This document shows positions 1-64,000 of a DNA stretch of 64,000 nucleotides, piece by piece; the first letter of the stretch is position 1; the number at the start of each line of letters is the position of its first letter. The stretch spans positions 4,704,001-4,768,000 of the forward strand of contig CBDCGL010000011.1 of assembly GCA_965216755.1 (NCBI GenBank). Direction: 5' to 3'. The stretch is from Alphaproteobacteria bacterium (GTDB lineage Bacteria > Pseudomonadota > Alphaproteobacteria > UBA7887). A program made the translations under genes and the position numbers. The notes under the pieces are model-generated. The model searched no databases, was not told where the DNA came from, and saw only the letters and a program-made list of their open reading frames with translations.

Positions 1-2
1 CG

Positions 3-146
3 TCGCCCTTTGACCGTCGCATCGATCTGCTTATTAGCCGAATTCGACATCGGTTCGATGCCGAACCGAATCACCCGAAGATGCTAAAGACGGTGCGGGG
101 CGCGGGCTATGTCTTCGATTTTGAGGTCACTTTGTTGCGTGATTGA
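3..146 (+). CDS. C-terminal end of an OmpR/PhoB-family response regulator (5' truncated by the window)
   Basis: Manual translation SPFDRRIDLLISRIRHRFDAEPNHPKMLKTVRGAGYVF...; DRxID..ISR.R and KTVRGAGY are the winged-helix signature; TGA at 144-146. Confidence 0.85.
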   Translation, partial: SPFDRRIDLLISRIRHRFDAEPNHPKMLKTVRGAGYVFDFEVTLLRD

Positions 147-589
147 CGCTTTAGCCAACTGCATCATCCTAGCGAAGAGCGCGATCCGTGTCTTTGGTAC
201 TTGCGACCCCGAATAATGATCGAACGCTCCGCGCCGGAACTCATTCCTCGTCCAGCAACATTTTGACGTAACGACCTGCCGCAATCACGCTAATATCCGA
301 AATATTCATTTGTTTTCAAGTAGATAAAACTTACCAAGTCATTCCCAAAGAGATAACTTGGTTTTCTTTGAAAACCACTTAGGTATCCAAATACAACAAT
401 CGTGAAATTTGTATCATATTCGAAACAATATCAAAACAAATTGGCTACATTCTTTCGATTGGCAAATTTGCTTAAATTTTCAATAGTTTTAAGTTGTTGC
501 CTGGCGTCGACAGCAAGTCAGCGCACAGGAAAGGCGGGGAACGATTGAACAAATAACACTCGACCCCAGAAAAAAAGGAATGATGCGAA

Positions 590-868
590 ATGAAATCACT
601 GGTGGTATTGGGCAGTATCTTGGCAGTCGGGCTTGGCGTGGCTGCATCAGCCCAAGCTGGCGGCGGCGGTGCTGGTGTTGGCAAGGAATATATTTGTCAC
701 TTTCCAGGTCATGCTATCGAACTCAACGGCCGGATTGTTCGTGACTTCCGAGTCAGTGGGCCGAACGATGCAAGGTGCGAAGCCAAAGGTGGCCGCGTGA
801 TACATGTTGGTTGCCCTGCAAAGAAGGGCCACATTGGTATGCGTTACTGCCCCAAGCCAAATGCCTAA
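590..868 (+). CDS. Small secreted Cys-containing hypothetical protein
   Basis: Signal peptide MKSLVVLGSILAVGLGVAASAQA, four Cys, AAGGA upstream, AT-rich upstream region. Confidence 0.65.
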   Translation: MKSLVVLGSILAVGLGVAASAQAGGGGAGVGKEYICHFPGHAIELNGRIVRDFRVSGPNDARCEAKGGRVIHVGCPAKKGHIGMRYCPKPNA

Positions 869-890
869 TACATTCAGCGTCAATTAAACG

Positions 891-3152
891 TTGGAAGGCG
901 GATCCCTGCGTCACGAAAGTGGCGCAGGATTTGGTGCGTTAGAGACAGCTTTACGAAGCCCCCGCCTGTGGTCTTGGCAAAGACGCTCACACGCGCGTCG
1001 AACATATATTCACTCGTGTATTGAGGGAAAAGTTGTGCTCCGTAACAATTGGCTTGTGCTAGCGCCATTTGTCGCTGTAGGCGTCAATGCTTGGGGCGCT
1101 GACGCTTTTGCCAAACATTCACATAGCAACGGCGGTGATGTTCAACGTTCGGCCGACAGACCGTATTCGGAAGATTCGTCGGGCGACAAGCGGGCGCAAC
1201 GAATCAAAACGAAGTCCGAAGCGCGCCATCAAAATAAATCGCGCAGCAATGCAGATGAGGTTGCGCATGCCAAATTTGCGCTCGTGCCTAACCGCTACGC
1301 CGCCAATCGACATCATTTCCCGAGGGCCTGCACGGCTGAAACGCAGACCGATGTCCGATCTCTTCGGCCTAATCTTGAATCTCCATTGTACGTAGTCGAA
1401 CCGCTGCCGCATAAAGCGGAACCTCGAACAATTGATCCCTTGATGCAGGTGACAGGTTCAGCGGGCGCGCACAGTTTTGGTGTCAGTAAGACCCGAGAAA
1501 ATAGAAATCGCCCTTTCGGTCACCAACGGCCGGATGGCGGTTACGCCGACGAACAGCTTTTTACAACGGCGGACGGCCACGTCAATGTCATGCTCACAGG
1601 TTTCGAAACGATCGAGCCCGAGCAACAGCCTCAGCAATCAATCTCGTTGTACAACCATCCCGTTGCGTCACGGCCCAATCCCTTGGCCGCCGAAGGCCGC
1701 GAGCGAAACGCCCGCATGGGCTTGGAGAACTTTAGATTGGGGGCCGCGAATGTCACGGTTTCGGGCCAATATTTTGAATTTGCAACACCCGAGACTGAGC
1801 ATTTGACCGGGTTTGCATTTACTGATGGCCGTCTTGCCGAAGAAAATCAGGTTGCACGTGTGGAGACACAAATTGGTCTGATGAACGACCGGCTGCGTTA
1901 CCAGGGCGGTATGGCACGCTCCAAATATTACGGCCCCGGTCTCCCTACATATGACGATGGTGGCAACTTTGCCGATAGCGTCACAAGTTCGGCGCGTGTT
2001 GACGGTGCAGCGGAGTCATCCCTTGCGAAGGGGAATGAGTGGTGGCATCGGATTGACGCCGACTTGTTTGTCGCAGCGGACGTCACACTCTCGACGTATG
2101 GCGAATTGAGCCAGGTTGATCCCCTGTTCTATACGGTCGAATTTGATCACGCCGGCGAGCGACCTGTCGGCCGACAGCAAGAAGTCGGGGTCGATATCGA
2201 CGTCGGATCGCTATCGACCTCACTATGGCGACGTGAGCTCGAGTCCGTTGACATGAACGATCAGGAATATGGCGCCCGCTTCGACGGTGGTCTGGCTGCG
2301 GTCCAGGTTATGCAGAGTCGTGTCGTTAACTTAGCCAGTCCATTTGGTCTTGAAGATGATTTGACATTTTGGGGAGATATCGGATTCGATGATGACTGGG
2401 CATATCTCGGCTCGACGGGACCACGCTGGGATTCTCGCGAAGAAACGGTCGAGGGTGAGATTGAATTGAGGACGGGCGAGGTCTTCAGCCTTGGTCAGAT
2501 TGGCGGTGGCGCGGATTCGATTGGCGTCCTATTGCCTTATTCAGTCACGCTGCGGGGCAGTCGAACACGTATTGCTTATCCCGATGAGTACGATGGCACG
2601 ACGGACCCGGAGGACGTGAGAAAAGGTTTCGAACTTGAACTATTCTGGCAGTCGGATATTAGCAGTACGATCATAACATATGCACAATTTCGGACAGACA
2701 GCCGGCAACTATGGATGGAGTCGGCTGATTTTGTCGAGCGAACAATCGACATCAGTCAAGATTTTTATTTCGACAAGTGGGAGTTATCGGCTTATCTGTC
2801 GCTTGGTCGTTCAAATGGCTTGGAGATCGATAATCGGTCCGTCGATTTAATGATCAGCAGTGGCGCATCGTTCTCTTACCAACCGGATGCCTGGCCGAAA
2901 TTAACCTTGAATTTGGATCTGGATCGCTATGATTCCCAATATTTGGACTATGGCGAGTCGTTCCGAAATGACGGCTGGGCTGCCGGCCTGGAACTCGATT
3001 TTTCAAGTTTTTTGGCAACCAGCGATAGATCCGGATCGGGGCTGCTCAAGCTTGGCTATCGGACCGAGGGGACCCACGATCGTGACACCTATCTGGGCTC
3101 AGACACGCATACTCGCCACGGCTTCTATATTCTCGGCGGCTACAGTTTTTGA
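891..3152 (+). CDS. Large acidic secreted or outer-membrane beta-rich hypothetical protein (true start may be about 47 codons downstream)
   Basis: 753-aa ORF; signal-like segment LRNNWLVLAPFVAVGVNAWGADA; alternating beta-strand pattern; C-terminal GGYSF as in outer-membrane barrels. Confidence 0.6.
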   Translation: MEGGSLRHESGAGFGALETALRSPRLWSWQRRSHARRTYIHSCIEGKVVLRNNWLVLAPFVAVGVNAWGADAFAKHSHSNGGDVQRSADRPYSEDSSGDKRAQRIKTKSEARHQNKSRSNADEVAHAKFALVPNRYAANRHHFPRACTAETQTDVRSLRPNLESPLYVVEPLPHKAEPRTIDPLMQVTGSAGAHSFGVSKTRENRNRPFGHQRPDGGYADEQLFTTADGHVNVMLTGFETIEPEQQPQQSISLYNHPVASRPNPLAAEGRERNARMGLENFRLGAANVTVSGQYFEFATPETEHLTGFAFTDGRLAEENQVARVETQIGLMNDRLRYQGGMARSKYYGPGLPTYDDGGNFADSVTSSARVDGAAESSLAKGNEWWHRIDADLFVAADVTLSTYGELSQVDPLFYTVEFDHAGERPVGRQQEVGVDIDVGSLSTSLWRRELESVDMNDQEYGARFDGGLAAVQVMQSRVVNLASPFGLEDDLTFWGDIGFDDDWAYLGSTGPRWDSREETVEGEIELRTGEVFSLGQIGGGADSIGVLLPYSVTLRGSRTRIAYPDEYDGTTDPEDVRKGFELELFWQSDISSTIITYAQFRTDSRQLWMESADFVERTIDISQDFYFDKWELSAYLSLGRSNGLEIDNRSVDLMISSGASFSYQPDAWPKLTLNLDLDRYDSQYLDYGESFRNDGWAAGLELDFSSFLATSDRSGSGLLKLGYRTEGTHDRDTYLGSDTHTRHGFYILGGYSF

Positions 3153-3385
3153 TCATGCCTCGTGCGTCTTATCGACGGCGAGGATTTGGTGACGGATTGA
3201 GTGAGAGCCGAACGTGGGAAGGTGACATTATCCGGAACTACCGGGTTTGCCCGTGGCTGCGGGCTGATTTCTGGCAATGGTGTCGGAGCTCTCAACTGCA
3301 GGGCTGACGACGATTCTTGTGCTTCTCCTGCCGGATCGACACATCCGAGCGCGATGGAGCATCGCGAAGGTGGGTGAATTCCGGG

Positions 3386-3844
3386 CTAGCTACCCACCGA
3401 CATGCCAAACAGCGCTTGGGTGCGGGACAGGACCAGCAGCAGAATGGCCGCCGCGGAGACGATCACGACGGCAAATATGGCGACCTGAGTTATCGAGTTT
3501 TGATTTTTTGCGGCTTTTTGTGGGCGCGCATGGAGGGGCGCGTCCTTTTTTGCCGAGGATTTTACCGGCGTGTGCGGCTTTGACTTGTGTCGGGGCGCTG
3601 GCTCGCTTGCCATCGGCTTGCTGGTGTCGAAGACCACCACTTCGCTCGAGGTATTTTCGACCTCGTTGTAGGTTTCGCAGATCAGTTTAACGGCCTGAAT
3701 GTGTGGCTCACGATTGAGGTGCTTGGCATCCTCAAGCGCTTTTTCCTTATCGCTTCCGGGATAGACACGCTCAATATTCCATCGATTTTTGACCTGAGCG
3801 TGCAGCTCATAGCTGATTTTCATGATCGAGTTTTCGGCCCACAC
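3386..3844 (-). CDS. Hypothetical protein with C-terminal transmembrane anchor
   Basis: Globular N-terminus, Pro/Lys linker, hydrophobic C-terminal helix. Confidence 0.6.
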   Translation of the reverse strand: MWAENSIMKISYELHAQVKNRWNIERVYPGSDKEKALEDAKHLNREPHIQAVKLICETYNEVENTSSEVVVFDTSKPMASEPAPRHKSKPHTPVKSSAKKDAPLHARPQKAAKNQNSITQVAIFAVVIVSAAAILLLVLSRTQALFGMSVGS

Positions 3845-4483
3845 ATTGGAAGCTTGAAATCAACGGTCCCGTACGCGCCGCCGGCCCGCGGAAAACCTCG
3901 TTTGTGTTGGGAATCTAGGTGTGGTCCGGCTCAAGTCGAGTCTGAACGCCCCGCCCAACCGGCCAACGCCGTGAAGTCTTCACTTCACCGATAGGATTGC
4001 TGATACCGGACGACAATTGTCTGTGAAGTTTGCGAATATTTTGCAAGTATTTGCGCCAACTCCCGAACTGTTCGAATCCAAGTTCTTGCGATGAGATGCG
4101 TGCAAAATTCGTCGGTTTCACGGCACCTCCGATAGCGGTTTTGGTATGGTCGGTAGGATAGCAAAAAATAGCTTGCACAACTCGGACAAATCTGCTAAGT
4201 TAGCTTTGTAATCGTGGAAGGGTTTGCCTAGCTCAATTTCGGGCTGGGCATTTTTGTGCGCGGTGCAAACCACGATCAGACGGCACAGAATGTCGTTATT
4301 ATGTAGTATCATAATAGATCGCAAAACATGTAGCTGTTTGGTTCGAGCCACCTGCTATGGTGGCCTCTGGGTCATTTTGCCCTCGATACCGGATGCCCTG
4401 GTGATCTAACCAGCAATCGGGGCGGCCAATTCTTGATCAACCAGTTCGTCTGGCGCAGTTGCGGATGCGCAATCCGCAAAGAT

Positions 4484-7400
4484 ATGGTCATGACCACAAA
4501 CCAAGAATCGCGGCACGCGGCGGTGCGGGCGTTGACCGGCACGGCGCGCAGCTACAATGAAGACTGGCACGCGCTGTTCGACCAGTGGGGTATCGCCACC
4601 GGCCATTTCAATGAGCGCATGTTGGCCTGGCTCAACGCCGTGCTGGGCACCGACCACGCCAACATCAATGACGCGGCGACCGCGTTCGCCGTCGGCCAAG
4701 GTGTCGATAGCTGGCACGACGTGCGCGCCCTCGACATCTTCGATTACTACATCGACAGCGTGTCGGGCAGCGATGCCAATGACGGCCTGACCATGGCGAC
4801 CGCCAAGCAAACCCTGGCCGGCTTCGACGCGCTCGGGGTCAAAGACAACAACGGCATCCGGGTCGGTTTCGCGCGCGGTTCAAGCTGGCGCGAGCAATTG
4901 CAGGTCAACGGCGGCAGCAACCAGGTGTGGGGTGCCTATGGCAGCGGCGCGCGACCGCTGATCAACGCCTTTGATGTGCTGGCCAACGCCTCGTTCAGCA
5001 AGACCGGTGGCCGCACTTATGTGTACGAGATCTCGATCAGCCATCCGGTTGGATCGGTCGGCATCGATTGGATCAACTGCCTGGAAGACACCATACCGCT
5101 GGTTCATGTCGCCGACGTCGCCACCTGCGACACGACCCCGGGCAGCTATCACGTGGCGAGCATTACCACCTCGCCGACCACGCTTTATGTGCACGCGTCG
5201 GATTCCAGCGACGTCACCGTCAACGGCAAGACCTATGAGCACACGCGCCGCGACTGGTGTTTCCGCAAGATTGCGGTCGGCAGTTGCGGCTTTCACGGCC
5301 TCCATTGCCGCGGCGGCTTCAACGGCGAGGGCAATCTGGTGCTGCCGGCGACGGTGGCCTCGAACCTGTTGCTCGATTTCGGCGGCCGCCACCACATGCA
5401 AATCGAAGATGGCGTGGTCCGCGACAGCATATTCAACGACCATTATTTCGGCCGCCAATCGGGCGGCACCTTGGTGGCCTTCCAGGATGACGCCAGCGGC
5501 AAGAGCGCACGTTTCGAAAACCTGACGTTCCGCAACGACAACAGCGGCCGCAACATGGACGACAATATTTTCTGCACGGCCATGTTCGCGCATCGTGGCG
5601 GCGGTGGCGACTATGCCCGCCTGGACATCATCAATTGCGATGTCGAACGCCACACCAACGGCGTCTCGGGCGACCAGATCGGCGCGGTCAACATCATCGG
5701 CTGTCGGTTCGCCGACAACGACCTGGTGCCGGTCAACGCACAAGCGCCGATCGTCAATGTCGACGACACGGCGATCCACGTGCCGCCGCACAACGAACCG
5801 AGCCGGGCGATCAATCTGCGCACCGGCATCGCCGCGCAAGGCAGTGGCCAAACCATGACCGTCACCGACGCGACCATTTGCGTGGCCGACGGGGGTGGCG
5901 ACGGCAACATGTCGGCGATCACCATCGGCGATAATTCATCCGATGGCTTGACGCTCAATCTGACCCGGGTCAAGGCGAGCGTCGACGACGCGTGGGTGAT
6001 CAAATCGCGGCTGGCCGGCGGCGACGTGGTGACGGTGAACGCCAGCAACTGCACCTTTGGCGGCACGCCGCTGAAAAACATGTCGCTGGCGGAAACGGCG
6101 GGCGAGGGGCCGGCCAATTGGAACGGCACCAACAATCATTGGCTGGCGCCGGCGGCGGACTTCGAGCTCAACCAAACGGTCTATGCGGATCTGGCCGCGT
6201 TTCAGGCGGCCGGCCACGAGACCACGGGCGATAGTGTCGGATCGGTCGCCAATGTCTGCGCGGTGGGGGTCGACGATCCGTTGCTGCGCCAAGATTTCAC
6301 CGCCGAGACCCTGGCGATGGCCAAGATCCTGGGGCCGGATTTCACCTTCACCCGCGCGTCGGCCGGCTACCGGTTCAACAGCCATGGCGTCTATGTGCCG
6401 GAAAGCAACGACGTGCCGTTGCTGGCCACGCATCGCGACAACGGATCGAGCTGGGTTAACGACGGCTTGTTGATGGAGCCGCAGCGAACCAACCTGCTGT
6501 TGCGGTCGGAAGAATTCGACAATGCCGCGTGGTCAAAAAACAATGTCAGTGTCGCCGCCAATGACGCGGTCGCGCCGGACGGGACGGTCAGCGCTGACAG
6601 GCTGACCAGCGACAGCACAACGTCGGGCACGTCTCAGGTCGTGACGATCACCGCCGACGCCGATTTCGTCATCTCGTACTTTGTCAAACGGGTGGATCAC
6701 GACTGGGTGCGGCTGAATGCCTTCAACGGCGCCAACTTTATCAATGCCTGGTTTGATCTCGGCAGTGGCGCAAAGGGATCGACAAGTGTCGGCGGCACCG
6801 GCTCTGTTATCGACTACGACATAGAAGAAGCCGGTGATTACTACCGTGTTTGGTTGGCGGGCAGCATTGGCTCGGGGGCGACGTCGGTAACCCATCAGTG
6901 GTTTCTTGCCGATGCCGATGCCAGCGCCACGGAAAGCTCGGGCGTTTCCGTACATGTTTGGGGCGGTCAAATCGAGGAAGGGGCGACCCTTTCCTCGTAT
7001 ATCCCCACCACCAGCGCGCAAGTCACGCGCGCCGCGCCAAATTTGGAAACGACGGATGTGAGCTGGTACGAGCGGGACGTCGGTTTCACGGTTCTCGCGA
7101 AAGGCATCATTCCGCGGTTTTCAGACACCGCGCCCACCGACCTTGTGTTCGAGCTTCACGATGGCTCGTTCAACAACCGCGTCATCCTCTATCACGACAC
7201 TTCGAATTGGGTCGTACTCGTCAGATCCGGCGCCGTAAACAGCGTAATCCAGCCCATTGGCAGCGTGGTCAAAGGCGCGACCTACGACATCGCCGTCCGC
7301 TACACGCCGACAGACGTGCAGGCGGCGGTCAACGGCACCTTGGATACGCCGGACACCTCGGTCGTCATGCCGTCGGGCATAACGACCCTCGATATCATGA

Positions 7401-7498
7401 GAGACAACGCGTCAAACCTGTCGAACATGTCGATGCGGGAACTCAACATTTATCGCGGCGGCAAGAGCGACGCGTGGCTACAGGACCAAACGGCATGA
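4484..7498 (+). CDS. Phage-like fibre/spike protein: beta-helix region plus LamG/ConA-like fibre region
   Basis: YYIDSVSGSDANDGLT..TAKQTL (beta-helix protein N-cap); FTFTRAS...GLLMEPQRTNLL..SEEFDNAAW...WGGQIEEG..SSYIPTT..QVTRAA as in phage/GTA fibre proteins; ATG at 4484 or 4490. Confidence 0.7.
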   Translation: MVMTTNQESRHAAVRALTGTARSYNEDWHALFDQWGIATGHFNERMLAWLNAVLGTDHANINDAATAFAVGQGVDSWHDVRALDIFDYYIDSVSGSDANDGLTMATAKQTLAGFDALGVKDNNGIRVGFARGSSWREQLQVNGGSNQVWGAYGSGARPLINAFDVLANASFSKTGGRTYVYEISISHPVGSVGIDWINCLEDTIPLVHVADVATCDTTPGSYHVASITTSPTTLYVHASDSSDVTVNGKTYEHTRRDWCFRKIAVGSCGFHGLHCRGGFNGEGNLVLPATVASNLLLDFGGRHHMQIEDGVVRDSIFNDHYFGRQSGGTLVAFQDDASGKSARFENLTFRNDNSGRNMDDNIFCTAMFAHRGGGGDYARLDIINCDVERHTNGVSGDQIGAVNIIGCRFADNDLVPVNAQAPIVNVDDTAIHVPPHNEPSRAINLRTGIAAQGSGQTMTVTDATICVADGGGDGNMSAITIGDNSSDGLTLNLTRVKASVDDAWVIKSRLAGGDVVTVNASNCTFGGTPLKNMSLAETAGEGPANWNGTNNHWLAPAADFELNQTVYADLAAFQAAGHETTGDSVGSVANVCAVGVDDPLLRQDFTAETLAMAKILGPDFTFTRASAGYRFNSHGVYVPESNDVPLLATHRDNGSSWVNDGLLMEPQRTNLLLRSEEFDNAAWSKNNVSVAANDAVAPDGTVSADRLTSDSTTSGTSQVVTITADADFVISYFVKRVDHDWVRLNAFNGANFINAWFDLGSGAKGSTSVGGTGSVIDYDIEEAGDYYRVWLAGSIGSGATSVTHQWFLADADASATESSGVSVHVWGGQIEEGATLSSYIPTTSAQVTRAAPNLETTDVSWYERDVGFTVLAKGIIPRFSDTAPTDLVFELHDGSFNNRVILYHDTSNWVVLVRSGAVNSVIQPIGSVVKGATYDIAVRYTPTDVQAAVNGTLDTPDTSVVMPSGITTLDIMRDNASNLSNMSMRELNIYRGGKSDAWLQDQTA

Positions 7499-7974
7499 TT
7501 GACTTTATGTTTGCGGCCGGCGCTCGCGCCGCGTTCGAAGCCGAGGCCGCTCGGCTCGGCTGGGGCCAAATGGTTGACGGCGAGTTCGTGCCAAACGCCG
7601 GCGTGGACATCGACGTCATTGGCGATCTGGTCTCGCTGCCGGGAAAATACGACGCCGCCGGCAACGAGATAGAGGCGCCAGTCACGAAGGGCCCGCACGT
7701 CAATGTGCGGCTGTCTGGCAGCGCGGCGGCGGCGACACGGCGCCGCATTGATCGCCGGCTGGGCACGCACTATGGCGATGTCGACGCGGCCATGACCGCC
7801 TGGTTCACGCAAGCAGGGACAACCGAAGTCACGGACCGCGTCGCGGCGCGGGTAAGGACGCGCTTTGCTACTGCCAAAGACGCTACACGACGGCAAAAGG
7901 ACGGCGTGACCTATATCGGGTCGGCGTTGGCGGTTGCGGCGCGCAAGCGGTTATGGGCCGGCGAAGACGCGTGA
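7495..7974 (+). CDS. Fibre-associated phage protein (chaperone-like)
   Basis: ATGA overlap with the fibre stop; IDVIG...PG.YD..GNEI.AP....HVNVRL motif typical of genes following such fibres; real ORF is the 3' part of track ORF 6850..7974. Confidence 0.6.
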   Translation: MIDFMFAAGARAAFEAEAARLGWGQMVDGEFVPNAGVDIDVIGDLVSLPGKYDAAGNEIEAPVTKGPHVNVRLSGSAAAATRRRIDRRLGTHYGDVDAAMTAWFTQAGTTEVTDRVAARVRTRFATAKDATRRQKDGVTYIGSALAVAARKRLWAGEDA

Positions 7975-8016
7975 AGGCGCAGGAATCGTTGTTGCGAGCA
8001 GAAAGGGCGTGGGAAA

Positions 8017-8310
8017 TTGCGATCGATCTGGGACAAAAGGGCACGCATTTGGGTTCCGGCGGATGATTTTTACGCACAGCGTAGGGCGCGCAGTGGTCCC
8101 CAGGTAATTACGGACGCGATTGACGGCTTTCAGAGCCAGGCGGACGGTAAGATTTACGACAGCAAGTCTGCCTACCGGCGTTCTTTGCGGGACGCCGGGT
8201 TTATCGAAGTTGGCAACGATCGGCCCGTGGCTTGCAAGCCGCGTTACAAGCCACGCGGCATCGGGGCCGATATCCGGTCGGCGCTCCGCGCGTATTTAAA
8301 AGGTGGCTAG
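8017..8310 (+). CDS. Small conserved podovirus-like protein
   Basis: P.VI.D....FQS..DGKIYDSKS.YR..L...G.IEVGND motif recalled from temperate podovirus head clusters; TTG start uncertain. Confidence 0.55.
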   Translation: MRSIWDKRARIWVPADDFYAQRRARSGPQVITDAIDGFQSQADGKIYDSKSAYRRSLRDAGFIEVGNDRPVACKPRYKPRGIGADIRSALRAYLKGG

Positions 8311-8469
8311 GCTGAATGACCGGATCCGGCCCAAACCGAAACGAAAAGCGCGTGCGTCGCTAACCTGTCGCGTTTGTTCTAGATTCGTCCCCAGAATTCG
8401 CTATTTTATGGGCCCGCGCCGCTCGGTGCGATTTCGTAAGTATCGGAAAACAAAAGCGAATTTATATGT

Positions 8470-8546
8470 CGGGGCGTAGCGCAGCCTGGTAGCGCATCTG
8501 CTTTGGGAGCAGAGGGTCGGCGGTTCAAATCCGTCCGCCCCGACCA
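8470..8546 (+). tRNA. tRNA-Pro(TGG)
   Basis: CGGGGCG acceptor stem, D-arm GCGCAGCCTGGTAGCGC, anticodon arm TCTGC-TT-TGG-GA-GCAGA, T-loop GGTTCAAATCC, encoded CCA. Confidence 0.98.
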
Positions 8547-8821
8547 ATGAAAACAATAACTTAGACCTCTCGCTGGTCGTGCTTTCAAACCTCGGACGTG
8601 CAAGGGACCCGACCTTGGACCCCGATAAGTCGGGAAGCGCTGGAGCAACCCCGGTTCAATCTTGTTTGTGCCCCGCGTCTGCGGCCCGCCAACGTTGTCG
8701 CGATCAAATATCTCTTCACGGGATGTCAACGTTCCGGCCGCATTTTGTGGTGCGCGCGCGAACAGCCATGCGGAGCGTAGTTTTCGCAACATGATCACAA
8801 TTCGTTATCACATAGAGTTGG

Positions 8822-10327
8822 GTGCCTTCTCGTTGTTTCGACATGCCAATCAACAGTCGTAAGTATATTCTTACGGAGTTTCTAAAGGCGGAACTTGAAC
8901 GGTTTTGCGCTGCCATCTGGGTCCAACGTTTCGAGGACCTGAGCGTGGCTTGGGCCAATAGCGCCGGCCTGCGGATTTGGCAGGCCGAAAACCTTCAAGA
9001 GCTGCAAAACCGCGATTTCAAATCCGATATGTCGGCTGGCGTGGCGAAGCTTATGGGTCAGTTTCGCCACGACATGGAGCACGACGGCGCGACGTTTGAT
9101 GAATTCAAGACTTTCTATCCAAAGGGACGTCCGGTTTCCCTTCACGTTCAGGTTCGCGGCATTTGGCTCGAGGATGGCCAGTTTGCGATGCTGCACGAGA
9201 CCGTTGCACAACAGAAGCCGCGCCCTAGTGCGTTGCGCAGTGCAGAGGCCCTATTCAACACGCCGGTGATGATCTCGCTTTATGATTCCGAGGGCACGTT
9301 GTTACATCAGAACCCGGCGGCGCGCGACGTCCAGCCCGCCCACGGCAATATGTTGTCCGACCGGTTTGTTGATGCGGATGATCTTTTCAAGATTCTCCAA
9401 TCAAAGGCCCACCGGAGCAACATCAAAGTTACGACAGCGGCCGGTTTGCGATGGCACGACGTGGACGCACGCAAAGTGCGCGACGCTGTCAGCGGCGAAG
9501 TCGCCTTGCTGGTCAGCGAGATCGATATCACCGAATTGATTGAGGCGAAAGAAGCGGCCGAAGCCGCGAGTCAGGCGAAATCAGATTTCATGGCCATGCT
9601 GACTCATGAAATTCGCACGCCAATGAATCCGATCATCGGGATGTCCGACCTGCTTTTGCAAATGGAGCTTGATGAAACACAGCGCGAATTCGTCGGGACC
9701 ATCAACAGTTCGGCAAAAGCACTGATGCGCATCATCAACAATATGCTTGATTTCTCGAAGATAGAACGCGGCAGTTTGCGAACAGAAGCGGCACCATTTC
9801 GTTTTCGCAGCGCGGTCGAAACAGCTGTGAATATTCTGCAGTATGAAGCTGATGCCAAGGGCGTTGCCCTGAGCGCACAGATATCCCCGGACGTGCCCGA
9901 AACGCTATTGGGCGACCGTGGCGGGATCCTACAGATATTCCTCAATCTAATTGGAAATGCGGTCAAGTTCACTTCGGAAGGGTCTATTGACGTAAGAGTT
10001 GCTGTGCTCAGAATAACAAAAGAGGGCGTCGTCATTCACGCGACCGTCGCGGACACCGGCGTTGGCATTTCGGACGACGCGCAGAGCAAAGTCTTTGAAC
10101 GTTTTTATCAGGTCGATTCTTCGCGAACGCGAAGCTTTGCGGGAACCGGACAGGGCTTAGCGATATGCAAAGAGTTGGTGCAGCTGATGGGTGGGCGTAT
10201 TGGCGTTGATAGCGAGCCCAACGTTGGCAGTACATTTTGGTTTGAGGTGAAGCTGGGTGTTGATGGCGTACACGCCGAGGGAGATGGCTCCACCTTCCCG
10301 TCGACGCGTGCCGCCGACGTCGTATAG
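8822..10327 (+). CDS. PAS-domain sensor histidine kinase (no receiver domain)
   Basis: H-box HEIRTPMN, N-box [11 protein letters not shown]1 DTGVGI, F-box FERFYQ, G2 GTGQGL; likely start ATG at about 8843. Confidence 0.93.
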
Positions 10328-10398
10328 TTCGAATATTCGCTGCTCAGGCCAGCCCCGAATCGGCGTCGCGGCCGCAGCGCCGGTTAAGCTTCGGTCCG

Positions 10399-11694
10399 TT
10401 AGTATTTTGCGGACAGCCAAACCCAAAACTTATCAGTGTCAGTCAAGATGTCATCGGCATTGAAGTGCGCGTATTTGATACCGATCGTAAAATGGTCGAG
10501 AAACTTCTTGGACACCTGCAAATTCAGTTCGGTGCCGTAATGTGCGCTGGTCTCTTCCGCCGAGAAATCATGATAGACTGCGGTGAATTTCGTGCCGCTC
10601 CATAGGTTGCTGCCAGGAATCGCATAATCCGCACGCACATAGAGGTCGTCAATTCCGTTTGCCGGGGTCGTCAGGAACTTATCGGCCCAACCTTGATGCG
10701 CATGTAACGTTGCCAGTGGTGTTTGAAAAGCCGTATTGCCGTCGCCACCGAGACGTTCGAACCCGACTCTAGCACTGGCAGTGTGAAATGACGCGCCCCC
10801 CTCAACCAGGAAATATAGAAAACTATCACTATTGGGGTTATCGGCGTGATCAGATTGCCACGCCACATCTCCGGTATACAGAACTCCAAGTGAATCCGAG
10901 ATCATCTGCTTGCCTGTGAAGCGCCCTCCGAACGTCTTGGATGACAATGCCGGGGCCTCGTCAAAATCGAGAACGTAGCCGTAGCCGACTAGTTTTCCGA
11001 ACGGTAGACCGGTATACGCCGCGTTGACGATGTGACTGTTCGATTCGAAGTCGCCGACACGCGAATCGTCACCAAAAATGCGATTAATGAGCCAAAGATA
11101 ACCGTAGGTGACCTGAAGGTTCGAGAGAGACGTATTGTCTATGCGGATTGCGTCAAAGGTCTGTTCGTTCTGGCGCCACCCGACATTCCCAACGTAACGC
11201 ACATTGTCTAAGAGTATGCGTTGGCGGCCGACTTTGATGGTTGTGTCCTGGATGCTGCTGTTCGAAATCCAATAGCGATTCGCCTCGACGTTGTTTGGAT
11301 CGGCAACAACCGGAAAACCGGCAACACCGTTGACGGTGTCGTTGAATCTGCGGCGCCCGAGTTTGGTCAAGATCTCAGCCTCGGCGAGCGCCCTAAATCC
11401 GCGATAGGTCCCAGTTTCGATGCCAAGGCGCGCCCGCAATGTATGCGCGTTCGCGTCTTCCCCAATGCCGTCTTGGTCGACAAACTCGTACCTGTATCTT
11501 GCATCGACGATGGGTTTGCTTTTCGCGATAGCCATCGCGAAATCATCGTCAGCAATGGCAGCTGATGCCGCGTAGCCGAATGCGATCAAGATCGTTGAGG
11601 CACACAAACCGCAGCGCATCAGCAGGTTCTTCGACATAACACGACCCAGATTTTGAGGATACAATAACGTCAACGCAACATGCATTTTCCGCAC
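10399..11694 (-). CDS. Alginate-export-family outer-membrane porin
   Basis: Signal peptide; RYRYEFVDQ, GRQRI.LDN.RYVGNVGWRQNEQTFDA and FQTPLATLHAHQGWADKF motifs; family often lies beside denitrification genes. Confidence 0.8.
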   Translation of the reverse strand: MRKMHVALTLLYPQNLGRVMSKNLLMRCGLCASTILIAFGYAASAAIADDDFAMAIAKSKPIVDARYRYEFVDQDGIGEDANAHTLRARLGIETGTYRGFRALAEAEILTKLGRRRFNDTVNGVAGFPVVADPNNVEANRYWISNSSIQDTTIKVGRQRILLDNVRYVGNVGWRQNEQTFDAIRIDNTSLSNLQVTYGYLWLINRIFGDDSRVGDFESNSHIVNAAYTGLPFGKLVGYGYVLDFDEAPALSSKTFGGRFTGKQMISDSLGVLYTGDVAWQSDHADNPNSDSFLYFLVEGGASFHTASARVGFERLGGDGNTAFQTPLATLHAHQGWADKFLTTPANGIDDLYVRADYAIPGSNLWSGTKFTAVYHDFSAEETSAHYGTELNLQVSKKFLDHFTIGIKYAHFNADDILTDTDKFWVWLSAKY

Positions 11695-11755
11695 GAAGCG
11701 CTAGGAAAACAAACATCATCTCGCTTATCAATGGCAAGAAATGCCGCGAACCGCA

Positions 11756-11769
11756 TTGACGCAGGTCAA
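11756..11769. promoter_or_regulatory. FNR/DNR/NnrR-type box upstream of the porin
   Basis: TTGAC-GCAG-GTCAA, perfectly palindromic arms. Confidence 0.75.
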
Positions 11770-11828
11770 TCGCGCCGCCACATTGAGTCGCGGCGCGGCA
11801 CATCGGCGAAGAGAGACACGAGGGGTGC

Positions 11829-12629
11829 TCAATTTGATTGTGCGTGCGCCCATTCCCGCAAGGCGCGTTTGTCGGCGATTTGAACTTCGCTGCCCCGGCT
11901 AACCACACCCACCGCGCGTAATTTTGACAGTGCACGCGACAGTGTTTCCGGCTGCATGCCCAATCTGCCGGCGATCAACGTCTTGTCAAGCGGCAGATGC
12001 ACGGTGATCGCGCCTTCGCCGGCTGGGCTGAGCCGCAGTAGAAAGCTGGCCAAGCGAACACTCGCGGAACTCGCCGATATTTGCTCGATCTGGTGAACGA
12101 GGTAGCGTAGCCGCCGCGACAGGGCCGCAAGTATGCTGAAACAGACATCCGGATTCTCGCGCAATACGCGCAAAAACCTGAGTGCCGGGATCACTAGTAG
12201 GCGGGCGTCGGTCACGATCGTTGCGCTGACCGGATATGTGCCGCTGTCGAAAATCGCTGCTTCAGCGAAGGATTCGCCTGGCGCAATGACATTGACAACG
12301 CTCTCGTGACCGCCCGGCGTGCTTCGATACAGTTTCACCCAACCTTCCAAGATGACAAAAAAGCGATCCGCCGCTTCGGATTGGACGAATAGGCTCGTTC
12401 CCGGCGTGTAGGCGGCCGTGTGTGCATCGACCAAGAGCTCACTGATCACCGATTCGTCCACGCCGTGGAACAAGACGATATGCTTGACCCTGTCAAATTC
12501 CTTTGCGTCCAGACCTTTAGGTCCAATGTTTTCGACCACGACTTTGTCCAGTTCTGCGGGCACTTTGGTACCGAAACATATTACACGCCACGGCCAAGCC
12601 GGAAAATATTCGGCCTGACCATCACGCAT
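11829..12629 (-). CDS. Crp/Fnr-family regulator, DNR/NnrR-like
   Basis: cNMP-like domain (GWVKLYR, PGESFAEAA), HTH GMQPETLSRAL; no N-terminal FNR Cys cluster. Confidence 0.9.
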   Translation of the reverse strand: MRDGQAEYFPAWPWRVICFGTKVPAELDKVVVENIGPKGLDAKEFDRVKHIVLFHGVDESVISELLVDAHTAAYTPGTSLFVQSEAADRFFVILEGWVKLYRSTPGGHESVVNVIAPGESFAEAAIFDSGTYPVSATIVTDARLLVIPALRFLRVLRENPDVCFSILAALSRRLRYLVHQIEQISASSASVRLASFLLRLSPAGEGAITVHLPLDKTLIAGRLGMQPETLSRALSKLRAVGVVSRGSEVQIADKRALREWAHAQSN

Positions 12630-12938
12630 AGGCGTTTGTTCCGTTCTGGACAGGGTCAGGAAACTGACGACAAGCTTGGATGAAAAAGAAGGTGGAAGGG
12701 GGACTCAGACGTGCTCCGATGGCCGTTGAGAACCGCACCTACGCTGCCAAATCCCGCCGAAAGTTGATATGGCTCACGCCTTGCCTAGGCGATTTATTTG
12801 GGACCACGGTTGAAGCTGATCTCTGCTTTCAGAGCGGTCTTTGTTCAAGCGATTTTGTTTAGCTCGCGGTTGATCTAAGATCGATGCCACGGCAGCCGCG
12901 CATGTATGTCAAGGTCGGGCGCCGCGCCGCGTGTTTGA

Positions 12939-13139
12939 ATGAGGTTTGAGGTGCAGGCGGTTTATTTCACACTCGTCGGCATTGCGCTTTACGTCTTCTC
13001 CGATTGGGTCTTGCGGCGAATCGAGGCCCGCGTAGGACATGTCCTCGAACATCGGAGCATCGTTTTTTTTGGCATCTTGTTGACATCTGCATTGATAACT
13101 TTTGCCGCCATCCGGGTCATGACGGCGCCCGCCGCATAA
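12939..13139 (+). CDS. Small two-TM membrane protein
   Basis: 66 aa, two hydrophobic helices flanking SDWVLRRIE...HRS. Confidence 0.6.
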   Translation: MRFEVQAVYFTLVGIALYVFSDWVLRRIEARVGHVLEHRSIVFFGILLTSALITFAAIRVMTAPAA

Positions 13140-13296
13140 GGGATTGCCGGGTCGGGGCCGGTGACCCCGAAAAAGTCGAATCAACCTTTCGGCCGCTGTA
13201 TTTCAGGCGTCGGCTTTTTTCTTCCATCGCAAACGCGCAAAACCGCGGTTAATTGGCCCTGTTTGCGTATGCCTTATGGCGGGTGCGCGGTCTCGA

Positions 13297-13310
13297 TTGA
13301 CCAAAGTCAA
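13297..13310. promoter_or_regulatory. FNR/DNR/NnrR-type box upstream of the eNOR operon
   Basis: TTGAC-CAAA-GTCAA about 110 bp before the first gene. Confidence 0.8.
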
Positions 13311-13419
13311 GGATCGGCCGACCGGATCTTCGTTCTCATAGGTCGTTGGTCGATCAAAGATTCACGCGCCCCTTGCCGGCGTCGCCTGGCGGTGGCGCAA
13401 CAACGAAGGGGGAATCGAG

Positions 13420-13596
13420 ATGGCCGAAGGGTCTAAACCGGAAAATGCTGATGCTGGCGATGATGGGCAAATTCCGGTCATGCAGCGGGTCCTCGACAAT
13501 CCGTTCTTGTTGCTTTTTATGGGCGTCGCGACTCCAGCGGTGCTGTACCTGATGTGGGGCATCATGGAAGTCGCCAACATTCCGATCGCGAAGTAA
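13420..13596 (+). CDS. 58-aa single-TM protein, probable small subunit of the heme-copper enzyme (not in the ORF track)
   Basis: Manual translation MAEGSKPENADAGDDGQIPVMQRVLDNPFLLLFMGVATPAVLYLMWGIMEVANIPIAK; RBS GAAGGGGGA; directly before subunit II. Confidence 0.75.
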   Translation: MAEGSKPENADAGDDGQIPVMQRVLDNPFLLLFMGVATPAVLYLMWGIMEVANIPIAK

Positions 13597-13635
13597 TTGT
13601 CGGCAGTTTAGGGCGGTTGAAGGGGAGAGGCGCGC

Positions 13636-14175
13636 ATGGCTGTTCATCCTCCTGAAGATAAGCTCTGGTGGAAAGAGCCTCTTCACGGCGTCGAGAGAAC
13701 GTGGATCACGGTCGCGTTTCTGTGGGGCGTCGTGATGTTTGGCACGATGATCTATTGGCACATTAGCGGCGAGCAGAATCTCTCGAGCGAGGCGTATCGA
13801 ATCGACCCGCTTGTGTTCGCCGAAAAAGCCGAAGCCATGGCGGATGCGTACACTGTCCGCGAAGAGGGCGATACCGGCGTGCCGGTCGTGCACCCGCCAC
13901 CAGGCGACGACATCTATTTGATCGCGCGGCTGTGGGAGTGGTGGCCAGTGCTAGAGCTTGAAAAAGACCAAAGCTATCGGTTGCATTTGTCGTCGATGGA
14001 CTGGCAGCACGGGTTCTCACTGCAGCCGACGAACGTGAATATACAGGTACATCCCAACTACGACCTGGTCATGACCATTACGCCGAGCGAATCAGGCGAA
14101 TTTGGGATCGTCTGCAACGAGTTCTGTGGAATCGGGCATCACCAGATGGCCGGTAAGATCTATGTGGTTGAGTGA
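13636..14175 (+). CDS. Heme-copper oxidoreductase subunit II (CuA)
   Basis: One TM; HGF and CNEFCGIGHHQM CuA ligands. Confidence 0.93.
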   Translation: MAVHPPEDKLWWKEPLHGVERTWITVAFLWGVVMFGTMIYWHISGEQNLSSEAYRIDPLVFAEKAEAMADAYTVREEGDTGVPVVHPPPGDDIYLIARLWEWWPVLELEKDQSYRLHLSSMDWQHGFSLQPTNVNIQVHPNYDLVMTITPSESGEFGIVCNEFCGIGHHQMAGKIYVVE

Positions 14176-14219
14176 CGACGTTCTCGAATGACGACGACAC
14201 ACTAGGGTGACTGGGGGAG

Positions 14220-15923
14220 GTGGCGATGGCCAACACCGCGCAATTTCGGACCTGCCCGGAGACGGGTCTGAAAGTTCATTTGAGTGCAGAGTCGCTGATT
14301 AAGGCCAATGCGGTTGTTGCCGTCATTTTTCTTGCTCTCGGCGGCCTGTTTGGGATTTTGGTTGCGCTCACAAGGTGGCCGGCCGTGCATCTATTGCCGG
14401 CTGATCTGTTCTACCTGGCGTTGACCGCACATGGCGCCGATGTCCTGCTGTTTTGGATCATCTTTTTCGAAATCGCCTTGCTGTATTTCGCCTCTGCCAT
14501 TCTGCTCAATTGCCGGTTAGCGACACCTTCGATTGCATGGCTGGCGTTTGTTCTGATGGTGGTGGGCGCGGCCCTGGCCAATATCGCCGTTTTGCAGGGC
14601 GATTCGAGCGTCATGTTCACGTCTTATGTACCGATGCAAGCCGCGCCCCATTTCTATTTGGGGCTCATTTTATTCGCAGTCGGCGCGTTGCTCGGTGTCT
14701 TCGTGTTTTTCGGAACCTTGGTCATAGCCCGCGCGGAACGCACTTACGAAGGTTCGGTGCCCCTGGTCACGTTTGGAGCATTGACCGCGGCAATCATTGC
14801 GGTGTTCACGATCGTTTCCGGTGCAATCATTTTGATTCCAACTTTCCTTTGGTCGATCGGGTTGATTTCAGACATCGACACTGTGATGTACAAGGTTGTG
14901 TGGTGGGGCATGGGGCACTCCTCGCAACAAATCAACGTGGCCGCCCATGTCGCCGTATGGTACGCGATCGCGGCGCTGGTCCTGGGCGCCAAACCGCTGT
15001 CGGAGAAGGTCAGTCGGTTTGCCTTCTTGATGTACATTCTGTTCTTGCAATTGGCATCGGCCCATCATCTGCTGGCAGAGCCGGGTTTGAGCGCCGAATA
15101 CAAGGTGTTTAACACCAGCTACGCGATCTATTTGGCGGTGCTCGGCAGCATGATTCATGGCTTGAGCGTGCCGGGCGCGATCGAGGCGGCCCAGCGCCGA
15201 CGCGGGTTCACCAACGGGATATTCGAATGGTTGCGCCGTGCGCCTTGGGGCAACCCGGCATTCGCCGGCTTAGCGATTTCAGTCGTGCTCTTTGGTTTTC
15301 TGGGCGGTATTTCCGGCGTCGTGATGGGCACCGAGCAGATCAATCTGTTGATGCACAACACCCTGTACGTGCCGGGTCATTTCCACGCGACGGTCGTCGC
15401 CGGGACGACATTGGCGTTTATGGCTGTGACGTATCTTCTGATCCCATTGATTTTTAGACGCGACGTCATGTTCCCGGGACTGGCGAAGTGGCAGCCCTAT
15501 TTGTTCGGTATTGGGGTCGGCGGGATCTCACTGTTCATGATGGGCGCCGGTACTTTGGGCGTGCCGCGGCGACATTGGGACATCACCTATACGGATGCGG
15601 CGATTAGTTTTGATCACCCGCCGGCGGCGTTTTTGATGATGGGGCTCAATGGCTTGTTCGCCCTATTGGCGACGATCGGCGGCATCGCGTTTATCGTTGT
15701 GGTTGTCTCGTCCGTCTTTTTTGGTCAGCGTCGGGGCGAGGATGAAATCAAGAGCCGGCCGGCGGTACCGCCGGCGGCAACGGAAGCGGTGGCGGGATAT
15801 GGCGATGCCGGCACACTAAAAGTGCCGGGGACAGTGACACTGGTGGCCGTGTTCTTCGTTGCCTTCGTTCTCTACTATTACGTGAACTGGAAGTACTTGT
15901 CCGAAGTGTGGCCATTGAGTTAG
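14220..15923 (+). CDS. Heme-copper oxidoreductase subunit I, eNOR-type nitric oxide reductase
   Basis: His ligands TAHG, GHSSQQ, SAHH, GHFH; the H-x3-Y cross-link Tyr of O2 reductases is Gln (GHSSQQIN); nir gene context. Confidence 0.85.
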   Translation: MAMANTAQFRTCPETGLKVHLSAESLIKANAVVAVIFLALGGLFGILVALTRWPAVHLLPADLFYLALTAHGADVLLFWIIFFEIALLYFASAILLNCRLATPSIAWLAFVLMVVGAALANIAVLQGDSSVMFTSYVPMQAAPHFYLGLILFAVGALLGVFVFFGTLVIARAERTYEGSVPLVTFGALTAAIIAVFTIVSGAIILIPTFLWSIGLISDIDTVMYKVVWWGMGHSSQQINVAAHVAVWYAIAALVLGAKPLSEKVSRFAFLMYILFLQLASAHHLLAEPGLSAEYKVFNTSYAIYLAVLGSMIHGLSVPGAIEAAQRRRGFTNGIFEWLRRAPWGNPAFAGLAISVVLFGFLGGISGVVMGTEQINLLMHNTLYVPGHFHATVVAGTTLAFMAVTYLLIPLIFRRDVMFPGLAKWQPYLFGIGVGGISLFMMGAGTLGVPRRHWDITYTDAAISFDHPPAAFLMMGLNGLFALLATIGGIAFIVVVVSSVFFGQRRGEDEIKSRPAVPPAATEAVAGYGDAGTLKVPGTVTLVAVFFVAFVLYYYVNWKYLSEVWPLS

Positions 15924-15993
15924 CCGTGCGCGCGACGGTGCCGCCGTCGCGACTTCGCCAGCGGGTGGCCTCAAGAGCGCAAACAAGATCCGG

Positions 15994-16869
15994 GTGTTGA
16001 CGATGCGCATTCACATCGCGCGGTTATACGGGGTCCTGAAGCTGCGCATTGGCTTTGCGATCATGCTGTGCACTTTGGCGGGAATCGCGGCAGCATCGGG
16101 GCAGGCACCAAGCGCGTGGGCCGTGACGTTGTTGGCCCTTGCCGTGTTGATGTCTTCGGCGAGTGCCGGTGCATTCAATCAGCTCGTCGAGGCCGATTTG
16201 GATGCGCGCATGGCACGGACCCAACATCGCCCATTTGTTACTGGCGATTTCAAAGCGGGACCAGTATGGCACGGTGCTGTCGCGGTTATGCTGGTAGTTG
16301 CCGTCGCGACAGCGGCCTTGGCGACAAACGGTTGGGCCGCCGGGTATGTTTTTCTGGGCGCGTTCGTGTATGGCGTTGTGTACACGGTCTGGCTGAAACG
16401 GCGGAGCGTTTGGAATATCGTCGTTGGCGGGCTCGCGGGCAGTTTTGCCGTGCTGGCTGGCGCTGCGGCTGTCGATCCAAATTTGGGTGTGGCACCGGTG
16501 GTGCTGGCCATTGTGCTGTTTCTGTGGACGCCGCCGCATTTTTGGTCGTTGGCATCGTATCTCCGCGACGATTACGCGGCCGCCGGCGTACCCATGTTGC
16601 CCGTTGTTGCCGGGATGCCGGTAACGGCGTGGGTGACTCTGGGTCACACCTTGGCTTTGGTGGGATTGTCAATCATTCCGTTTTGGTACGGCATGGGATG
16701 GCTCTACCTTGCCGGCGCCATATCAGGCGGCTGCTTGTTTCTGTATACCAGTATTCGTTTTGTTCGAGATCCAGTGGCGTCCGCTGCAATGGTCAATTTC
16801 CGCGCCTCATTGGTTCAACTAAGTCTGCTGCTGGTTGGCACTTTGGCAGATCGCTTGGTCCTCGGATGA
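15994..16869 (+). CDS. ctaB: Protoheme IX farnesyltransferase (heme o synthase)
   Basis: NQLVEADLDARMART.HRP, YTVWLKRR, FLWTPPHFW, DY.AAGVPMLPV. Confidence 0.93.
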   Translation: MLTMRIHIARLYGVLKLRIGFAIMLCTLAGIAAASGQAPSAWAVTLLALAVLMSSASAGAFNQLVEADLDARMARTQHRPFVTGDFKAGPVWHGAVAVMLVVAVATAALATNGWAAGYVFLGAFVYGVVYTVWLKRRSVWNIVVGGLAGSFAVLAGAAAVDPNLGVAPVVLAIVLFLWTPPHFWSLASYLRDDYAAAGVPMLPVVAGMPVTAWVTLGHTLALVGLSIIPFWYGMGWLYLAGAISGGCLFLYTSIRFVRDPVASAAMVNFRASLVQLSLLLVGTLADRLVLG

Positions 16870-17722
16870 TGTGGTCGGCACGGCAACTGGGGCCCAGGTG
16901 CTTAGGCTAGTATTCGCGATCACCTTACTCGGTGTGACCGGTAGCGGCGCCTGGGCGAAGGCGGGGACGCCGGTCGCCAGCCAAGATGTGGTGCTCGATC
17001 CCGAAGCTGCGCTGGCGTCGAGTCAGGCCGCTATCGGGCGGCTGGTATCCGACTTCGAGTTTCTGGATGCGGACAGCAAACCGATCAGTCTGGGGGATTT
17101 TCGCGGCCGGCCATTGGTTATCAATCTTGTCTACACGGGGTGTGCGCACACTTGCCCATTGATTGTGCAAAGCCTCTATCACGCGATTGATGTGGGCCAA
17201 GAAGCACTGGGCGCGGATGGTTTCGAAACCGTGACGATCGGTTTTGATACCAACGCCGATACGCCATCGCGAATGAAGGAATTCGCGCGTAGTCAAGGGG
17301 TTGATCTTCCTGGGTGGCATTTCCTGAGCGGTGACCGTCAAACGATCGATTCTCTGACAGCGCAACTCGGGTTTGCATTCATGCCGCTGAGCGGCGGATT
17401 TGATCATCTTGCGCAGACAACCATTCTGGATGAGAACGGTCGCGTCTATCGACATGTCTATGGTTCAGATTTCGGCGCACCGCACGTTGTCGAACCCCTT
17501 AAGGAACTGATCTTTGGACGGCGGGCCGATTTGGTATCGTTCACGGGACTGGTCAATCAAATCAAGCTTTTCTGCACGATATACAGTCCCGGCAGCGAAC
17601 GTTATCGTTTCGACTATTCGGTTTTTGTCGGTGCGTTGATTGGCTTTTTGTGTCTCGCCGGGATCGCCATTGTGTTGGTCCGCAGTTGGCTGCGAGACTG
17701 GCGCGCGAGGTCTCAAGCGTGA
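16835..17722 (+). CDS. SCO1/SenC-family copper chaperone (start probably further downstream)
   Basis: YTGCAHTCP (CxxxC), FDH, C-terminal TM. Confidence 0.88.
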   Translation: MALWQIAWSSDDVVGTATGAQVLRLVFAITLLGVTGSGAWAKAGTPVASQDVVLDPEAALASSQAAIGRLVSDFEFLDADSKPISLGDFRGRPLVINLVYTGCAHTCPLIVQSLYHAIDVGQEALGADGFETVTIGFDTNADTPSRMKEFARSQGVDLPGWHFLSGDRQTIDSLTAQLGFAFMPLSGGFDHLAQTTILDENGRVYRHVYGSDFGAPHVVEPLKELIFGRRADLVSFTGLVNQIKLFCTIYSPGSERYRFDYSVFVGALIGFLCLAGIAIVLVRSWLRDWRARSQA

Positions 17723-17780
17723 TGCGCGGGCACCCCAACCCTTGCCGTTGGTTTGCCACAACGGGGGCCATCACTGACGC

Positions 17781-19340
17781 ATGAATAGTTTAAAACGTGG
17801 TCTCCGGATGGGCTTCGAGCCGGTCGAAAGCGCATTCGATCGCATTTTTTCGCCCGCGTGGAATCCATTCTATCATCTGGGCGCGCTCGGATTCTTTTAC
17901 TACTGGATTGTCGCGATCAGCGGCATCTATGTATATCTTTTTTTCGATACGGGGACAGAGGCGGCGTACGCATCGGTGGAGTTCATCACCAATGCGCAGC
18001 GATATCATGCGGGCATTATGCGCAGCCTGCACCGCTACGCGTCTGATGGCCTGGTGCTTATGATGGCGATCCACATGGTGCGCGAGTTCTCGCTGGATCG
18101 TCTGCGCGGCGCGCGCTGGTTCACCTGGGTGACCGGGCTGCCGGTTCTATGGCTGGTCGTCGCGTCGGGCATTACCGGTTATTGGCTGGTGTGGGACAAA
18201 CTGGCCCAGTATGTGGCGATCGCGACAACGGAATGGCTGGACTGGTTGCCATTTTTTGGCGAGCCCATTGCGCGAAATTTTCTGTCGGTTGCGAGTTTGG
18301 ATAGCCGCTTTTTTACTTTGTTGATCTTCATTCACATCGCTGTGCCGTTGATCCTGTTGTTCGTTCTTTGGATCCATTTGCAGCGGGTCAGTCGGCCGGC
18401 GATTCATCCGCCGCGCGGGCTTGCCCTTGGCACTCTCGCCATGCTGGTGGTCCTGTCACTGTTCAAGCCGGCGACAAGCCACGGACCCGCAAATCTGGCT
18501 GAAGTGCCGGTGGTTGTTCAGCTGGACTGGTTCTATCTGGGATTCTACCCACTGCAAGAAATCTGGGGTTCCGGCGCCTTGTGGGGATTGGTCGGGATTC
18601 TGAGCCTGACCGTGGCCGCGCTGCCGTGGATGCCGTCGATGCGCCGGCCCGCGCCGGCTAAGGTGGATTTGGAGAACTGCAATGGTTGTCGGCGGTGTGT
18701 CGACGATTGCCCCTATTTTGCCGTGGCCATGCAACCGCGAAGCGACGGCAAGCCGTTTGACGCGGAAGCCGTTGTTAACCCGGATTTGTGCGTTTCCTGT
18801 GGCATTTGCGCCGGCGCGTGCCCGACCTCGACGCCGTTTCGACGCGCACAAGACCTTTCGCCAGGCATCGAATTGCCGGATGACCGCTTGGCCGATCTGC
18901 GTGCGCGCATTGAAACTGCGGTGGGTGCGCCAAATGCGCGGCGCGTGATCACGTTTGCATGCGATCACGGCGCGAATCCAAAGTCGGTTCAACATCCTAG
19001 CGCGGCGGTCGTGCGCGTGCCGTGCGTCGGAATGGTCCCGCCATCATTTATCGACTTTGTACTCAGTCGCGGCATCGGTGGCGGCGCCGTCTTGGCCGGA
19101 TGCCACGAAGGTGAGTGCTACCATCGTTTCGGTGCGCAATGGACTGCCGATCGGTTGGACCGAAAACGCGATCCCTATCTTCGGGCGCGCGTGGACGACC
19201 GCCGGGTCATGCGGCTTGGCGCCGGTCCGCGCGATCACCGTCACGTCGAAACCCTGATTGGCACGTTTGTATCGGAACTCGAGGCGCTGGATGCCGTCGC
19301 CGAGAAAGATGCCGAAATGACGGCGCGCGAGGCGGTCTGA
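17781..19340 (+). CDS. Cytochrome b(N)-2x[4Fe-4S]-MvhD/FlpD-like fusion protein
   Basis: RSLHRY, IHM and IHI..HL heme b His; CNGCRRCVDDCP and CVSCGICAGACP; VPCVG...GCHEGECY. Confidence 0.85.
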   Translation: MNSLKRGLRMGFEPVESAFDRIFSPAWNPFYHLGALGFFYYWIVAISGIYVYLFFDTGTEAAYASVEFITNAQRYHAGIMRSLHRYASDGLVLMMAIHMVREFSLDRLRGARWFTWVTGLPVLWLVVASGITGYWLVWDKLAQYVAIATTEWLDWLPFFGEPIARNFLSVASLDSRFFTLLIFIHIAVPLILLFVLWIHLQRVSRPAIHPPRGLALGTLAMLVVLSLFKPATSHGPANLAEVPVVVQLDWFYLGFYPLQEIWGSGALWGLVGILSLTVAALPWMPSMRRPAPAKVDLENCNGCRRCVDDCPYFAVAMQPRSDGKPFDAEAVVNPDLCVSCGICAGACPTSTPFRRAQDLSPGIELPDDRLADLRARIETAVGAPNARRVITFACDHGANPKSVQHPSAAVVRVPCVGMVPPSFIDFVLSRGIGGGAVLAGCHEGECYHRFGAQWTADRLDRKRDPYLRARVDDRRVMRLGAGPRDHRHVETLIGTFVSELEALDAVAEKDAEMTAREAV

Positions 19341-19345
19341 TCACC

Positions 19346-19870
19346 ATGTCCTATGCCGTTACCATACGCGATTGGGGGCCACGTCTTCTGGGCCAGGCTG
19401 TTATCTACGCCGGAATTGCTGCGCTTTTCGGGTATTTTTCGACCAGTCCGGCATATGTTCGCCTGGGTCCGGATGAGGCGGTCATCAAGCTCAGCTTTGC
19501 CCACGGAGGCGCCCGTAAAGGCGGGTGCCGGCGATTGAGCGCCGAGGAAATTGCCGCTTTGCCGCCGAACATGCGGCGCCCGCTTGATTGCCCGAGGGAA
19601 CGGGTGCCCGTTTATGTGGAATTGTTGCTGGACGACGAGCCGATTTATCAGGAGTCATTGCCGCCAACCGGATTGGCTGGTGATGGACCATCAAGCGCGT
19701 ATGTCCGGTTTCGGGTCGCGGCCGGCGCCTACACATTAATTGCGCGGTTGCGCGACAGTGATCGTGACACCGGGTTCGATTTCACGTCGGTGAAGCAGGT
19801 TGTGATGGCCCCGGGGCAGAATTTCGTTATCGATTTTCGTGCCGAAACCGGCGGGTTCATTTTCAGGTGA
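19346..19870 (+). CDS. Membrane-anchored hypothetical protein of the eNOR cluster
   Basis: N-terminal TM, CRRL...LPPNMRRPLDCPRER motif; operonic spacing. Confidence 0.7.
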   Translation: MSYAVTIRDWGPRLLGQAVIYAGIAALFGYFSTSPAYVRLGPDEAVIKLSFAHGGARKGGCRRLSAEEIAALPPNMRRPLDCPRERVPVYVELLLDDEPIYQESLPPTGLAGDGPSSAYVRFRVAAGAYTLIARLRDSDRDTGFDFTSVKQVVMAPGQNFVIDFRAETGGFIFR

Positions 19871-19886
19871 CGCGACGAGGTACTTG

Positions 19887-20291
19887 ATGGTTTTGTTAAA
19901 TTGGCGTCGCGAGTACGAAATCGGAATTCCGGCGGTTGACCACGAACACCGCGCATTAATTGATCTGATAAATGAATTGCATGCCAATTTAAAAAAGGGT
20001 GAGAGCGCAGCGAAAATCAGCGATTTTTTGGGCGATGTCTTTGCGGCCATTTCGGCCCATTTTGCCCTGGAGGAACGGGTGATGCGCGAACATGCCTATG
20101 ATGGCTTTGACGCCCATAAGGCCGAGCATGAGCAACTTCTAGACGATATTCGCGACGTGATGGATCGCCATGAGAACGGCGATTATGCCGATTCGGATCA
20201 AGAGTTGGCTGAGCACTTACGTTCTTGGTTTCTGGGCCATTTCTCGACGCTCGACGCGCGCCTGCATAAAGCGCTCGGCGATCATTTTTAG
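19887..20291 (+). CDS. Bacteriohemerythrin
   Basis: W...YEIG...VD.EH, HF..EE..M, H..EH, W...H....D. Confidence 0.92.
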   Translation: MVLLNWRREYEIGIPAVDHEHRALIDLINELHANLKKGESAAKISDFLGDVFAAISAHFALEERVMREHAYDGFDAHKAEHEQLLDDIRDVMDRHENGDYADSDQELAEHLRSWFLGHFSTLDARLHKALGDHF

Positions 20292-22459
20292 GCGGCGGGT
20301 TGCTTGGTCGCGGCGGCCGCGGCCGCCGCCCGGGCCTCGCGCCTTTTGCGCCGCGCGATCAGCGGCGGGCACAAGTGATTATCGTAGTAGTGCATTTGGC
20401 ATTCGAGGCAGTAGATGCATTCGCTGGGGTTGATTGCACCATTGGGATGAATCGATTGCACCGTGCACCGCGTTGCGCAAATGCCGCATTCCGCGCCGCA
20501 CTGTTTGCGCCGCTTTAGCCATTCGAACATGCGCAGGCGCGAGGGGATCGCGAGCGCCGCGCCGAGCGGGCACAAATAGCGGCAGAAAAAGCGTTCGATA
20601 AACAGCCCGGCGCACAGCAACAACGCGACATAAAGCAAGAACGGCCAGTGGCGCATGAATTTCAACGAGATGGCGGTCTTAAAGGGTTCAACTTCCGACG
20701 CCGTCACCGCCAATTCCATCGTGTTGAGCGATAACGCCAGCAGAATGAGAAAGAGGAGGTATTTCAACGGCCACAATCTTTCGTGTATGGAAAATCGTGG
20801 ACTGTACTGCGGCACGTTGAGGCGCCGCGCGACCATATTGGCAAGCTCCTGCAAGGCGCCGAACGGACATAGCCAGCCGCAATACACGCCGCGCCCCCAG
20901 AATAGAATCGTGACCGCCACAAAGCTCCACAGTATGAAAATCAAGGGTTCGAGCAAAAAGAATTCCCAGCGAAAATCCTCCATCAAGGCATGTATAAAGG
21001 TTAGTACGTTAATTATTGATAATTGCGCTCCGGCATACCAGCCAAGCCACAAGAGCGTGAACAGGAGAAACGATGTTCGAATTCCGGCGTGTAGTGCGGG
21101 ATGTCGGGAAACGGCATCCTGAAGGAAGAGAACGCCGGTCAGCGCCAACAAGGCGAGAATCAAAATCGAGATTCGGACCGGCTGATTTCGCCAGGCCTGA
21201 ATCCACAGCGGCGCATCGGCGGCGAAAAAGGCTGCCAAACTGAGCGCCGTCGTGTCGGCCTTTGGTGCCAAGATCAGCGTGTTGGGCAACTGGTACCGTA
21301 AGCCAAAGACAGCGCGCGCTGTTTCGCCATCGCTTTTCTTTCGCGATACGGTTAGGTCCAGGCGCCACGCATCCTCCGCGCGAAAGCCCGCGTCCGGCGG
21401 AATCGAAAACAACGCGATTTCGCGGAGCGGCGGCAGATTCGCGGCAACCAGGGACTCGAAGCCGCGGTGCCATTCCTTCTTAAGCACGATAGCGCGTTCG
21501 CCTTGCACCAGTTGAACGCGGTCAAATGTGCCGGACTTGACATAACCTGTGCCTTTGAACGAATAGAGTCCCCATCCGGCTATGACAACAAGATGACCCC
21601 CGATCGGCAATGCGTTGCGCGCTTTGGTGAAATCAGACGGTTCAAACAAGTTCTGGCCAATCGCCGCCGGCGTCGCCAGTCCGGCGTAAAGATCAATGAA
21701 CGTGTCGTCGGGATCAAAGTCCACAACGGCAGGCGCCCCGACCGCGGCCAGAGCTGCTTCAACGTCGCCACGTAAGAGATGGAGGTGACCGATCGCTCCG
21801 GAGGCGATGAGTGTCGGCCAGTCGGCCTCGCGAAAACCGTCCAGATCAATACGCGCCGCGCCGCCATGCGCCGTATCGATGACGCCGCGCGCCCGGGCAA
21901 CCAGCCGGGCCGCGCGAATGATCGCATCGTTCATGACCATGCTGCTTATGGTCGCGCCACTGATGCTGTCGATAGCGCTGGTCCCGGAACCGGCGGCCCC
22001 CAGCTTGGTAGGTTGGCGAATGTCGACGTGTTTGTACTGGGCCACAAAGTCGTGAAGGCTTTGTTCGGCGACGCCGATGATCAGTATCGGTTCTTGATGA
22101 TGCCGAATGAACGCGCCGGTGATCAGGCCTTGCGTGTCGAGGCCAACCAAAATGTCGAAAGGCTTGCCACCATAGCCCGCGGTCTCCGCCACCGCCAAGC
22201 TGGAAAACACGTATCCGAGCTGTTGGTCGCCGCGAGAGACCGTGTGCGCCGGTGGATCTCCGCTTGCCGGGCCAACCCGGTCGGCTCCGGGAAAGACTCG
22301 GTTGACAAGATCAATCGTTAGGTCACCCGACACAAGTTCGGCGGCGATGGCGAGTGGTGCAAATGGGATCAGGGTGCCCAGCACGACAAACACACACAAA
22401 CAGTGTCTGACGGTCCAAGCACGCCCTTGTCCGTTTGTCATATGGGACACGCTAGTCAC
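20288..22459 (-). CDS. nirI: NirI/NosR-family FMN-binding, Fe-S membrane protein
   Basis: FMN motif DSISGATISS, CGWLCPFG, CRYLCPLG, C-terminal Cys clusters; divergent from nirS as in Paracoccus. Confidence 0.85.
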   Translation of the reverse strand: MTSVSHMTNGQGRAWTVRHCLCVFVVLGTLIPFAPLAIAAELVSGDLTIDLVNRVFPGADRVGPASGDPPAHTVSRGDQQLGYVFSSLAVAETAGYGGKPFDILVGLDTQGLITGAFIRHHQEPILIIGVAEQSLHDFVAQYKHVDIRQPTKLGAAGSGTSAIDSISGATISSMVMNDAIIRAARLVARARGVIDTAHGGAARIDLDGFREADWPTLIASGAIGHLHLLRGDVEAALAAVGAPAVVDFDPDDTFIDLYAGLATPAAIGQNLFEPSDFTKARNALPIGGHLVVIAGWGLYSFKGTGYVKSGTFDRVQLVQGERAIVLKKEWHRGFESLVAANLPPLREIALFSIPPDAGFRAEDAWRLDLTVSRKKSDGETARAVFGLRYQLPNTLILAPKADTTALSLAAFFAADAPLWIQAWRNQPVRISILILALLALTGVLFLQDAVSRHPALHAGIRTSFLLFTLLWLGWYAGAQLSIINVLTFIHALMEDFRWEFFLLEPLIFILWSFVAVTILFWGRGVYCGWLCPFGALQELANMVARRLNVPQYSPRFSIHERLWPLKYLLFLILLALSLNTMELAVTASEVEPFKTAISLKFMRHWPFLLYVALLLCAGLFIERFFCRYLCPLGAALAIPSRLRMFEWLKRRKQCGAECGICATRCTVQSIHPNGAINPSECIYCLECQMHYYDNHLCPPLIARRKRREARAAAAAAATKQPAA

Positions 22460-22476
22460 TCAGGTACAGCGATCGT

Positions 22477-22490
22477 TTGACCGAGATCAA
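22477..22490. promoter_or_regulatory. FNR/DNR/NnrR-type box between nirI and nirS
   Basis: TTGAC-CGAG-ATCAA. Confidence 0.8.
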
Positions 22491-22641
22491 GGACGATAAC
22501 CACCCCCAATCCGATCCTTATGAGGCCGGGAGGATGCGTGAATAGGCGGTTTTGAACAAGGGCAGGTTGAACCCATATTTGGCATGGGCCGTTAAGGCTG
22601 CCGACCGACGCTGATTCCCTGATGGCTCGATCATGATCTGA

Positions 22642-24483
<1,842 letters not shown>

Positions 24484-24527
24484 ATGGCCCAACGCACAGC
24501 AGTCATGGCGCGCGCAAAAGGACTCCG

Positions 24528-25328
24528 ATGTTGGTGCGCATAGGTGAGCAACCACAGGTCCATCTAGTCGGTGCGGGCCCCGGTGACCCGGAGCTTCTGA
24601 CGCTCCGGGCGCATCGGTTGCTGCGGGAGGCCGACGTCGTTGTTTATGATCGTCTGGTGTCCACGGAGGTATTGGATCTGATACCAACGGGCACGGCGCG
24701 GATCTACGTTGGCAAAGCGTCCGGAAACCACACATTGCCCCAAGCCGAGATCAACACGCTGCTCGCCCGACTGGCGCGGGCCGGGCGGCGTGTGGTTCGA
24801 CTCAAAGGGGGGGATCCGTTCCTTTTCGGCCGCGGTGGTGAAGAGGCCGAAGATCTGGCACGGCTGGGCATTAGATGTGAGATCGTCCCAGGTGTGACCG
24901 CGGCAACCGGGTGTGCGGCGGCCGCCGGTATTCCACTCACTCATCGCGGCCTGGCGACCGGCGTACGCTTTGTGACCGGTCACTGTCGCGGTGAAGGCGC
25001 CCTGGAATTTGATTGGGATGGATTGGTCGATACGCAGACAACCTTGGTCGTCTATATGGGTTTGGCCACACTGCCCGAGCTGGTCCAGAAGCTGGTGGAG
25101 GCTGGGCGCGCCGCCGACACGCCGGTGGCCGCAATCTCTCACGGAACTTGGGAGAGCCAACGAGTCTGCATCGCCAGCTTGGCGACAATCGCCGATGCGG
25201 TTGTTGACGCCAACCTGTCGACTCCGGTTGTCTTCGTCATTGGCGAAGTCGTGCAAATGGCGCGCATTTTGGCACCCCATGACGCGATCCGCGACCGCGA
25301 TTCCGATGTGTCAAGGCATGGCACCTAA
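24528..25328 (+). CDS. nirE: Uroporphyrinogen-III C-methyltransferase
   Basis: LVGAGPGDPELLT, RLKGGDPFLFGRGGEE; follows nirS. Confidence 0.93.
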   Translation: MLVRIGEQPQVHLVGAGPGDPELLTLRAHRLLREADVVVYDRLVSTEVLDLIPTGTARIYVGKASGNHTLPQAEINTLLARLARAGRRVVRLKGGDPFLFGRGGEEAEDLARLGIRCEIVPGVTAATGCAAAAGIPLTHRGLATGVRFVTGHCRGEGALEFDWDGLVDTQTTLVVYMGLATLPELVQKLVEAGRAADTPVAAISHGTWESQRVCIASLATIADAVVDANLSTPVVFVIGEVVQMARILAPHDAIRDRDSDVSRHGT

Positions 25329-25377
25329 CGACCACCTTGTGGCGTTGATCTTACGATTTTCAGATCTTGTTTGCGAT

Positions 25378-25737
25378 ATGCGCCAATGGCTCGGACGAGT
25401 GGCGATGGCCTGTCCCATCGTCCTGTTGTCGATGTGGCCGACGTTCGTCGCCCTCGCGGCCGAACCCCAAATCCAAATCGACGAACATCGGGGCGACGCG
25501 CTTGTTTACCTTTTGCAGCAAGATTGCGGGTCTTGCCACGGCTTAACGCTAAAAGGTGGGCTCGGACCGCCGCTGTTGCCGCGAAACTTGGCCGACAAGG
25601 CAGACGAAACCCTGGTAAATATTGTGCTCAACGGCGTCCCAGGAACGCCGATGCCGCCGTGGGCTGGGCAACTTAGCCATGATGAGGCATTGTGGCTGAT
25701 CCGCCAGATGAAAGAGGGCAAGCTCGGTGTACGTTAA
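25378..25737 (+). CDS. nirC: Small c-type cytochrome
   Basis: QDCGSCHGLTLKGGLGP, G.PGTPMPPW; start uncertain (25318 or 25378). Confidence 0.9.
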   Translation: MRQWLGRVAMACPIVLLSMWPTFVALAAEPQIQIDEHRGDALVYLLQQDCGSCHGLTLKGGLGPPLLPRNLADKADETLVNIVLNGVPGTPMPPWAGQLSHDEALWLIRQMKEGKLGVR

Positions 25738-26929
25738 CAGAACCGCGTTGTCTCGCCGGGCAACAGCGTTCATATCAATGAGTTTGGCGTTGAGCCTGCT
25801 GGCATGCCAAACGCCGATGCGGGGCACCGGCGACCTTGGTGTGATAGTTGAGCGTGCGGCCGGTTCGGTGCGTATCATTGAAACCACGGACAAGAGCGTC
25901 GTTGCCAGAGTCGCTGGGCTCGGTGATCTTTCCCACGCTTCGGCCGTTTTTTCGCGCGACGCCCGCTATGCCTTCATTTTTGGACGGGATGGCGGCCTGA
26001 CAAAGATCGATTTGCTGACGGGCAAGGTTGTCGCGCGGATCATCCAGGCCGGCAACTCCATCGGTGGGGCAATTTCGCAAGACGGCCGGCTGGTTGCTGT
26101 ATCCAATTATGATCCGGGTGGCGTGCGTGTTTTTGACGCAAACACGCTTTCCCTGGTCGCCGACATTCCGGCGCAAGTCGAAGGATCCGCAGAGCGCTCG
26201 AAAGTGGTCGGGCTGGTTGACGTGCCTGGTGGCGCACGGTTTGCGTTCGCCCTTTACGACGCGGGCCAGATTTGGACCGTTGATTTGGCTGATCCTGAAA
26301 ATCCTACGATCATGCGGTTCTCGGATATTGGCGACCAACCGTATGACGGCTTGGTGACTCCCGACGGCCGTTACTACATAGCCGGATTGTTTGGTGAAGA
26401 CGGCATCGCTTTGCTGGACTTGTGGCGGCCGGACTTAGGCGTGCAACGAATTCTTGACGGTTATGGCCGTGGCGAGGAACCGCTGCCAGTATACAAAATG
26501 CCCCATCTGGAAGGATGGGCTGAGGCCGCGGGCGACCTGTTTTTGCCGGCTGTTGGTCGGCATGAGTTGTTGGTTGTCGCGCGCGACGGATGGCAGGAAG
26601 TCGATCGGATCGCAACGCACGGCCAGCCCATTTTTGCAGTGGCGCGACCCGATGGTCGGCAGATATGGGTCAACTTCGCACATCCACGAAATGAGGTTGT
26701 GCAGGTTTTCGATGTCGCCTCCCGCCAGCTTGTTAAGACCTTGCGGCCCGGCAAAGCGGTCTTACACATGGAGTTCACGCCGCGCGGCGAGCAGGTCTGG
26801 GTGTCGGTTCGCGATGCCGACAAGGTACGTGTGTACGATACCGAGAGTTTCGAGGAAATCTCGGTACTGCCCATGGACAAGCCAAGCGGAATATTTCTGA
26901 CCGCGCGCGCCCACCGGATCGGATTGTGA
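25727..26929 (+). CDS. nirF: Heme d1 biosynthesis protein NirF
   Basis: RGTGDLG..VER, DLSHAS, LPVYKMPHLEGW, PSGIF.T.RAHRIGL. Confidence 0.95.
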   Translation: MYVNRTALSRRATAFISMSLALSLLACQTPMRGTGDLGVIVERAAGSVRIIETTDKSVVARVAGLGDLSHASAVFSRDARYAFIFGRDGGLTKIDLLTGKVVARIIQAGNSIGGAISQDGRLVAVSNYDPGGVRVFDANTLSLVADIPAQVEGSAERSKVVGLVDVPGGARFAFALYDAGQIWTVDLADPENPTIMRFSDIGDQPYDGLVTPDGRYYIAGLFGEDGIALLDLWRPDLGVQRILDGYGRGEEPLPVYKMPHLEGWAEAAGDLFLPAVGRHELLVVARDGWQEVDRIATHGQPIFAVARPDGRQIWVNFAHPRNEVVQVFDVASRQLVKTLRPGKAVLHMEFTPRGEQVWVSVRDADKVRVYDTESFEEISVLPMDKPSGIFLTARAHRIGL

Positions 26930-27405
26930 ACGCTGCTGGAGGCGCGATGTCAGACCTTGGACCACTAGAGCGGCAATTGCTCGATCGGTTTCAGCGCGAT
27001 TTTCCACTCGATCCACGCCCCTATCGTGTCATCGCGCAATCGCTTGGCTGCTCGGAGAGCCAGGTATTGGACAGTTTGCGCGTCTTGTCCGGCCGCGGCG
27101 TCGTCAGTCGTGTTGGTGCGGCCATTCGCACCGGTGCGGTCGGCGCCAGCACATTGGCGGCGATGGCGGTTCCGGCGGAAGACTTGGCGCGGGTCGCCGA
27201 AATTGTGTCGTCCTATGACGAAGTCAATCACAACTATGAACGCGACCACCGGCTCAATCTGTGGTTCGTGGTCACGGCCGCGGATCGCCCCCGTGTCGAC
27301 GACGTGCTGCGTGACATCGGTCGCCGGACCGGGCTAGAGCCGCTAGACTTGCCCATGCTGGATCGGTATCGGATCGATTTAGGGTTTCCGCTGCAATGGA
27401 TATGA
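26926..27405 (+). CDS. nirD: Siroheme decarboxylase subunit (AhbA-like)
   Basis: Lrp/AsnC-like fold, VNHNYER; position in operon. Confidence 0.85.
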   Translation: MNAAGGAMSDLGPLERQLLDRFQRDFPLDPRPYRVIAQSLGCSESQVLDSLRVLSGRGVVSRVGAAIRTGAVGASTLAAMAVPAEDLARVAEIVSSYDEVNHNYERDHRLNLWFVVTAADRPRVDDVLRDIGRRTGLEPLDLPMLDRYRIDLGFPLQWI

Positions 27406-27893
27406 CCGCGATCGACGAACGCCTGCTCGACGCGTTGGCCGACGGCCTGCCATTTGTTGAACGGCCCTATGCGGCACTGGGCAATATGATCGGCGTTGGC
27501 GAGGCGGAGGCGATCGCGCGCATCCGCCGACTGATCGAAGATGATGTAATTTCGCGGTTTGGAATCATCGTTCGGCATCACAGCCTTGGCTATAACGCCA
27601 ATGGCATGGTGGTATGGGATGTACCCGACGATCGGGTCGCGGCCGTGGGCCGCCAAATGGCCGACTGTGCTGGCGTGACACTTTGTTATCGACGGCCGCG
27701 GCGCGACCCAGAGTTTCCCTACAATCTTTATTGTATGATTCATGGTCGCGATCAGCGGACGGTCCGGGACTTGACGCGGCAAGTCGCCGCGACGTGTAAT
27801 TTGCATGACATCCGCCGGGAGATTCTGTTCAGTCGGTCCTGCTTTAAGCAACGCGGCGCGCGTTACCGACTTGCCACGAAAGCGACGGTCTAA
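27396..27893 (+). CDS. nirL: Siroheme decarboxylase subunit (AhbB-like)
   Basis: LGY.ANGMVVWDV, CYRRPR, FKQRGARY. Confidence 0.85.
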   Translation: MDMTAIDERLLDALADGLPFVERPYAALGNMIGVGEAEAIARIRRLIEDDVISRFGIIVRHHSLGYNANGMVVWDVPDDRVAAVGRQMADCAGVTLCYRRPRRDPEFPYNLYCMIHGRDQRTVRDLTRQVAATCNLHDIRREILFSRSCFKQRGARYRLATKATV

Positions 27894-28336
27894 TGGACGC
27901 GCTCGATCGAAAAATCATCAACAGTCTGCAGGGTGGATTTCCGCTTACACCGACCCCCTTTGCCGATGCCGCAGCGACGCTGGGAACGGATGAAGCGACC
28001 TTGATTGCGCGTATCGAACGGCTGCACGCGGACCAAACAATCAGCCGCTTTGGCCCCATGTACAATGCCGAACGATTGGGCGGCGAACTGACATTGTGCG
28101 CCATGAGCGTGCCGGCCGAATCGTGGAGTCGAGTTGTCGAGATCGTCAATAGCTTCGATGAAGTGGCGCATAATTATGAGCGTACTCACGAATACAATAT
28201 GTGGTTTGTAATCGCCACTGCGCATGTTGGTCGCGCCGACGAAGCCATTGCTGAAATCGAAGCCGCCACGGGGCTTCAAATTGTCAATTTACCCAAGGAA
28301 GAAGAGTTTTTCATTGGGCTGAGGTTGGCGGTATGA
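27893..28336 (+). CDS. nirG: Siroheme decarboxylase subunit (AhbA-like)
   Basis: RFGPMYNAERLGG, VAHNYER, LPKEEEFF. Confidence 0.87.
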   Translation: MDALDRKIINSLQGGFPLTPTPFADAAATLGTDEATLIARIERLHADQTISRFGPMYNAERLGGELTLCAMSVPAESWSRVVEIVNSFDEVAHNYERTHEYNMWFVIATAHVGRADEAIAEIEAATGLQIVNLPKEEEFFIGLRLAV

Positions 28337-28848
28337 CACAGCCTGCGGTGACGCGCGACTGCGGTCCGGATATCGTCGATGCCGTCGACCGGCGGATTAT
28401 CGCCGCGACACAACGCGGCCTGCCATTGTGCGCGCGACCCTTTGATGCGGTCGCGGCGGAAATCGGTCTCGCTACTGAAGAGGTATTGGACCGTATGCGG
28501 CGCATGCTGGCGACCGGTGTCATACGACGGGTTGGCATCGTCCCAAATCACTATGCGTTGGGCTATCGCTTTAACGGCATGAGCGTATGGGATGTTGATG
28601 ACAGAGCGCTGCCGGCACTGGGGCGTCGAGTCGGCGCCTTGGATTTTGTCACACATTGCTATCGGCGCCCGCGCCGGCTGCCCGTGTGGCGTTACAACTT
28701 GTTTGCCATGGTGCACGGACGCACGCGCGGGGACGTCGAAGACAAAGTGGCGCGGATTCAGACACTGCTGGGCGCGGCTGCACGGGCCCATGATGTATTG
28801 TACAGCAGGAAGATTCTGAAAAAGACGGGTCTTCGTGTGCGTGGGTAA
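28333..28848 (+). CDS. nirH: Siroheme decarboxylase subunit (AhbB-like)
   Basis: PNHYALGY..NGMSVWDV, HCYRRPR, ILKKTGLR. Confidence 0.9.
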   Translation: MTQPAVTRDCGPDIVDAVDRRIIAATQRGLPLCARPFDAVAAEIGLATEEVLDRMRRMLATGVIRRVGIVPNHYALGYRFNGMSVWDVDDRALPALGRRVGALDFVTHCYRRPRRLPVWRYNLFAMVHGRTRGDVEDKVARIQTLLGAAARAHDVLYSRKILKKTGLRVRG

Positions 28849-28862
28849 GGAGGTCGCGGCAA

Positions 28863-30068
28863 ATGTTTCGTTTGTCCCAATTCGTGCGCGAGGTTTTTGA
28901 ACCGACTCCAAGCCGTCGCACGAACGGTCCGGCCGGACCGGTTGTCATTTGGAATTTGATTCGGCGATGTAATTTGCTTTGCAAACATTGCTATTCCATT
29001 TCGGCGGACAAGGATTTCCCCGGTGAGCTGACGACCGACGAAGTCTATGCGGTCATGGATGACCTGGCGGCATTTGGTGTGCCGGTCCTCATTCTATCGG
29101 GCGGGGAACCGCTTTTGCGCCCCGACATCTTCACCATATCGCGACGCGCCAAGGAGATAGGCTTTTATGTCGGTCTGTCGACCAACGGCACACTGATCGA
29201 CGCGACGAACATCGGCGAGATCGCTGCCGTCGACTACAACTATGTCGGCATCAGTATCGATGGCCTTCGTGCCACGCACGACAAGTTTCGTCGCCGCGAC
29301 GGGGCGTTTGATGCATCCATGCGCGGTGTGCGCTTGTGCCGCGATGCAGGTATCAAGGTCGGATTGCGATTCACCATGACGCAAGATAATGCCCATGAAC
29401 TAAGCGCATTGCTGGATCTCATGCGCACAGAGCGCGTGGACAAATTCTATCTTTCGCACTTGAATTACGCCGGGCGCGGCAACCACAACAGAAAGGATGA
29501 CGCCGTCTTTCAGGCGACGCGTGACGCCATGGACTTGCTGATCGAGACAAGTATGGAGGATGTGCGCCAAGGATATCGACGCGAGCTCGTCACCGGCAAC
29601 AACGACGCGGACGGCGTCTACTTGTTGCGGTGGGTCGAGTCGCATTTTCCGGAGCGAGCGGCGCGCATTCGGGACAAGCTGGTGGCATGGGGCGGCAATG
29701 CGTCGGGCGTGAACGTGGCCAACATCGACAATATCGGTGAGGTCCATCCCGATACGATGTGGTGGCACTATAGCCTCGGAAATGTGCGCAAGCGGCCGTT
29801 TTCCGAGATCTGGCCGGACACGACCGACCCGCTGATGGCGGGCCTGAAGGTTCGCCCGCGATCGGTGCACGGTCGTTGCGGTAAGTGCGCGTACCTTAGA
29901 ATATGTGGCGGAAATACGCGCGTGCGGGCGGAGCAGATTGCCGGAGATCCATGGGCAGAAGACCCGGGCTGCTATTTGACCAACGCTGAGATCGGCGTCG
30001 CCGAACATGGTGAACGCCTGACGACGACACCCTTTGCGGCGTCGCACGGTCGGCGCCGTATCGCTTGA
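28863..30068 (+). CDS. nirJ: Radical SAM heme d1 biosynthesis protein
   Basis: MFRLSQF, PVVIWNLIRRCNLLCKHCY, C-terminal SPASM Cys cluster. Confidence 0.96.
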   Translation: MFRLSQFVREVFEPTPSRRTNGPAGPVVIWNLIRRCNLLCKHCYSISADKDFPGELTTDEVYAVMDDLAAFGVPVLILSGGEPLLRPDIFTISRRAKEIGFYVGLSTNGTLIDATNIGEIAAVDYNYVGISIDGLRATHDKFRRRDGAFDASMRGVRLCRDAGIKVGLRFTMTQDNAHELSALLDLMRTERVDKFYLSHLNYAGRGNHNRKDDAVFQATRDAMDLLIETSMEDVRQGYRRELVTGNNDADGVYLLRWVESHFPERAARIRDKLVAWGGNASGVNVANIDNIGEVHPDTMWWHYSLGNVRKRPFSEIWPDTTDPLMAGLKVRPRSVHGRCGKCAYLRICGGNTRVRAEQIAGDPWAEDPGCYLTNAEIGVAEHGERLTTTPFAASHGRRRIA

Positions 30069-31621
30069 TGCAGTTGACCAGGTTCTGTGTCGGTGTGTTT
30101 TTGTCGCTGTCTGTTGCGTCAAACGTGGCGCACGGTCAGACGGTATACGAACGCCATTGTGCGGCGTGCCACGGTGTTGATCGTTTGGGCGGCAGCGGTC
30201 CCGCCCTGTTGCCGGAAAACTTGCGGCGGTTGAAACGTGATCAAGCCCACGCCGTCATTCGTGACGGACGACCGGCAACGCAGATGCCGGGGTTTGGCGA
30301 GGATCTAGCCGCGCTGGATATCGAAGCGCTGGTTGAACTCATTTTCACGCCATTGCCAACGGCGCCGGTTTGGGGTGAAGAAGAGATAGCCGACAGCCAC
30401 GTTGTACATGTCGGCCGGGGCGCCTTGGTGGACAAGCCGACCCACGCAGCGGATCCGCTGAACTTGTTCACGGTGGTTGAAGCGGGCGACCATCATGTAA
30501 CGATATTGGACGGCGATACGTTCACGTCCCTCGTGCGGTTCCCGAGTCGTTTTGCACTGCATGGCGGCGCAAAATATTCACCGGACGGGCGCTTCGTGTA
30601 TCTCGCTTCGCGCGATGGCTGGATCAGCAAATACGATCTGTGGGGATTCGAACTTGTGGCCGAAATACGAGCAGGGATCAACACCCGCAATGCCGCCGTC
30701 TCCGGGGACGGGCGTTTTGTTGCCGTGGGCAACTATTTGCCGCACAGCGTGGTCATACTGGATGCTGCGGATTTGTCACTCCTCAAGATTGTTGATGCGG
30801 TTGGTGTTCGCGGCCAGACCTCCCGTGTCAGTGCAGTTTATGCCGCACCACCGCGCGATAGCTTTGTTGTCGCGCTGAAGGATGTGCCGGAGATCTGGGA
30901 AATCGCGACGAGCGAAGACGCCGGGCCTTTTTATGCCGGATTGGTACATTCTTTTGAACAAGGCATGGAGGAGGGCCTGGCGGCCGAGTCCGGCCTGTTC
31001 GCCGTGCGCCGGATCGTACTGGATGACTATCTGGACGATTTCTTTTTTGATGCAAAGTATCAACACGTTGTCGGCGCGGCGCGCAATGCGAAGAACGGAC
31101 AAGTCGTCAATTTGATTGTCGGGCGAAAGATTGCTGAGCTGAGTTTAGGTGGTATGCCGCATTTGGGGTCGGGAATCTACTGGCAGCAAGGCGGCCGTGA
31201 CGTGATGGCGACGCCTCATCTGGGTGAGGGCGTGATCAGCGTTATTGATATGAAGGAATGGCGGACCATCAAGTCCATTGAGACGCTCGGTCCGGGGTTT
31301 TTTATGCGCAGTCATCCATCCACGCCGTATCTCTGGGCAGACGTGTTTTTTGGACCCGACAAGGATGCCGTCCATGTCATTGATAAAGAGTCGCTGGCGA
31401 TTGTTGAGACATTGCGCCCGGAGCCCGGTAAGACGGCCGCCCACGTCGAGTTTACGCGCGACGGCCGGTTTGCTTTGGTGAGCGTGTGGGACAATGATGG
31501 AGCACTTGTTGTTTACGACGCCGCCACGCTTGAGATCGTCAAACGCATTCCGATGAACAAACCGGTCGGCAAATACAACGTGTTTAACAAAATCGGTTTT
31601 GTTGCCGGGACAAGCCACTAA
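30065..31621 (+). CDS. nirN: Dihydro-heme d1 dehydrogenase
   Basis: CAACHG.DRLGG.GPALLP, ALHGGAKY, MPHLGSG, KPVGKYNV. Confidence 0.93.
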   Translation: MMQLTRFCVGVFLSLSVASNVAHGQTVYERHCAACHGVDRLGGSGPALLPENLRRLKRDQAHAVIRDGRPATQMPGFGEDLAALDIEALVELIFTPLPTAPVWGEEEIADSHVVHVGRGALVDKPTHAADPLNLFTVVEAGDHHVTILDGDTFTSLVRFPSRFALHGGAKYSPDGRFVYLASRDGWISKYDLWGFELVAEIRAGINTRNAAVSGDGRFVAVGNYLPHSVVILDAADLSLLKIVDAVGVRGQTSRVSAVYAAPPRDSFVVALKDVPEIWEIATSEDAGPFYAGLVHSFEQGMEEGLAAESGLFAVRRIVLDDYLDDFFFDAKYQHVVGAARNAKNGQVVNLIVGRKIAELSLGGMPHLGSGIYWQQGGRDVMATPHLGEGVISVIDMKEWRTIKSIETLGPGFFMRSHPSTPYLWADVFFGPDKDAVHVIDKESLAIVETLRPEPGKTAAHVEFTRDGRFALVSVWDNDGALVVYDAATLEIVKRIPMNKPVGKYNVFNKIGFVAGTSH

Positions 31622-31622
31622 C

Positions 31623-32402
31623 ATGACTCGTTTCGCACGAACTTGGGCCGATGCGGCGTTGGTTTTGGTAGGTCACGGGTCGAGTGAATCGGATGAAGCC
31701 GCCCGCATTGTTGAAGGTCAGGCGCTGCAGCTCCAACAACGCACGCCATTTCGCCATGTGCAATGTGCCTTTCTGAAGGCGGATCCGACGATCTCCGTCG
31801 TGATCGATAGGTTGCAAACGAACCACGTATACATCGTGCCGATGATGATGGACGAGGGGCCACTTGCCGTGGACGTGTTGCCCAAGCTGGTGCGCGCATC
31901 GGCATCCGACGGCCAGACCGCTGGCGGGGATGTTGCGCGGCAGATCGACGTTTGTCGGCCTATCGGTGTTCACGCGGGCATAAGTGAAATCATCGCCGAA
32001 CGCGCCAAGGGTGCATGTCGAGCCGCCTGTTTGTCGCCAACCGGTACTGAGGTCATGGTGGTTGGACATGGTCACGCGACGGATGGTCGCGCTGGCCGCG
32101 CATTGCACGCGCACGTTGCGCGCTTGGACAGCCGGGAGCTGTTCCGATGCGTGTCTGTAGCGTTTCTTGAAACGGACCCGACGTTTGCCGATGTTCTGGC
32201 GCGCGCGGTTGGGCCGACGGTTGTGGTGGCCGCCCTGCTCGGCGGCGGCGCGCATGTCGGCCAAGACGTGGCCGCGAAAATTCGCGGGGCGCGGCAGCGG
32301 CGATCTTCTGTCTGTTTCGCGGGCGCGATCGGCGACGATCCGCGGATTGCGGAAATCGTGATCGACCAGGTGCGCGCCTACGATCGTCACGTCGCTGCTT
32401 GA
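31623..32402 (+). CDS. cbiX: CbiX/SirB-type sirohydrochlorin chelatase
   Basis: Two-domain VGHGS ... VGHG, AFLE, G.HV; would supply siroheme for heme d1. Confidence 0.75.
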   Translation: MTRFARTWADAALVLVGHGSSESDEAARIVEGQALQLQQRTPFRHVQCAFLKADPTISVVIDRLQTNHVYIVPMMMDEGPLAVDVLPKLVRASASDGQTAGGDVARQIDVCRPIGVHAGISEIIAERAKGACRAACLSPTGTEVMVVGHGHATDGRAGRALHAHVARLDSRELFRCVSVAFLETDPTFADVLARAVGPTVVVAALLGGGAHVGQDVAAKIRGARQRRSSVCFAGAIGDDPRIAEIVIDQVRAYDRHVAA

Positions 32403-32406
32403 TCCC

Positions 32407-33450
32407 TCAGCCTGTTCGTGCGACCAGAGGACTGGAGCGGTTCCGACGTTTCCACATGTCCGTCGCCGCTTCCCGCGCCTCGGCCATGTTGTGTGTGCGT
32501 CCAAGCAGCTTCCACGCGATTGCCGTTGTGCCGACGATCGCTGCCGTAGGTCCCTGTAAATCGATGTCGCCGCGCCACAGTGCGCCGAGGCGCGCCGGAT
32601 CCGGCGGCTCGTCGCGCCACCGCGTGCGCGCGCCGGGCGTTAGGGCGGGCCATGTTTCTTCATGCGCAATGCCATCGCGCAGGCCGACAACGTGGCAGGG
32701 CTTGTCCGGGTTTGTCTGTGCCTCGCCGCCACCGCCCTTGAACGCGGCCAGGTTATTTTGCCCCAGAGCCATAGCCGTTTGTGCGTGCGTGGACAGATAG
32801 TTGGGGTGAAAGACACCCAATATTTGTGCCGGCGCGCGAAGCGGGTTGAGCGCGCGGCAAAATGTGTTCGCCGCCGTGCGCACGCCAAGCTGAGGCCTAA
32901 ACGCAAATAGCCGATCAACCTCAGGCGCGATATCGCCGATCAAGGCAAAAGCGAAACCGGTGCGCGCCATGGCCTGTGCCGCTTCGTTGAGTGAGGCACT
33001 GGGCATGATGCCCAGTTGCGCCAACGCCCGCGCCGTCGTCACACAACCATCCTCGTGGCCGCGCAAGCCGTGCATCAGGATGTGCACGCCGTTTTGTGCC
33101 AGCAGCAGCGCGGACAGCACGAACCACGGCAGCTGTTTGTGTCGGTCGGCGTAAGAGGGCCAGTCAAGGTCGGGTGGTGTGGGCGTGGCGATGGGGCGCA
33201 TGCGCTGCCGGGCGGCCTCGACGAAACCTGCCAGCTCGTCCGGGCTCTCCTTGCGATAGCGCAACACCAAAAGGAAAGCACCGACCTGAAGCGGCGCCGC
33301 GGTTTGGTCTAAGATCATGCCCATGGCAGCCCGGGCTTCGTCGCGGGTCAGTGCCCTCGATCGTCCGGGGCCGCGCCCAATCGTACGCACATACGCGGCG
33401 AATGCGTCTTCTCTGGCTGTTTGCGCGTTGTCCGCGTTGTGTTCCGACAT
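32407..33450 (-). CDS. Glycosyltransferase family 3 / YbiB-like protein
   Basis: GRGPG.SRALT..EA..AM, QVGAFL..LR...ES..ELAGF, DLDWPSYA, GVFHP.Y, KGGGGE. Confidence 0.85.
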   Translation of the reverse strand: MSEHNADNAQTAREDAFAAYVRTIGRGPGRSRALTRDEARAAMGMILDQTAAPLQVGAFLLVLRYRKESPDELAGFVEAARQRMRPIATPTPPDLDWPSYADRHKQLPWFVLSALLLAQNGVHILMHGLRGHEDGCVTTARALAQLGIMPSASLNEAAQAMARTGFAFALIGDIAPEVDRLFAFRPQLGVRTAANTFCRALNPLRAPAQILGVFHPNYLSTHAQTAMALGQNNLAAFKGGGGEAQTNPDKPCHVVGLRDGIAHEETWPALTPGARTRWRDEPPDPARLGALWRGDIDLQGPTAAIVGTTAIAWKLLGRTHNMAEAREAATDMWKRRNRSSPLVARTG

Positions 33451-33613
33451 TGGGCCCCAGTGTTGCCAGTCTTGGTCAATTTGCCAAGATTTTTGCGATG
33501 GCGCGCAGGGAGACCTTCGGCTGGCTGGACACTGGTCTCAATATCACGCGCTTGGCCAACATGGCGGCGCATGCGAGCCTAAGCCACGTATGCGTGGGAG
33601 CGAGGAGGCGTGA

Positions 33614-35188
33614 ATGGCAACGGGGCGGGGAGATCACAGCGACGGGTGGCAAGCGGAAGTCGACACACTGGCCGACCGCCTGCGACGCGCGCGCGAGATG
33701 GGCGGAGCGGAAAAAATCGCCCGTCAACGCGCCGCCGGACGGATGACCGTGCGCGAGCGGATCGACGCCCTGCTGGACCCGGATAGTTTCCACGAAATCG
33801 GTGCCATCGCAGGGCGCGCGCTTTATGACGACGATGGCGTGTTGCAGGACTTTACTGCGTCGAACATCGTCTTTGGCCGTGGGCGGATCAGCGGCCGCCC
33901 GACGGTGGTGGTCGGCGACGATTTCACCATCCGGGGTGGGGCCGCGGACGCCAGTATCCACGCCAAGCAAATCGCCGCCGAACAAATGGCCAATGAATTG
34001 CGATTGCCCATCGTCCGTTTGGTGGAGGGTACGGGCGGCGGTGGCTCGGTGAAATCGGTCGAAATGGATGGTTACACATATGTGCCGGCGAATCCCGGCT
34101 GGAATTGGGTCGTCGACAACATGGCGACCGTGCCCGTGGTGTCTCTGGCTCTCGGGCCCGTGGCCGGCCTGGGCGCAGCCCGCATGGTCGCCAGCCATTA
34201 TTCGGTCATGGTGAAGGAGCTGTCGCAAATATTCGTGGCAGGTCCGCCCGTCGTGGCGCAGGTCGCGCAAAGCGTGACAAAAGAAGAGTTGGGCGGCGCG
34301 GCGATCCACGGCAGCAACGGCGTTGTCGACGATGTCGTCGAGTCAGAACAGGAGGCGTTCGCCAAGGCCCGGCGCTTTTTGTCATACATGCCCCAATCGG
34401 TGGACCAGCTTGCCGCGCGCGGCGCCGTGACGGACGCGCCCGGACGGCGCGAAGACTGGTTGATCAAGGCCGTGCCGCGCAATCGCCGACGCGTTTACAA
34501 AGTGCGCCCGATTATCGAGGCAATTGTTGACCAAGAAAGCTTTTTTGAGATCGGCGCCGGCTACGGGCGCTCGATCGTTGCCGGGCTCGCCCGCTTGGAC
34601 GGCTGGCCCGTCGGCGTCGTCGCGACGGACCCCTACGTGTTTGGGGGCGCCTGGACGGCCGACGCATCGTTTAAACTGATGCGTTTTGTCGATACGGCCG
34701 AAACGTTCCATTTGCCGGTGGTGCATTTCGTTGATTGCCCAGGCTTTATGATCGGTGTCGAGTCCGAGAAGGCCGCAACGATACGGCATGGGACGCGGGC
34801 CTTGTCGGCGATCTATCAGGCCACCGTGCCCTGGTGTTCGGTGATATTGCGTCGCGCCTTCGGTGTCGCCGGGGCCGCGCATGGCAACCACACGCGCTTT
34901 CATTATCGTTTCGCCTGGCCGTCGGGAGATTGGGGGTCGTTGCCGCTCGAGGGTGGCATTGAAGCGGCATACAAGGCCGATCTGGCCGAAAGCGACGATC
35001 CAGACGCCTTGCGCGCGGATATTGAACGGCGCCTCAATCATGTGCGCTCGCCGTTTCGGACCGCCGAACGTTTCGGTGTCGAAGACCTCATCGATCCGCG
35101 CGACACGCGACCCCTGCTGTGCGAGTTTGCCAATCTGGCGGCACCCTTACGGAAATTGGGATCGCGGCAGTTTGGCATGCGTCCCTAA
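33614..35188 (+). CDS. Acyl-CoA carboxylase carboxyltransferase subunit
   Basis: GRMTVRERI..LLD..SF.E.G, DDFTIRGG, FVDCPGF. Confidence 0.92.
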   Translation: MATGRGDHSDGWQAEVDTLADRLRRAREMGGAEKIARQRAAGRMTVRERIDALLDPDSFHEIGAIAGRALYDDDGVLQDFTASNIVFGRGRISGRPTVVVGDDFTIRGGAADASIHAKQIAAEQMANELRLPIVRLVEGTGGGGSVKSVEMDGYTYVPANPGWNWVVDNMATVPVVSLALGPVAGLGAARMVASHYSVMVKELSQIFVAGPPVVAQVAQSVTKEELGGAAIHGSNGVVDDVVESEQEAFAKARRFLSYMPQSVDQLAARGAVTDAPGRREDWLIKAVPRNRRRVYKVRPIIEAIVDQESFFEIGAGYGRSIVAGLARLDGWPVGVVATDPYVFGGAWTADASFKLMRFVDTAETFHLPVVHFVDCPGFMIGVESEKAATIRHGTRALSAIYQATVPWCSVILRRAFGVAGAAHGNHTRFHYRFAWPSGDWGSLPLEGGIEAAYKADLAESDDPDALRADIERRLNHVRSPFRTAERFGVEDLIDPRDTRPLLCEFANLAAPLRKLGSRQFGMRP

Positions 35189-35604
35189 GGGCGTTCGGCC
35201 CTGTCGCCGTCGCCGGCCTCGCGCGCCGCGCCGAGGATACGGGACACGGCGAAGAAATGGGTACGACATGATTCAAGATTGCGGCGGGCGACGCCAAGGT
35301 CGTCGTAGAGCTGGCACAACCAAGCCTCCCGCCGTTTGTCATCCAGCGGCTCCAGCGCGCCATTCGCGGCGGCGGCCTTGAAGCTTCGTATGGCGCGCAG
35401 GCGCTTGCGCAACTGGTCTTCGGCGGTGGCCAAGGCACTGCGCGCTTCACGGTAGGCGTGACGATCGGTGCCGCCCGCGATAAGCTCGGGTGGTATGGGC
35501 CCATCAAATCGCGTTTCCAGTTCTGCGAGGCGGCGAAGATCCCCGTCGGGTGGACTCTCGTCCCACAGCCTTATGGCCACAACAGGCCTCGGTCGGCGAT
35601 CCAC
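35185..35604 (-). CDS. Hypothetical protein, probably repressor-controlled
   Basis: 139-aa ORF; upstream promoter shares an operator-like palindrome with the Q-like gene promoter. Confidence 0.55.
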   Translation of the reverse strand: MDRRPRPVVAIRLWDESPPDGDLRRLAELETRFDGPIPPELIAGGTDRHAYREARSALATAEDQLRKRLRAIRSFKAAAANGALEPLDDKRREAWLCQLYDDLGVARRNLESCRTHFFAVSRILGAAREAGDGDRAERP

Positions 35605-35687
35605 TCACAATCCGACCAATCCGCCAAGGCCCAGATCAAATCCCTCGTCATCTACCTATCTCCTGAATTGACAATCAGCTTGAAAGC

Positions 35688-35716
35688 AACGTAAGTGTAA
35701 CTTACTTTAATGTCAA
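35688..35716 (-). promoter_or_regulatory. Sigma70-like promoter containing operator palindrome GTAAG-N5-CTTAC
   Basis: Minus strand TTGACA-17-TACGTT; GTAAGTGTAACTTAC at 35691-35705. Confidence 0.65.
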
Positions 35717-36010
35717 GTATTGCTTTCTTAAAGGTTAGCGGAATAGTAAGGGCAGGGCACGGCTGCGCGACGATTCGCGGCGCGTCGCTTTCGTGATTCG
35801 TTGCGGGTGTCGGGTGGGAGGGTAGGGATGGGCGGCGCGCAAGCAGGCGTCGGTGTCGGCGGCGTCCTGCGGGTCGATGCCGCGTTCACGACATAGATAG
35901 ACCGATCCGCGCGTATTGGCGGTCCGCGCTTCGACGCAGCTCAGGCGGCCAAGGCGAATCCCATGCGGCCCGGCGGTGCGCCTGGCGCCAAAAAAGCGAA
36001 GTCTTGCAAA

Positions 36011-36700
36011 CTATCGAATGCGCAAATTGCGGCGATAGCGGCGGTGCTCGACCATGGTTCCGATAATACGCGTGTCGCCATCGGGTTCGATGATCGTGGT
36101 CGGCCAATCGCTGTTGGCAGGTACGAGTTCGATCAGATAGGGGTGGCGGTCACCGCGCACCATGCGGTATTTGCGCAAATAGGCGTACGGGTAATTTGGC
36201 AGCTTTGCCAATACGATATCGCCGGGGTCGGGAGGTACGTCGGGGTCGATGACAACGCGGTCGCCGGTACGGATCTCGGGATCCATGCTGTCATCGGTAA
36301 CGGAAAAACCAAAGGCTCGATTGCCGACCACGACATCCGGCACAATTGTCGCCACGGTTGCGCCCAAATGGCGGACGACGGGATTCGGCCAATCGGCGGC
36401 CGAAAGATGGTCAAAAACATACAGCGCGCCTTGCTCGATTGGCGGCAGCTTGCCGGGCTCCTCGATCGGCAATTCCCGACCATCCGTATCTTGCATCGGG
36501 CCCTGATCGTTCGCCAGCCAAGATATATTGACGTTGTACATTAAGGCCAGATCAAGCAAGCGCGAACTGACCGGCGACGTCTTGCCGTTTTCCCACTGAG
36601 AGATCGATGAGCGGGTGACCGACAGCTGTTGGGCGACTTGGTCTTGGGAGAGGCCGGCACGCTGCCGGGCAAAGCGAAGACGTTCAGCCAAAGTTGACAT
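36011..36700 (-). CDS. CI/LexA-like repressor (XRE HTH + S24-like domain)
   Basis: ERLRFAR...GLSQ.QVA....VTRSSISQWENG; V.DDSM.P....GD.VVIDP...P.PGDIVLA; L.P.N..WP; IIG.MVE. Confidence 0.92.
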   Translation of the reverse strand: MSTLAERLRFARQRAGLSQDQVAQQLSVTRSSISQWENGKTSPVSSRLLDLALMYNVNISWLANDQGPMQDTDGRELPIEEPGKLPPIEQGALYVFDHLSAADWPNPVVRHLGATVATIVPDVVVGNRAFGFSVTDDSMDPEIRTGDRVVIDPDVPPDPGDIVLAKLPNYPYAYLRKYRMVRGDRHPYLIELVPANSDWPTTIIEPDGDTRIIGTMVEHRRYRRNLRIR

Positions 36701-36747
36701 AGCCGAAAGATGTGAGCGGATCTACCGCCTGTCACTGATAGAATCAC

Positions 36748-36776
36748 TTGACAAAGAGGTAAGACTTACTTAACAT
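36748..36776 (+). promoter_or_regulatory. Sigma70-like promoter with operator GTAAG-N5-CTTAA
   Basis: TTGACA(36748)-17-TAACAT; GTAAGACTTACTTAA at 36759-36773. Confidence 0.7.
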
Positions 36777-36801
36777 CCAATCTGGATAGGGCCACGGCGG
36801 T

Positions 36802-37236
36802 GTGTGCTGGGGCCAAACGTGGACAGAGGAGATAGAGATGGAGTGCGCCTCGGGTTGTGGCAGGACGGTTCCGTCAAGAGACATGGCCGCGCGCTTGGCG
36901 ACGGCCGCGGATACACTCAAGCGGCTACCGGCGTCGGGGCTGCGTCCGCACGGCGTGCGCAGCGCCTGGCCCGATGTGGTGCGTTCAGTTCAAGAGGCTT
37001 ATGGCTATGAACGTGCGCGGATGCGTCCGCCACCGCCAACGCCGGAGGCGATTGACGATCTGGACCGCTGTTTGGATTTGGTCAGAACGCTGAGCCCGGA
37101 CGACCAGCGGTTGGTGTGGGCGCGCGCCCTTGGCGCCCGTTGGCAGCCCTTGTGTCGCAAATTCGGAGTTAGTCGCAGCACCCTGTGGCGGCGTTGGGCG
37201 ATGGCGTTGGAAGCTCTTTCCAAAGTAAACGAATAA
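36802..37236 (+). CDS. DUF6362-like HTH protein, putative Q-like antiterminator/late activator
   Basis: RL..AADTL.RLP..., SAWP, PPP.P.AI, LVWARA.G..W..L....G.SR.T..RRW; followed by a promoter and terminator. Confidence 0.75.
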   Translation: MCWGQTWTEEIEMECASGCGRTVPSRDMAARLATAADTLKRLPASGLRPHGVRSAWPDVVRSVQEAYGYERARMRPPPPTPEAIDDLDRCLDLVRTLSPDDQRLVWARALGARWQPLCRKFGVSRSTLWRRWAMALEALSKVNE

Positions 37237-37241
37237 ATAGC

Positions 37242-37270
37242 TTGACAGAGAAATAACATTTTAGTATACG
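37242..37270 (+). promoter_or_regulatory. Putative late promoter (PR'-like)
   Basis: TTGACA-17-TATACG just after the Q-like stop codon. Confidence 0.65.
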
Positions 37271-37392
37271 AAACATCGTAATCTGACGCAAATCAGGCGC
37301 GGTATCGCAAGCCACGTCTGTTGTAGACGCTGAATTGCGTTCAATTGCGATTTGGCGCGTGCGCATCGCGTTTGATTGATTGCATGGTCCAG

Positions 37393-37423
37393 AAGCCTCG
37401 TCGACATACCGGCGGGGCTTTTT
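37393..37423 (+). terminator. Intrinsic terminator (tR'-like)
   Basis: AAGCCTCGTCG/CGGCGGGGCTT stem followed by a T run. Confidence 0.75.
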
Positions 37424-37428
37424 CGCGA

Positions 37429-37544
37429 CCTGAATGTGCGGCCGACGTTTGTGGCCGAAGCTGTGACTTAAGCAAGTGGCTTAGGTTTGTAGCCTAAGTT
37501 TGTAGTCTGCGTTTGCAACCTAAGTTTATCGCCTAAGTGGGGCG
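37429..37544. repeat. About 9 degenerate 13-bp tandem repeats, consensus CCTAAGTTTGTRG
   Basis: Units start at 37429, 37442, 37455, 37467, 37480, 37493, 37506, 37519, 37532. Confidence 0.7.
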
Positions 37545-37644
37545 TGCCGATTGCGGCACGCCCCTTTTCGTTTGGCATCGAGAGCGATCTCTAGCGGCGT
37601 AATTGTGCGCCGCCGAGGTCGCGTCTGACCCAGAGCACCCGCAT

Positions 37645-38883
37645 ATGTTTATCCCTTTTATGCCGCCGACGTTGGCGCAACGTGCCGCAATGGTCGAAGC
37701 ACTTTTGGCGCCACCGGCGCCGATGCTGCCAATGATCACGCCGGATTCGCCGATTGGCCGACCGGCGCAACCGGCAGTTCCGTTTGGGGCACCGTTCGGT
37801 GCCTTCGCGCCAATCGGTCCGGGCACGCCACCAGTATCCGAGAACGCGCACCGGCCGGGACCGTCAGCATTTGCCGGGCCATTATTTGGCGTGCCAATAC
37901 CGACGCCACCGCTGCCTCCGGTCATTCCGTCGCGGCAGGCCATGGTGGAGGCGCTTTTACCCGGGGCCGTCGTGAGCAGCTTCGAAGGCACGCCGACGGC
38001 GCCCGGTGCGCGGGTCGCCCCGGCTTCGCCGCCAAACTCGATGCAGCGCGCCATGGTGGAGGCGCTGTCACCGGATGTCGCCAAGTTCTTTGGATTTTCG
38101 CCGAACGGAGGCCCTGATGGCCCGGGCGCAACGCATCGAACGCCGACGAACCCACGGTTCCTTCCCAATCTCATTCTTGCCTCAGTCGGCCGCGATGAGC
38201 CACCGCCACCACAGAGTGTGGATGTGTTCAGTGATTTGCTTAAGCAAGGTGAGCCGGAGAGGTTATGGCGGGAGCCGTCAAATCCGACGCAACGAGAAAT
38301 CGGAGAGTTCATACTTTCGATCGCCCCGGGGGTCGGCGAGGTGATGTCGGCGATGGAAGCATATGACGCCTATAAAACTGCTTATGCGGCTTTGCAAGAC
38401 GGTGATACCCAGCGCGCTTTGGTTGCGGCGGCAAAGGGCACAACGGCATTGTTTTCGGTCATTCCCGTTTTCGGCCGCACTGTCAAGCTCTCGAAACTGG
38501 GTGTGATCCTCGCGCTGCGGCTCTTCGACCACGCTGACTACAAAGGTCCACAAATCAAGGAGGGGGAGGCGGGTGGCGAAAGTGCGAGCAGAAATTTCCC
38601 AAAAAAGGAAAAAGAGGCGACTAAGGTTCGCGACATTACAAGCACATGCGTATTTTGTCGGCAAGCGGGCGTCGGGGTCCAAGTGGATCATGCCCACCCA
38701 AAAGCGCGCGGCGGCAACGCAACGGAAGCGAACGCACAATTGGCCTGCGCCCATTGCAATCCGTCTAAGCGCGATCGAGACGTGCCTGTCAATCCCCCAC
38801 CCGGATGGCAAGGTGATTGGCCACCATACTGGATTGCAAAATGGCCGGAACTGCGGGGTATAGGTTTGCGGGTCCCGAGGTAA
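37645..38883 (+). CDS. Putative polymorphic toxin 1: Pro-rich N-terminus, helical pre-toxin domain, C-terminal HNH nuclease
   Basis: CVFC...QVDH.HP.ARGG.....NAQLAC.HCN.SK; followed by DUF4265-like genes; start uncertain. Confidence 0.8.
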   Translation: MFIPFMPPTLAQRAAMVEALLAPPAPMLPMITPDSPIGRPAQPAVPFGAPFGAFAPIGPGTPPVSENAHRPGPSAFAGPLFGVPIPTPPLPPVIPSRQAMVEALLPGAVVSSFEGTPTAPGARVAPASPPNSMQRAMVEALSPDVAKFFGFSPNGGPDGPGATHRTPTNPRFLPNLILASVGRDEPPPPQSVDVFSDLLKQGEPERLWREPSNPTQREIGEFILSIAPGVGEVMSAMEAYDAYKTAYAALQDGDTQRALVAAAKGTTALFSVIPVFGRTVKLSKLGVILALRLFDHADYKGPQIKEGEAGGESASRNFPKKEKEATKVRDITSTCVFCRQAGVGVQVDHAHPKARGGNATEANAQLACAHCNPSKRDRDVPVNPPPGWQGDWPPYWIAKWPELRGIGLRVPR

Positions 38884-39117
38884 AATGGAACGGTGCGTCG
38901 TGAGGGTTCGGCACACTGAGGAGAAAATAATTTCTGTGCTGGGTCCTATCTCAATCCATCATTTCAGTTGTTGAGATCGCGCAAGGATTGAATTACTTTG
39001 ATGACAATTCAATCGCTGTCGCGTAGATGTAAATTCAACTGTATCTCGCGAATCAATGATGCGAATAGAATATTTGAGCAAAGAATCCTGTAGAGGATAA
39101 ACAAAAAGGAAATCCGT

Positions 39118-39600
39118 GTGGGAAAATACAAAATATTCGAGCATTCTCTGCCACTGTGGGAAGACAAAGGCACGACCGTCGTCCTCGCTTACGTAACTGA
39201 TGATGAGGACAAGAATGAGTGGGAAGCCCTTTGGGCGCGTCAGATTAGAAAAGATCACTATGAAATTTGCTGTATACCATTCTTTGCCTATAAAATTGCC
39301 TTAGGCGATATTGTCCGGACCAATTCGAGACGGGCCGTGGTGGGCGTCGCTGAGCCTTCTGGTCGGTCCGTGTTTCGGGTCTACTTTAAGCCGGAATTTG
39401 ATGCAAGCACGCGAGAAGCGCGCATTCGAGATGTATTGAACGGTATCGCGGACTTAGGTGGCGAAATGGAATTCTACCATGAGGATCTTCTCGGTATTGA
39501 CGCGAAGAACAAGGATATCGCTAACAAAGTCGTTGAGTTCCTGAAGGAATGGGAAGGTAACACAGAGTTATTATTATACGAGCACGGCAAATATCCATGA
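39118..39600 (+). CDS. DUF4265-like putative immunity protein, copy 1
   Basis: E.LWA.....YEICCIPFFAY.IALGD.V....SGRSVFRV.F; low GC; downstream of the HNH toxin. Confidence 0.75.
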   Translation: MGKYKIFEHSLPLWEDKGTTVVLAYVTDDEDKNEWEALWARQIRKDHYEICCIPFFAYKIALGDIVRTNSRRAVVGVAEPSGRSVFRVYFKPEFDASTREARIRDVLNGIADLGGEMEFYHEDLLGIDAKNKDIANKVVEFLKEWEGNTELLLYEHGKYP

Positions 39601-39870
39601 ATATCAACATCGTGGTCGGGGCCCGATTTCAGCGACTGTTAACCTAATGCATCATACTTCGCAGACTATGTTTTAAAATCACAATTTGTGCGTTTGGTAA
39701 TGTGTCACCGTAATCCAAAGTTTCGCACGTCGAGAAAAGGTGTTTCTGGAGCGGGTCAGGGCGCGGTCTTGCGAACGCCGGGTGTTTGATGCGGTTTACG
39801 TCGACATAGGGCGATAGCGGCACGGTGTTTTTGCAAGAAATCCTGTGGGCATCCAACAAGAGGTTCCCGC

Positions 39871-40353
39871 GTGAAAAAATACAAAATATTTAAGCATTCC
39901 CTGCCATTGTGGCATGACAAAGTCGATTCCTTCATCATGGCTGACGTAACTGATGATGAGGACGAAGATCAGTGGGAGAAGATCTGGACACGTCGCGTTG
40001 AGAAGGAGCGCTATGAAATCTGCTGCATACCATTCTTCACCTATAAAATTGCCTTGGGCGACATCGTCCGTGCAGATTGGATGGGGGCTTTCAGATGGGT
40101 TGTCGAGCCCTCCGGTCGGTCCGTGTTTCGGGTCTATTTTGAGCCGGAATTCGATCCAAGCACGCGAGAAGCGCGCATTCGAGATGTTTTGAACGGTATC
40201 GCTGACTTAGGTGGCGAAATGGAATTCTACAATGAGGACCTCCTCGCTATTGACGCAAAGAACAAGGATATCGCTGACAAAGTCATAGAGTTTCTGAAGG
40301 AATGGGAAGATAATACCGAACTGCTGGAGTATGAGCACGGCAAGTATCCTTGA
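39871..40353 (+). CDS. DUF4265-like putative immunity protein, copy 2
   Basis: About 76% identical to copy 1 by manual count; 753-bp offset. Confidence 0.75.
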   Translation: MKKYKIFKHSLPLWHDKVDSFIMADVTDDEDEDQWEKIWTRRVEKERYEICCIPFFTYKIALGDIVRADWMGAFRWVVEPSGRSVFRVYFEPEFDPSTREARIRDVLNGIADLGGEMEFYNEDLLAIDAKNKDIADKVIEFLKEWEDNTELLEYEHGKYP

Positions 40354-40579
40354 ATATCAACATCCTGGTCGCGGTCAAATTACGGTGACAGTTTACTAAA
40401 TGCATCGTACTTTGGAGACTTTGTTTCATGCTGACAGTTTGTGCATTTAGTAAACTGTCACCGAAATACCGAAACGCCGAAATGGCGCAGACTTCACAGT
40501 GTGGAGCGCATACAAAAAAATAGCTAGACACATAATACACAATTTGCTATAGTGCGAATGTTAAGTGGGGAGACGTATC

Positions 40580-40615
40580 GCCTCGGCGCCGAATTGGTGT
40601 CGGGGCTTTTTGTTT
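40580..40615 (+). terminator. Intrinsic terminator before the terminase genes
   Basis: GCCTCGGCGCCG/TGGTGTCGGGGC plus TTTTTGTTT. Confidence 0.7.
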
Positions 40616-40774
40616 GCCGGCGCTAGGAGCCGTCGCACAACGCGGCGGACATCGTTTCAGGGCCGGCAGCCAAATAGGCGAGCCAATCCCCAGGAAAAGG
40701 CGTGGATTGGCGGGATAATGGATCGCGGAGGCGGGGCCAGGATCCGACGAGAGGTGGCGGCGACAGCGGGGGGT

Positions 40775-41116
40775 ATGGAGCATAATGGCGTGAACCAAAA
40801 TGACGATGGCGAGCAGGGGTTGCGAGACATTGTACGGCGTCACGTTCATGTGGCGGTACGCGCGCTGGTGGCTATTTGCGAAGATGAAAACGTACAAGCA
40901 AGCACCCGAGTGGCGGCGGCGAATGCCGTGTTGGATCGGGCTTATGGTCGGCCGCCACAGGCGGTTGAGGTCCATGGCCACAGGGATGTTGCGGACCTAA
41001 GTGATGGAGAGCTTGCGGCAATCATTCAATCCGAAAGCCATCGCGGCGGCGCGCGAACTGTTGGCAAGGCGGCGGGCAAGAAACGCGTTCGCCGCGTTCG
41101 TCGCTCGCGTGACTGA
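40775..41116 (+). CDS. Probable terminase small subunit
   Basis: AVRALV.I......RVAAANAVLDRAYGRPPQ...LSD.EL..I; overlaps the large terminase start. Confidence 0.7.
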   Translation: MEHNGVNQNDDGEQGLRDIVRRHVHVAVRALVAICEDENVQASTRVAAANAVLDRAYGRPPQAVEVHGHRDVADLSDGELAAIIQSESHRGGARTVGKAAGKKRVRRVRRSRD

Positions 41117-42548
41117 TTTGAAGCCGGCCCGGCACCACAAACGGTTGATCGCGGCTCTGAACGAGATTGCCGATGGGAAACTTCGGCGGTTGATGGTGTT
41201 TATGCCGCCGGGCCATGCGAAGAGCACTTACGCAAGCGTTCTGTTTCCGCCGTGGCACTTGATCCGGCATCCGCAGGCGGCGGTTTTAGCGGCCAGTCAC
41301 AGTCAGGAACTGGCGGACAGTTTTGGGCGGCGCGCGCGCGCGGTTGTCGGGCATGAAGGTTTCGCCGGTGTGTCAGGGACAAAACTGGCCAACGACAATC
41401 GTGCCGCGTCACGATGGCAGACCGATAGCGGCGGCGTCTATTTCGGCATTGGTGTCGGCGGGGCGATCACGGGACGGCGCGCGGATTTGGCGATCATCGA
41501 TGATCCGATCAAGGGACGCGCCGAAGCGGACAGCGCGCTGGTCCGCGACCGGACCTGGGAGTGGTATCGCGCGGACCTGCGGACGCGCCTGAAACCGGGT
41601 GGTGCGCTCGTCCTGATTCAAACGCGATGGCACGAAGACGATCTGGCAGGCCGGATTCTTCCGCAGGAATATAGTGGGGAATCCGGCAGTGTGGTGGCGC
41701 GTGACGGCGAAACTTGGCAGGTCATTAGCCTACCGGCTCTCGCGGAACAGGACGATCCGCTGGGGCGCGCCCCTGGCGAGGCCCTGTGGCCGGAATGGTT
41801 CGATGCTGCGACACTGGAACAAGAAAGGGTCAGCCAAGGGCCGCGCAATTGGTCGGCACTGTACCAGCAACGTCCCGCACCGGAAGAGGGCGATTACTTT
41901 CGTAGCGAGTGGTTGCAGTGGTACCAAGAGCCACCAACGCATTTGGCGATTTATGGCGCCAGCGACTATGCGGTCACGGCCGGTGGTGGCGATTATACCG
42001 TGCACGGCGTCATTGGGGTTGATGCGCTGGATAATCTCTATGTGTTGGATTGGTGGCGCGCTCAAACAGACAGCTTGGTTTGGGTTGAGACCTTGTGCGA
42101 CTTGATTCGGAAATGGCGCCCGATTGAGTGGGTGGAAGAAAAAGGCCCGATCGCAAAAGGGCTGGGCGCGTTGATCGACAAGCGGCAGCACGAACGTGCC
42201 GCATATTGTGTACGCCATGGGTTCGCCTCGTCGGCGGATAAGCCAACCCGGGCCCAGGCTATTCGCGGCCGCATGGCCCAAGGAAAGGTTCATTTCCCCA
42301 GAAAGGCGCCGTGGGTGGCCGACTTGGTGAACGAGTTGATGACGTTTCCGGTTGGCGTTCACGATGATCAAGTCGACGTGATGAGCCTTTTCGGGGTGAT
42401 GCTGTCGCGTATGCACAAGGGCAAGAAGATGCGACGTCCGTCTGACCAAAACATGCAGCGACAACCGACTGTCAGCGAAATATTTGATGAGCATTTTCGG
42501 TCAACCGCGCGGCCGCGGGGCCGGGATCGGCTGGACAGCTGGTCATGA
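41001..42548 (+). CDS. Terminase large subunit
   Basis: Walker A MPPGHAKS, ITGRRADLAIIDDPIKG, IQTRWHEDDLAG, FP.G.HDDQVD. Confidence 0.96.
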   Translation: MMESLRQSFNPKAIAAARELLARRRARNAFAAFVARVTDLKPARHHKRLIAALNEIADGKLRRLMVFMPPGHAKSTYASVLFPPWHLIRHPQAAVLAASHSQELADSFGRRARAVVGHEGFAGVSGTKLANDNRAASRWQTDSGGVYFGIGVGGAITGRRADLAIIDDPIKGRAEADSALVRDRTWEWYRADLRTRLKPGGALVLIQTRWHEDDLAGRILPQEYSGESGSVVARDGETWQVISLPALAEQDDPLGRAPGEALWPEWFDAATLEQERVSQGPRNWSALYQQRPAPEEGDYFRSEWLQWYQEPPTHLAIYGASDYAVTAGGGDYTVHGVIGVDALDNLYVLDWWRAQTDSLVWVETLCDLIRKWRPIEWVEEKGPIAKGLGALIDKRQHERAAYCVRHGFASSADKPTRAQAIRGRMAQGKVHFPRKAPWVADLVNELMTFPVGVHDDQVDVMSLFGVMLSRMHKGKKMRRPSDQNMQRQPTVSEIFDEHFRSTARPRGRDRLDSWS

Positions 42549-42580
42549 GCCGGGCGCACCATCGGCAATAGGATAGGGCA

Positions 42581-44506
42581 ATGACAGGTGATTCAGAGAG
42601 CGCACGCGACTTTTCGTCGGAGGTGCTGCGGTGGAAGCGCGAACTGGAATTGGCGGATCGCGAAGAAAAAGCCTGGCGTGAGCTGGCGCCGAAGATTATC
42701 CGCCGCTATCGCGATGAGCGCAACCGCGCCAGCCATGACCGGAAATTCAATATCTTCTGGTCCAATGTTGAAACCCTGAAACCGGCGGTCTACTCGCATA
42801 CACCCGTACCCGACGTTCGTCGTCGTTTTTTGGATCAGGATCCGATTGGGCGCGAGGCCGCCGAACTGTTGGAGCGCGCGTTGAGCTTCGCCATAGACGA
42901 CTACGATTTCGACGGCGCGATGGAATTGGTGCGGGACGACATGTTGCTGGGTGGCCGGGGCGTCGCGCGCGTGCGCTACGACGCCGATATCGCGCGCCGG
43001 CCCATGGAGATTTCTAGCGAGGAGCAGGGCGCCGCGCACGAAGCTGACGCGCGCGCCATACCAGCGCCGAACGACGCCGCGGATGGTGAAGATGAGAACG
43101 GTCCCTTCGTGGAAGTGGTGACCGATGAGTCCGTGCGTTGCGAATATGTCTATTGGGAACATTTCCGTATGTCACCGGCCCGGACCTGGGCGGATGTACG
43201 GTGGGTCGCCTTTAAGCATTTCATGACCCGTGATCAGTTGCGTCAGATGTGGCCCGACCGCGGATCGAAAGTGCCACTGCACGCGACGACTGATCCGTCT
43301 GACGCGCATGAGTCGCGTGGCGTCGAAAAAGAACCGGACACACCGTTTCGCCGCGCGATCGTGTGGGAGATTTGGGATAAGACCAGCCGCCGGGTGAAGT
43401 GGTGGGCGGAACAAACACCCTGGTTGCTGGAAGACACGCCACCACCACTGGACTTGGTGGCGTTCTTTCCGGTGCCACAGCCGGTCTATGCGGTGCGCAC
43501 CAGCGACAGCATGACGCCTGTGCCGGAGTTCATGATCTACCAAGATCAGGCGGATGAACTGGATCGGTTGACCAGCCGCATTAATCGATTGATCGAATCG
43601 GCAAAAGTGGCCGGAATCTATTCGGCGCGCCAAGAAGAAACCATACGAGCGTTGGCGCACGCGGACGATCTTGACCTCGTGCCGGCGCAAGATTGGTTGG
43701 CGCTGGCCGATCAAGGTGGTGTTTCACGAGCGATCGAATGGTTGCCATTGGATCAGATTGCGACGGTGCTCTCCGGCCTGTATCGCCAGCGCGAGCAGCT
43801 GCGTCAAGAGATCTTCGAACTGACCGGGATCTCTGACTTGTTCCGCGGGTCGAGTCGGCCCGGTGACACTGCGACGGCGCAAAGAATTAAAGGCGATTTC
43901 GGCAGCATGCGTTTGTCACCACGCCAAAAACCGATGGCCCGTTTCGTGCGCGACATTGTCCGGATCAAGGCCGAGATCATTGCTGATCAATTTGCGCCCG
44001 AAACCTTGTCACGCATGACCGGGCGGGTTGTCACCGAGGACATTTTGGCGGTGCTGCGGGATGATCGCCTGCGTCGATTTCGAATTGACATCGAGACAGA
44101 TTCGACCGTGCAGCCGGACGCGGAACGAGAAAGGCAAAACGCAGCAGCGTTCTTGTCGGCAATGACCAGCTATTTGCAGGCCGCAGGGCAGATCGCCAAT
44201 CAAGCCCCGGCGACCGTGCCGATGTTGATGGAGTTACTAAAATTCGGCGTACGTAGTTTCAAAACGGCGCGCGCTGTGGAAGATGTGATCGACGAAACCG
44301 CCGAGGTGTTGAAACAGCAATCGGCGGCGCAAGCTTTGTCTGAAGCGACGCCGCCGGGCGCGATTCAGGAAACCGATTTTGGCGGCCTCGACGCCGCATC
44401 GTTGCTGTCCGCTGTGTCCGCAGCCAATCCACTTGCTGCGCCAGACGACGCACTTGGGACCGCGCGCGCCCCATCCCTCAATGTTGATCACACGGAGCAG
44501 AGATGA
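42581..44506 (+). CDS. Portal protein (podovirus type)
   Basis: 641 aa after the terminase; FNIFWSNVETLKPAVY...P.P.VRRRF.D.DP, TGISDLFRG, FRIDIETDST. Confidence 0.88.
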   Translation: MTGDSESARDFSSEVLRWKRELELADREEKAWRELAPKIIRRYRDERNRASHDRKFNIFWSNVETLKPAVYSHTPVPDVRRRFLDQDPIGREAAELLERALSFAIDDYDFDGAMELVRDDMLLGGRGVARVRYDADIARRPMEISSEEQGAAHEADARAIPAPNDAADGEDENGPFVEVVTDESVRCEYVYWEHFRMSPARTWADVRWVAFKHFMTRDQLRQMWPDRGSKVPLHATTDPSDAHESRGVEKEPDTPFRRAIVWEIWDKTSRRVKWWAEQTPWLLEDTPPPLDLVAFFPVPQPVYAVRTSDSMTPVPEFMIYQDQADELDRLTSRINRLIESAKVAGIYSARQEETIRALAHADDLDLVPAQDWLALADQGGVSRAIEWLPLDQIATVLSGLYRQREQLRQEIFELTGISDLFRGSSRPGDTATAQRIKGDFGSMRLSPRQKPMARFVRDIVRIKAEIIADQFAPETLSRMTGRVVTEDILAVLRDDRLRRFRIDIETDSTVQPDAERERQNAAAFLSAMTSYLQAAGQIANQAPATVPMLMELLKFGVRSFKTARAVEDVIDETAEVLKQQSAAQALSEATPPGAIQETDFGGLDAASLLSAVSAANPLAAPDDALGTARAPSLNVDHTEQR

Positions 44507-45573
44507 CCAATCTTTCGGAAAACCAAGGTCAGGGTGAAGCGCCTTCGATCACCGATGACATCATGGCGGCTATTCGTGAAACCGCGCAGGGCGACGACGT
44601 GAGCCCATCCGATGACCCGCATCCGCCGGGCGACGGCACGCAGCCTGTGCGCAGTGAAGGGGCCGACGAGCTAGCTCCTGAGCAAACAGACTCGCCCAAA
44701 GATGACGGTGATGCTTTCGTGGCGGCACCCGAACATTGGCCGGAAGACGACCGAAAGAGGTTTGAGGCGCTGGGCCACGAGAACCAAGAATGGTGGCTAA
44801 ACAAGACAAAATCCTTGGAGCGCGGCTACCAAGACAAGTTTGAACGATTGGGCGAAGCGCGCCGCGAAAGCGCCGCCCTAAGCGATGCACTGGCTCCATA
44901 CGAAGCGCAATTGGCCCGCGTCGGTCTGGATCGCGTGGGGTTGGTTCAGCAATTGGTTGCCAGCGAGCAAATGCTCAGGACCAATCCGGATGAGGCGCTT
45001 GCATGGCTGGCGCAACTCTATCCACCGCGCGACCGACGCGGGGCTATGCAAAAGATTGCGCGCGCCTTGGGTGCGGACAGCGGCGACGCGACAGGTCAAG
45101 CCGCCGCCACCGAGGCGTCAGCGTCCGAAGATGTTATCAACCAAGTCCGGTCTGAACTCGATCGACATATGCAGCAATTCGCGTCCGCGCAACATTCGGG
45201 ACAGATCGCGGCGATTGCCACGCAGTTTGACTCAATGCGCGCGATGAAAGACGAAGGCGGAAACGAACGGTTTCCACATTTGAACCAGGTCCGCGCGGTT
45301 ATGGCCGCGCTCGTCGCCGCGGGTGCCGCTTACGATCTACCGTCAGCCTATGACATGGCGGTCCGTGCGCAAGGCATCCGCGATACGAAGACAGGGTCTG
45401 ATTACCCGCGCTCCGACGCGCAGCGTCGCCAATCCGTGCAGCAAGCGAAGATTGCGAGCCGCAAACCGCAGACCGATTCGGCACCGGCGCGCAAGGTTAG
45501 TGACGGCCGTGGTCCTGTGTCGATCCAAGACGCGATTCTCGAGTCGATCGAAGAATACCGCGCCGGGCTCTAA
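44503..45573 (+). CDS. Scaffolding protein
   Basis: Acidic low-complexity N-terminus, APEHW, helical; lies between portal and capsid. Confidence 0.75.
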   Translation: MTNLSENQGQGEAPSITDDIMAAIRETAQGDDVSPSDDPHPPGDGTQPVRSEGADELAPEQTDSPKDDGDAFVAAPEHWPEDDRKRFEALGHENQEWWLNKTKSLERGYQDKFERLGEARRESAALSDALAPYEAQLARVGLDRVGLVQQLVASEQMLRTNPDEALAWLAQLYPPRDRRGAMQKIARALGADSGDATGQAAATEASASEDVINQVRSELDRHMQQFASAQHSGQIAAIATQFDSMRAMKDEGGNERFPHLNQVRAVMAALVAAGAAYDLPSAYDMAVRAQGIRDTKTGSDYPRSDAQRRQSVQQAKIASRKPQTDSAPARKVSDGRGPVSIQDAILESIEEYRAGL

Positions 45574-45594
45574 GAAAAATGAGGTAAGAAAAAT

Positions 45595-46569
45595 ATGGCT
45601 CCACCGAATTCGCAATGGGGCGAAGTCGCGACGACGACGCTGCACAAAAGGCGTCGGCGCATGGCAGACAACGTTCTTAACCACAATGCGTTGCTGCGAC
45701 GACTCAAAGAACGTGGCAATGTTGAGCCAGCCGATGGTGGCGAAAGCCTGATCGAAGAGCTCGAATATGCCGAGAACCAGACCTTTATGTACTATTCGGG
45801 CTACGAGGTTCTGGATATCAGCCCGTCTGAGGTTTTCTCGGCCGCGGAGTTCGATTGGAAACAGGCTGCGGTGGTCGTGACGATTTCGGGCGCCGAGCAG
45901 CGCAAGAACTCAGGCGACTCGCAGATGGTCCGGCTGCTTCGGCGTCGGCTTTCCAACGCCGAGAAGACCATGATGAACAATGTCAGTGTCGGCGTCTATT
46001 CGGATGGCACCGGATCTGGCGGCAAGCAGATTGGTGGCTTGCAGTTGTTGGTGGCCGACGACCCGACAACGGGCACTGTCGGTGGCATTGATCGCGCCGC
46101 AAATACGTTCTGGCGGAATGTCAGTTTCGATGCCACCACCGACGGCGGTGCAGCTGCCAGTGCCACCAACATCCAGTCATATATGAACGACGTTTGGATC
46201 CAGTTGGTTCGGGGAACGGATCGTCCCGACATTATCGTTGCGGACCCCAACTATTTCAACTTCTTCTGGGAAAGCCTGCAGGCGATCCAGAGGATTACGA
46301 CACCGCGCAACGGCGATGCCGGGTTCGAGTCATTGACGTTTCATGGGCCGGGCGGATCCGCGCCAGTGTTTCATGATAGTGATTGTCCAGGCAATCACAT
46401 GTATTTCCTCAACACGGAATACATTCACTGGCGCCCGCACAAGGATGCCAACATGACGCCGTTAGAGGCGCGGGAACCGGTCAATCAAGATGCGATTGTC
46501 CGGCCGATAATTTTCATGGGCAACATGACGCTGAGCAATGCTTCGTTGCAAGGCGTCTTGAAAGACTGA
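45595..46569 (+). CDS. Major capsid protein
   Basis: ADNV..HNALL.RL..RG, YSGYE.L, AAEFDWKQAA, YSDGTG.GGKQI.GL, MYFLNT.Y. Confidence 0.9.
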   Translation: MAPPNSQWGEVATTTLHKRRRRMADNVLNHNALLRRLKERGNVEPADGGESLIEELEYAENQTFMYYSGYEVLDISPSEVFSAAEFDWKQAAVVVTISGAEQRKNSGDSQMVRLLRRRLSNAEKTMMNNVSVGVYSDGTGSGGKQIGGLQLLVADDPTTGTVGGIDRAANTFWRNVSFDATTDGGAAASATNIQSYMNDVWIQLVRGTDRPDIIVADPNYFNFFWESLQAIQRITTPRNGDAGFESLTFHGPGGSAPVFHDSDCPGNHMYFLNTEYIHWRPHKDANMTPLEAREPVNQDAIVRPIIFMGNMTLSNASLQGVLKD

Positions 46570-46581
46570 GGGGGATCATAA

Positions 46582-47091
46582 ATGACGTTCAGTATTCTCC
46601 CATTCGCCGGTGTCGGGCAGCTCGACACGTGGCACTCTCCAACACAGCCGGAGGCACCGCCCCTTGGCTCAATCGTGCAAGGCAGCGACGGCGCGTTTTA
46701 CCAATTGGTGAAGTATACCGGTGGCACGTCGAACGTTCCGTCGCGGTGGTCGACCATCAGCCGTGCCTACGAAGGCGCCTTGGCGACCGACAACGGTGTC
46801 GCGTCAAGGATGGGCCTTGGTGTGCAGGGAACGTGGATGACCGTCTCCGATCCGCTGAGTACGAATGATTACCATTTCATTCAACGGACCGGCGCGGCCA
46901 CCGGCGCGTTTCTTGCCAACTGCGCGGCAAATGTCGACCTGTATGCTTCGGACACGGCAGGCTATCTGGACGACGCGGTCGCCACGTTTCGTCGTGTCTA
47001 CGGTGTCAACCTGGACAGTGCGATCGGTGGATCCGATGCCACGGCGGCTTGCAATATCGATTGGCCGCATGTGGACAACACGACGAGTTGA
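46582..47091 (+). CDS. Putative capsid decoration/cement protein
   Basis: Directly after the capsid gene and before a terminator; small and beta-rich. Confidence 0.55.
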   Translation: MTFSILPFAGVGQLDTWHSPTQPEAPPLGSIVQGSDGAFYQLVKYTGGTSNVPSRWSTISRAYEGALATDNGVASRMGLGVQGTWMTVSDPLSTNDYHFIQRTGAATGAFLANCAANVDLYASDTAGYLDDAVATFRRVYGVNLDSAIGGSDATAACNIDWPHVDNTTS

Positions 47092-47114
47092 TCACCAAGG
47101 CTCACGTGATATCG

Positions 47115-47143
47115 GAAAGGGGGCTTCGGCCCCCTTTCTTTTT
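47115..47143 (+). terminator. Intrinsic terminator after the capsid genes
   Basis: GAAAGGGGGC-TTCG-GCCCCCTTTC plus TTTTT. Confidence 0.9.
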
Positions 47144-47172
47144 GCGGAATCGCGCAACACGCCATTGAAACA

Positions 47173-47835
47173 ATGAGGTGCGATCGAATGGATGTTTCAC
47201 AACAGGATTGGCTCACACTCGCCGAGTCGACCGGCGCGAGCCAAGCTGACGCCGACGGTGTCATGGCCACGTTCTATGACAGGCCCGTCGAAAACAGGGT
47301 CGCGTCGAAGAAAGAGGGACGCCCGATCTACGACTCGAAGACATATGTCATGATTTTGATTCCGGGACAAAGCAAAACGCGCCTGGATCGGCATGTCAAA
47401 CCTGACGATATCGACCGTTGGCCTGACGCCTGGGCGCGATACAGAAAGCGCGAACGTGGCATCGTCAACGGAACACCACTGCACGAATGGTCGTATCTCA
47501 GCGCGACCCGGCTGATGGAACTGAAGGCGCTCAGCATCCTGACTGTCGAGCAATTGGCTGCAGTGAACGACAGCGCACTCGGCAATTTAGGGCCGGATGC
47601 AGCCGATCTTGTCGACCGCGCGCGTCAACATATTCAGGGCGAGGATCAGACCATCAAGGAACTGCGGTCGCGCAACCAAGACCTTGAAGGGCAAGTCAAG
47701 GCCATGGAGGCGGAGATGGCCGAAATGAAACGCGCCATTGCGGCGGGCGAAGTCAAACCCAGCAAGTCCAAGACGCGTCGCCGCAGCAGTGGCGGGACTC
47801 AACAGGACGTGGAAACCAATGCTGGTTCAACTTAA
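47173..47835 (+). CDS. Conserved phage protein
   Basis: FY..PV.N..AS..EGRPIYD, GTPL.EW, I.TVEQLA; C-terminal coiled coil. Confidence 0.7.
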   Translation: MRCDRMDVSQQDWLTLAESTGASQADADGVMATFYDRPVENRVASKKEGRPIYDSKTYVMILIPGQSKTRLDRHVKPDDIDRWPDAWARYRKRERGIVNGTPLHEWSYLSATRLMELKALSILTVEQLAAVNDSALGNLGPDAADLVDRARQHIQGEDQTIKELRSRNQDLEGQVKAMEAEMAEMKRAIAAGEVKPSKSKTRRRSSGGTQQDVETNAGST

Positions 47836-48043
47836 GCCGGTCCTTCTGCGTCCGGGCGAACGGGGGTTGGTTATGTTCCACAACAAGCATCTGCCACATC
47901 TCACCGACCAAGAACTTGACGCCGTGCGCGGGGAACTTCGCGAAATGGCACGCGACAACGATCATCCGTGCGCGTTGACCGCGCGCCGCCTGCTTGGCGG
48001 CGTCGAGGAAACTGTTCGCTTCAATGGGACGTGGGGACGATGA
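47819..48043 (+). CDS. Small hypothetical phage protein
   Basis: Overlaps both neighbours in operon fashion (ATGA overlap with the next gene). Confidence 0.5.
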   Translation: MLVQLKPVLLRPGERGLVMFHNKHLPHLTDQELDAVRGELREMARDNDHPCALTARRLLGGVEETVRFNGTWGR

Positions 48044-48759
48044 GTTTACTCACAATATGTCGTCAGGCAATCGGCGAGATCGGTTCTGTCGAGACACCAG
48101 ACACGATCGTCGGCAACAGCAATGAGACGGCGAAGCAAATTCTTGCCCTGGCGCAACGGGAAGGCCAGGAATTGGCGCGCCGGCACACGTGGTCCGCGCT
48201 GCAACGAGAGCACGTCTTCGCGACCACGTCGGGCGTGGAAAGTTACGCGCTGCCGTCCGATTGGCGACAGGCGATCGATGAAACAGCGTGGGACCGCACC
48301 AACAACCGTCCGATGCCGGGAAGTGTTGGCCCGCGCGCCTGGCAGGTTTGGAAATCCGGCTTGATCGCCACAGCGGATGTTTGGACTCAGTTTCGGGTGA
48401 AATGGGATTCGAGCGCGGGCGCGCGCCGCATTTTTGTCGATCCGGTGCCGAGTAGCGCGAAGACGTTGGTTGTCGAATACCTGTCCCAATCATGGTGTCA
48501 GTCGTCGTCAGGTACGTTGCAAGCCGGCTGGATCGCCGACAGCGACACGGCACTTCTTGACGAAGATCTCATACAGATGGGGCTGATCTGGCGCTTTCTG
48601 AAAGCGAAGGGGTTGCCCTATCAAGAGGAATTCAACAGCTACGAACGATCGGTAGATCGCGCGATCGAGGCCGACGTGCCGTCGCGGCGGATCCGGTTGG
48701 GCGGCCCGCGACGCGGTGAATTGCGAAACCCGAACCTGCCAGATACGGGGTATGGTTGA
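48040..48759 (+). CDS. Head-tail adaptor protein
   Basis: MSLLTIC, W..LQ.E..F.T, Y.LP.D, GL.WRF.KAKGL.Y.EE; position. Confidence 0.75.
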   Translation: MSLLTICRQAIGEIGSVETPDTIVGNSNETAKQILALAQREGQELARRHTWSALQREHVFATTSGVESYALPSDWRQAIDETAWDRTNNRPMPGSVGPRAWQVWKSGLIATADVWTQFRVKWDSSAGARRIFVDPVPSSAKTLVVEYLSQSWCQSSSGTLQAGWIADSDTALLDEDLIQMGLIWRFLKAKGLPYQEEFNSYERSVDRAIEADVPSRRIRLGGPRRGELRNPNLPDTGYG

Positions 48760-50297
48760 TGGTTATGCAGCGCAATCCGTCGCGGCAACGGCAGGCGAAT
48801 GCGACACAGAGCTTGTCGTTTCCGGCGCCAATCGGGGGTTGGAATGCGCGCGACAGTCTGGATCAGATGAAAGAAACCGACGCGGTACGCCTGGAGAATT
48901 GGTTTCCCAATGGCGACCGGGTCAGCGTCCGGCAGGGATTTGCAGAACACGCAACCGGCGTTGGTGCCGGCGAAGTCGAGACCGTCATAGAGTTTGTCGG
49001 TTTGACCAGTCGCAAACTGATTGCCGCCAGCGGGACCAACCTCTACGACGCGACAGCGGCTGGTGCCGCATCGTCGCTGGCCGGGGGGTTTACGTCCGGG
49101 CGCTGGCAGGGCGCCAATTTCGGCAATCGCCTGATTTTGGTCAACGGTGCCGATGCGCCGCAATCATTCGATGGCACAACGATGGCTGCCGCTGGCTTTA
49201 CCGGCCCCACGACGGTGAGCGATCTGATTTACGCGGTGCCATTCAAGGGCCGACTGTATTTCGTCGAAAAGAATACGGGCGATGTTTGGTATGGCGGCAT
49301 TGGCGCGGTCACTGGCGCACTGACCAAGTTCCAATTGAGTCGAGTATTGCGCCGCGGCGGCGAACTGCAGGCGATCGGCGTGTGGTCGCGGGACGCGGGC
49401 GATGGGCTCGACGACTTCATCGTCTTCGTATCGTCGAATGGCGAGGTGTTGGTGTACGGCGGTACGGATCCGGCAACGGATTTCGCCAAAATCGGCAGCT
49501 ATGAAATCGGACGGCCGCTGGGACGACGATGCATGGCGCGCGCCGGTGGCGAACTAATCATTTTGACGCGGGCCGGCTATTTGCCCGTGTCGCTGTTGCT
49601 TCAGGGTGGCACCGCCGACACAATCGACCGTCACCCGGTTTGGGGAAAAGTGCGACCGGCCGCCGCAGACGCGACGGCGATGTTCGAGGCGAATTTCGGT
49701 TGGCAGATTTTTTCCTGCCCGACCGGATGCGCGCTTCACGTCAACATACCGAGCCTGGTGGGCAGCGAGTACAAACAGCATGTGTTGAATACGGTCACGG
49801 GCGCGTGGGCATTGTATTCCGGAGTTCCGGCGCGCGCGTTCGGTGCCTTTGACGGCGACACCTATTTCGGCGGCGGTGATGGGCGCGTCTTCAAGATTGG
49901 TGGCAACACTGACGACGGCGCCGCCATTCGCTTTCGTGCCAAGCAAGCCTTTAGCTATTTGCGAAAACGAACCAGCATCAAGAGATTCACCATGAGCCGC
50001 CCCGTCATTCGCACCGACGGGACCGTGTTGGCGACGGTCGGGTTGGATGTGGATTTCGCCGACCGGAACCTGCCGCAGAACTTGACCAGTTTCGCATCCG
50101 GCGTGGCTGGGTCGGCGTGGGATACCGACGATTGGGATGTCGGTGTCTGGGCGGGGGCCGCCACGCCCGCGTCGACATGGCTATCGACGCCAGCGGTGGG
50201 GCGCAGCGCATCCGTGCGTTTCGAAGGCGAGGCCAACGCGCAGACGCTCGATTGGTACTCCACCGACGTGCTGGCGCAAACGGGTGGCGTTCGGTGA
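48756..50297 (+). CDS. Tail nozzle / DNA stabilisation protein (P22 gp10-like)
   Basis: PAPIGGWNARD, L.NWFP, beta-propeller-like repeats, WD...WD...W tail. Confidence 0.8.
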   Translation: MMVMQRNPSRQRQANATQSLSFPAPIGGWNARDSLDQMKETDAVRLENWFPNGDRVSVRQGFAEHATGVGAGEVETVIEFVGLTSRKLIAASGTNLYDATAAGAASSLAGGFTSGRWQGANFGNRLILVNGADAPQSFDGTTMAAAGFTGPTTVSDLIYAVPFKGRLYFVEKNTGDVWYGGIGAVTGALTKFQLSRVLRRGGELQAIGVWSRDAGDGLDDFIVFVSSNGEVLVYGGTDPATDFAKIGSYEIGRPLGRRCMARAGGELIILTRAGYLPVSLLLQGGTADTIDRHPVWGKVRPAAADATAMFEANFGWQIFSCPTGCALHVNIPSLVGSEYKQHVLNTVTGAWALYSGVPARAFGAFDGDTYFGGGDGRVFKIGGNTDDGAAIRFRAKQAFSYLRKRTSIKRFTMSRPVIRTDGTVLATVGLDVDFADRNLPQNLTSFASGVAGSAWDTDDWDVGVWAGAATPASTWLSTPAVGRSASVRFEGEANAQTLDWYSTDVLAQTGGVR

Positions 50298-50707
50298 ACT
50301 TGGTTGGCGACCTCACGGGCGGGCCGGTATGCCGGTGGATCGAAAGTCAATTGCACGTGGATCTTGGCGAATGCGCGGCCATCGGCGTGGTGCAAGACGA
50401 GGCACTCATTGCTGCGGTCGCGTTCAACAACTACCAGCCGCATATGATCGAGGCCAGCGTGGTTGCGACGACACCGCGCTGGTGCTCGCGGCGTGTTCTG
50501 GCGGCGGTGTTCGCGTATCCGTTTCGGCAATTGGGCGTGCGACGCGTGCAGGCAACGACAGCGCGGCGCAACAAACGGGCGCGGAAATTCATCGAACGAC
50601 TAGGGTTCAAATATGAGGGCATTGCCCGAAAGGGCTGGCCACGCGGTGGCGACGCCGCGGTCTATTCTATGTTGAACAACGAATGTAGGTGGCTAAGAGA
50701 TGGGTAA
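50294..50707 (+). CDS. GNAT-fold phage protein
   Basis: FAYPF.QLG..RV, N.RA..F.ERLGF.YEG; usual slot between nozzle and ejection genes. Confidence 0.8.
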   Translation: MNLVGDLTGGPVCRWIESQLHVDLGECAAIGVVQDEALIAAVAFNNYQPHMIEASVVATTPRWCSRRVLAAVFAYPFRQLGVRRVQATTARRNKRARKFIERLGFKYEGIARKGWPRGGDAAVYSMLNNECRWLRDG

Positions 50708-51572
50708 GGGATCGACCAAGGCGCCACCGGCGCCAAATCCGGATGAATTGATCAAGGCGCAGACGATCGCCAATCAGCGCGCCTTGCGCGATGCGGCACG
50801 GTTCAACCAAGTGGCGGAAGTCACGCCGTTCGGATCGCGCCAGTTTGTTGGTGATATCGGGACCCCCGATCGCACCGCGGTGACCAGTTTGTCACCGTCG
50901 GGTCAACGCCAATTGGAAGCGCGGAACGCATTGGCGGAGGCCCTGTTGGGACTCGCCCAAAGTCGCGCCAGCCAGATTCCGGCGGCACCACTGGACTTTG
51001 CCGGATTGCCGGCGCGGCCCGGTGTCGGGGACTTTGGTGGTGAACGCGATCGATTGGAACAAGCGCAATTTCAGCGGGCGCGCAATTTGATTGATGGTGT
51101 GTTTGCGGACAACGCCGAACGATTGCGTGGCCAACTAACGGCGGCCGGGATTCCGGCGGAGTTTCAGCCCAGCAGAGCAGAAGTGCGCGACTTGAACCGG
51201 CGCCGCGATCAGGCGTTGAGCAATGCCGCGCTGTCGTCAGTTGCGGCGGGCGGGGCGGAGCAATCGCGCCTGTTCGGGTTGGCCGACGCGGCGCGCCGCC
51301 AGGCGATGACCGAAGCGTTGCTGGGGCGTAGCTTGCCCTTTCAAGAGTTGGCCGGATTTGCCGGAGCATTTCCGGTGCAAACGCCGGCATTTCAGCCACT
51401 GGCGCAGTCGGGCCCGTTGTCGATCAATCCATTGCCGGCTTTCCAGATGGACTTCCAGCGCGGTCAAGCAAACGCGCAAAGGGCCGCCAATGCCAACCTG
51501 GCGGGGTTGCAGGCACTCATGCAAGTGTTGGGTACCCCGACTCAGGGCGCGTTCGATCGGATACTGAGTTAG
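50700..51572 (+). CDS. DNA ejection / pilot protein
   Basis: MGKGS..APPAP.P....AQ..AN, TPFGS, TSLSP..Q, AEQSRLFGL; Ala/Gln-rich. Confidence 0.75.
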   Translation: MGKGSTKAPPAPNPDELIKAQTIANQRALRDAARFNQVAEVTPFGSRQFVGDIGTPDRTAVTSLSPSGQRQLEARNALAEALLGLAQSRASQIPAAPLDFAGLPARPGVGDFGGERDRLEQAQFQRARNLIDGVFADNAERLRGQLTAAGIPAEFQPSRAEVRDLNRRRDQALSNAALSSVAAGGAEQSRLFGLADAARRQAMTEALLGRSLPFQELAGFAGAFPVQTPAFQPLAQSGPLSINPLPAFQMDFQRGQANAQRAANANLAGLQALMQVLGTPTQGAFDRILS

Positions 51573-51631
51573 TGTATCGCATGACCGGACATCATCTGAC
51601 AGACAGCAAAATGATCGTGCATTCGGTGCTG

Positions 51632-52222
51632 TCATTTATCCGAACGGGAAGCACTTTCGATCATGACGGCAGTCAGGAACAAAGCGTCGTCGAAACCGAC
51701 GTAGCGGTGCCTTGAGACCTTTGAGATACGGTAGCAAATGGTATGTCGTAGCAAGGGACCAAAGAAGACGCTGTCATATGTGAATGCGAGGACGAAGGCG
51801 CAGTGGGCGCGTTCGAACGGTTCGCGCGTTTCGACCGGCAGGTCGTCGGCGATCTGACGCAGCTTTCGCCATTCCGGAAAACGATCTTCCCATTTGTCGG
51901 TTGGGATTTTCTTGGCGTGTTTTGGGCGCGCTGGAACAGCGGTCGCGGCCTTTGCCTGAAGACGACCCGTCAAGAGTAATTTGATAAGCGGCCAGAGACT
52001 TGTCGTTTCGTGGCGCACGAGAACCTTTAATCTAGAGCACGCCGAATGCGCTGGGGTGCGGAAATGAGGTCCGTCGTTCAAGCTTCCCTCAGCGCGAAGA
52101 AGGTCGTGCGTCAACTCAGATATGGTTTCCATATCGCACCACCGCGCGCGCATCCACATGCCGGCCAAAACAAGAACAAGGCTAAGGCAAAGTAATGAGA
52201 CAGAAGCAATCACCATTCCCAC
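51632..52222 (-). CDS. Membrane-anchored protein family A, copy 1
   Basis: N-terminal TM; shares REPFERAHCAF...GP.LRHTIC.RISK.SRHRYVGFDDALFL with the ORFs at 52690 and 57301. Confidence 0.7.
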   Translation of the reverse strand: MGMVIASVSLLCLSLVLVLAGMWMRARWCDMETISELTHDLLRAEGSLNDGPHFRTPAHSACSRLKVLVRHETTSLWPLIKLLLTGRLQAKAATAVPARPKHAKKIPTDKWEDRFPEWRKLRQIADDLPVETREPFERAHCAFVLAFTYDSVFFGPLLRHTICYRISKVSRHRYVGFDDALFLTAVMIESASRSDK

Positions 52223-52233
52223 GTCTCCGGCAA

Positions 52234-52503
52234 CTATGCTTCGTTGGTATTGGTATTGCTGGCACTTGCGCTCAGCAATGCTTGACTTTCTCGTTTCTGT
52301 CCTCTTTTCCGTATGACCGCCGCATATCGCCGTTCCCAGGCGCAGGCTGCGTCATCGACGACGATCGTAAAACGCCACATCTCCTTAATGAACCGGGTGA
52401 GCGCAGCGACAAAAAGCACGATTGAGACGACTAAGAAGAGATAGCTGGAATAGAAGGCTTGCAACCAATGTACGACGAACATCCAAGATTGTTCGAAAAA
52501 CAT
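52234..52503 (-). CDS. Small membrane protein family B, copy 1
   Basis: MFFEQSW..VHWLQAFYSSYLFLVVS; paralogous to the ORFs at 53334 and 57897; start chosen from the paralog alignment. Confidence 0.6.
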   Translation of the reverse strand: MFFEQSWMFVVHWLQAFYSSYLFLVVSIVLFVAALTRFIKEMWRFTIVVDDAACAWERRYAAVIRKRGQKRESQALLSASASNTNTNEA

Positions 52504-52689
52504 TCTTTCACCTAAGGCACACGTGAAGTTATCGGAGGCACCTAAGAGAATACGCTCCCAACGTACCCGAAAAAACGACTGGTGCATAGGCCCTCGGGAT
52601 GCCGGGGCGCCCCTGTCGGCGCAATGGTAACTTCTCGCATGGCGGCACATAGCCAGACACAGGATAAAATGATCCACCATTCGGTGCTG

Positions 52690-53274
52690 TCATTTATCCG
52701 AACGGGAAACACTTTCGATTATGATGGCCGTGAGGAACAAGGCGTCGTCGAAACCGACGTAGCGATGTCTAGAGACCTTTGAGATGCGGTAGCAAATGGT
52801 ATGTCGTAGCAAGGGACCGAGGAGAACGCTGTCGTAGGTTAGTGCGAGGAGGAAGGCGCAATGGGCGCGTTCGAACGGTTCGCGAATATCGTCGGAAAGG
52901 TCGTCGGCGATTTGACGCAGCTTCCGCCACTCCGGAAAACGATCTTCCCATTTGTCGGTGGGGATTTTCTTGGCGTGTTTTGGGCGCGCCGGAACAGCGG
53001 TCGCGGCCTTTGCCCGAAGACGACCCGTCAGGAGTAATTTGATAAGCGGCCAGAGACTCGTCGTCTCATAGGATACGAGAAACGTCAATTTAAAGCACGC
53101 CGTTTCCGCTGGGCTACCGAAATGAGGTCCGTCAATCAAGTTCCCCTCGGCACGAAACACGTCATGTTGCAACTCGGATTGGAATCCGAAATCGCGCGAC
53201 TTTGCGTGCGCCCACATGCCCGCCAGAATAAGAAAGAGGCTAAGGTAGAGTAATGATAGTGAGGCAATCACCAT
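52690..53274 (-). CDS. Membrane-anchored protein family A, copy 2
   Basis: Near-identical C-terminal two thirds to copy 1; 1058-bp offset. Confidence 0.7.
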   Translation of the reverse strand: MVIASLSLLYLSLFLILAGMWAHAKSRDFGFQSELQHDVFRAEGNLIDGPHFGSPAETACFKLTFLVSYETTSLWPLIKLLLTGRLRAKAATAVPARPKHAKKIPTDKWEDRFPEWRKLRQIADDLSDDIREPFERAHCAFLLALTYDSVLLGPLLRHTICYRISKVSRHRYVGFDDALFLTAIIIESVSRSDK

Positions 53275-53333
53275 CGCCCGGTCTCCGATCGATGAGGCAT
53301 GTTTGTGCTGCCGGATGCGCTTGTTCGACCAGC

Positions 53334-53555
53334 TTAGAATTCACGTTTCTGACGCCCCTTCCGCAGGATCGCGTCGTCTCGTCGCTCGCAGGCGCAAACC
53401 GCCTGTTCTAGAGAAAATACGAGACGTCGGATTTTCTTGATGAATTGGGTCAGTGCCGAGACAAAAAGCAAGATTGAGACGACTAAGAAGAGATAGCTGG
53501 AATAGAAGGCGTGCAACCAATGTACGACGATCATCCAAGCTTGTTCGAAAAGCAT
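53334..53555 (-). CDS. Small membrane protein family B, copy 2
   Basis: GGAG RBS, MLFEQAW..VHWLHAFYSSYLFLVVS. Confidence 0.6.
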   Translation of the reverse strand: MLFEQAWMIVVHWLHAFYSSYLFLVVSILLFVSALTQFIKKIRRLVFSLEQAVCACERRDDAILRKGRQKREF

Positions 53556-53698
53556 TTGTTCTCCTAATTTTCCCGTGAAGTTATCGGGGGCACCTAAGAG
53601 AATACGCTCCCAACATACCCGAAAAAACGACTGATGCATAGGCCCTCGGTGTGCCGAGATGCCGCTATGCGTGTGGGCAAAAAGACGGAATCGCAACA

Positions 53699-55321
53699 AT
53701 GTTTCCTATCGCACGTCGACCCCTTGGCCGAATTGACGACCAATGGGATAGGTATCGCCAGGTGGTTAACGCTCTTGGCCCAAGTCGACTTGGGCAAACA
53801 GGTTTACCCGCGCAACCGAGTTTCCCCACCGAATTGCCGACACCGCCGGTGTTTGAGCCTTGGTTGGAAATGCTGGCGGTATTACCCGATTATTCGAACC
53901 CCGCGGTGCGCCGCGCCGCGGTCGAGGTGTTGATGGGTGCCGCACCCGCACAGGTTCCATCTCGTGAACCCGTTCGCCCGCCAATAATACCACCGCTTGG
54001 GGTCCCGGGCGTGCCGTTCGTCGATCCCCTCGGATTGGATCGTCAGCACATGGTGCCAGACAAAAAACTATTCGGGTTGCCGGTGCCACAACCGAAATTC
54101 AGCCGCGAACCGGTTCCCCCATCTCACCCAATCGGGACCCTTTCCGCGCCTCGCCAAGCGGGTTTGAGGACCGCGGCGCAAATGGGCACCGTGACCTCAG
54201 CATTTGGAGATCCACGCCAGACGCAACCGGACTTCTCACCACTGCATCGAGTCGCCGCCGTTTTTGCCGACGGCGAAGGGCGCGAGGCGGACAGCACTGG
54301 CCCGAACGAGCTCAGCAATGATGCGCTGACGCGGCTTGACGCGATTGAGTCAGCGGTGGCCGCGTTTGAAGCGGTCGCCCACACAGGTTTGATCGACGAG
54401 GGCGGCGCGGCGCTGATTGGCGCCGAACCACCGGCGGACGTGGTGCAGGCAGTGGGTGAGCTTGTTCTCTCCCTGCTGCCGGGCACCGGAGAGCTGTTGT
54501 CTGCCCGTGATGCCTATCAGGCGTTCCTAGCCGCTGATGCGGCACTCGACAATGACGAAGTTTTCGAGGCAATACAAAAGATTGCCGAGGGTACGTTCCA
54601 CACCCTTGGTGCAATGCCGGTCGTTGGCGTGGGTGTGCGGCTCACGCGCACAGCCGCCAAAGGCGCAATGCATCTGCAAAATAAGCTCAACGTGCGGCGG
54701 TGGATGCGACGGCGCCTTGTCGACAAACACGCGGTCATAACGCGCCATAGCAACGACGAAAAGTTTACCGAATGGGTGAAGGCTGTGCGCAGTGGTAAGG
54801 TCAATAAGACCCGATCGGTAGTGTGGGTCGCAAGCATCGACGACGATGTCGAGTTTGCAATCAGGACCGCCCTGAGGACCAAATTGCCCCTTGGCGGTAT
54901 CTTGATGTCCGACCGGGAAATCGGCCATATCTTCCGAGATGCCAAACGCGCAATGGTCGAGCCCGAGATCATCGAGAACTTGCGACGCCATATGCGTGAA
55001 CCGGCGATGATTTTGTTGGAAAGAAATCCGAAGTCTATTGGAAACACGTCTAAAGAAAACACGGTGCTGTTTGTTTTGGATTTGGGGAAGAATGATAACG
55101 CCGACGCGCTAGTCAAAGTCGCCGTGAAAGTTGATTTCGAGCTCAAGAAATTCGGCCTGGACCCGAGGACAGCCACGACACAGAGCAAGGCTGACGCCAC
55201 TGAAAAACGACGAGTCCGCACAATTTTGACGCCCTTTATCAGGACTGCGGGAACAGTGTCAGAAGCGCAACTCAACAACCCAAACAACTACATAAAAATC
55301 TACGAAAAGAAAAAGAAGTAA
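53699..55321 (+). CDS. Putative polymorphic toxin 2: Pro-rich N-terminus, same pre-toxin domain, C-terminal PBECR/MuF-tip-like nuclease
   Basis: 26/65 identity with the toxin 1 middle domain; Lys-rich tip with SD....H..R..K ... P..ILL ... VK.AV.V ... IRTAG.V pattern; occupies the ejection-protein slot. Confidence 0.65.
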   Translation: MFPIARRPLGRIDDQWDRYRQVVNALGPSRLGQTGLPAQPSFPTELPTPPVFEPWLEMLAVLPDYSNPAVRRAAVEVLMGAAPAQVPSREPVRPPIIPPLGVPGVPFVDPLGLDRQHMVPDKKLFGLPVPQPKFSREPVPPSHPIGTLSAPRQAGLRTAAQMGTVTSAFGDPRQTQPDFSPLHRVAAVFADGEGREADSTGPNELSNDALTRLDAIESAVAAFEAVAHTGLIDEGGAALIGAEPPADVVQAVGELVLSLLPGTGELLSARDAYQAFLAADAALDNDEVFEAIQKIAEGTFHTLGAMPVVGVGVRLTRTAAKGAMHLQNKLNVRRWMRRRLVDKHAVITRHSNDEKFTEWVKAVRSGKVNKTRSVVWVASIDDDVEFAIRTALRTKLPLGGILMSDREIGHIFRDAKRAMVEPEIIENLRRHMREPAMILLERNPKSIGNTSKENTVLFVLDLGKNDNADALVKVAVKVDFELKKFGLDPRTATTQSKADATEKRRVRTILTPFIRTAGTVSEAQLNNPNNYIKIYEKKKK

Positions 55322-55325
55322 GGGC

Positions 55326-55424
55326 GGCCGCCATGGTGGTACGGACCTTCCACACAAACGATCGTGCCGCGAAATTCGCTGCACTATCCACCTGATCTCC
55401 GAATTCCCAGGTCACATGGCGGCC
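55326..55424. ncRNA. Candidate cloverleaf-like structured RNA
   Basis: 10-bp closing stem plus three internal hairpins (see findings); expression unknown. Confidence 0.4.
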
Positions 55425-55593
55425 TGGTCAAGGACGCACCGTGGTGGGTGCGCAACTTTCCACATAATGCGACGGTCACGCAAAACATGACCGCCGAACC
55501 GATCGGCGACGTCCGGTCGCACGGCGTGTCCACGACGTACGGAACAATGTATGCTATAGCATTAAATGATGCAAGGCGCGCCTTGGTGGTTCC

Positions 55594-55944
55594 TTGTATC
55601 GCCGAGCGAAGGTGTCGATGGGGGCAAAAGTGGAGACGATATCGGCCGCGGATGTCGAGATGGTGGGGGCAGCGTGTGGCGTCGCCGCGAGCTTCATTTT
55701 TGTGCGCATGGTGGTCCGTACGGGCGACACCTTCCGTTGGTGGAAGGAATCGCGGCAGAGTCATCGTGAGTACAGAGAGAAACATCCCCAGCTCGGGCCA
55801 TATGATCCCAGTGGCTTGTCGGAGGAGTTTCTGGAATTGATTATCAAGAACTTGCCGGCACTAAAGCTGAGTGCTTTTTTGTACTTGGTATGTTTTGTGT
55901 GTTTCTTGGCGTCGGCGATCTATCGGTTCTTCGCTTTGCCTTAG
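55594..55944 (+). CDS. Two-TM membrane protein family C, copy 1
   Basis: ISAADVEMVGAACG...CFLASAIYRFFAL; paralog at 58629. Confidence 0.65.
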   Translation: MYRRAKVSMGAKVETISAADVEMVGAACGVAASFIFVRMVVRTGDTFRWWKESRQSHREYREKHPQLGPYDPSGLSEEFLELIIKNLPALKLSAFLYLVCFVCFLASAIYRFFALP

Positions 55945-55973
55945 AATTTAAAACTGGAGCGCCAATGACGAAT

Positions 55974-56004
55974 GGGTCGGTGCCTGTCGGCAGCGGCCCT
56001 TTTT
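55974..56004 (+). terminator. Intrinsic terminator (paralogous copy at 59048-59079)
   Basis: GGGTCGGTGCC..GGCAGCGGCCC plus TTTTT. Confidence 0.6.
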
Positions 56005-56037
56005 GTTGGCCAAACACAACAACAGGAGAACGACATC

Positions 56038-57177
56038 ATGCCCTGGAACGGATCCGGGACCTTTAGTCGCACCGACGGCACGCGCAACGGCGCGACCGTT
56101 TGGGAGCAGGCCAAGGCGGCGGCGGTAAAGATTGTCGCTGGCGATCACGACACACACGACCAGGATTTGGCGCAAGGCATCCAGAATTGTTTGGCCAAAG
56201 ATGGTCAAAACAGTCCATCCACGCATATCGACTGGGGTGGGCAACGGATCACCAATTTGGGTGCGCCGGCGGCCGCGACCGATGTGGCGCGCAACGATTT
56301 AAATGGCGTGAGCGCATCGACGGCGCGGACAAATTTGGGCTTGGGGGCGCTGGCGATACAGTCGACGATTAACACCGCGGACATCGGCGATAATGAAGTG
56401 ACGCCGGCCAAACTATCCCATGGCACCGCCAATCAAGTTCTGGCCATGGACGGCGGTTCGCCCGACTGGCGCGACCTGTCGACGGCGTTGGACAACGCGA
56501 TCGGTGGCACACAAGGCAATATTCTGTACCGGGGTGCCGCGACTTGGGACGTGTTGGCGCCGGGAACATCGGGGCAGTTTCTGGCGTCGCAGGGTGCGGG
56601 CGCTAACCCGCAATGGGTCGATGCACCTGTCGCCAGCCGCATGGTGTTGATCGCCACTCAGAATATCACCAGCGGCGTCGCACAAGTCGATTTCGCCAGC
56701 GGCATCGACGGCAGCTACGACGTGTACAAGCTGCTGATCGCGCTGGGTCACGTGGCCACGGATGGCGTCGATTTGTTGCTGCGTATCGGTACAGGTGGTG
56801 GACCAACCTATCAGGCGACCAACTATCGGCGGTCGGCTATGCGCGTTGGCGCCGATTCGACGACCGGCGTGCAATCGGACGGTGCCAGTTCAGCCACATC
56901 CATCAATTTGAGCGACGGCGGGACCAACACGATCGGCAACGCCGCGACGGAATGTTTCAATGGCGAGATAACGTTGTTCAATCCAGCCGACGGCACGCGT
57001 CACAAGCCGATCACGTATGACATGACGTGGCTGGAGCCGGATGGCGAAGTTAGCCGATCATCCGGTGCCGGTGTGTGGTCGGGCGGTGCCGACGCGATCA
57101 CGGCGCTGCGGTTGCTGGCCAGCAGCGGCAATATTGATGGCGGTCGGTTCAGTTTATTCGGGATCAACCATGGCTGA
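56038..57177 (+). CDS. Tail fibre / tailspike protein
   Basis: AGGAG RBS; MPWNGSGTF...DLAQGI.NCL.KDG podoviral anchor; ARTNLGLG.LA and GT.GQFL.S.G.GANP.W shaft motifs. Confidence 0.85.
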   Translation: MPWNGSGTFSRTDGTRNGATVWEQAKAAAVKIVAGDHDTHDQDLAQGIQNCLAKDGQNSPSTHIDWGGQRITNLGAPAAATDVARNDLNGVSASTARTNLGLGALAIQSTINTADIGDNEVTPAKLSHGTANQVLAMDGGSPDWRDLSTALDNAIGGTQGNILYRGAATWDVLAPGTSGQFLASQGAGANPQWVDAPVASRMVLIATQNITSGVAQVDFASGIDGSYDVYKLLIALGHVATDGVDLLLRIGTGGGPTYQATNYRRSAMRVGADSTTGVQSDGASSATSINLSDGGTNTIGNAATECFNGEITLFNPADGTRHKPITYDMTWLEPDGEVSRSSGAGVWSGGADAITALRLLASSGNIDGGRFSLFGINHG

Positions 57178-57179
57178 GG
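56962..57179 (+). repeat. About 218-bp direct repeat (tail fibre 3' end), copy 1
   Basis: 10 mismatches versus 59185-59402 by manual alignment. Confidence 0.9.
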
Positions 57180-57300
57180 TCTCGGTGCCATGAACAACAC
57201 CGTTGCGGCTGTCGCGTCGGCACCACCGGCCGCCAAAGCCAACCTGGCGGGCTTCGAAGCAATGATGCATGTGTTCGGCGCACGGGTGCGCGAGGTAGAG

Positions 57301-57879
57301 TCAGTCCTTTAACGTCATTTCTAGATCGGTTATGACGGCGGCCAGGAACAAAGCATCGTCAAAGCCGACATAGCGATGGCGTGAGATTTTGGAGATTCGA
57401 AAACAGATTGTATGGCGCAAGAAAGGGCCAAACAAAGTTGTACGGTAAGTCATCGCGAGAACGAAAGCACAGTGGGCGCGCTCGAATGGTTCACGAATAT
57501 CTTCGGGCAGATCATCAGCAATTTTACGAAGCTCTTGCCAACGCGTGAAAGTCACGTCCCACTGACTGAAAGGCAGTTTCTTGGCCTCTTCCGGTCGTTC
57601 CGGAATCGCGATCGAAGCCCAGAAACGCAAGTGACCAGTGATAAGAAGCCTAATGAGAGGCCACATTCCAAAATCTCGACATATGAGGTCGGCCAATGTT
57701 GAGCACGCTGAATCCGCTGGGCTGCCAAAATGATCACTTTTGGCGAAGATCCCTTGAACACGAAGTACATCGTGTTCCAAATCGGATCGAATTCTAAGGC
57801 CACGCAAAGTCGCACACGACCACATACCAACTAGAATCAAAACAAAGCTAACTGAAAGCAGCCACGTGGGGGTTGTCAA
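57301..57879 (-). CDS. Membrane-anchored protein family A, copy 3 (diverged)
   Basis: IADDLP...REPFERAHCAFVLA...RHTICFRISKISRHRYVGFDDALFL. Confidence 0.7.
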   Translation of the reverse strand: MTTPTWLLSVSFVLILVGMWSCATLRGLRIRSDLEHDVLRVQGIFAKSDHFGSPADSACSTLADLICRDFGMWPLIRLLITGHLRFWASIAIPERPEEAKKLPFSQWDVTFTRWQELRKIADDLPEDIREPFERAHCAFVLAMTYRTTLFGPFLRHTICFRISKISRHRYVGFDDALFLAAVITDLEMTLKD

Positions 57880-57896
57880 TGATTTGATGTCTCAAT

Positions 57897-58184
57897 TTAC
57901 GGTACATTGTGCTTCTTCCCGGCGGTGTTTGTTCGTCCGGAATTATTCACTTGTCGTTGATGGCGTAGATGCGAGACCGCTTCGCGACGACGTTTGAGTT
58001 TATCTTGGTACTCGAGCGCGCCCCTTATAAGGGCGACAATGTAGATAACGCAGGCGCCCAACGCAGCTAGGAATATTACCACCGAAGTCGCCATCACAAG
58101 GTAACCAGAGAAAAAAGTCTGCAGCCAATGTAGGGTTAACGCCCAAAGCTGGTGGACAAAAACCAAAGCCCGATCAAAAAACAT
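57897..58184 (-). CDS. Small membrane protein family B, copy 3 (diverged)
   Basis: MFFDRA...HWLQTFFSGYL; upstream DNA is also homologous (DN.T motif in frame). Confidence 0.55.
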   Translation of the reverse strand: MFFDRALVFVHQLWALTLHWLQTFFSGYLVMATSVVIFLAALGACVIYIVALIRGALEYQDKLKRRREAVSHLRHQRQVNNSGRTNTAGKKHNVP

Positions 58185-58317
58185 CCGATTCGCTAAATCA
58201 CACGTGAGGTTATCCAGGGTCGCCTTAAGAAATGTGGATTTAATCTTATCTGAAAACATTAGTGAAATACAAGCCTGCGATCTGCGACCGGCCGCCACGG
58301 ACGCGTGACAAAACGGG

Positions 58318-58550
58318 ATGCCAAAGAACGTTTCCATTTGTGTGCTTCGCCTCGATCAACCTAGGAATTGGAAGGGTGCATTTCGACATGCAACTAACCC
58401 TCTGAGCGAACGTCTGCTCGGGCAAGCGGGCCCAAGGCTGCAATTGGGTGTCACCCTCGACATGTCGAAACTTCCCGTGATCGAGCCGTGGTCGGAAACT
58501 CCGACGGTTCTACTCGCTTGTTAGAATTCCCTGGTCCGCGATGCGGTGGT
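58318..58550 (+). pseudogene. Degenerate remnant of the toxin 2 5' end
   Basis: LGQAG...PVIEPWSE versus LGQTG...PVFEPWLE; premature TAG. Confidence 0.6.
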
Positions 58551-58628
58551 TGGTGTATCGAAGGGCACCGGCTTGGCACAGGGTTGCGCGGAGCAACCGT
58601 GACGTAGAGGGTAACCTTTACTATAGCA

Positions 58629-59018
58629 TTGAATAACGTGATGGAGAGTTGCGGAAAACTTGACGTGCCTAGCAGTCGTCGACATCTGCGGAAGGCGACA
58701 GTGAAAGTGATTTCCGCCGCAGACATTGAGATGCTCGGGGCCGCGTGCGGTATCATCGCGAGCCTAATTGTGGCACGCATTGTGGCCAAAGCAGGTCGTA
58801 CGATGCGCCGGATGTACGTGTCGCATAAGTGGGATCTTGAGCATTATGCTACTAGGCATCCGGATATCATGCAGGATCACTACAACAGATTGTCAGTACA
58901 AATGCTACGTTTGATTGTTGAAAATTTACGAGCAATTTCATTGAGTATTATTCTGTACTTCATTTTCTTTGTTTGTTTCTTTGCCTCTGCGATGTATCGA
59001 TATTTCGCCCTGACCTAA
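58629..59018 (+). CDS. Two-TM membrane protein family C, copy 2
   Basis: ISAADIEMLGAACG...CFFASAMYRYFAL. Confidence 0.65.
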   Translation: MNNVMESCGKLDVPSSRRHLRKATVKVISAADIEMLGAACGIIASLIVARIVAKAGRTMRRMYVSHKWDLEHYATRHPDIMQDHYNRLSVQMLRLIVENLRAISLSIILYFIFFVCFFASAMYRYFALT

Positions 59019-59112
59019 AGCACAGACCTTGACTACAATTAACATGGAAGCCGATGCCGTGTGGCAGCGGCTTTTTTTTGCTGGCAAATCAAAATAGGAG
59101 GGGAAGAAAACG

Positions 59113-59400
59113 ATGCTCTGGAAAAAGTCCGCGATCTTTAATCGCATCGCGCGCACGCGATACGGCGACACGGCGAATATTGAAGGCGAGATAACGATGT
59201 TCAATCCAGCCGACGGCACGCGTCACAAGCCGATCACGTATGACATGACGTGGCTGGAGCCGGATGGCGAGGTTAGCCGATCGTCCGGCGCCGGTGTGCG
59301 GTCGGGCGGTGCCGACGCGATCACTGCGCTGCGTTTGCTGGCCAGCAGCGGCAATATTGATGGCGGTCGGTTCAGTTTGTTCGGGATCAATCACGGCTGA
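59113..59400 (+). pseudogene. Internally deleted tail fibre copy
   Basis: First ~20 codons resemble the fibre N-terminus (MLWKKSAIFNRIARTRYG vs MPWNGSGTFSRTDGTRNG), fused in frame to the last ~71 codons. Confidence 0.75.
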
Positions 59401-59411
59401 GGATAACACAT

Positions 59412-59699
59412 ATGACGTTCACTGTTGCGGCCGCCTTATTGGCGGCTTTTTTATCGCCCATTTCCGCGCGCCCCGTGTGCGCGCCCCATGACGATGCCGT
59501 CGCCGCGTTGCGCGACCGCCATCAGGAAACACGTCAGGCCTTCGGCATGGGCACGGGCGGTCAGCGCTTGATGGAAATCTATGCCAGCGACTCGGGCGCG
59601 TTCACAGTCTTGATCACGGACGTCCGAGGTCTGGCGTGCGTGGTTATGGTGGGGGAAGGCTGGTCTGTCGACACCGTGCCGCAAGGGGACCCGTCATGA
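59412..59699 (+). CDS. Small secreted conserved protein
   Basis: Signal peptide; C....L...H.E....G......MEI.AS..G.FT.L.T...G.AC....GEGW. Confidence 0.7.
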   Translation: MTFTVAAALLAAFLSPISARPVCAPHDDAVAALRDRHQETRQAFGMGTGGQRLMEIYASDSGAFTVLITDVRGLACVVMVGEGWSVDTVPQGDPS

Positions 59700-59920
59700 A
59701 CATCGATGATCTGGCGCAACAGATCGGCCGGCTGCAAGGCGATGTGCAGTCCATGAGCTTGCGCTTGGCGCAACTGGAAGGCGACGTGCGGGCCTTGAAA
59801 GCCGTGGCCAACATCGGCAAAGGCGCGTTCTGGGTTGCCCTGAAACTGGGTGGCGGCTTGACGTTGATCGCAGCGGCTGCTTTCGGCGTGCGCGACTGGA
59901 TCAAGCATCTTTTTTCGTGA
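59696..59920 (+). CDS. Putative holin/antiholin-like protein
   Basis: Coiled coil plus single C-terminal TM directly before the endolysin. Confidence 0.55.
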   Translation: MNIDDLAQQIGRLQGDVQSMSLRLAQLEGDVRALKAVANIGKGAFWVALKLGGGLTLIAAAAFGVRDWIKHLFS

Positions 59921-59930
59921 GGCTCGAACG

Positions 59931-60587
59931 ATGATTGTACCACGTGGCATTCGCAACCATAACCCTGGCAATATCAAGCTCAGCCGCGATCGGTGGCAAG
60001 GGCTGGCGCCGGTGCAGGGAGATTCGACGTTCTTTCAGTTCACGGCACCGACCATGGGCATTCGGGCCCTGGCGCGGACGCTGATCACCTATCAAGATCG
60101 TCATGAACTGACGACCGTTCGGCAAATGATCAGTCGCTGGGCGCCGCCGGCTGATGGCAATCCCACGGAGCGCTACGTTCACTATGTCGGCGAATACATG
60201 CATGTTGCGCCGGACGCCTCGGTTGATATGCATCGTTTCGACGACGCCCGTGCCTTGGTCGAAGCCATAATTTGGTACGAAAACGGGCAGCAACCCTATG
60301 GCCCGCGGGTGATCGGCAAGGGTCTCATGCTGGCGGGGATCGAGCCGCCGTCACGTGATTTGCGCATGTCGCGCACGGTGCGCGGCGGCCAGGCCGCCGT
60401 GGCGGCGACAGTCGGCAGCGGGATCATCGCGGCCGTTGACGACATTTCCCAGTCGGCGAAAACCGAACTTATAGGTCTGCTGCCGTTTCTGCCATGGCTG
60501 AAATATGCCTTGCTTATTTTCATTCTGGCCGGACTCGGCGCCATGCTGTGGGCGCGCGTCGACGATCACCGGCGGGGGTTGCGCTGA
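59931..60587 (+). CDS. Endolysin (lysozyme-like fold) with C-terminal TM segments
   Basis: PRGIRNHNPGNI...WQG...F.QF.....GIRA....L..Y, I.RWAP...N.T..Y, ENG. Confidence 0.8.
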   Translation: MIVPRGIRNHNPGNIKLSRDRWQGLAPVQGDSTFFQFTAPTMGIRALARTLITYQDRHELTTVRQMISRWAPPADGNPTERYVHYVGEYMHVAPDASVDMHRFDDARALVEAIIWYENGQQPYGPRVIGKGLMLAGIEPPSRDLRMSRTVRGGQAAVAATVGSGIIAAVDDISQSAKTELIGLLPFLPWLKYALLIFILAGLGAMLWARVDDHRRGLR

Positions 60588-61057
60588 TGATTGGCGCGAT
60601 CGGTCGGCTGCTGATGGGTGGCGGCATGCGCTGGATGCTCATCGCTGCGATTGTCGGCGGCGGCGTCATCTATGGCTGGTGGCAACAACAACGGGTGGCG
60701 AGCTTGCGCGGCCAATTGGCCGTTACCGAGGCCCGTGTCGGTCAAGCCGATGCCGCTTTGGCAAACTTGCTCACGCAACGCGCCGACGAAGCAGAACGAC
60801 TCATAAACTTGCGAAGGAACTTGGCGACAGCCGATGCGGAAAACCAAAGAGCACAAGCGCAGATCGACACGCTGCGGGCAACCATTGAAACCGAACTGGC
60901 GACGGATCCGGATGCATTTGCACGTGGTGCCACTTGCCGTCTTAATCGGATCCTGCACGGCCTCCACCACGCCAGTGGTGGTAACGCCGCCACCGGCGTT
61001 ACCGGTTGCGGCGCCGACGCCGATCCGCCCTTGCGCGGTGACGGTGACCGCAGATAA
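60587..61057 (+). CDS. Rz-like i-spanin
   Basis: N-terminal TM plus coiled coil and C-terminal Cys; overlapped by a lipoprotein gene. Confidence 0.7.
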   Translation: MIGAIGRLLMGGGMRWMLIAAIVGGGVIYGWWQQQRVASLRGQLAVTEARVGQADAALANLLTQRADEAERLINLRRNLATADAENQRAQAQIDTLRATIETELATDPDAFARGATCRLNRILHGLHHASGGNAATGVTGCGADADPPLRGDGDRR

Positions 61058-61175
61058 CTCAACTGTTCGTTTGTCACCACAAGATTGGCTGACCTTGGAA
61101 GCGTGTTTGGCCGACGCCGCGCGCTACGTACGCCAGCTGCGCGATATTCAGGAAATCGAAAATTCGGCGCGTTAG
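60912..61175 (+). CDS. Rz1-like o-spanin lipoprotein
   Basis: Different frame overlapping the Rz 3' end; lipobox LIGSC; Pro-rich. Confidence 0.7.
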   Translation: MHLHVVPLAVLIGSCTASTTPVVVTPPPALPVAAPTPIRPCAVTVTADNSTVRLSPQDWLTLEACLADAARYVRQLRDIQEIENSAR

Positions 61176-61179
61176 TTCG

Positions 61180-61530
61180 GTCGGCGGCAGGATCCCCTCT
61201 GTCAGTGGGCGAAAATGCTGGCGAGGAAGTACCAATATGACGACACATAGAAACCAAGGTCCGGAATGGAAACAAAGAAACCCAGACGGCCAAAAAACAA
61301 ATGGCGAGAATGTTCAAGGCCGATGTGGCGATCATGACCGAACGAATTCTTTCGCATTCAATGAGCATGTAAACATTCGAGACGACAACCATGAAGGCCG
61401 TGACGTAAATCATCGCCCAAAAGGTCAGTGTACCAGGGACCCAAAGCAGATAAGATCGATCAACCGCAAACGGAATGGCGACATTGGTTAGCGTCCACGT
61501 TGTCGATAATTGCCGGTCTACGCGTTCCAT
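61180..61530 (-). CDS. Membrane protein family D, copy 1 (frame runs on antisense to the spanins; true 3' end unclear, possibly degenerate)
   Basis: TW...NV..PF, IYV..F...VSN..M.IE...RS.MI....LN shared with 61567..61959. Confidence 0.45.
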
Positions 61531-61566
61531 CTTCCTTCCCTCAAAAGAAAACGGTTGATTTCCCGC

Positions 61567-61959
61567 TTAGCGATTTGCATGGTGCCACGATAAGGCCCAG
61601 TGTGTCGACTGGAAGTTCGGAAGCAGGACGATCGTGCCAAAGAATCCCGGATGATGTAGGAAAACGAAAGAAGACAGGTTGAGCAACAAGACCAAAATCA
61701 TGAATGATCTACGTGGGCGATGCTCAATTATCATGGCAATATTGCTGACGGTCATAACAAAAACGACAACATAGATGGCCAAAGGATACAGATAATAGTG
61801 AAACGATTCGTGTTTAGACCAGTGAATGACCATAAATGGCAAGACAACGTTCACGATCATCCACGTTGGCGCGAAAGTTAGAGCAGTGTCAGACAATATT
61901 GAACCATTCTGTTCGCGGCCCGGCGTCGCGAGCCGCCCGACTAATGTGGTCGTCCACAT
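61567..61959 (-). CDS. Membrane protein family D, copy 2
   Basis: Hydrophobic, low GC, paralogous to the adjacent ORF. Confidence 0.5.
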   Translation of the reverse strand: MWTTTLVGRLATPGREQNGSILSDTALTFAPTWMIVNVVLPFMVIHWSKHESFHYYLYPLAIYVVVFVMTVSNIAMIIEHRPRRSFMILVLLLNLSSFVFLHHPGFFGTIVLLPNFQSTHWALSWHHANR

Positions 61960-62132
61960 GGATTCTCATTGGGGGTCGCCCGCAGTTTGCGAACCCGCGG
62001 GGCCGGGCGCATTTCCGCCAATCTCGGCGTCGCTGTCCTTGGCCGTATTCCCGATACGCCCCGCGGACAGCGACTTGATCTTGACAGAAATGCGCTGCGG
62101 CAGAATGATTCAATATTGTCTGACACTGCTCT
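61880..62132. repeat. 32-bp inverted repeat pair (61880-61911 / 62101-62132)
   Basis: AGAGCAGTGTCAGACAATATTGAA(C/T)CATTCTG, 31/32 match. Confidence 0.85.
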
Positions 62133-62497
62133 GCAGTGTTGCTGACGTCATGAGAGCGACGACCGTCGATATCTATTTTTCCAATCCGCGCGAACCAAAA
62201 TCTTCAATAACGAACAGCTTTGTGGACGCATTGTCCTGATGCCCGCGCATTGCACCGCTCAAATCCGGACCAAGCGCCAGGAGAATGAAAGCCTGTTCAT
62301 CCAACACAACGGCGCATACCGGCCACTCTCACGCCGCACGCCAAAACGACCGCGACCGGGCAGTCTTTCCAATTCCCCTACGCGCCACCGTAACAGCAAA
62401 CACCTATGTGCACGGCGCCAATAGCCCGGCGATCATGAGTTGACCAATGACGAAATTATAACGGACGCTGTCGCGTATGGGAAGTGATTCGTTCGAT

Positions 62498-63343
62498 TTA
62501 TGTTCCTGTGAATTCCGGTTTGCGTTTTTCGTGAAAGGCTTCGACACCTTCGCGGAAATCGTCGGAACAGCGCAAGCGTCCATAGGCTTGCCCTTCGATC
62601 TCGATGGCGGCGTGCAGCGGCGCGTCTTGGGCGGCGGCGAGCACGCCCTTGATGGTGCGTTGTGCCAGGGGCGAGAATTGGCGCAGTTCTTCGACCAATT
62701 CGTCGGTCGCTTTTTCCAGGGAGTCATCCGTGACGCACGCGGTCACAATACCCCAGGCCTCGGCGGTCTTGGCGGGGAGACGCCGGCTGCGCATGACCAT
62801 GTCCTTGGTGCGTCCCATGCCAATCATATTCAGCAGGCGAGCCGAACCGCCGGAGCCGGGGATCATGCCAATGCGTTGCTCAGGTAATGAAAACACGGCC
62901 GTTTCAGACGCAAGACGAAAATCGCACGCCAGCGAAAGTTCGAAGCCAACGCCAAAGCAGTATCCACGGACGGCCGCGACCACGGGCTTGTGACAACGTT
63001 CTGCAGCAGCGATGTTCCACGCCAATCGCGATACGGTTTCCGGCGTTGCTTCCAAAAACCCGCGGATATCACCACCGCTGGAAAAATTCTTGCCCTCGGC
63101 CCGCACCACGATTACGCGTATGCGGTCGTCACGATCAAGTTCGTCAAAGACGGCGGCGAGTTGGTCGCGCTGCGGCATGCGGACGATATTCAGTGGCGGG
63201 CGGTCAAGAACGATGTCGGCGCGTTGACGATTGGTGTCAAGCTCGACACGAAAACCATCCAAAGTTTCGAGCAATTTCACCCACGCAGTCTTAAGGTTTT
63301 CCGGCACGTTTATTTCCTTTGTTCTGCGAAATCGGTTTGCCAA
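62498..63343 (-). CDS. Enoyl-CoA hydratase/isomerase
   Basis: FSSGGDI, KPVVAAVRGYCFGVGFELSLACDFR, PE..IGMIPG.GG, EKRKP.F.G. Confidence 0.95.
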   Translation of the reverse strand: MANRFRRTKEINVPENLKTAWVKLLETLDGFRVELDTNRQRADIVLDRPPLNIVRMPQRDQLAAVFDELDRDDRIRVIVVRAEGKNFSSGGDIRGFLEATPETVSRLAWNIAAAERCHKPVVAAVRGYCFGVGFELSLACDFRLASETAVFSLPEQRIGMIPGSGGSARLLNMIGMGRTKDMVMRSRRLPAKTAEAWGIVTACVTDDSLEKATDELVEELRQFSPLAQRTIKGVLAAAQDAPLHAAIEIEGQAYGRLRCSDDFREGVEAFHEKRKPEFTGT

Positions 63344-63999
63344 TCCGGTGGTAAAGTCGTGGCTTCGCCAGCCAAAAGCTTGTGACGCAAGAGTTTTCCT
63401 ACAGGCGATCGCGGCAACGCCGCGACAAAGACATACTGCCGCGGGCGCTTGAAATCTGCCAGGGCGGAGGCGCGGCAGTGGCTATCCAGGGCTGCCTGAT
63501 CGACCGCGGCAGCGGGTTTAATATAGGCAGCCACCCGATTTCCCCAGCGCGGATCGGGCAAGCCGACAACGGCCACTTCGGCGACCGCTGGATGCAATGA
63601 CAAAACGTCTTCAACTTCAGTGGGCATAACGTTTTCACCGCCGGTGATGATCATGTCGTCGACGCGCCCGGTGACAAATAAGTCGCCCTCACCGTCGAAA
63701 TAGCCAATGTCGCCGGTAAAGTACCAGCCATGGCGCAGCGCCTTGGCATCGGCGTCCGGCCGGCGCCAATAGCCGCGAAAAGCTTCGTCACTGCCTAGCC
63801 AGGCGATGATTTGTCCTTCGGTGCCCGGGTCGACACGGGCGTTCGGATCATCGCGGTCGAGCGCGACGACGCGGAGACGTTGATTGAGCCCGGCCTTGCC
63901 AGCCGCACCGGGTTTGTCGGCAGCATCTTGTGAGATCGAAAACGTGTAGATCTCGGAAGAGCCGTAGTGATTGACAAACAGGTCTGGTCGAAAGGTGTG
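63310..63999 (-). CDS. AMP-dependent acyl-CoA synthetase, C-terminal part (5' truncated by the window)
   Basis: NHYGSSE, WYFTGDIG, GRVDDMIITGGENV.P.EVE, LPRSPVGK. Confidence 0.93.
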   Translation of the reverse strand, partial: HTFRPDLFVNHYGSSEIYTFSISQDAADKPGAAGKAGLNQRLRVVALDRDDPNARVDPGTEGQIIAWLGSDEAFRGYWRRPDADAKALRHGWYFTGDIGYFDGEGDLFVTGRVDDMIITGGENVMPTEVEDVLSLHPAVAEVAVVGLPDPRWGNRVAAYIKPAAAVDQAALDSHCRASALADFKRPRQYVFVAALPRSPVGKLLRHKLLAGEATTLPPDWQTDFAEQRK

Positions 64000-64000
64000 T

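Follow-up and report, generated by a model that had tools for sequence, protein, structure and literature searches.

The 64,000-nucleotide stretch of DNA analysed here (the window) holds, at 35.2-62.2 kb, an intact-looking late region of an Mx8/Brucella Tb-type podovirus (~27 kb), which we take, with slightly better than even confidence, to be an immobilised ('locked-in') prophage remnant, left by a temperate podovirus of the same type as Mx8, Brucella Tb-Pr and Bradyrhizobium ppBjS10J-1. Its SOS-to-late-gene switch probably works, a GTA/PBSX-like role is possible, and the most economical reading is that the early genes were lost fairly recently. ORFs between 35185 and 62240 were scanned with Pfam and PHROG profiles. 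The late set comprises small and large terminase subunits (TerS, TerL), portal, scaffold, capsid, adaptor, nozzle-position protein, GNAT and virion protein, followed distally by a fibre, a holin-like gene, an endolysin and Rz/Rz1; upstream of it stand only an S24 repressor (cI/LexA-type) and a DUF6362 gene. Integrase, Cro, replication and recombination families had no match among the scanned ORFs of this interval (PF00589 has 11 matches genome-wide, none inside the window), and a search of the element for an att site or excision function found none left. The first-pass annotation had described absent early genes beside intact-looking structure and lysis genes, with no space between the flanking host genes, and the scans agree: a carboxyltransferase gene (33614-35188) adjoins the element on the left and an enoyl-CoA hydratase gene (62498-63343) on the right.

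Two contigs binned with the same genome, C3 and C1, carry a related phage in which the early genes are normal. On C3, O-like replication, methylase, resolvase and CII-like genes lie upstream of DUF6362; C1 has int, xis and a 113-aa homologue of p139 at the head of a leftward operon extending to both. The switch region of the element consists of the following features.

35185-35604, minus strand: p139, first and sole surviving gene of a leftward (PL-type) operon (43% identity to the C1 ORF)
35668-35721, minus strand: putative leftward promoter, TTGACA-17-TACGTT (sequence reading and motif search)
36011-36700, minus strand: cI/LexA-type repressor, HTH and Peptidase_S24 (Pfam S24 E 3e-15, HTH_19 E 1e-14, Phage_CI_repr E 5e-6)
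36748-36776, plus strand: rightward promoter, TTGACA-17-TAACAT (promoter scan, 10/12 matches; motif search)
36802-37236 (in part with start 36838), plus strand: DUF6362, candidate late-gene activator (Pfam E 5e-33)
37235-37573, plus strand: late promoter copy 1, AAATAGCTTGACA ... TATACG, with leader and intrinsic terminator (sequence reading, promoter scan)
40518-40616, plus strand: late promoter copy 2, AAATAGCTAGACA ... TATAGT, with intrinsic terminator at 40580-40616 (promoter scan)

The 3' end of p139 abuts the stop codon of the host carboxyltransferase, and its homology to the C1 ORF ends near 35245. The palindrome GTAAGTGTAACTTAC sits between the hexamers of the putative leftward promoter, which the promoter scan did not flag; another, GTAAGACTTAC at 36759, overlaps the rightward promoter. 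A repressor and a Q-like gene had been proposed as the only genes upstream. The repressor was recovered, whereas the Q-like assignment was rejected: the C-terminal half of DUF6362 resembles sigma region 4 in its AF2 model (pLDDT 81), and the best-ranked Foldseek rows belong to the -35-binding domains of ECF sigma factors (none reaches E 1e-3). The longest upstream ORF is co-oriented with DUF6362 in 24 of 29 other loci, so the gene is normally the last of the early operon, just ahead of the terminase. Here it precedes both late promoter copies, each followed by a terminator; that of copy 1 lies at 37539-37573, behind a leader with a 13-bp tandem repeat (4.2 copies, 37485-37538). Besides its two copies in the window, this promoter-terminator unit has one on C3, between DUF6362 and TerS.

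The relatives of the element are phages of 38-53 kb with the common order TerL-portal-...-capsid-adaptor-nozzle-GNAT-p290-like. Its own packaging, head and tail genes are listed with amino-acid identities to C3.

40718-41116 (start uncertain, 40718 or 40775), plus strand: small terminase subunit (phrog_15261 E 5e-5)
41001-42548, plus strand: large terminase subunit (phrog_38 E 7e-111; Terminase_6N, Terminase_6C)
42581-44506, plus strand: portal (phrog_12082 E 2e-179; P22_portal 27.6 bits, cut-off 26.1; 71% identity)
44503-45573, plus strand: scaffold protein by position, without family match (45% identity)
45595-46569, plus strand: major capsid protein (phrog_9953 E 2e-108; SU10_MCP; 88% identity, dN/dS 0.06)
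46582-47835, plus strand: two head or neck proteins, 169 and 220 aa (57% and 70% identity; phrog_20268)
47968-48759, plus strand: adaptor (SU10_adaptor E 1e-10; phrog_6013 E 2e-49)
48756-50297, plus strand: 513-aa tail protein in the nozzle position (phrog_5107 E 8e-90; 80% identity)
50294-50707, plus strand: GNAT acetyltransferase (phrog_4470 E 1e-38)
50700-51572, plus strand: 290-aa virion protein, candidate ejection protein (phrog_6121 E 9e-12; 64% identity)

The C3 counterpart of the small terminase also matches phrog_641, a small terminase family, and phrog_5107 carries the PHROGs label 'amidase'. The GNAT position is conserved in relatives (C3, L008, L071 and L074).

Toxin-like genes and candidate immunity genes lie on both sides of this block.

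37645-38883, plus strand: tox1, 426-aa ORF with a C-terminal HNH nuclease domain (31.4 bits, cut-off 21.4)
39118-39600, plus strand: DUF4265 copy a, candidate immunity protein (Pfam E 1e-21)
39871-40353, plus strand: DUF4265 copy b, candidate immunity protein, paralogue of copy a
53699-55321, plus strand: tox2, 540 aa, with proline-rich N-terminus, shared linker domain and a possible C-terminal MuF-C/BECR-like domain (sequence comparison)
55594-55944, plus strand: p116, downstream of tox2, predicted two-TM protein (sequence reading), paralogue of p129 (48% identity)
58629-59018, plus strand: p129, paralogue of p116

In tox1 a proline-rich N-terminus and the linker domain (residues ~212-314) precede the HNH domain. 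The proposed kinship of the two toxins holds (31% identity over 103 residues, E 5e-10), their common part being an unnamed linker domain of ~100 residues; the HNH domain of tox1 scores above its cut-off, whereas the nuclease tip that had been ascribed to tox2 is faintly suggested. Elsewhere the linker is fused to a range of effector domains, among them MuF, PBECR, ART and GIY-YIG, and, judged by this domain sharing, tox1 and tox2 belong to a phage-borne set of effector-tipped proteins. Because some members of the set carry MuF or occupy the MuF slot beside a portal-like gene, the earlier suggestion that the toxins ride in heads is a reasonable one. The two DUF4265 genes come directly after tox1 (76% identity to each other, dN/dS 0.20); for p116 and p129 dN/dS is 0.22.

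The remaining features extend from the virion protein to the right border.

51632-53699, minus strand: two tandem two-gene membrane-protein cassettes, 196+148 aa and 194+121 aa (80% nucleotide identity between units)
55972-57177, plus strand: fibre-like protein, 401 aa (phrog_14820 E 1e-15; phrog_13989 E 1e-5)
57301-58337, minus strand: third membrane cassette, 192+146 aa (56-57% identity to the 196- and 194-aa copies; dN/dS 0.13)
59113-59400, plus strand: truncated second copy of the fibre C-terminus (59185-59402 has 95% identity to 56962-57179)
59412-59699, plus strand: 95-aa protein with signal-peptide-like N-terminus (three chromosomal paralogues)
59696-59920, plus strand: 74-aa protein with C-terminal TM segment, holin candidate (position and sequence)
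59931-60587, plus strand: endolysin, transglycosylase-type (phrog_873 E 9e-54), with predicted C-terminal TM segment
60587-61175, plus strand: spanins, Rz (60587-61057; phrog_214 E 3e-9) and overlapping lipoprotein Rz1 (~60912-61175; lipobox read as LIGSC)
61200-61959, minus strand: two paralogous small membrane ORFs (sequence reading)
61879-62132: dispersed repeat of ~205-250 bp marking the right border region (blastn against the genome, dozens of chromosomal copies)

The tandem membrane cassettes show dN/dS of 0.28 and 0.45, and the sole relatives of their proteins among 5.8 billion proteins are paralogues in the same genome. The three minus-strand two-gene membrane cassettes, p139, the duplicated late promoter and the truncated repeat of the fibre 3' end had been missed at first pass.

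We suggest that two stretches were lost, the int-xis-recombination arm left of p139 and the entire cro-to-replication segment between the repressor and DUF6362, which would leave a two-gene switch wired straight to an apparently intact late region. The S24 repressor would hold the rightward promoter and probably also the leftward one. Upon DNA damage it would cleave itself; DUF6362 would then be made and switch on both late promoter copies, and may also let RNA polymerase pass the terminator after each. Heads, short tails and lysis proteins would follow. Since the element lacks the means to excise or replicate, and its 27 kb fall short of the 38-53 kb of its relatives' genomes, the terminase would be expected to fill heads in situ from the chromosome, including host DNA beside the element. 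Both tox1 (HNH) and tox2 (MuF-C/BECR-like) would be late proteins, probably packed into the heads, and the two DUF4265 genes probably shield the lysogen from tox1.

Several features count against a mere remnant. The late genes compared with C3 show no stop or frameshift, the lysis cassette is still there, as are both promoters, and each loss stops precisely at a point that leaves the switch and late region usable; a wreck that had long drifted neutrally would look different, and for a host, carrying an inducible lysis cassette is a burden that calls for some return. They fit a domesticated, PBSX/GTA-like element that would not replicate but would build podovirus-type particles under SOS control, to the benefit of kin, with host DNA and nuclease toxins in the heads, a reading that we regard as doubtful yet worth serious thought. 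It draws on the intact-looking late and lysis genes, the clean switch and the presence, alongside the toxin genes, of putative immunity genes that are paralogues and evolve under purifying selection. It also draws on two other alphaproteobacterial lineages, G199 and G134, with DUF6362 proteins among the closest homologues (48.5% and 44.9%; best 30 loci), in which a divergent S24 repressor, DUF6362, terminase and portal occur without an integrase or replication gene. The G199 cluster is syntenic in three of the four species of its genus, and a TRAP-transporter flank of such early-gene-less clusters is common to two families; the architecture can thus persist over long times. For the element itself, however, the host maintenance proposed at first pass, to which G199 offers an analogous case, is not supported by its distribution. 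The capsid gene occurs in none of 22 same-family genomes, the portal in 14 of 400 other genomes of the class (all ≤45% identity), and no close relative was found in the phage, viral and metagenome collections searched (TerL identity in the viral and metagenome sets was ≤58% at best). At family level the flanks show no synteny (the genus is represented by one genome in the collection). Moreover, the regulator is a phage-type repressor and not a host circuit, the truncated fibre copy and duplicated cassettes point to ongoing rearrangement, and the same bin holds a related phage equipped with O-like replication genes, a methylase, a resolvase and an integrase. Near-identical variants and related phages occur together in the samples.

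This co-occurrence bears on a further reading, which we consider unlikely: that C3/C1-type relatives rescue the element or swap modules with it, supplying early functions, so that it is a helper-dependent prophage or a reservoir for recombination. The late genes are 60-88% identical to those of the phage in the bin, and C3 shares a 3.5-kb block, at 98% identity, with window positions 4485-7958. In all four sequencing runs (one study), contigs track the window to 51312 and 53929 and diverge beyond, and in X1 and X2 word depth is ~1.5-2 times as high in the contigs of 44.0-51.6 kb as in the one from the host flank, a weak hint. C3, however, differs in TerL, repressor and late-region end, the element retains no att site or excision function, and the small contigs may derive from other strains in the sample.

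Against the locked-in remnant with a working switch stands the view, to us very improbable, that a defect invisible to sequence comparison has already disabled the switch or some indispensable late gene and nothing is produced. The fibre region is indeed rearranged, and after the p290-like gene the element has one or two proteins where relatives have four (417-551 aa). None of the late genes compared with C3 carries a stop or frameshift, however, in alignments spanning most of the gene length, and TerL has readable motifs that we take to be those of its ATPase and nuclease. Late-gene dN/dS against C3 is 0.06-0.23, which dates nothing because dS is saturated (1.2-2.6).

A misjoin of a phage late region to the chromosome, conceivable given ten small unplaced contigs in the genome and runs that resemble community samples, is the least credible reading of all, as independent short-read contigs of the four runs contain 93-100% of the sampled words across 34501-44500, a span that takes in both joints. 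Contigs from these runs also cover 44-64 kb with breaks at repeats only, and one bridges 62036 into the host flank.

The element, a 27-kb phage block of podovirus-type genes, sits between the host carboxyltransferase gene (33614-35188) and an enoyl-CoA hydratase gene (62498-63343, minus strand). The window (G000:C11:4704001-4768000) lies on a 4.85-Mb contig, and the assembly holds ten further small contigs of 4-26 kb. The assembly is probably a bin centred on a closed chromosome; C1, C3 and the other small contigs are 'binned with' this chromosome and may come from the same cell.

Features of the element, left to right (window coordinates)
35185-35604, minus strand: p139, the first gene at the left border
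36011-36700, minus strand: cI/LexA-type repressor with HTH and Peptidase_S24 domains
36838-37236: DUF6362
After DUF6362: tox1 (412 aa), with an HNH nuclease at the C-terminal end
Between tox1 and TerS: two DUF4265 genes
Head block, in order: TerS, TerL, portal, scaffold-position gene, capsid gene, two small head/neck genes
Tail block after the head/neck genes, in order: adaptor, 513-aa nozzle-position tail protein, GNAT, 290-aa virion protein
51632-53699, minus strand: two tandem membrane-protein cassettes, after the 290-aa virion protein and before tox2
Next: tox2 (540 aa), then p116, then the 401-aa fibre
57301-58337, minus strand: third membrane-protein cassette, after the fibre, with p129 next
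Right end, in order: truncated 3' copy of the fibre, small secreted protein, holin-like ORF, endolysin, Rz/Rz1

The P22-like portal, the SU10-type capsid and the SU10-type adaptor all score above their Pfam cut-offs. No match to integrase, Cro, replication or recombination families was found among the ORFs scanned in the element; the integrase family PF00589 has 11 matches genome-wide and none inside the window, and a search for att sites gave no direct repeat longer than 12 bp linking the two borders. These results bear out the first-pass annotation in its description of a phage late cluster stripped of early genes. A tailocin, being a tail-only particle, was rejected because the element has genes for the terminase, portal, scaffold and capsid. 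We lean, without great conviction, towards reading the element as an immobilised podovirus prophage remnant in which the SOS switch, the late activator, the particle and the lysis genes probably still work.

Four public sequencing runs, from one study and two samples, contain the element stretch; all are very large, community-sample-like contig sets. In these runs 93-100% of the sampled words of 34501-44500, a span that includes both critical joints, are present, and run contigs tile 44-64 kb with interruptions only at internal repeats, one contig bridging into the right host flank. No public RNA runs are listed as holding the stretch.

A search with the portal matched 51 phage records, every one below 60% identity. 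The phages matched are the Brucella Tb/Pr group, Mx8/Mx9, Bradyrhizobium ppBjS10J-1, Rhizobium RHph_I3_18 and Ruegeria 45A6, whose genomes span 38-53 kb. Within the Mx8, Brucella Tb-Pr, ppBjS10J-1 and RHph_I3_18 group the portal is 30-38% identical to that of the element, and these Mx8-type podoviruses share with it the order TerS, TerL, portal, scaffold, capsid, adaptor, nozzle-position protein, GNAT and ~290-aa virion protein. However, they are 38-53 kb long and have recombination, replication and regulatory modules, whereas the element has 27 kb and lacks early genes; and where they continue after the p290-like gene with four proteins of 417-551 aa, the element has only tox2 and one fibre. 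In ppBjS10J-1 the same late order, with GNAT and a ~282-aa gene behind it, leads on to the four 417-551-aa proteins and a full recombination/early gene set.

Related phage genes also occur on two of the small contigs. The late region of C3 (24.5 kb) has amino acid identities to the element of 88% (capsid), 80% (nozzle-position protein), 71% (portal) and 64% (p290), with a different TerL. Directly upstream of its own DUF6362, C3 carries genes for an O-like replication initiator, a DNA methylase and a Holliday-junction resolvase, together with a CII-like gene. On C1 are found an integrase gene, an ORF resembling an excisionase and other leftward genes, their operon being headed by a 113-aa p139 homologue (43% identity) with an S24/HTH repressor beyond it. 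Measured against these relatives, the element has suffered two losses. One removed all that lay left of p139: homology stops near 35245 and the ORF reaches a host stop codon. The other removed the whole interval between repressor and DUF6362, whose start codons are just 137 bp apart. Elsewhere on the chromosome, the only homologue of a C1/C3 early gene that was found is a CII-like ORF at 0.14 Mb.

A fragment of a C3-like phage lies at window 4433-8310, beside tRNA-Pro (8470-8546). Its stretch 4485-7958 is 98% identical to C3 14327-17800, a block that on C3 sits between TerL and portal. A 1021-aa ORF in the fragment has a match in Rcc01080, the head spike fibre of RcGTA (PDB 6tb9, E 1e-23), and a 97-aa ORF at 8017-8310 has 64% identity to the gene behind the C3 portal; the portal itself is absent from the fragment.

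The regulatory interval of the element is compact. A good sigma-70-type promoter (TTGACA-17-TAACAT, 36748-36776) is aimed at DUF6362 and holds the palindrome GTAAGACTTAC between its hexamers. A related palindrome, GTAAGTGTAACTTAC, lies inside a minus-strand TTGACA-17-TACGTT upstream of p139; as read from the sequence, this would be a second, putative promoter and both palindromes putative operators, their spacing differing between the two. Behind DUF6362 stands the first copy of the late promoter, AAATAGCTTGACA-N17-TATACG, followed by a leader of ~270 nt with a 13-bp x 4.2 tandem repeat (GTTTGTAGCCTAA, 37485-37538), immediately 5' of the strong intrinsic terminator (37539-37573) that closes the leader. 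The second copy precedes TerS (40518-40616) and has its terminator ~25 nt downstream. On C3, the promoter-terminator unit likewise lies between DUF6362 and TerS. Thus, with two units in the element and the C3 arrangement for comparison, the block of tox1 and the two DUF4265 genes, which has a lower G+C, has the look of an insertion in the course of which the late promoter was duplicated. A ~100-bp stretch just upstream of the second late promoter (40378-40474) has two other chromosomal copies at 77-79% identity.

DUF6362 was found in 83 of the 401 class genomes, G000 included. The longest upstream ORF is co-oriented in 24 of the best 29 other loci, and two genomes, G135 and G173, have large replication-type ORFs upstream and methylase, TerS, TerL and portal genes downstream; this arrangement places DUF6362 at the early/late boundary. 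An AlphaFold model built from 25 sequences (pLDDT 81) has a C-terminal helical domain, for which Foldseek ranks highest region 4 of ECF sigma factors, the part that binds the -35 element (probability 0.96-0.99, target TM 0.6-0.8 over 52-70 columns, none at E 1e-3); the same region gives weak Pfam matches to Sigma70_ECF and HTH families. The name 'Q-like', used for this gene in the first pass, agrees with its position before the late region, and two units in the element, each a late promoter with a close terminator, would fit a lambda-Q-type layout. As for the protein itself, no Q family is among its Pfam matches, and no Q protein stands among the sigma-region-4-like top rows of Foldseek, where no row reaches E 1e-3. 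We take DUF6362 as a putative late activator that is 'Q-like' in position only. Viral contigs searched with DUF6362 as a single protein yielded nothing, and no paper on the family was found.

tox1 and tox2 have ~100 residues in common (31% identity, E 5e-10). An exhaustive HMMER search with tox2 gave 42 proteins at E <=1e-3, tox2 included, the majority matched over this segment only. A Pfam scan of the set together with tox1 (43 proteins) identified PBECR1 (3), PBECR3 (2), PG_binding_1 (2) and, once each, LPD3, Peptidase_C39, Phage_Mu_F, GIY-YIG, PI-PLC-X, ART, Endonuclea_NS_2, PBECR2 and MuF_C; the sole HNH match was tox1 itself. Since such varied effector families are joined to the common segment, we interpret it as a domain that acts as linker or pre-toxin in effector proteins of phages. 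An assignment to PT-TG (PF14449) was rejected, as that family has no match genome-wide at E 10; a search for PBECR3 in the genome likewise found no match. Among 8000 scored candidates, tox2 had no near homologue but itself, and the best score for tox1 in the ESM Atlas was 0.78, under the useful range.

The C-terminal HNH domain of tox1 scores 31.4 bits against a cut-off of 21.4, and a CxxC...DH...N...CxxC pattern, which we take to be the HNH motif, is readable in the sequence. An HNH protein of the terminase-associated packaging kind was rejected: the domain is fused behind a 300-residue toxin-type N-terminus, and tox1 is absent from C3 and located in the block between the two late promoter copies. 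The C-terminus of tox2 is common to seven homologues, one of which, P0041, has a MuF domain in front; two of them have sub-threshold PBECR2/3 matches and one a sub-threshold MuF_C match. Genome-wide, tox2 alone offers a MuF_C candidate, which scores 14.1 bits where the cut-off is 27.6. With a model of the domain (pLDDT 70), Foldseek found nothing at E 1e-3 in the PDB, and RNase toxins of the BECR fold (BrnT, RelE, colicin D, CdiA-CT) head the VIA list, with weak Z values of 5.1-3.5. A nuclease tip on tox2, acting as an RNase, is plausible but weakly supported.

Downstream of tox1 lie the two DUF4265 genes (76% identical, dN/dS 0.20), and downstream of tox2 the two-TM protein p116. We infer that the DUF4265 proteins confer immunity to tox1. 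A complex prediction for tox1 residues 300-426 with DUF4265a yielded no verdict, at a score of 0.00 and a mark of 0.34. Across 400 class genomes DUF4265 occurs at 4 other loci, none beside a recognisable toxin gene (neighbours read by ORF maps and tblastn), and a literature search, judged by title and abstract, found nothing related. A viral contig of 12.9 kb (L072) has an 861-aa linker-domain protein directly behind a portal-like gene (phrog_332), and a second one, of 338 aa, followed by three tandem 128-aa ORFs that resemble an immunity array; this arrangement resembles the tox1/tox2 pair.

MuF polymorphic toxins are described by Jamet et al. (2017; PMC5576092) as late head-associated proteins of temperate phages with a variable C-terminal toxin domain and small downstream putative immunity ORFs. 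tox1 and, on weaker evidence, tox2 are alike in the variable C-terminal toxin domain, and the tox2 C-terminus homologue P0041 does have a MuF domain. In contrast, neither tox1 nor tox2 has a Pfam hit to Phage_Mu_F at E 0.01; their N-terminus is proline-rich and followed by the unnamed linker domain of ~100 residues, and the element has an alphaproteobacterial host and a podovirus as its phage. Iyer et al. (2017; PMC5512222) count MuF-C among the PBECR domains, whether active or not, and predict that proteins of this kind enter the head and are injected. Here too there is a likeness, in that sharers of the linker domain carry PBECR1/2/3, LPD3, ART and MuF-C. We rejected tox1 and tox2 as polyvalent proteins, which have at least two disparate effector domains; each has one recognisable effector domain. 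Moreover, polyvalent proteins of lytic phages have no immunity genes, whereas tox1 has putative ones.

The membrane cassette, a minus-strand pair of membrane-protein genes, is present in three copies with dN/dS of 0.13-0.45, and on these ratios is under purifying selection. Its 196-aa protein has relatives only among paralogues in this genome when searched against 5.8 billion proteins; a role in superinfection exclusion or immunity is a guess. p116 and p129 are two-TM paralogues, p116 standing before the fibre and p129 before the fibre fragment, and the terminal 218 bp of the fibre gene are repeated 2.2 kb downstream at 95% identity.

The first-pass annotation proposed a domesticated particle that delivers toxins and DNA, which we consider a live but less likely alternative, unsupported for this element itself. 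The late genes show no stop or frameshift compared with C3, the lysis cassette and both promoter copies are retained, and the two losses stop exactly where the switch remains usable, all of which speaks for domestication; dS between window and C3 is saturated, so that dN/dS values cannot date the early-gene loss. The distribution argues the other way. The capsid gene occurs in 0 of 22 same-family genomes, and the portal in 14 of 400 other class genomes at no more than 45% identity; a related-loci scan of genome contigs with the portal gave one locus (43%). The closest TerL has 53% identity in viral contigs (16 loci) and, as a partial match, 58% in metagenome contigs (18 loci). 'Host-maintained' is the part of the proposal that lacks support. 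The genus is represented by a single genome in the collection, and at 8 same-family loci the carboxyltransferase orthologue (70-73% identity) is without any window neighbour alongside.

The public runs also bear on this point. Contigs in all four track the window to 51312 (inside p290) and 53929 (in the N-terminus of tox2), beyond which they diverge, and a contig of run X3 is without one cassette copy (window 52419-53472); variants of the element are thus present in the samples. The word depth of contigs over 44-51.6 kb is ~1.5-2x that of the host-flank contig in runs X1 and X2. Together, and subject to the tool's caveats, these observations hint that a near-identical head module with another tail end circulates in the same samples, which fits a living phage population and speaks against domestication. 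The toxin-cargo half of the original idea is better supported than the host-maintained half.

Domestication gains credibility from syntenic early-gene-less clusters elsewhere. In G134, DUF6362 lies 125 bp from a divergent 279-aa S24-type ORF, with TerL, portal, capsid-position, tail and tape-measure-size genes behind it (~18.5 kb in all); TRAP-transporter genes mark where the cluster stops, and the contig's only integrase is 72 kb away. In G199 the order is repressor, one ORF, DUF6362, one ORF, TerS, TerL and portal. Neighbours in both were identified by ORF maps and tblastn. The G199 TerL is present in three of the four species of its genus (92% and 82% identity), and two of those three, G335 and G422, have the whole ~20-kb cluster behind the same two flank genes, with identities of 89-96% for flank genes and 62-89% for cluster genes. 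G134 and G335 belong to different families and have the TRAP flank in common (72%, 47% and 61% identity). The DUF6362 proteins of G199 (48.5%) and G134 (44.9%) are among the closest to that of the window. No integrase or replication gene was found in the clusters of G199:C14, G335:C12, G422:C3 and G134:C9 (~18-20 kb), and a PDB sequence search with the G134 capsid-position protein and TerL gave no match and no tie to RcGTA. These clusters look vertically kept and are candidate particle systems of vertical descent that contain an SOS switch of their own. That the element is itself such a host-kept, SOS-triggered podovirus-type factory is the less likely reading; as such it would carry MuF-less nuclease toxins in its heads, deliver them to sister or rival cells along with host DNA from its vicinity, and belong to a wider, undescribed class of alphaproteobacterial clusters with an S24 repressor and a sigma-region-4-like DUF6362 directly before the terminase.

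PBSX of Bacillus subtilis and the pyocins under PrtR/PrtN have a repressor, one positive late regulator (sigma-like in PBSX) and structural and lysis genes, with no replication genes. The element resembles them in this chain from repressor through one positive regulator to structural and lysis genes; no homology was found between it and either system. PBSX is a contractile-tailed particle whose heads carry host DNA, and pyocins are without a head. Neither is known to have toxin cargo of the tox1/tox2 type.

The gene transfer agents RcGTA and CcGTA (Tran and Le 2024; PMC11150451) and BaGTA (bioRxiv 10.1101/2024.11.20.624540) are early-gene-less phage-derived particle clusters, and the element is alike in kind. 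Promoter-proximal terminators that work together with a dedicated regulator, an activator or anti-terminator, are another likeness, and in CcGTA a tandem repeat is the terminator that GafZ overrides; the 13-bp repeat before the terminator of the element is a further likeness. Unlike these gene transfer agents, the element has a regulator of another family (in a control search DUF6362 had no hit above cut-off in Caulobacter), a phage SOS-type repressor, a podovirus morphotype as judged from its genes, and its own lysis genes within 27 kb. The only regulators seen adjoining it are the phage-type S24 repressor and DUF6362.

If the remnant we favour still fires, it would provide a natural example of short-tailed phage heads that serve purely to deliver nuclease cargo and host DNA packaged in situ. 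Capsid-borne toxins would then reach beyond MuF proteins and Firmicutes, and DUF6362 would gain a testable role as late-gene activator of many alphaproteobacterial prophages. The syntenic repressor-DUF6362-terminase clusters are candidates for a GTA type with its own SOS switch. Should the element be only a fresh wreck, two findings keep their use: the linker domain as a new family, and the unit of late promoter and terminator.

Several minor observations concern the surroundings. Window 61879-62132 is a dispersed repeat of ~205-250 bp with dozens of chromosomal copies (72-90% identity), and the overlying 137-aa ORF is unlikely to be a real gene. Of the small contigs, C5 and C10 overlap mutually (94-99%), the end of C7 overlaps the chromosome (100%), and three places on the chromosome match an insertion-sequence-like 2.5-kb block of C10 at 100% identity. 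The host genes upstream (window 28863-32402) are of heme d1/nitrite reductase type and comprise a radical SAM enzyme, a cytochrome d1 heme-domain protein and a CbiX-like chelatase.

What the first reader, a model, noticed from the sequence alone, without database searches (positions are those of the whole stretch)
37645..55321. Two distant ORFs form a polymorphic toxin pair: shared 65-aa helical domain, swapped C-terminal nucleases
Seen: 38296-38490 (EIGEFILSIAPGVGEVMSAMEAY...IPVFGRTVKL) and 54449-54643 (AVGELVLSLLPGTGELLSARDAY...MPVVGVGVRL) align without gaps at 26/65 identity. Both follow long Pro-rich low-complexity N-termini. After the shared block one protein has an HNH motif and the other an unrelated Lys-rich domain. 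Known: conserved pre-toxin helical hairpins (PT-TG-like) followed by variable tips define polymorphic toxins. Inference: a virion-loaded toxin family derived from ejection proteins. The second tip resembles PBECR-type RNase tips of MuF proteins, from memory only.
Basis: partly seen in the sequence, partly recalled or inferred. Interest (0 to 1): 0.8.

Follow-up and report, generated by a model that had tools for sequence, protein, structure and literature searches.

The report
Prophage toxin pair sharing helical module
Two genes of one prophage encode proteins that share a small, previously unnamed helical module followed by different nucleic-acid-cutting "warheads", and the same module carries many other warheads in other bacteria and phages, so it marks a new branch of the swappable-toxin systems that bacteria and their viruses use against rivals.

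Summary
ORF-A (37645-38883) and ORF-B (53699-55321) share an ungapped block: 26/65 identical, 0 of 200,000 shuffles reach this, BLASTP E=5e-10. Both lie in a podovirus-like prophage (~36-61 kb). A profile of the block finds 79 other proteins among 1.84 billion. Their 69 usable tails fall into 29 unrelated groups, including PBECR, ART, colicin-E3 "Cytotoxic", GIY-YIG, Endonuclease_NS_2, C39 peptidase and LPD3/LPD23. ORF-A ends in an HNH nuclease and is followed by two low-GC DUF4265 paralogs. ORF-B's tip links by profile to the C-terminal (MuF_C/PBECR) domain of Mu-F head proteins and keeps the His and Thr positions of active PBECR RNases. An independent viral contig also carries two paralogs with different tips in its head module, one followed by three tandem small paralogs. 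The block is not Pfam PT-TG. Eight chromosomal homologs have no phage neighbours, so virion delivery is plausible for the phage copies but is not a family rule. No toxicity, immunity or virion presence was tested. This is a new variant of a known kind, phage-borne polymorphic toxins such as MuF toxins.

The parts
37645..38883 (+). ORF-A: Pro-rich N-terminus, shared helical module, basic linker, HNH nuclease tip (412 aa from ATG 37645; longest frame starts at 37603)
38236..38559 (+). ORF-A copy of the shared module (core 38296-38490)
   Evidence: BLASTP E=5e-10; alignment A1; profile search
38647..38775 (+). HNH nuclease motif of ORF-A (CxxC...DH...N...CxxC)
   Evidence: PF01844 31.4 bits, above cut-off 21.4; 12 PHROG HNH families
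37539..37564 (+). Terminator-like hairpin (11 pairs, 10 GC, T-run) just upstream of ORF-A
39118..39600 (+). DUF4265 gene 1: candidate immunity protein for the HNH tip (GC 0.475)
   Evidence: PF14085 77.4 bits; GC
39871..40353 (+). DUF4265 gene 2: tandem paralog, 76% identical to gene 1
40580..40606 (+). Terminator-like hairpin (12 pairs, T-run) closing the ORF-A/DUF4265 cassette, ahead of the packaging genes
53699..55321 (+). ORF-B: Pro-rich N-terminus, shared helical module, basic linker, MuF_C/PBECR-like tip (540 aa from ATG 53699; longest frame starts at 53651)
54389..54712 (+). ORF-B copy of the shared module (core 54449-54643); predicted as four helices
   Evidence: AF2 with 47 sequences, mean pLDDT 70.5
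54887..55279 (+). Core of the ORF-B tip (model residues 167-297), alpha+beta. His at 54926-54928 in the first helix and Thr at 55244-55246 near the end occupy the positions described for active PBECR RNases
   Evidence: paper passage
51632..53699 (-). Tandem duplication of a two-gene cassette on the opposite strand, directly upstream of ORF-B: a ~195-aa protein plus a ~120-148-aa membrane-like protein, 79% and 69% identical between copies, GC 0.53. Possible lysogen-expressed immunity or exclusion genes (inference only)
55618..55944 (+). Small ORF (108 aa from ATG) with hydrophobic ends directly downstream of ORF-B; no family hit
36011..36700 (-). CI/LexA-type prophage repressor (HTH + S24 peptidase); left end of the recognisable prophage
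41001..51572 (+). Packaging and virion module: large terminase 41001-42548, portal 42581-44506, SU10-type capsid protein 45595-46569, SU10-type adaptor 47968-48759, tail and virion proteins up to 51572
55972..57177 (+). Fibre-like virion protein downstream of ORF-B
   Evidence: phrog_14820 and phrog_13989
59931..60587 (+). Endolysin / transglycosylase-like gene; right part of the prophage
   Evidence: phrog_873, 8.6e-54

Best explanation
ORF-A and ORF-B are two differently armed members of an unnamed polymorphic-toxin/effector family carried by a temperate podovirus-like prophage. Each protein has a disordered Pro-rich N-terminus, a conserved ~70-90-residue four-helix module, a short basic linker and an exchangeable enzymatic tip. 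ORF-A's tip is an HNH DNase. ORF-B's tip is a MuF_C/PBECR-type (BECR-fold) RNase with the catalytic-type His and Thr in place. The helical module is the constant 'handle': it is what stays the same while tips, and the adjoining protective genes, are swapped by recombination. This is shown by comparison. By inference, the module also serves delivery, either as a membrane-active or translocation step or as an anchor inside the particle. For the phage-borne copies the most likely route is packaging into the virion and release into the next cell with the DNA, as proposed for MuF toxins and polyvalent proteins. Neighbouring duplicated small genes would protect the lysogen: two DUF4265 genes after ORF-A, and the duplicated antisense cassette before ORF-B. 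Shown here: homology, domain make-up, tip diversity and synteny. Inferred: toxicity, immunity, virion loading and the role of the module.
For: The block similarity is real: E=5e-10, and 0 of 200,000 shuffles reach it. A two-sequence profile of the block finds 81 proteins at E<=1e-3 in 1.84 billion, of which 27 are at <=1e-10 and 79 are not from this window. 69 tails of at least 60 aa, from 79 proteins entered, form 29 BLASTP groups. Pfam on the 79 proteins gives toxin or effector tips after the block: PBECR1 in 5, PBECR2/3 in 1, ART in 2, ART-PolyVal in 2, Cytotoxic (colicin E3) in 1, GIY-YIG in 1, Endonuclea_NS_2 in 1, Peptidase_C39 in 3, LPD3 in 1 and LPD23 in 4. ORF-A has HNH above cut-off. 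ORF-B's tail scores 40.5 bits (E=8e-13) against an HMM of six other tails that was built without it. That HMM scores 46.7 bits on residues ~257-378 of the Mu-F-like 'minor head protein and DNA pilot' of Pseudomonas phage JBD67, which is encoded right after the portal gene. Family members also give sub-threshold MuF_C (4/7), PBECR3 (3/7) and PBECR2 (2/7) hits. In the AF2 model the tip has pLDDT 70-86. 24 of the 25 listed structure rows that cover the tip are RelE/ParE/HigB/YafQ/BrnT toxins, colicin D tRNase or CdiA-CT toxins, at Z 3.4-5.2. The His/Arg column in the first tip helix and the Ser/Thr column near the end match the published PBECR active-site description (PMC5512222 passage). Immunity-like context: two tandem DUF4265 genes at GC 0.475 follow ORF-A; four SUKH genes lie near a homolog (L018); three tandem 128-aa paralogs at GC 0.44 follow the second paralog in viral contig L006. 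GC falls from 0.62 in the block to 0.51 in the tip of ORF-B. Phage context: ORF-B lies between tail genes and a fibre-like gene. IMG/VR contig L006 holds two paralogs with different tips between its portal and capsid genes.
Against: No experiment or fold-complex test supports toxicity, immunity or virion presence. Eight of 8 chromosomal homolog loci (L018-L025) have housekeeping neighbours and no phage structural Pfam family within the 8-10 kb fetched on each side. Six of these 8 proteins begin with a peptidoglycan-binding domain instead, so the family as a whole is not a virion family. ORF-A lies upstream of the terminase in a terminator-bounded cassette, not in the late structural operon. 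The block was not found in 50,697 GenBank phage records by tblastn with either whole ORF. It was not found in the giant virion polyvalent proteins of phages H66 and AF. Only 1 IMG/VR locus was recovered in 4 scans. In 4 other genomes of the class DUF4265 is not preceded by a recognisable toxin gene within 1.5 kb; this was judged by eye, with no family scan. The PBECR assignment of ORF-B is below Pfam cut-offs (14.2 bits against 27.6). hhalign against the PBECR1-type tips of this same family gives probability 0.2%. The structural Z scores are below the level at which chance arrangements are common. 52 of the 79 homologs have no Pfam hit at all.
Confidence: 0.65

Rival explanations
1. The proteins are lysis-released bacteriocins of the nuclease-colicin / S-pyocin type rather than virion cargo. 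The prophage makes them, phage lysis frees them, the disordered Pro-rich N-terminus (in chromosomal relatives, a peptidoglycan-binding domain) takes them through the envelope of neighbours, and the helical module helps the tip cross the inner membrane.
For: The tips mirror those of nuclease colicins: HNH DNase, the colicin-E3 'Cytotoxic' domain, and BECR folds such as colicin D. Long disordered N-termini are present. Six of 8 chromosomal homologs carry an N-terminal PG_binding_1 domain and have no phage neighbours. ORF-A sits in a terminator-bounded cassette outside the structural operon. The block gives faint hits to the membrane-protein family DUF4112 in 6 of 47 members, best E 0.044.
Against: No colicin or pyocin receptor or translocation domain was detected. 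ORF-B and both L006 paralogs sit inside virion modules. Several tips (PBECR, MuF_C, LPD3, LPD23, ART-PolyVal) are domains described from virion- or conjugation-delivered polyvalent proteins (PMC5512222 passages). No lysis-release gene is tied to the loci.
Confidence: 0.2
2. The proteins are injected host-takeover or anti-defence effectors of the polyvalent-protein type. They act for the phage at the start of infection, for example by cutting host or defence RNAs and DNA, and are not weapons between bacteria. The neighbouring small genes are then unrelated morons.
For: The tip repertoire overlaps that of polyvalent proteins. Iyer et al. propose that PBECR domains are injected with the DNA and target host or CRISPR RNAs (PMC5512222 passages). 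ORF-B and the L006 copies are in virion modules. DUF4265 is not toxin-linked in 4 other genomes.
Against: ORF-A and ORF-B each carry one enzymatic domain, not the disparate multi-domain make-up that defines polyvalent proteins. Tandem arrays of small low-GC paralogs directly after tips and a SUKH array are the usual mark of toxin-immunity pairs. Chromosomal non-phage members exist.
Confidence: 0.12
3. The proteins are ordinary phage components. ORF-A's HNH is the packaging-associated endonuclease that assists the terminase, ORF-B is a plain ejection or tail protein, and the shared block is merely a structural assembly motif.
For: ORF-A lies 2.1 kb upstream of the large terminase gene. HNH genes next to terminase genes are a known packaging arrangement (recalled: Kala et al. 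2014; not seen here).
Against: The HNH domain is the last ~110 residues of a 412-aa protein that has a Pro-rich N-terminus. Two DUF4265 genes and a strong terminator separate it from the packaging genes. The terminase is of the Terminase_6N/6C type. The block is followed by 29 unrelated tail groups, including ART and rRNase toxin domains, and occurs in non-phage loci.
Confidence: 0.03

Closest known systems
MuF polymorphic toxins of temperate phages (Jamet et al. 2017, PMC5576092, abstract and section 5 read; Apk2 and Bxa, PMC11699363, passages read)
   Same: They are encoded by prophages. They have a constant N-terminal part and variable C-terminal toxin domains, mostly nucleases plus ART. 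Small putative immunity ORFs follow them, and two immunity genes are known for Bxa and Apk2. Delivery by the particle has been proposed. In contig L006 the gene sits right after the portal gene, as muf genes do. ORF-B's tip is homologous to the C-terminal domain of a Mu-F-like protein.
   Different: Neither ORF has a MuF domain (PF04233 or PF06152). The constant element is a different ~70-aa helical module placed just before the tip. In this window neither gene follows the portal gene. This prophage has two such genes, whereas Jamet et al. report 614 muf genes in 611 phages. The hosts are Alphaproteobacteria-type rather than Firmicutes or Bacteroidales. The family also has non-phage chromosomal members.
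Polyvalent proteins of phages and conjugative elements (Iyer et al. 2017, PMC5512222, passages read)
   Same: The domain vocabulary among the block's partners is shared: PBECR1-3, MuF_C, LPD3, LPD23 and ART-PolyVal. Some members are associated with virion genes.
   Different: ORF-A and ORF-B each have a single enzymatic tip, not 2-15 disparate domains. The block is not one of the Pfam LPD models. The giant polyvalent proteins of phages H66 and AF lack the block.
PT-TG pre-toxin domain (Pfam PF14449) in polymorphic toxins (PMC13483458, passages read)
   Same: Position and presumed role are alike: a short conserved module between the trafficking part and a variable toxin tip. The block's turn 'P-G-T/V-G-E..SA-K/R-D-AY' holds a TG and nearby Gly, Arg and Asp, loosely like the conserved 15-residue region described for PT-TG. 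A language-model search puts a PT-TG cluster at rank 6 with score 0.89, which is a lead only.
   Different: The PF14449 model matches neither block at E<=10. It matches none of the 79 homologs at E<=1e-3. It is not among the 25 listed families at E<=5 for 47 members. It finds nothing in this genome in six frames at E<=1e-6, while the B. subtilis control is detected. The paper describes PT-TG as poorly ordered with a conserved loop; this block is predicted as four helices.
Nuclease colicins and S-type pyocins; CdiA-CT and Rhs tips (recalled general knowledge)
   Same: The modular toxin logic is the same: HNH DNase, rRNase and BECR-type tRNase tips, with the immunity gene directly downstream.
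   Different: No colicin, pyocin, CdiA or Rhs trafficking domains are present. The genes are located in a prophage.

Membership tests
Polymorphic toxin systems (general definition, recalled from Zhang et al. 2012; not seen here) | Homologs share the N-terminal or central part but carry unrelated C-terminal tips | tested here: met
   79 homologs of the block; 69 tails in 29 BLASTP groups
Polymorphic toxin systems | Tips belong to known toxin or nuclease families | tested here: met
   HNH in ORF-A. Cytotoxic, ART, GIY-YIG, Endonuclea_NS_2 and PBECR in homologs. 52 of the 79 homologs have no Pfam hit.
Polymorphic toxin systems | Cognate immunity gene directly beside the toxin gene | tested here: inconclusive
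   Two tandem DUF4265 genes follow ORF-A. Three tandem paralogs follow the L006 paralog. There is a SUKH array in L018. But DUF4265 stands alone in 4 of 4 other genomes, and no binding test could be run.
Polymorphic toxin systems | The tip is toxic and is neutralised by the immunity protein | not testable with these tools
   Needs expression experiments
PT-TG pre-toxin domain (PF14449) | Match to the Pfam PT-TG model | tested here: not met
   No hit (E<=10; E<=1e-3, 79 proteins; not among the 25 of 50 families listed) or 121 (own genome in six frames, E<=1e-6). There is only an ESM feature lead at 0.89, so a very distant relationship is not excluded.
MuF toxins (Jamet et al. 2017) | N-terminal MuF domain (PF04233/PF06152 or MuF3/4) | tested here: not met
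   Neither ORF gives a Pfam MuF hit. The MuF3/MuF4 profiles are not available here.
MuF toxins | Gene immediately downstream of the portal gene in a temperate phage | tested here: not met
   In the window ORF-A precedes the terminase gene and ORF-B follows the tail genes. The feature is met for homolog P0006 in L006.
PBECR / MuF_C (phage BECR RNases, Iyer et al. 2017) | Pfam model match above the gathering score | tested here: not met
   ORF-B tip: MuF_C 14.2 bits against 27.6. Tip-family members are sub-threshold: MuF_C in 4/7, PBECR3 in 3/7, PBECR2 in 2/7.
PBECR / MuF_C | Homology to the C-terminal domain of Mu-F proteins | tested here: met
   ORF-B tail against the tip-family HMM: 40.5 bits. 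That HMM against JBD67 Mu-F-like protein residues 257-378: 46.7 bits without ORF-B and 45.5 bits with it. tblastn of P0006 gives E=2e-6 in 31 phage records.
PBECR / MuF_C | [quoted passage not shown] | tested here: inconclusive
   24 of 25 tip-covering rows are BECR-type toxins, but Z is only 3.4-5.2. Foldseek found nothing at E<=1e-3.
PBECR / MuF_C | [quoted passage not shown] | tested here: met
   Alignment A2 shows His in ORF-B, P0006 and P0020 and Arg in the other 4. There is a Ser/Thr column before the invariant Gly-x-Val. The definition comes from a PMC5512222 passage.
HNH endonuclease (PF01844) | Pfam model match above the gathering score | tested here: met
   31.4 bits against 21.4
Polyvalent proteins (Iyer et al. 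2017) | Two or more disparate effector domains in one polypeptide | tested here: not met
   One enzymatic tip each in ORF-A and ORF-B. Some weaker block homologs carry LPD23 plus ART-PolyVal.

The most novel reading that the evidence does not exclude
The four-helix module is a new, portable delivery ('pre-toxin') domain that works in two settings: inside tailed-phage particles and in free chromosomal toxin loci. This prophage would then be a podovirus that loads two differently armed toxins, a DNase and an RNase, into its particles independently of any MuF protein. The lysogen would be shielded by separately transcribed, duplicated immunity genes. The particles would double as toxin-delivery devices that discriminate kin lysogens from non-lysogens.
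Probability: 0.3. Interest if true: 0.75.

Novelty: new variant of a known kind. Interest (0 to 1): 0.6.

Why it matters
Phage-borne polymorphic toxins are so far tied to the MuF head protein and mostly to Firmicutes and Bacteroidales. This locus shows the same logic built on a different, unannotated constant module in Alphaproteobacteria-type genomes. Two armed copies occur per phage in two independent elements, and the family also lives outside phages. The module gives a simple search handle for finding new toxin tips and immunity genes: 52 of the 79 homologs have no Pfam annotation at all. It also gives a tractable pair (HNH with DUF4265, PBECR-like tip with the neighbouring cassette) for testing whether phage particles deliver toxins and what DUF4265 does.

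Tried and rejected
- Word-indexed homolog searches with ORF-A, ORF-B and the ORF-B tip returned only the window's own proteins.
- tblastn of both ORFs against 50,697 phage records gave nothing for ORF-B and only generic HNH matches for ORF-A.
- The block profile found nothing in 60 relatives or in the 22 other genomes of the order.
- IMG/VR scans with three further subgroup alignments found nothing.
- The single metagenome scan gave two short fragments only.
- Foldseek against PDB gave no match at E<=1e-3 for either model. Foldseek against BFVD gave none for the block model.
- VIA-align on the block gave only generic helical hairpins at Z<=6.6.
- hhalign of ORF-B-type tips against the PBECR1-type tips of the same family gave probability 0.2%.
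- Direct BLASTP of the ORF-B tip against JBD67 MuF gave E=7.1.
- phmmer against PDB sequences gave nothing for ORF-B's C-terminal half and nothing meaningful for DUF4265.
- The ESM Atlas added only 'DUF4265' for the immunity candidate.
- The literature search for DUF4265 found 1 unrelated paper.
- Earlier scan notes held nothing relevant.
- Sequencing runs: no RNA holder listed, so no reads were laid.
- A third 'copy' of the block in the genome (L003) was rejected as a chance hit in a membrane transporter.
- P0050 and P0053 (repeat and LRR proteins with 6 matched stretches) were left out of the tail clustering as probable false hits.

Full report
**Observation.** Two + strand ORFs carry the reported block. 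ORF-A's longest frame is 37603-38883; the called protein is 412 aa and starts at ATG 37645. ORF-B's longest frame is 53651-55321; the called protein is 540 aa and starts at ATG 53699. The stretches 38296-38490 and 54449-54643 align without gaps at 26/65 identical residues. None of 200,000 shuffles reached 26; the maximum was 16. BLASTP extends the match to 32/103 identical, E=5e-10. Both N-termini are Pro-rich, 22% and 15%. ORF-A ends in an HNH domain: PF01844, 31.4 bits against a cut-off of 21.4. ORF-B's tail has no Pfam hit at E<=0.01, and the two tails are unrelated. Only these two copies exist in the 5.0-Mb genome.

**Setting.** Positions 36.0-61 kb form a podovirus-like prophage:
- CI/S24 repressor, 36011-36700, minus strand
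- DUF6362 gene
- ORF-A
- two DUF4265 genes
- large terminase, 41001-42548
- portal, 42581-44506
- SU10-type capsid protein, 45595-46569
- SU10-type adaptor, 47968-48759
- further tail and virion genes up to 51572
- four minus-strand ORFs
- ORF-B
- a fibre-like gene, 55972-57177
- an endolysin-like gene, 59931-60587

ORF-A and the two DUF4265 genes lie between two strong terminator-like hairpins, 37539-37564 and 40580-40606. This looks like an insulated cassette rather than part of the late operon. ORF-B lies where podoviruses usually keep internal or ejection protein genes; that placement is my inference from gene order.

**The block defines a family with many tips.** A profile of the two blocks, searched against 1.84 billion representative proteins, found 81 proteins at E<=1e-3. 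27 were at <=1e-10, and two are the window's own. In the 79 others the block sits 0-700 residues from the N-terminus and is typically followed by a basic linker and a tail of 120-270 residues. I clustered the tails of 79 proteins: the 81 minus two repeat-protein hits that I dropped as probably false. 69 tails were at least 60 aa long, and they formed 29 BLASTP groups at 1e-4, of which 18 were singletons.

Pfam at E<=1e-3 on the 79 homologs gave:
- PBECR1 in 5 (2 above cut-off)
- PBECR2/3 in 1
- ART in 2
- ART-PolyVal in 2 (sub-threshold)
- the colicin-E3 'Cytotoxic' domain in 1
- GIY-YIG in 1
- Endonuclea_NS_2 in 1 (sub-threshold)
- Peptidase_C39 in 3
- LPD3 in 1
- LPD23 in 4
- an N-terminal PG_binding_1 in 3
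- nothing in 52

The polymorphic reading survives.

**The block itself.** With 47 sequences AlphaFold2 predicts four helices (residues 16-29, 33-54, 58-75 and 78-107 of the 108-residue piece) at mean pLDDT 70.5. The conserved turns are 'LPG(T/V)GE' and 'GAIPxxG'. No structure search gave a specific match.

It is not Pfam PT-TG:
- no hit for either block at E<=10
- none in 79 homologs at E<=1e-3
- not among the 25 listed families for 47 members at E<=5
- none in this genome in six frames at E<=1e-6, although the B. subtilis control was detected

A protein-language-model search placed a PT-TG cluster at rank 6 with score 0.89, behind three clusters of viral hypothetical proteins at 0.90. This is a lead only. 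A recent paper describes PT-TG as a linker of unknown function with a conserved loop holding Gly, Asp and Arg (PMC13483458, passages). A very distant kinship is therefore possible but not shown. The commonest faint Pfam hit on the block is the membrane-protein family DUF4112: 6 of 47 members, best E 0.044.

**ORF-B's tip.** An HMM of six other tails (P0006, P0020, P0038, P0042, P0047, P0052), built without ORF-B, scores ORF-B's tail at 40.5 bits, E=8e-13. The same HMM scores 46.7 bits on residues ~257-378 of the 416-aa 'minor head protein and DNA pilot' (Mu-F-like) of Pseudomonas phage JBD67. With ORF-B included it scores 45.5 bits. That gene follows the portal gene. tblastn of P0006 finds the same domain in 31 phage records, best E=2e-6. 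P0006's tip also hits phrog_220, 'minor head protein and DNA pilot', at 2.7e-5. Members of the tip family give sub-threshold Pfam hits to MuF_C (4 of 7), PBECR3 (3 of 7) and PBECR2 (2 of 7).

In the AF2 model the tip has pLDDT 70-86. Of the 25 listed VIA-align rows that cover the tip, 24 are RelE/ParE/HigB/YafQ/BrnT toxins, colicin D tRNase or CdiA-CT toxins. Their Z is only 3.4-5.2, and Foldseek found nothing. Iyer et al. describe PBECR active sites as a His in the N-terminal helix plus a C-terminal Thr/Ser, with one family using Arg (PMC5512222, passage). In alignment A2 that helix column is His in ORF-B and two others and Arg in four. A Ser/Thr column precedes an invariant Gly-x-Val near the end.

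Negative results: hhalign against the PBECR1-type tips of this family gave probability 0.2%, and direct BLASTP to the JBD67 protein is not significant. I conclude that the tip is a MuF_C/PBECR-class domain with catalytic-type residues. It is probably an RNase, but this is unproven.

**Immunity-like neighbours.**
- ORF-A is followed by two DUF4265 genes that are 76% identical, at GC 0.475 against 0.575 for the prophage.
- Upstream of ORF-B, on the other strand, a two-gene cassette is tandemly duplicated. The copies are 79% and 69% identical at protein level, and the DNA repeats are spaced ~1055 bp apart.
- GC drops from 0.62 in ORF-B's block to 0.51 in its tip.
- Against DUF4265 as an immunity protein: in the 4 of 400 other genomes of the class that have it, I saw no toxin-like ORF within 1.5 kb upstream.
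- Nothing is published on it in the library searched.
- The complex prediction could not be run.

**An independent replicate.** IMG/VR contig L006 carries P0006 (861 aa: N-region, block, MuF_C-like tip) directly after its portal gene. Further on it has a 498-aa ORF that is 56% identical to P0006's N-region. After a single in-frame TAG, in the same frame, comes P0008: the block plus a different tip. Three tandem 128-aa paralogs follow (59-66% identical, GC 0.44), all before the capsid gene. A second phage thus also has two paralogs with swapped tips, inside its head module.

**Counter-evidence for a purely virion family.** Eight chromosomal loci were examined: four from genomes of the class (three of them in single-contig chromosomes, one on a 23-kb contig that ends within the stretch fetched) and four Rhodospirillales MAGs. 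They encode 584-916-aa block proteins, 6 of 8 with an N-terminal PG_binding_1 domain. Their neighbours are housekeeping genes such as Phe- and Ser-tRNA synthetases, ribosomal proteins L21/L27, Obg and RecQ. No phage structural Pfam family was found within 8-10 kb on each side. One locus has four SUKH (SMI1_KNR4) genes, two have DUF1877 and three have a 299-aa HNH_2 gene. Two further MAG loci show a block-plus-PBECR1 protein (L009, 30.5 bits) and a block ORF truncated by an IS element, with a tail-protein gene 4 kb away (L007). The block is absent from the giant virion polyvalent proteins of phages H66 and AF.

**Mechanism and comparison.** The best reading (0.65) is a polymorphic toxin/effector family whose constant element is this helical module. 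The prophage copies are most likely loaded into particles and released into the next cell, as proposed for MuF toxins (PMC5576092, abstract and section 5; PMC11699363, passages) and for polyvalent proteins (PMC5512222, passages). The neighbouring duplicated genes would protect the lysogen.

The rivals are:
- lysis-released bacteriocins (0.2)
- injected host-takeover effectors without an interbacterial role (0.12)
- ordinary packaging or virion proteins (0.03)

The locus is not a member of the MuF toxins because it has no MuF domain. It is not a member of PT-TG by the Pfam model. ORF-A and ORF-B are not polyvalent proteins because each has a single tip. It works like these systems.

**Verdict.** The locus is real, is more than chance, and is a new variant of a known kind. 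Interest is 0.6.

Noticed in passing
window 51632-53699 (minus strand): A two-gene cassette is tandemly duplicated, antisense to the virion operon and directly upstream of ORF-B. Each copy has a ~195-aa protein and a ~120-148-aa protein with a hydrophobic segment. The copies are 79% and 69% identical, and the DNA repeats are spaced 1052-1058 bp apart. There are no family hits.
   Followed up: partly
window 37645-38235 and 53699-54388: A short motif (Q/R)-R/x-A-M-V-E-A-L occurs three times in ORF-A's Pro-rich N-terminus. A similar A-A-V-E-V-L occurs once in ORF-B's. Only 1 of the 79 other homologs has anything like it. It may be a phage-specific docking motif.
   Followed up: partly
L006 7464-10076: The second block-bearing paralog of the viral contig is interrupted by a single in-frame TAG between its N-region (498 aa) and the block-plus-tip part (338 aa). 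This could be a pseudogene, a sequencing error or read-through.
   Followed up: partly
L006 10088-11277: Three tandem 128-aa acidic paralogs (59-66% identical, GC 0.44) lie directly after the second paralog and before the capsid gene. They look like an immunity array.
   Followed up: partly
L018 15127-18409: Four SMI1_KNR4 (SUKH-1) genes are clustered a few kb from a 916-aa PG_binding_1 + block protein in a complete genome. Two large no-Pfam genes (692 and 1103 aa) flank the toxin gene.
   Followed up: no
L022 735-1631, L023 10877-11773, L024 11450-12346: A conserved 299-aa HNH_2 protein recurs beside the PG_binding_1 + block toxin genes in three Rhodospirillales MAGs. DUF1877 genes follow the toxin in L024 and L025.
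   Followed up: no
L008 2839-4626: A short block protein has a tail bearing a 'TLDHRRLVAHR' motif, which looks ParB/Srx-like by eye only. It is followed by a DUF7660 gene and an RNA 2'-phosphotransferase (Tpt1-like) gene.
   Followed up: no
L007 6443-8915: The block gene here lacks its N-terminal part and abuts a transposase gene. A separate 566-aa PBECR1 protein without the block lies 3 kb upstream.
   Followed up: no
window 36000-61000: No integrase or replication module was recognised inside the prophage part that was annotated. The region left of the repressor (22-35 kb) holds a radical-SAM gene and many ORFs without PHROG hits. The only tRNA in the window is tRNA-Pro at 8470-8546. The right end (60.7-64 kb) was not scanned.
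   Followed up: no
L026 1345-3339: In another genome of the class, a DUF4265 gene sits directly upstream of a gene that looks like a phage tail fibre (by eye) and after two small paralogous ORFs. DUF4265 may be a recurrent phage moron.
   Followed up: no

Follow-up and report, generated by a model that had tools for sequence, protein, structure and literature searches.

Three proteins of one podovirus-like prophage carry a short amphipathic helix whose register is R-x-x-hydrophobic-x-E/Q-A-L-L/M: a toxin with a C-terminal HNH nuclease (toxin 1), a second, putative toxin (toxin 2) and P0002, the first protein encoded after the nozzle. The prophage lies in the window, by which we mean the whole 64,000-nucleotide stretch of DNA that was analysed. 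It is possible, and we hold this reading tentatively, that the short helix serves for docking and that, through it, the toxins are carried in the way ejection proteins are. Indirect support for a loading signal of this kind comes from related phages, where the same helix pattern is conserved at the N-terminus of EP2 (the name given here to the gene following the P0002 homologue in related uncultured phages) in 41 of 56 loci, and from the occurrence of toxins in the place of EP2.

A peptide motif shared by three proteins

An earlier note on this DNA had placed six motif sites in these proteins, and the coordinates and frames of all six proved correct. On the forward strand, toxin 1 has RAAMVEALL (positions 37681..37707), RQAMVEALL (37933..37959) and QRAMVEALS (38044..38070), all in frame, P0002 has RNALAEALLG (50922..50951) and RRQAMTEALLG (51294..51326), and toxin 2 has a weak copy, RRAAVEVLMG (53909..53938). 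A six-frame scan of the window gave four matches to the strict pattern and six to the loose one, and all of them fall in toxin 1, P0002 and toxin 2. Among the 10,031,224 six-frame residues of the genome, R.A[ML].EAL is matched seven times and A[ML].EALL five times, and in each case four of the matches are in toxin 1 and P0002. A wider pattern that was set post hoc, R.A[AMLV].E[AV]L[LM], has five matches genome-wide, a count only; by inspection, five of the known sites fit it (two in toxin 1, two in P0002 and one in toxin 2).

Profiles built from one group of proteins recover the other. With the four toxin copies only, the best non-seed match in the genome is motif 2 of P0002 (rank 5), and motif 1 has rank 7. 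With only the copies of P0002 and of P0005, the first post-nozzle protein of contig C3 in the same genome, which like P0002 has two look-alike helices, copy 2 of toxin 1 has rank 6 and copy 1 rank 16. The DNA encoding the motif differs between copies at synonymous positions, and thus the conserved entity is the peptide and not a DNA repeat. The N-terminus of toxin 1 had been described as carrying helical islands, and AlphaFold2 indeed predicts all three copies as helical amid disorder: helices H10-21 (block pLDDT about 90), H97-103 and H132-140 correspond to copies 1-3, whereas long stretches between the motif helices in residues 1-190 have pLDDT < 50. In P0002, the two motifs lie within predicted helices 66-92 and 156-223, respectively.

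Two toxins with a common pre-toxin domain

Counted from the ATG at position 37645, toxin 1 (37645..38883, forward strand) is 412 aa long, the length also given in its database record; the open frame itself extends back to a TTG at 37603. Its disordered, Pro-rich N-terminus with the three motif copies is followed by a pre-toxin helical domain (38281..38529, forward strand; domain HMM E-value = 8.2e-30, pLDDT 88-98) and a C-terminal HNH nuclease (PF01844, aa 349-391 of the ORF, E-value = 2.1e-7, above the Pfam cut-off). The putative toxin 2 (53651..55321, forward strand, starting at GTG 53651 or ATG 53699) matches toxin 1 with an E-value of 5e-10, and consists of a Pro-rich N-terminus with the weak motif copy, the pre-toxin domain (54443-54679, forward strand; domain HMM E-value = 2.6e-30) and a C-terminus without known family, for which the weak leads (MuF_C, E-value = 0.051; PBECR; Atlas leads, 0.80-0.82) are below any threshold.

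By their sequences, both toxins belong to a polymorphic-toxin family in which a helical pre-toxin domain of about 80 aa, with the signature LPG.GE..SA.DAY.AF.AA..AL..GD, is conserved and the C-termini vary. The 27 homologues have only this central domain in common; their C-termini include PBECR1, ART, Endonuclea_NS_2, GIY-YIG and LPD3 (some below the Pfam cut-off), and 18 of the 27 are without a family match. The family is present in nine of 401 sampled genomes of the class. The domain has no Pfam match, and no PT-TG (pre-toxin TG domain) was recognized when the central domains were scanned at E ≤ 10; its LPGTGE presumably resembles PT-TG. A structure search with the central domain returned only generic helical hairpins (Z ≤ 7.4).

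The 27 pre-toxin homologues are all without the motif, and outside this genome toxins and motif occur together in no relative. The toxin domain is missing from every one of the 80 viral loci that have a P0002 homologue. Of six relatives whose genomic surroundings were read, four are in chromosomal loci outside phages, one of these with SUKH immunity genes; four SUKH genes flank the G095 relative. Some relatives also have N-terminal PG_binding_1 domains. By their loci and these domains together, the toxin family as a whole is not capsid-dependent. Downstream of toxin 1 are two genes for DUF4265 proteins (39118..39600 and 39871..40353, both forward strand; PF14085, E-values = 1.1e-21 and 1.2e-21), which by their position are putative immunity genes, the first of them for toxin 1. 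No convincing immunity gene was recognized downstream of toxin 2.

The toxins in the virion module

The virion module (41001..50297, forward strand; Pfam and PHROG matches) comprises the large terminase, portal, a scaffold-like protein, an SU10-type major capsid protein, small proteins, an SU10-type adaptor and a nozzle-position protein (phrog_5107). Next come a GNAT acyltransferase gene (phrog_4470; 50117..50707, forward strand), which is conserved directly 5' of the P0002 family, and P0002 itself (50700..51572, forward strand; 290 aa with long predicted helices). P0002 fits phrog_6121, 'virion structural protein', both by profile match (E-value = 8.8e-12) and by its position after the nozzle and GNAT genes. 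The same gene order exists in C3 and in the loci L029 and L036, with GNAT matched in C3 and L029 and not in L036. Both toxins are on the late-gene strand, within the virion module, and a lysis cassette exists in the same element. Toxin 1 is upstream of the terminase, whereas toxin 2 sits in the slot that EP2 and EP3 have in relatives; the same slot contains three genes on the reverse strand (51632..53274; 196, 148 and 194 aa) without a family match. A fibre-like virion protein (phrog_13989 / phrog_14820; 55972..57177, forward strand) follows.

P0002 is a candidate ejection protein, a label taken only from synteny and the PHROG name. It has 196 relatives in IMG/VR, and the core of motif 2 is conserved in the family: R199 in 58 of 80 members, a hydrophobic residue at 203 in about 69 and E205 in 74. 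However, 33 of 77 family members end in a Peptidase_S74 chaperone domain, which is typical of fibres, and the role of P0002 may therefore differ from that of the T7 and P22 ejection proteins.

EP2 in related phages

In the related phages, the order of genes is nozzle, GNAT, P0002 family, EP2, phrog_5880 and fibre. In the IMG/VR loci, 41 of the 56 ORFs that immediately follow a P0002 homologue have the N-terminal block [DP]R..[LIM]A[QE]AL[ML]..G.STAPV; in full, the block consists of helix 1 (for example, RRRAMAEALM), G.STAPV and a Gly-rich helix 2. EP2 resembles an internal or ejected (ejection-type) protein, as its PHROG names are 'released from the phage upon host infection' and 'endolysin', and some members have a lytic transglycosylase domain (SLT in two of 14 tested). 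The strict window pattern has three matches in the 1,238,816 residues of the viral loci, and two of these are at aa 31 of EP2, in two similar loci.

A nine-column helix profile was derived from 35 unique EP2 peptides, all from other phages. Among about 10 million genome positions it places P0043, the EP2 of contig C3, at rank 2, copies 2, 3 and 1 of toxin 1 at ranks 34, 75 and 85, and the P0002 copies at ranks 216 and 233; the toxin 2 copy, described in the note as weaker, indeed scores < 9 bits. An HMM of the 41 viral EP2 N-termini has P0043 at the top of 46,010 genome ORFs (E-value = 1.8e-4). However, this full N-terminal HMM misses both toxins at E ≤ 10, so that only the nine residues of helix 1 match, and BLAST of either toxin against P0043 gives E-values of 0.4 or more. 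The EP2 N-terminal domain is also absent from the pre-toxin-family proteins scanned. Neither phrog_5880 nor the EP2 N-terminal HMM has a match in the prophage of the window. This prophage has no recognizable EP2 or EP3, and may therefore be defective.

The earlier note had interpreted the motif as a capsid-loading signal shared by the toxins and the ejection protein. The motif is real and specifically shared by the three proteins, but in 35 other phages the P0002-type helices are unlike the EP2 helix of the same phage, and the sharing with P0002, the note's ejection protein, is therefore peculiar to this genome.

Possible functions of the helix

We infer binding, packaging, injection and immunity for the toxins as follows. 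During particle assembly, the helix would act as a docking peptide that binds whatever the EP2 N-terminus binds; the toxins would be taken into the particle alongside the ejection proteins and would leave it with the DNA, and the DUF4265 proteins would protect lysogens. This loading is a genuine possibility, if still short of probable, and the motif statistics, the conservation at the peptide level, the helical islands, the match to the EP2 helix, the slot and the late strand speak for it. So do PBECR1 and LPD3 in the pre-toxin homologues, which are reportedly typical of the injected polyvalent proteins of phages and conjugative elements, although the toxins of the window are small, with two or three modules, unlike the multi-domain giant polyvalent proteins. 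Against loading stand the misses by the full EP2 HMM and BLAST, the motif-free homologues, the non-phage relatives, the 80 viral loci without the toxin domain, the unlike helices in 35 other phages and the possibly defective prophage; an HNH nuclease inside the particle would, moreover, be a hazard to the DNA of the phage and to newly formed lysogens.

It is unlikely, but worth weighing, that the helix acts after release instead, as an entry epitope. The toxins would then be soluble, colicin-like bacteriocins freed by prophage lysis, and their N-terminal helices would attach to a factor in the envelope or periplasm of the target, as would the EP2 N-terminus and P0002 while crossing the envelope. 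Nuclease colicins and S-type pyocins have a disordered N-terminus with short epitopes, a helical middle, an HNH DNase and an immunity gene downstream, and are released by lysis; the architecture of the toxins parallels this, including the immunity-like genes downstream and the lysis cassette. Also in keeping with such a role, relatives elsewhere have N-terminal PG_binding_1, one pair of relatives adjoins a GTA_holin_3TM gene, and the N-terminus of L010 has by eye no obvious signal peptide, as in proteins for which a holin opens the way to the wall. The same version of the motif in two phage elements of one host, with other versions elsewhere, would be expected under adaptation to a host factor. 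However, the motif is unlike TonB-box or TolB-box peptides, and neither toxin has a recognizable receptor-binding domain; colicin or pyocin translocation or receptor domains and Im-type immunity gave no Pfam or NCBIfam match, and the immunity candidates are DUF4265 proteins. Unlike the bacteriocin epitopes, the helix has a counterpart in phage ejection-type proteins, and its place at the extreme N-terminus of EP2 is conserved in many phages with presumably different hosts, which a role inside the virion fits at least equally well.

Polymorphic toxins are described as evolving by recombination of C-terminal cassettes (PMC3482391). Toxin cassettes made up of pre-toxin domain, toxin and immunity gene may have recombined into EP2/EP1-type genes or beside them. 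The N-termini would be decayed leftovers of these genes; the helix would have been kept or duplicated fortuitously, or because it helps folding or solubility, and would play no part in targeting today. Toxin 2 is exactly at the EP2/EP3 position of relatives, P0043 has several motif-like islands with Pro-containing linkers between them, in a layout like that of the toxin 1 N-terminus, and a 17-nt identical core, found only between copies 2 and 3 of toxin 1, suggests local duplication. We nevertheless regard such a remnant as rather improbable: copies 1 and 2 of toxin 1 have about five synonymous differences and yet keep eight of nine residues, and the linkers between the copies are without similarity, which suggests that the helix itself is under selection, in each of the three copies. 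The EP2 slot is, moreover, not where toxin 1 lies.

Finally, the motif is very improbable as a maturation-protease site at which, in the manner of T4-type proheads, cleavage following hydrophobic-x-E would process P0002 and the toxins within the head: T4 internal proteins do pair a targeting peptide with a protease cleavage site, and the (L/I)-x-E rule of T4 accommodates M-V-E, L-A-E and M-T-E, but Pfam and PHROGs recognize no protease family in the virion module (absence from a scan is not proof), the gene between portal and capsid (44503-45573, forward strand) looks like an acidic helical scaffold, separate from and upstream of the SU10-type capsid gene, and the P0002 sites are within long, confidently predicted helices.

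Comparison with known systems

Docking by a short helix would be closest to the capsid targeting sequence (CTS) of T4, a peptide of about 10 residues on the otherwise unrelated internal proteins IPI-III and Alt, which according to one account is enough to bring foreign proteins into the head, the cargo being injected with the DNA (PMC3012670). In both cases a short peptide is carried by diverse proteins. The T4 CTS is a single N-terminal copy that binds the scaffold core and is removed by the prohead protease, whereas the candidate signal described here exists in one to three internal copies in a disordered tract, in a small podovirus in which no protease was found.

MuF toxins are described as prophage polymorphic toxins with a variable C-terminus and adjacent immunity genes, for which carriage by the particle has been proposed (PMC5576092), and Bxa as a prophage toxin with two immunity proteins (PMC11699363). 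The toxins of the window are likewise prophage-encoded, with a variable C-terminus and, beside toxin 1, putative immunity genes. MuF toxins, however, are fusions to a whole head-morphogenesis domain, which was absent from both toxins (MuF N-domain; Pfam E ≤ 0.01, PHROGs E ≤ 0.001); here there are only a helix of 9-10 residues and a different pre-toxin domain.

The post-nozzle genes are similar to those for T7 gp14-gp16 and P22 gp7/gp20/gp16 in forming a block after the nozzle or tail hub, with a lytic transglycosylase domain in one protein; no sequence or fold match to the T7 and P22 ejection proteins was found for the post-nozzle proteins. The T7 and P22 proteins are reported to be packed in the head and to form a trans-envelope conduit (PMC8402733).

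Significance

The analysis defines a pre-toxin domain family that has no Pfam match here. If the loading reading is wrong, the motif still marks a lineage-specific convergence, spanning two phages of the same host and three or four of their proteins, which would need another explanation. To our knowledge, how podoviruses choose the proteins packed beside their DNA is largely unknown outside T4. In a broader version that we think unlikely, a portable helix of about 10 residues would be what admits proteins to the ejection-protein compartment throughout a large, uncultured set of podoviruses with SU10-type capsids, any protein displaying it would be packaged and injected, and the prophage would have given up its ejection proteins in exchange for interbacterial toxins, so that its particle injects toxins. 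That such a particle could be re-loaded with new cargo is speculation. If loading is true, the short, transferable helix common to natural ejection proteins and toxins would amount to a code for loading that can be tested directly in a widespread group of phages. Temperate phages would then have a possible way of delivering polymorphic toxins in addition to MuF fusions.

The prophage and its virion genes

The window lies within a 4.85-Mb contig of a 5.0-Mb genome, and its + strand carries a podovirus-like prophage from ~36.8 kb to beyond 61 kb, with a host carboxyltransferase gene upstream (33.6-35.2 kb). The prophage begins with a DUF6362/HTH gene, toxin 1 and two DUF4265 genes, followed by a 183-aa protein, the large terminase, a P22-type portal, an acidic helical scaffold-like protein, a SU10-type capsid protein, small proteins, a SU10-type adaptor, a nozzle-position protein (phrog_5107), a GNAT and P0002 (phrog_6121, 'virion structural protein'), the 290-aa first post-nozzle virion protein. 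After P0002 the late operon is broken by three - strand genes without family match (51632-53274), and then come toxin 2, a fibre-like protein, a transglycosylase-type endolysin and a spanin. The 650 bp 3' of toxin 2 (55321-55972) contain no convincing ORF, the only one noted there being of 116 aa with a hydrophobic tail (55594-55944), and no immunity gene for toxin 2 was recognized. The G+C content falls to 0.52-0.54 at 38000-40000 (toxin 1 C-terminus and putative immunity region) and at 52000-54000 (block 5' of toxin 2), whereas the virion genes on either side have 0.58-0.61; imported cassettes would fit such a pattern. A second, related podovirus virion module was recognized on a separate 24.5-kb contig of the same genome, C3 (L001, L002), with a terminase, a 1050-aa tail-like ORF, portal, capsid, adaptor, nozzle-position protein, GNAT, P0005 (a paralogue 62-64% identical to P0002) and P0043; the toxin domain was not found on C3.

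Relatives of P0002 in IMG/VR number 196, from which 80 loci were kept, and none of these 80 has the toxin domain. A search of the genome contigs with P0002 alone gave no related locus, and with the P0002 model Foldseek retrieved no PDB entry at E ≤ 0.001. Two loci could be read cleanly, and in both the genes run adaptor, nozzle-position protein, GNAT (matched in L029 only), P0002 homologue, EP2 (about 400 aa), EP3 (phrog_5880, about 640 aa) and fibre. P0002 is the first gene of a block that we take to resemble the ejection-protein block of T7 or P22. The earlier note had called P0002 an ejection protein, and its place at the head of such a block supports this name, by gene position only; however, 33 of 77 family members have at their C-terminal end the chaperone domain Peptidase_S74, which is characteristic of trimeric fibres, and this counts against a simple ejection-protein reading. 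In the window, the slot that EP2 and EP3 fill in the relatives is taken by the three unassigned opposite-strand genes and toxin 2; phrog_5880 had no match in the window's prophage, and its sole match in the genome is a weak one on C3 (E = 0.002).

The GNAT gene (phrog_4470) lies directly upstream of, and overlaps, the P0002-family gene in the window (50117-50707 / 50700-50710), on C3 (GNAT at L001 4993-5478) and in an IMG/VR phage (L029 3991-4449). The proteins of the family start with M-G/S-K, and M1 and K3 do not vary in nine sequences; this may point to N-terminal acylation of the virion protein.

A short helix shared by toxins and P0002

All six copies of the motif R-x-A-[ML]-x-E-A-L claimed in the earlier note, three in toxin 1, two in P0002 and a weak one in toxin 2, are present where it placed them. 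The pattern R.A[ML].EAL has seven matches in the 10,031,224 six-frame residues of the genome, and A[ML].EALL has five; in both cases four of them are in toxin 1 and P0002. A pattern widened post hoc to take in the toxin 2 copy has five genome matches (a count only), and five known sites fit it by inspection. Two less biased tests used profiles seeded from one side only. A BLOSUM profile from the four toxin copies placed P0002 motif 2 at rank 5 in the genome (the best non-seed site) and motif 1 at rank 7 (the third-best non-seed site), and with a profile from the four P0002/P0005 copies, copies 2 and 1 of toxin 1 came 6th and 16th; both profiles agree with the pattern counts. Chance as the origin of the shared motif is ruled out by the genome-wide counts together with both profiles. 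Synonymous codons differ between the copies, which rules out a recent DNA repeat and indicates that the conserved entity is the peptide. Toxin 2 also has KRAMVEPE at 54941 (aa ~431, in the C-terminal domain), with RAMVE in common with toxin 1 copy 3; it ranked 274th in the toxin-seeded scan and is likely due to chance.

In AlphaFold2 models, the three toxin 1 copies are short predicted helices, separated within residues 1-190 by long stretches with pLDDT below 50, whose central domain is predicted with high confidence, some block means reaching 98. Both copies in P0002 (mean pLDDT 81) are inside long predicted helices, residues 66-92 and 156-223. Across 80 unique P0002 sequences the core of motif 2 is conserved (R199 in 58, a hydrophobic residue 203 in about 69 and E205 in 74), its A-L-L tail is not (19, 17 and 13 of the 80), and for motif 1 conservation is poor; closer versions, such as RQNALQEALA and RATAIQEALL, are found in prophage relatives of the same class. 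The toxins were not detected by a family profile of motif 2 that spans 13 columns.

Relation to the EP2 N-terminus

The PHROGs to which EP2 is similar bear the names 'endolysin' and 'released from the phage upon host infection', and an SLT domain was detected in two of 14 EP2 proteins. Among 56 ORFs directly after P0002 homologues, 15 that did not align in the block were dropped by eye, three of them clearly belonging to another enzyme family; the other 41 share the N-terminal block [DP]-R-x-x-[LIM]-A-[QE]-A-L-[ML]-x-x-G-x-S-T-A-P-V, behind which lies a Gly-rich helix; their first helices are, for example, RRRAMAEALMK, RRQMAQALMS and RTKIAQALMQ. An HMM of this N-terminus, built without any sequence of this genome, had no match in the window, and its top match among the 46,010 genome ORFs was the 418-aa P0043, encoded after P0005 on C3 (E = 1.8e-4). 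P0043 has further motif-like islands between Pro-containing linkers, and BLAST of P0043 against the toxins was not significant (E = 0.4-1).

When a 9-column profile of EP2 helix 1 alone (35 unique peptides) was scanned over ~10 million genome positions, P0043 ranked 2nd, the toxin 1 copies 34th, 75th and 85th, and the P0002 copies 216th and 233rd, the toxin 2 copy scoring below 9 bits. By arithmetic from the ranks, the expected number of cases with three top-85 matches in a single protein of 412 residues is about 0.0035. The strict pattern, fixed beforehand by the earlier note, has three matches in 1,238,816 residues of viral loci, two of them in the EP2 proteins of two similar loci, each starting at residue 31, and the third in an antisense frame. 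The latter comes from R..LAEALL, read in the antisense frame (- strand) of the P0002-homologue gene in three IMG/VR phages (L059 ~10717, L061 ~1755 and L063 ~10717), probably a codon-symmetry coincidence in GC-rich sequence. EP2, an ejection-type protein, thus conserves the helix at its N-terminus, and the toxins carry it on tethers predicted to be flexible.

Beyond this genome, P0002-homologue motifs are not shared with other proteins of the same locus in 64 viral loci (best score ratio 0.69, median 0.44); the window's own ratio is roughly 0.76 by hand calculation and occurs three times in toxin 1, and none of the 64 is comparable. In 35 other phages, the EP2 helix was no more like the two P0002-type helices of the same phage than those of other phages (own mean 1.5 vs cross mean 1.6, SD 5.4; permutation p = 0.53 and 0.41), and here the corresponding scores reach 36 and 28 in the window and 25 and 21 on C3. 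Sharing of the motif with the P0002-type protein is thus peculiar to this genome. P0002 homologues occur in 14 and the toxin domain in nine of 401 sampled genomes of the class, this genome alone having both, and hence there is no independent lineage for a covariation test.

The toxin family

The two toxins have about 100 residues in common (31% identity, E = 5e-10). Both carry a central, helical pre-toxin domain of ~80 aa (38281-38529 and 54443-54679) with the signature LPG.GE..SA.DAY.AF.AA..AL..GD...GAIP..G and, in the toxins as in proteins P0014-P0040, no Pfam, PHROG or NCBIfam match. Toxin 1 ends in an HNH nuclease (Pfam), and toxin 2 gave only weak MuF_C and PBECR leads at its C-terminus; NCBIfam gave nothing beyond the HNH similarity. 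The toxin 1 model matched nothing in VIA-align other than generic helical hairpins (Z ≤ 7.4), and this is the fold of the central domain. Residues 15-320 of toxin 1, used in an exhaustive HMMER search (E ≤ 0.001), found 29 proteins, namely toxin 1, a 4318-aa protein with 31 matched stretches, and 27 others aligning in the central domain only. A word-based search with residues 1-300 found only toxin 1 itself, and tblastn with both pre-toxin domains and P0002 had no match in 50,697 phage records. The homologues have N-terminal parts of 0 to 655 residues, with PG_binding_1 at the start of two, and C-terminal parts of 29-257 residues that include PBECR1, ART, Endonuclea_NS_2, GIY-YIG and LPD3, 18 of 27 being without family match. 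Such an architecture is that of a polymorphic toxin family, and the motif is absent from all homologues scanned.

Six of the eight other genomic contexts were examined: four are ordinary chromosomal loci, one with four SUKH genes; in G149, two family toxins come immediately after a terminase gene and a GTA_holin_3TM gene (L021 9151-15691), which hints at holin- or lysis-linked toxin release in another lineage; and the sixth, G389, was placed in neither group. Several genomes (G095, G149 and G389) have two copies of the domain in one locus.

Possible role of the helix

The observation of the earlier note is confirmed, and its interpretation, a signal loading the toxins into the capsid, is partly supported. 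In the simplest mechanism, the helix would dock the toxins to an assembly partner of EP2, and the docked toxins would be packaged in the particle and then injected; we infer this tentatively, as a real possibility that still falls somewhat short of an even chance. A complex prediction for P0002 with toxin 1 residues 1-160, made without controls, scored 0.00 against a mark of 0.32 and is evidence neither way.

Rather less probably, the helix is an epitope that serves released toxins in crossing the target envelope, common to toxins and ejection proteins since both must cross an envelope. Family members elsewhere, in non-phage contexts and with PG_binding_1 N-termini, show that the toxin family is not tied to capsids, and this keeps the post-release epitope alive. 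That the motif is a remnant of recombination is a little more doubtful again, and that it is a protease site is very improbable.

Loading of this kind has precedents in the T4 targeting sequence (PMC3012670) and the MuF toxins (PMC5576092). Literature searches on polymorphic toxins with ejection or internal virion proteins, outside subscription journals, gave no description of such a motif. The finding is akin to two known phenomena: polymorphic toxins borne by phages, and phage cargo loaded by means of a peptide tag.
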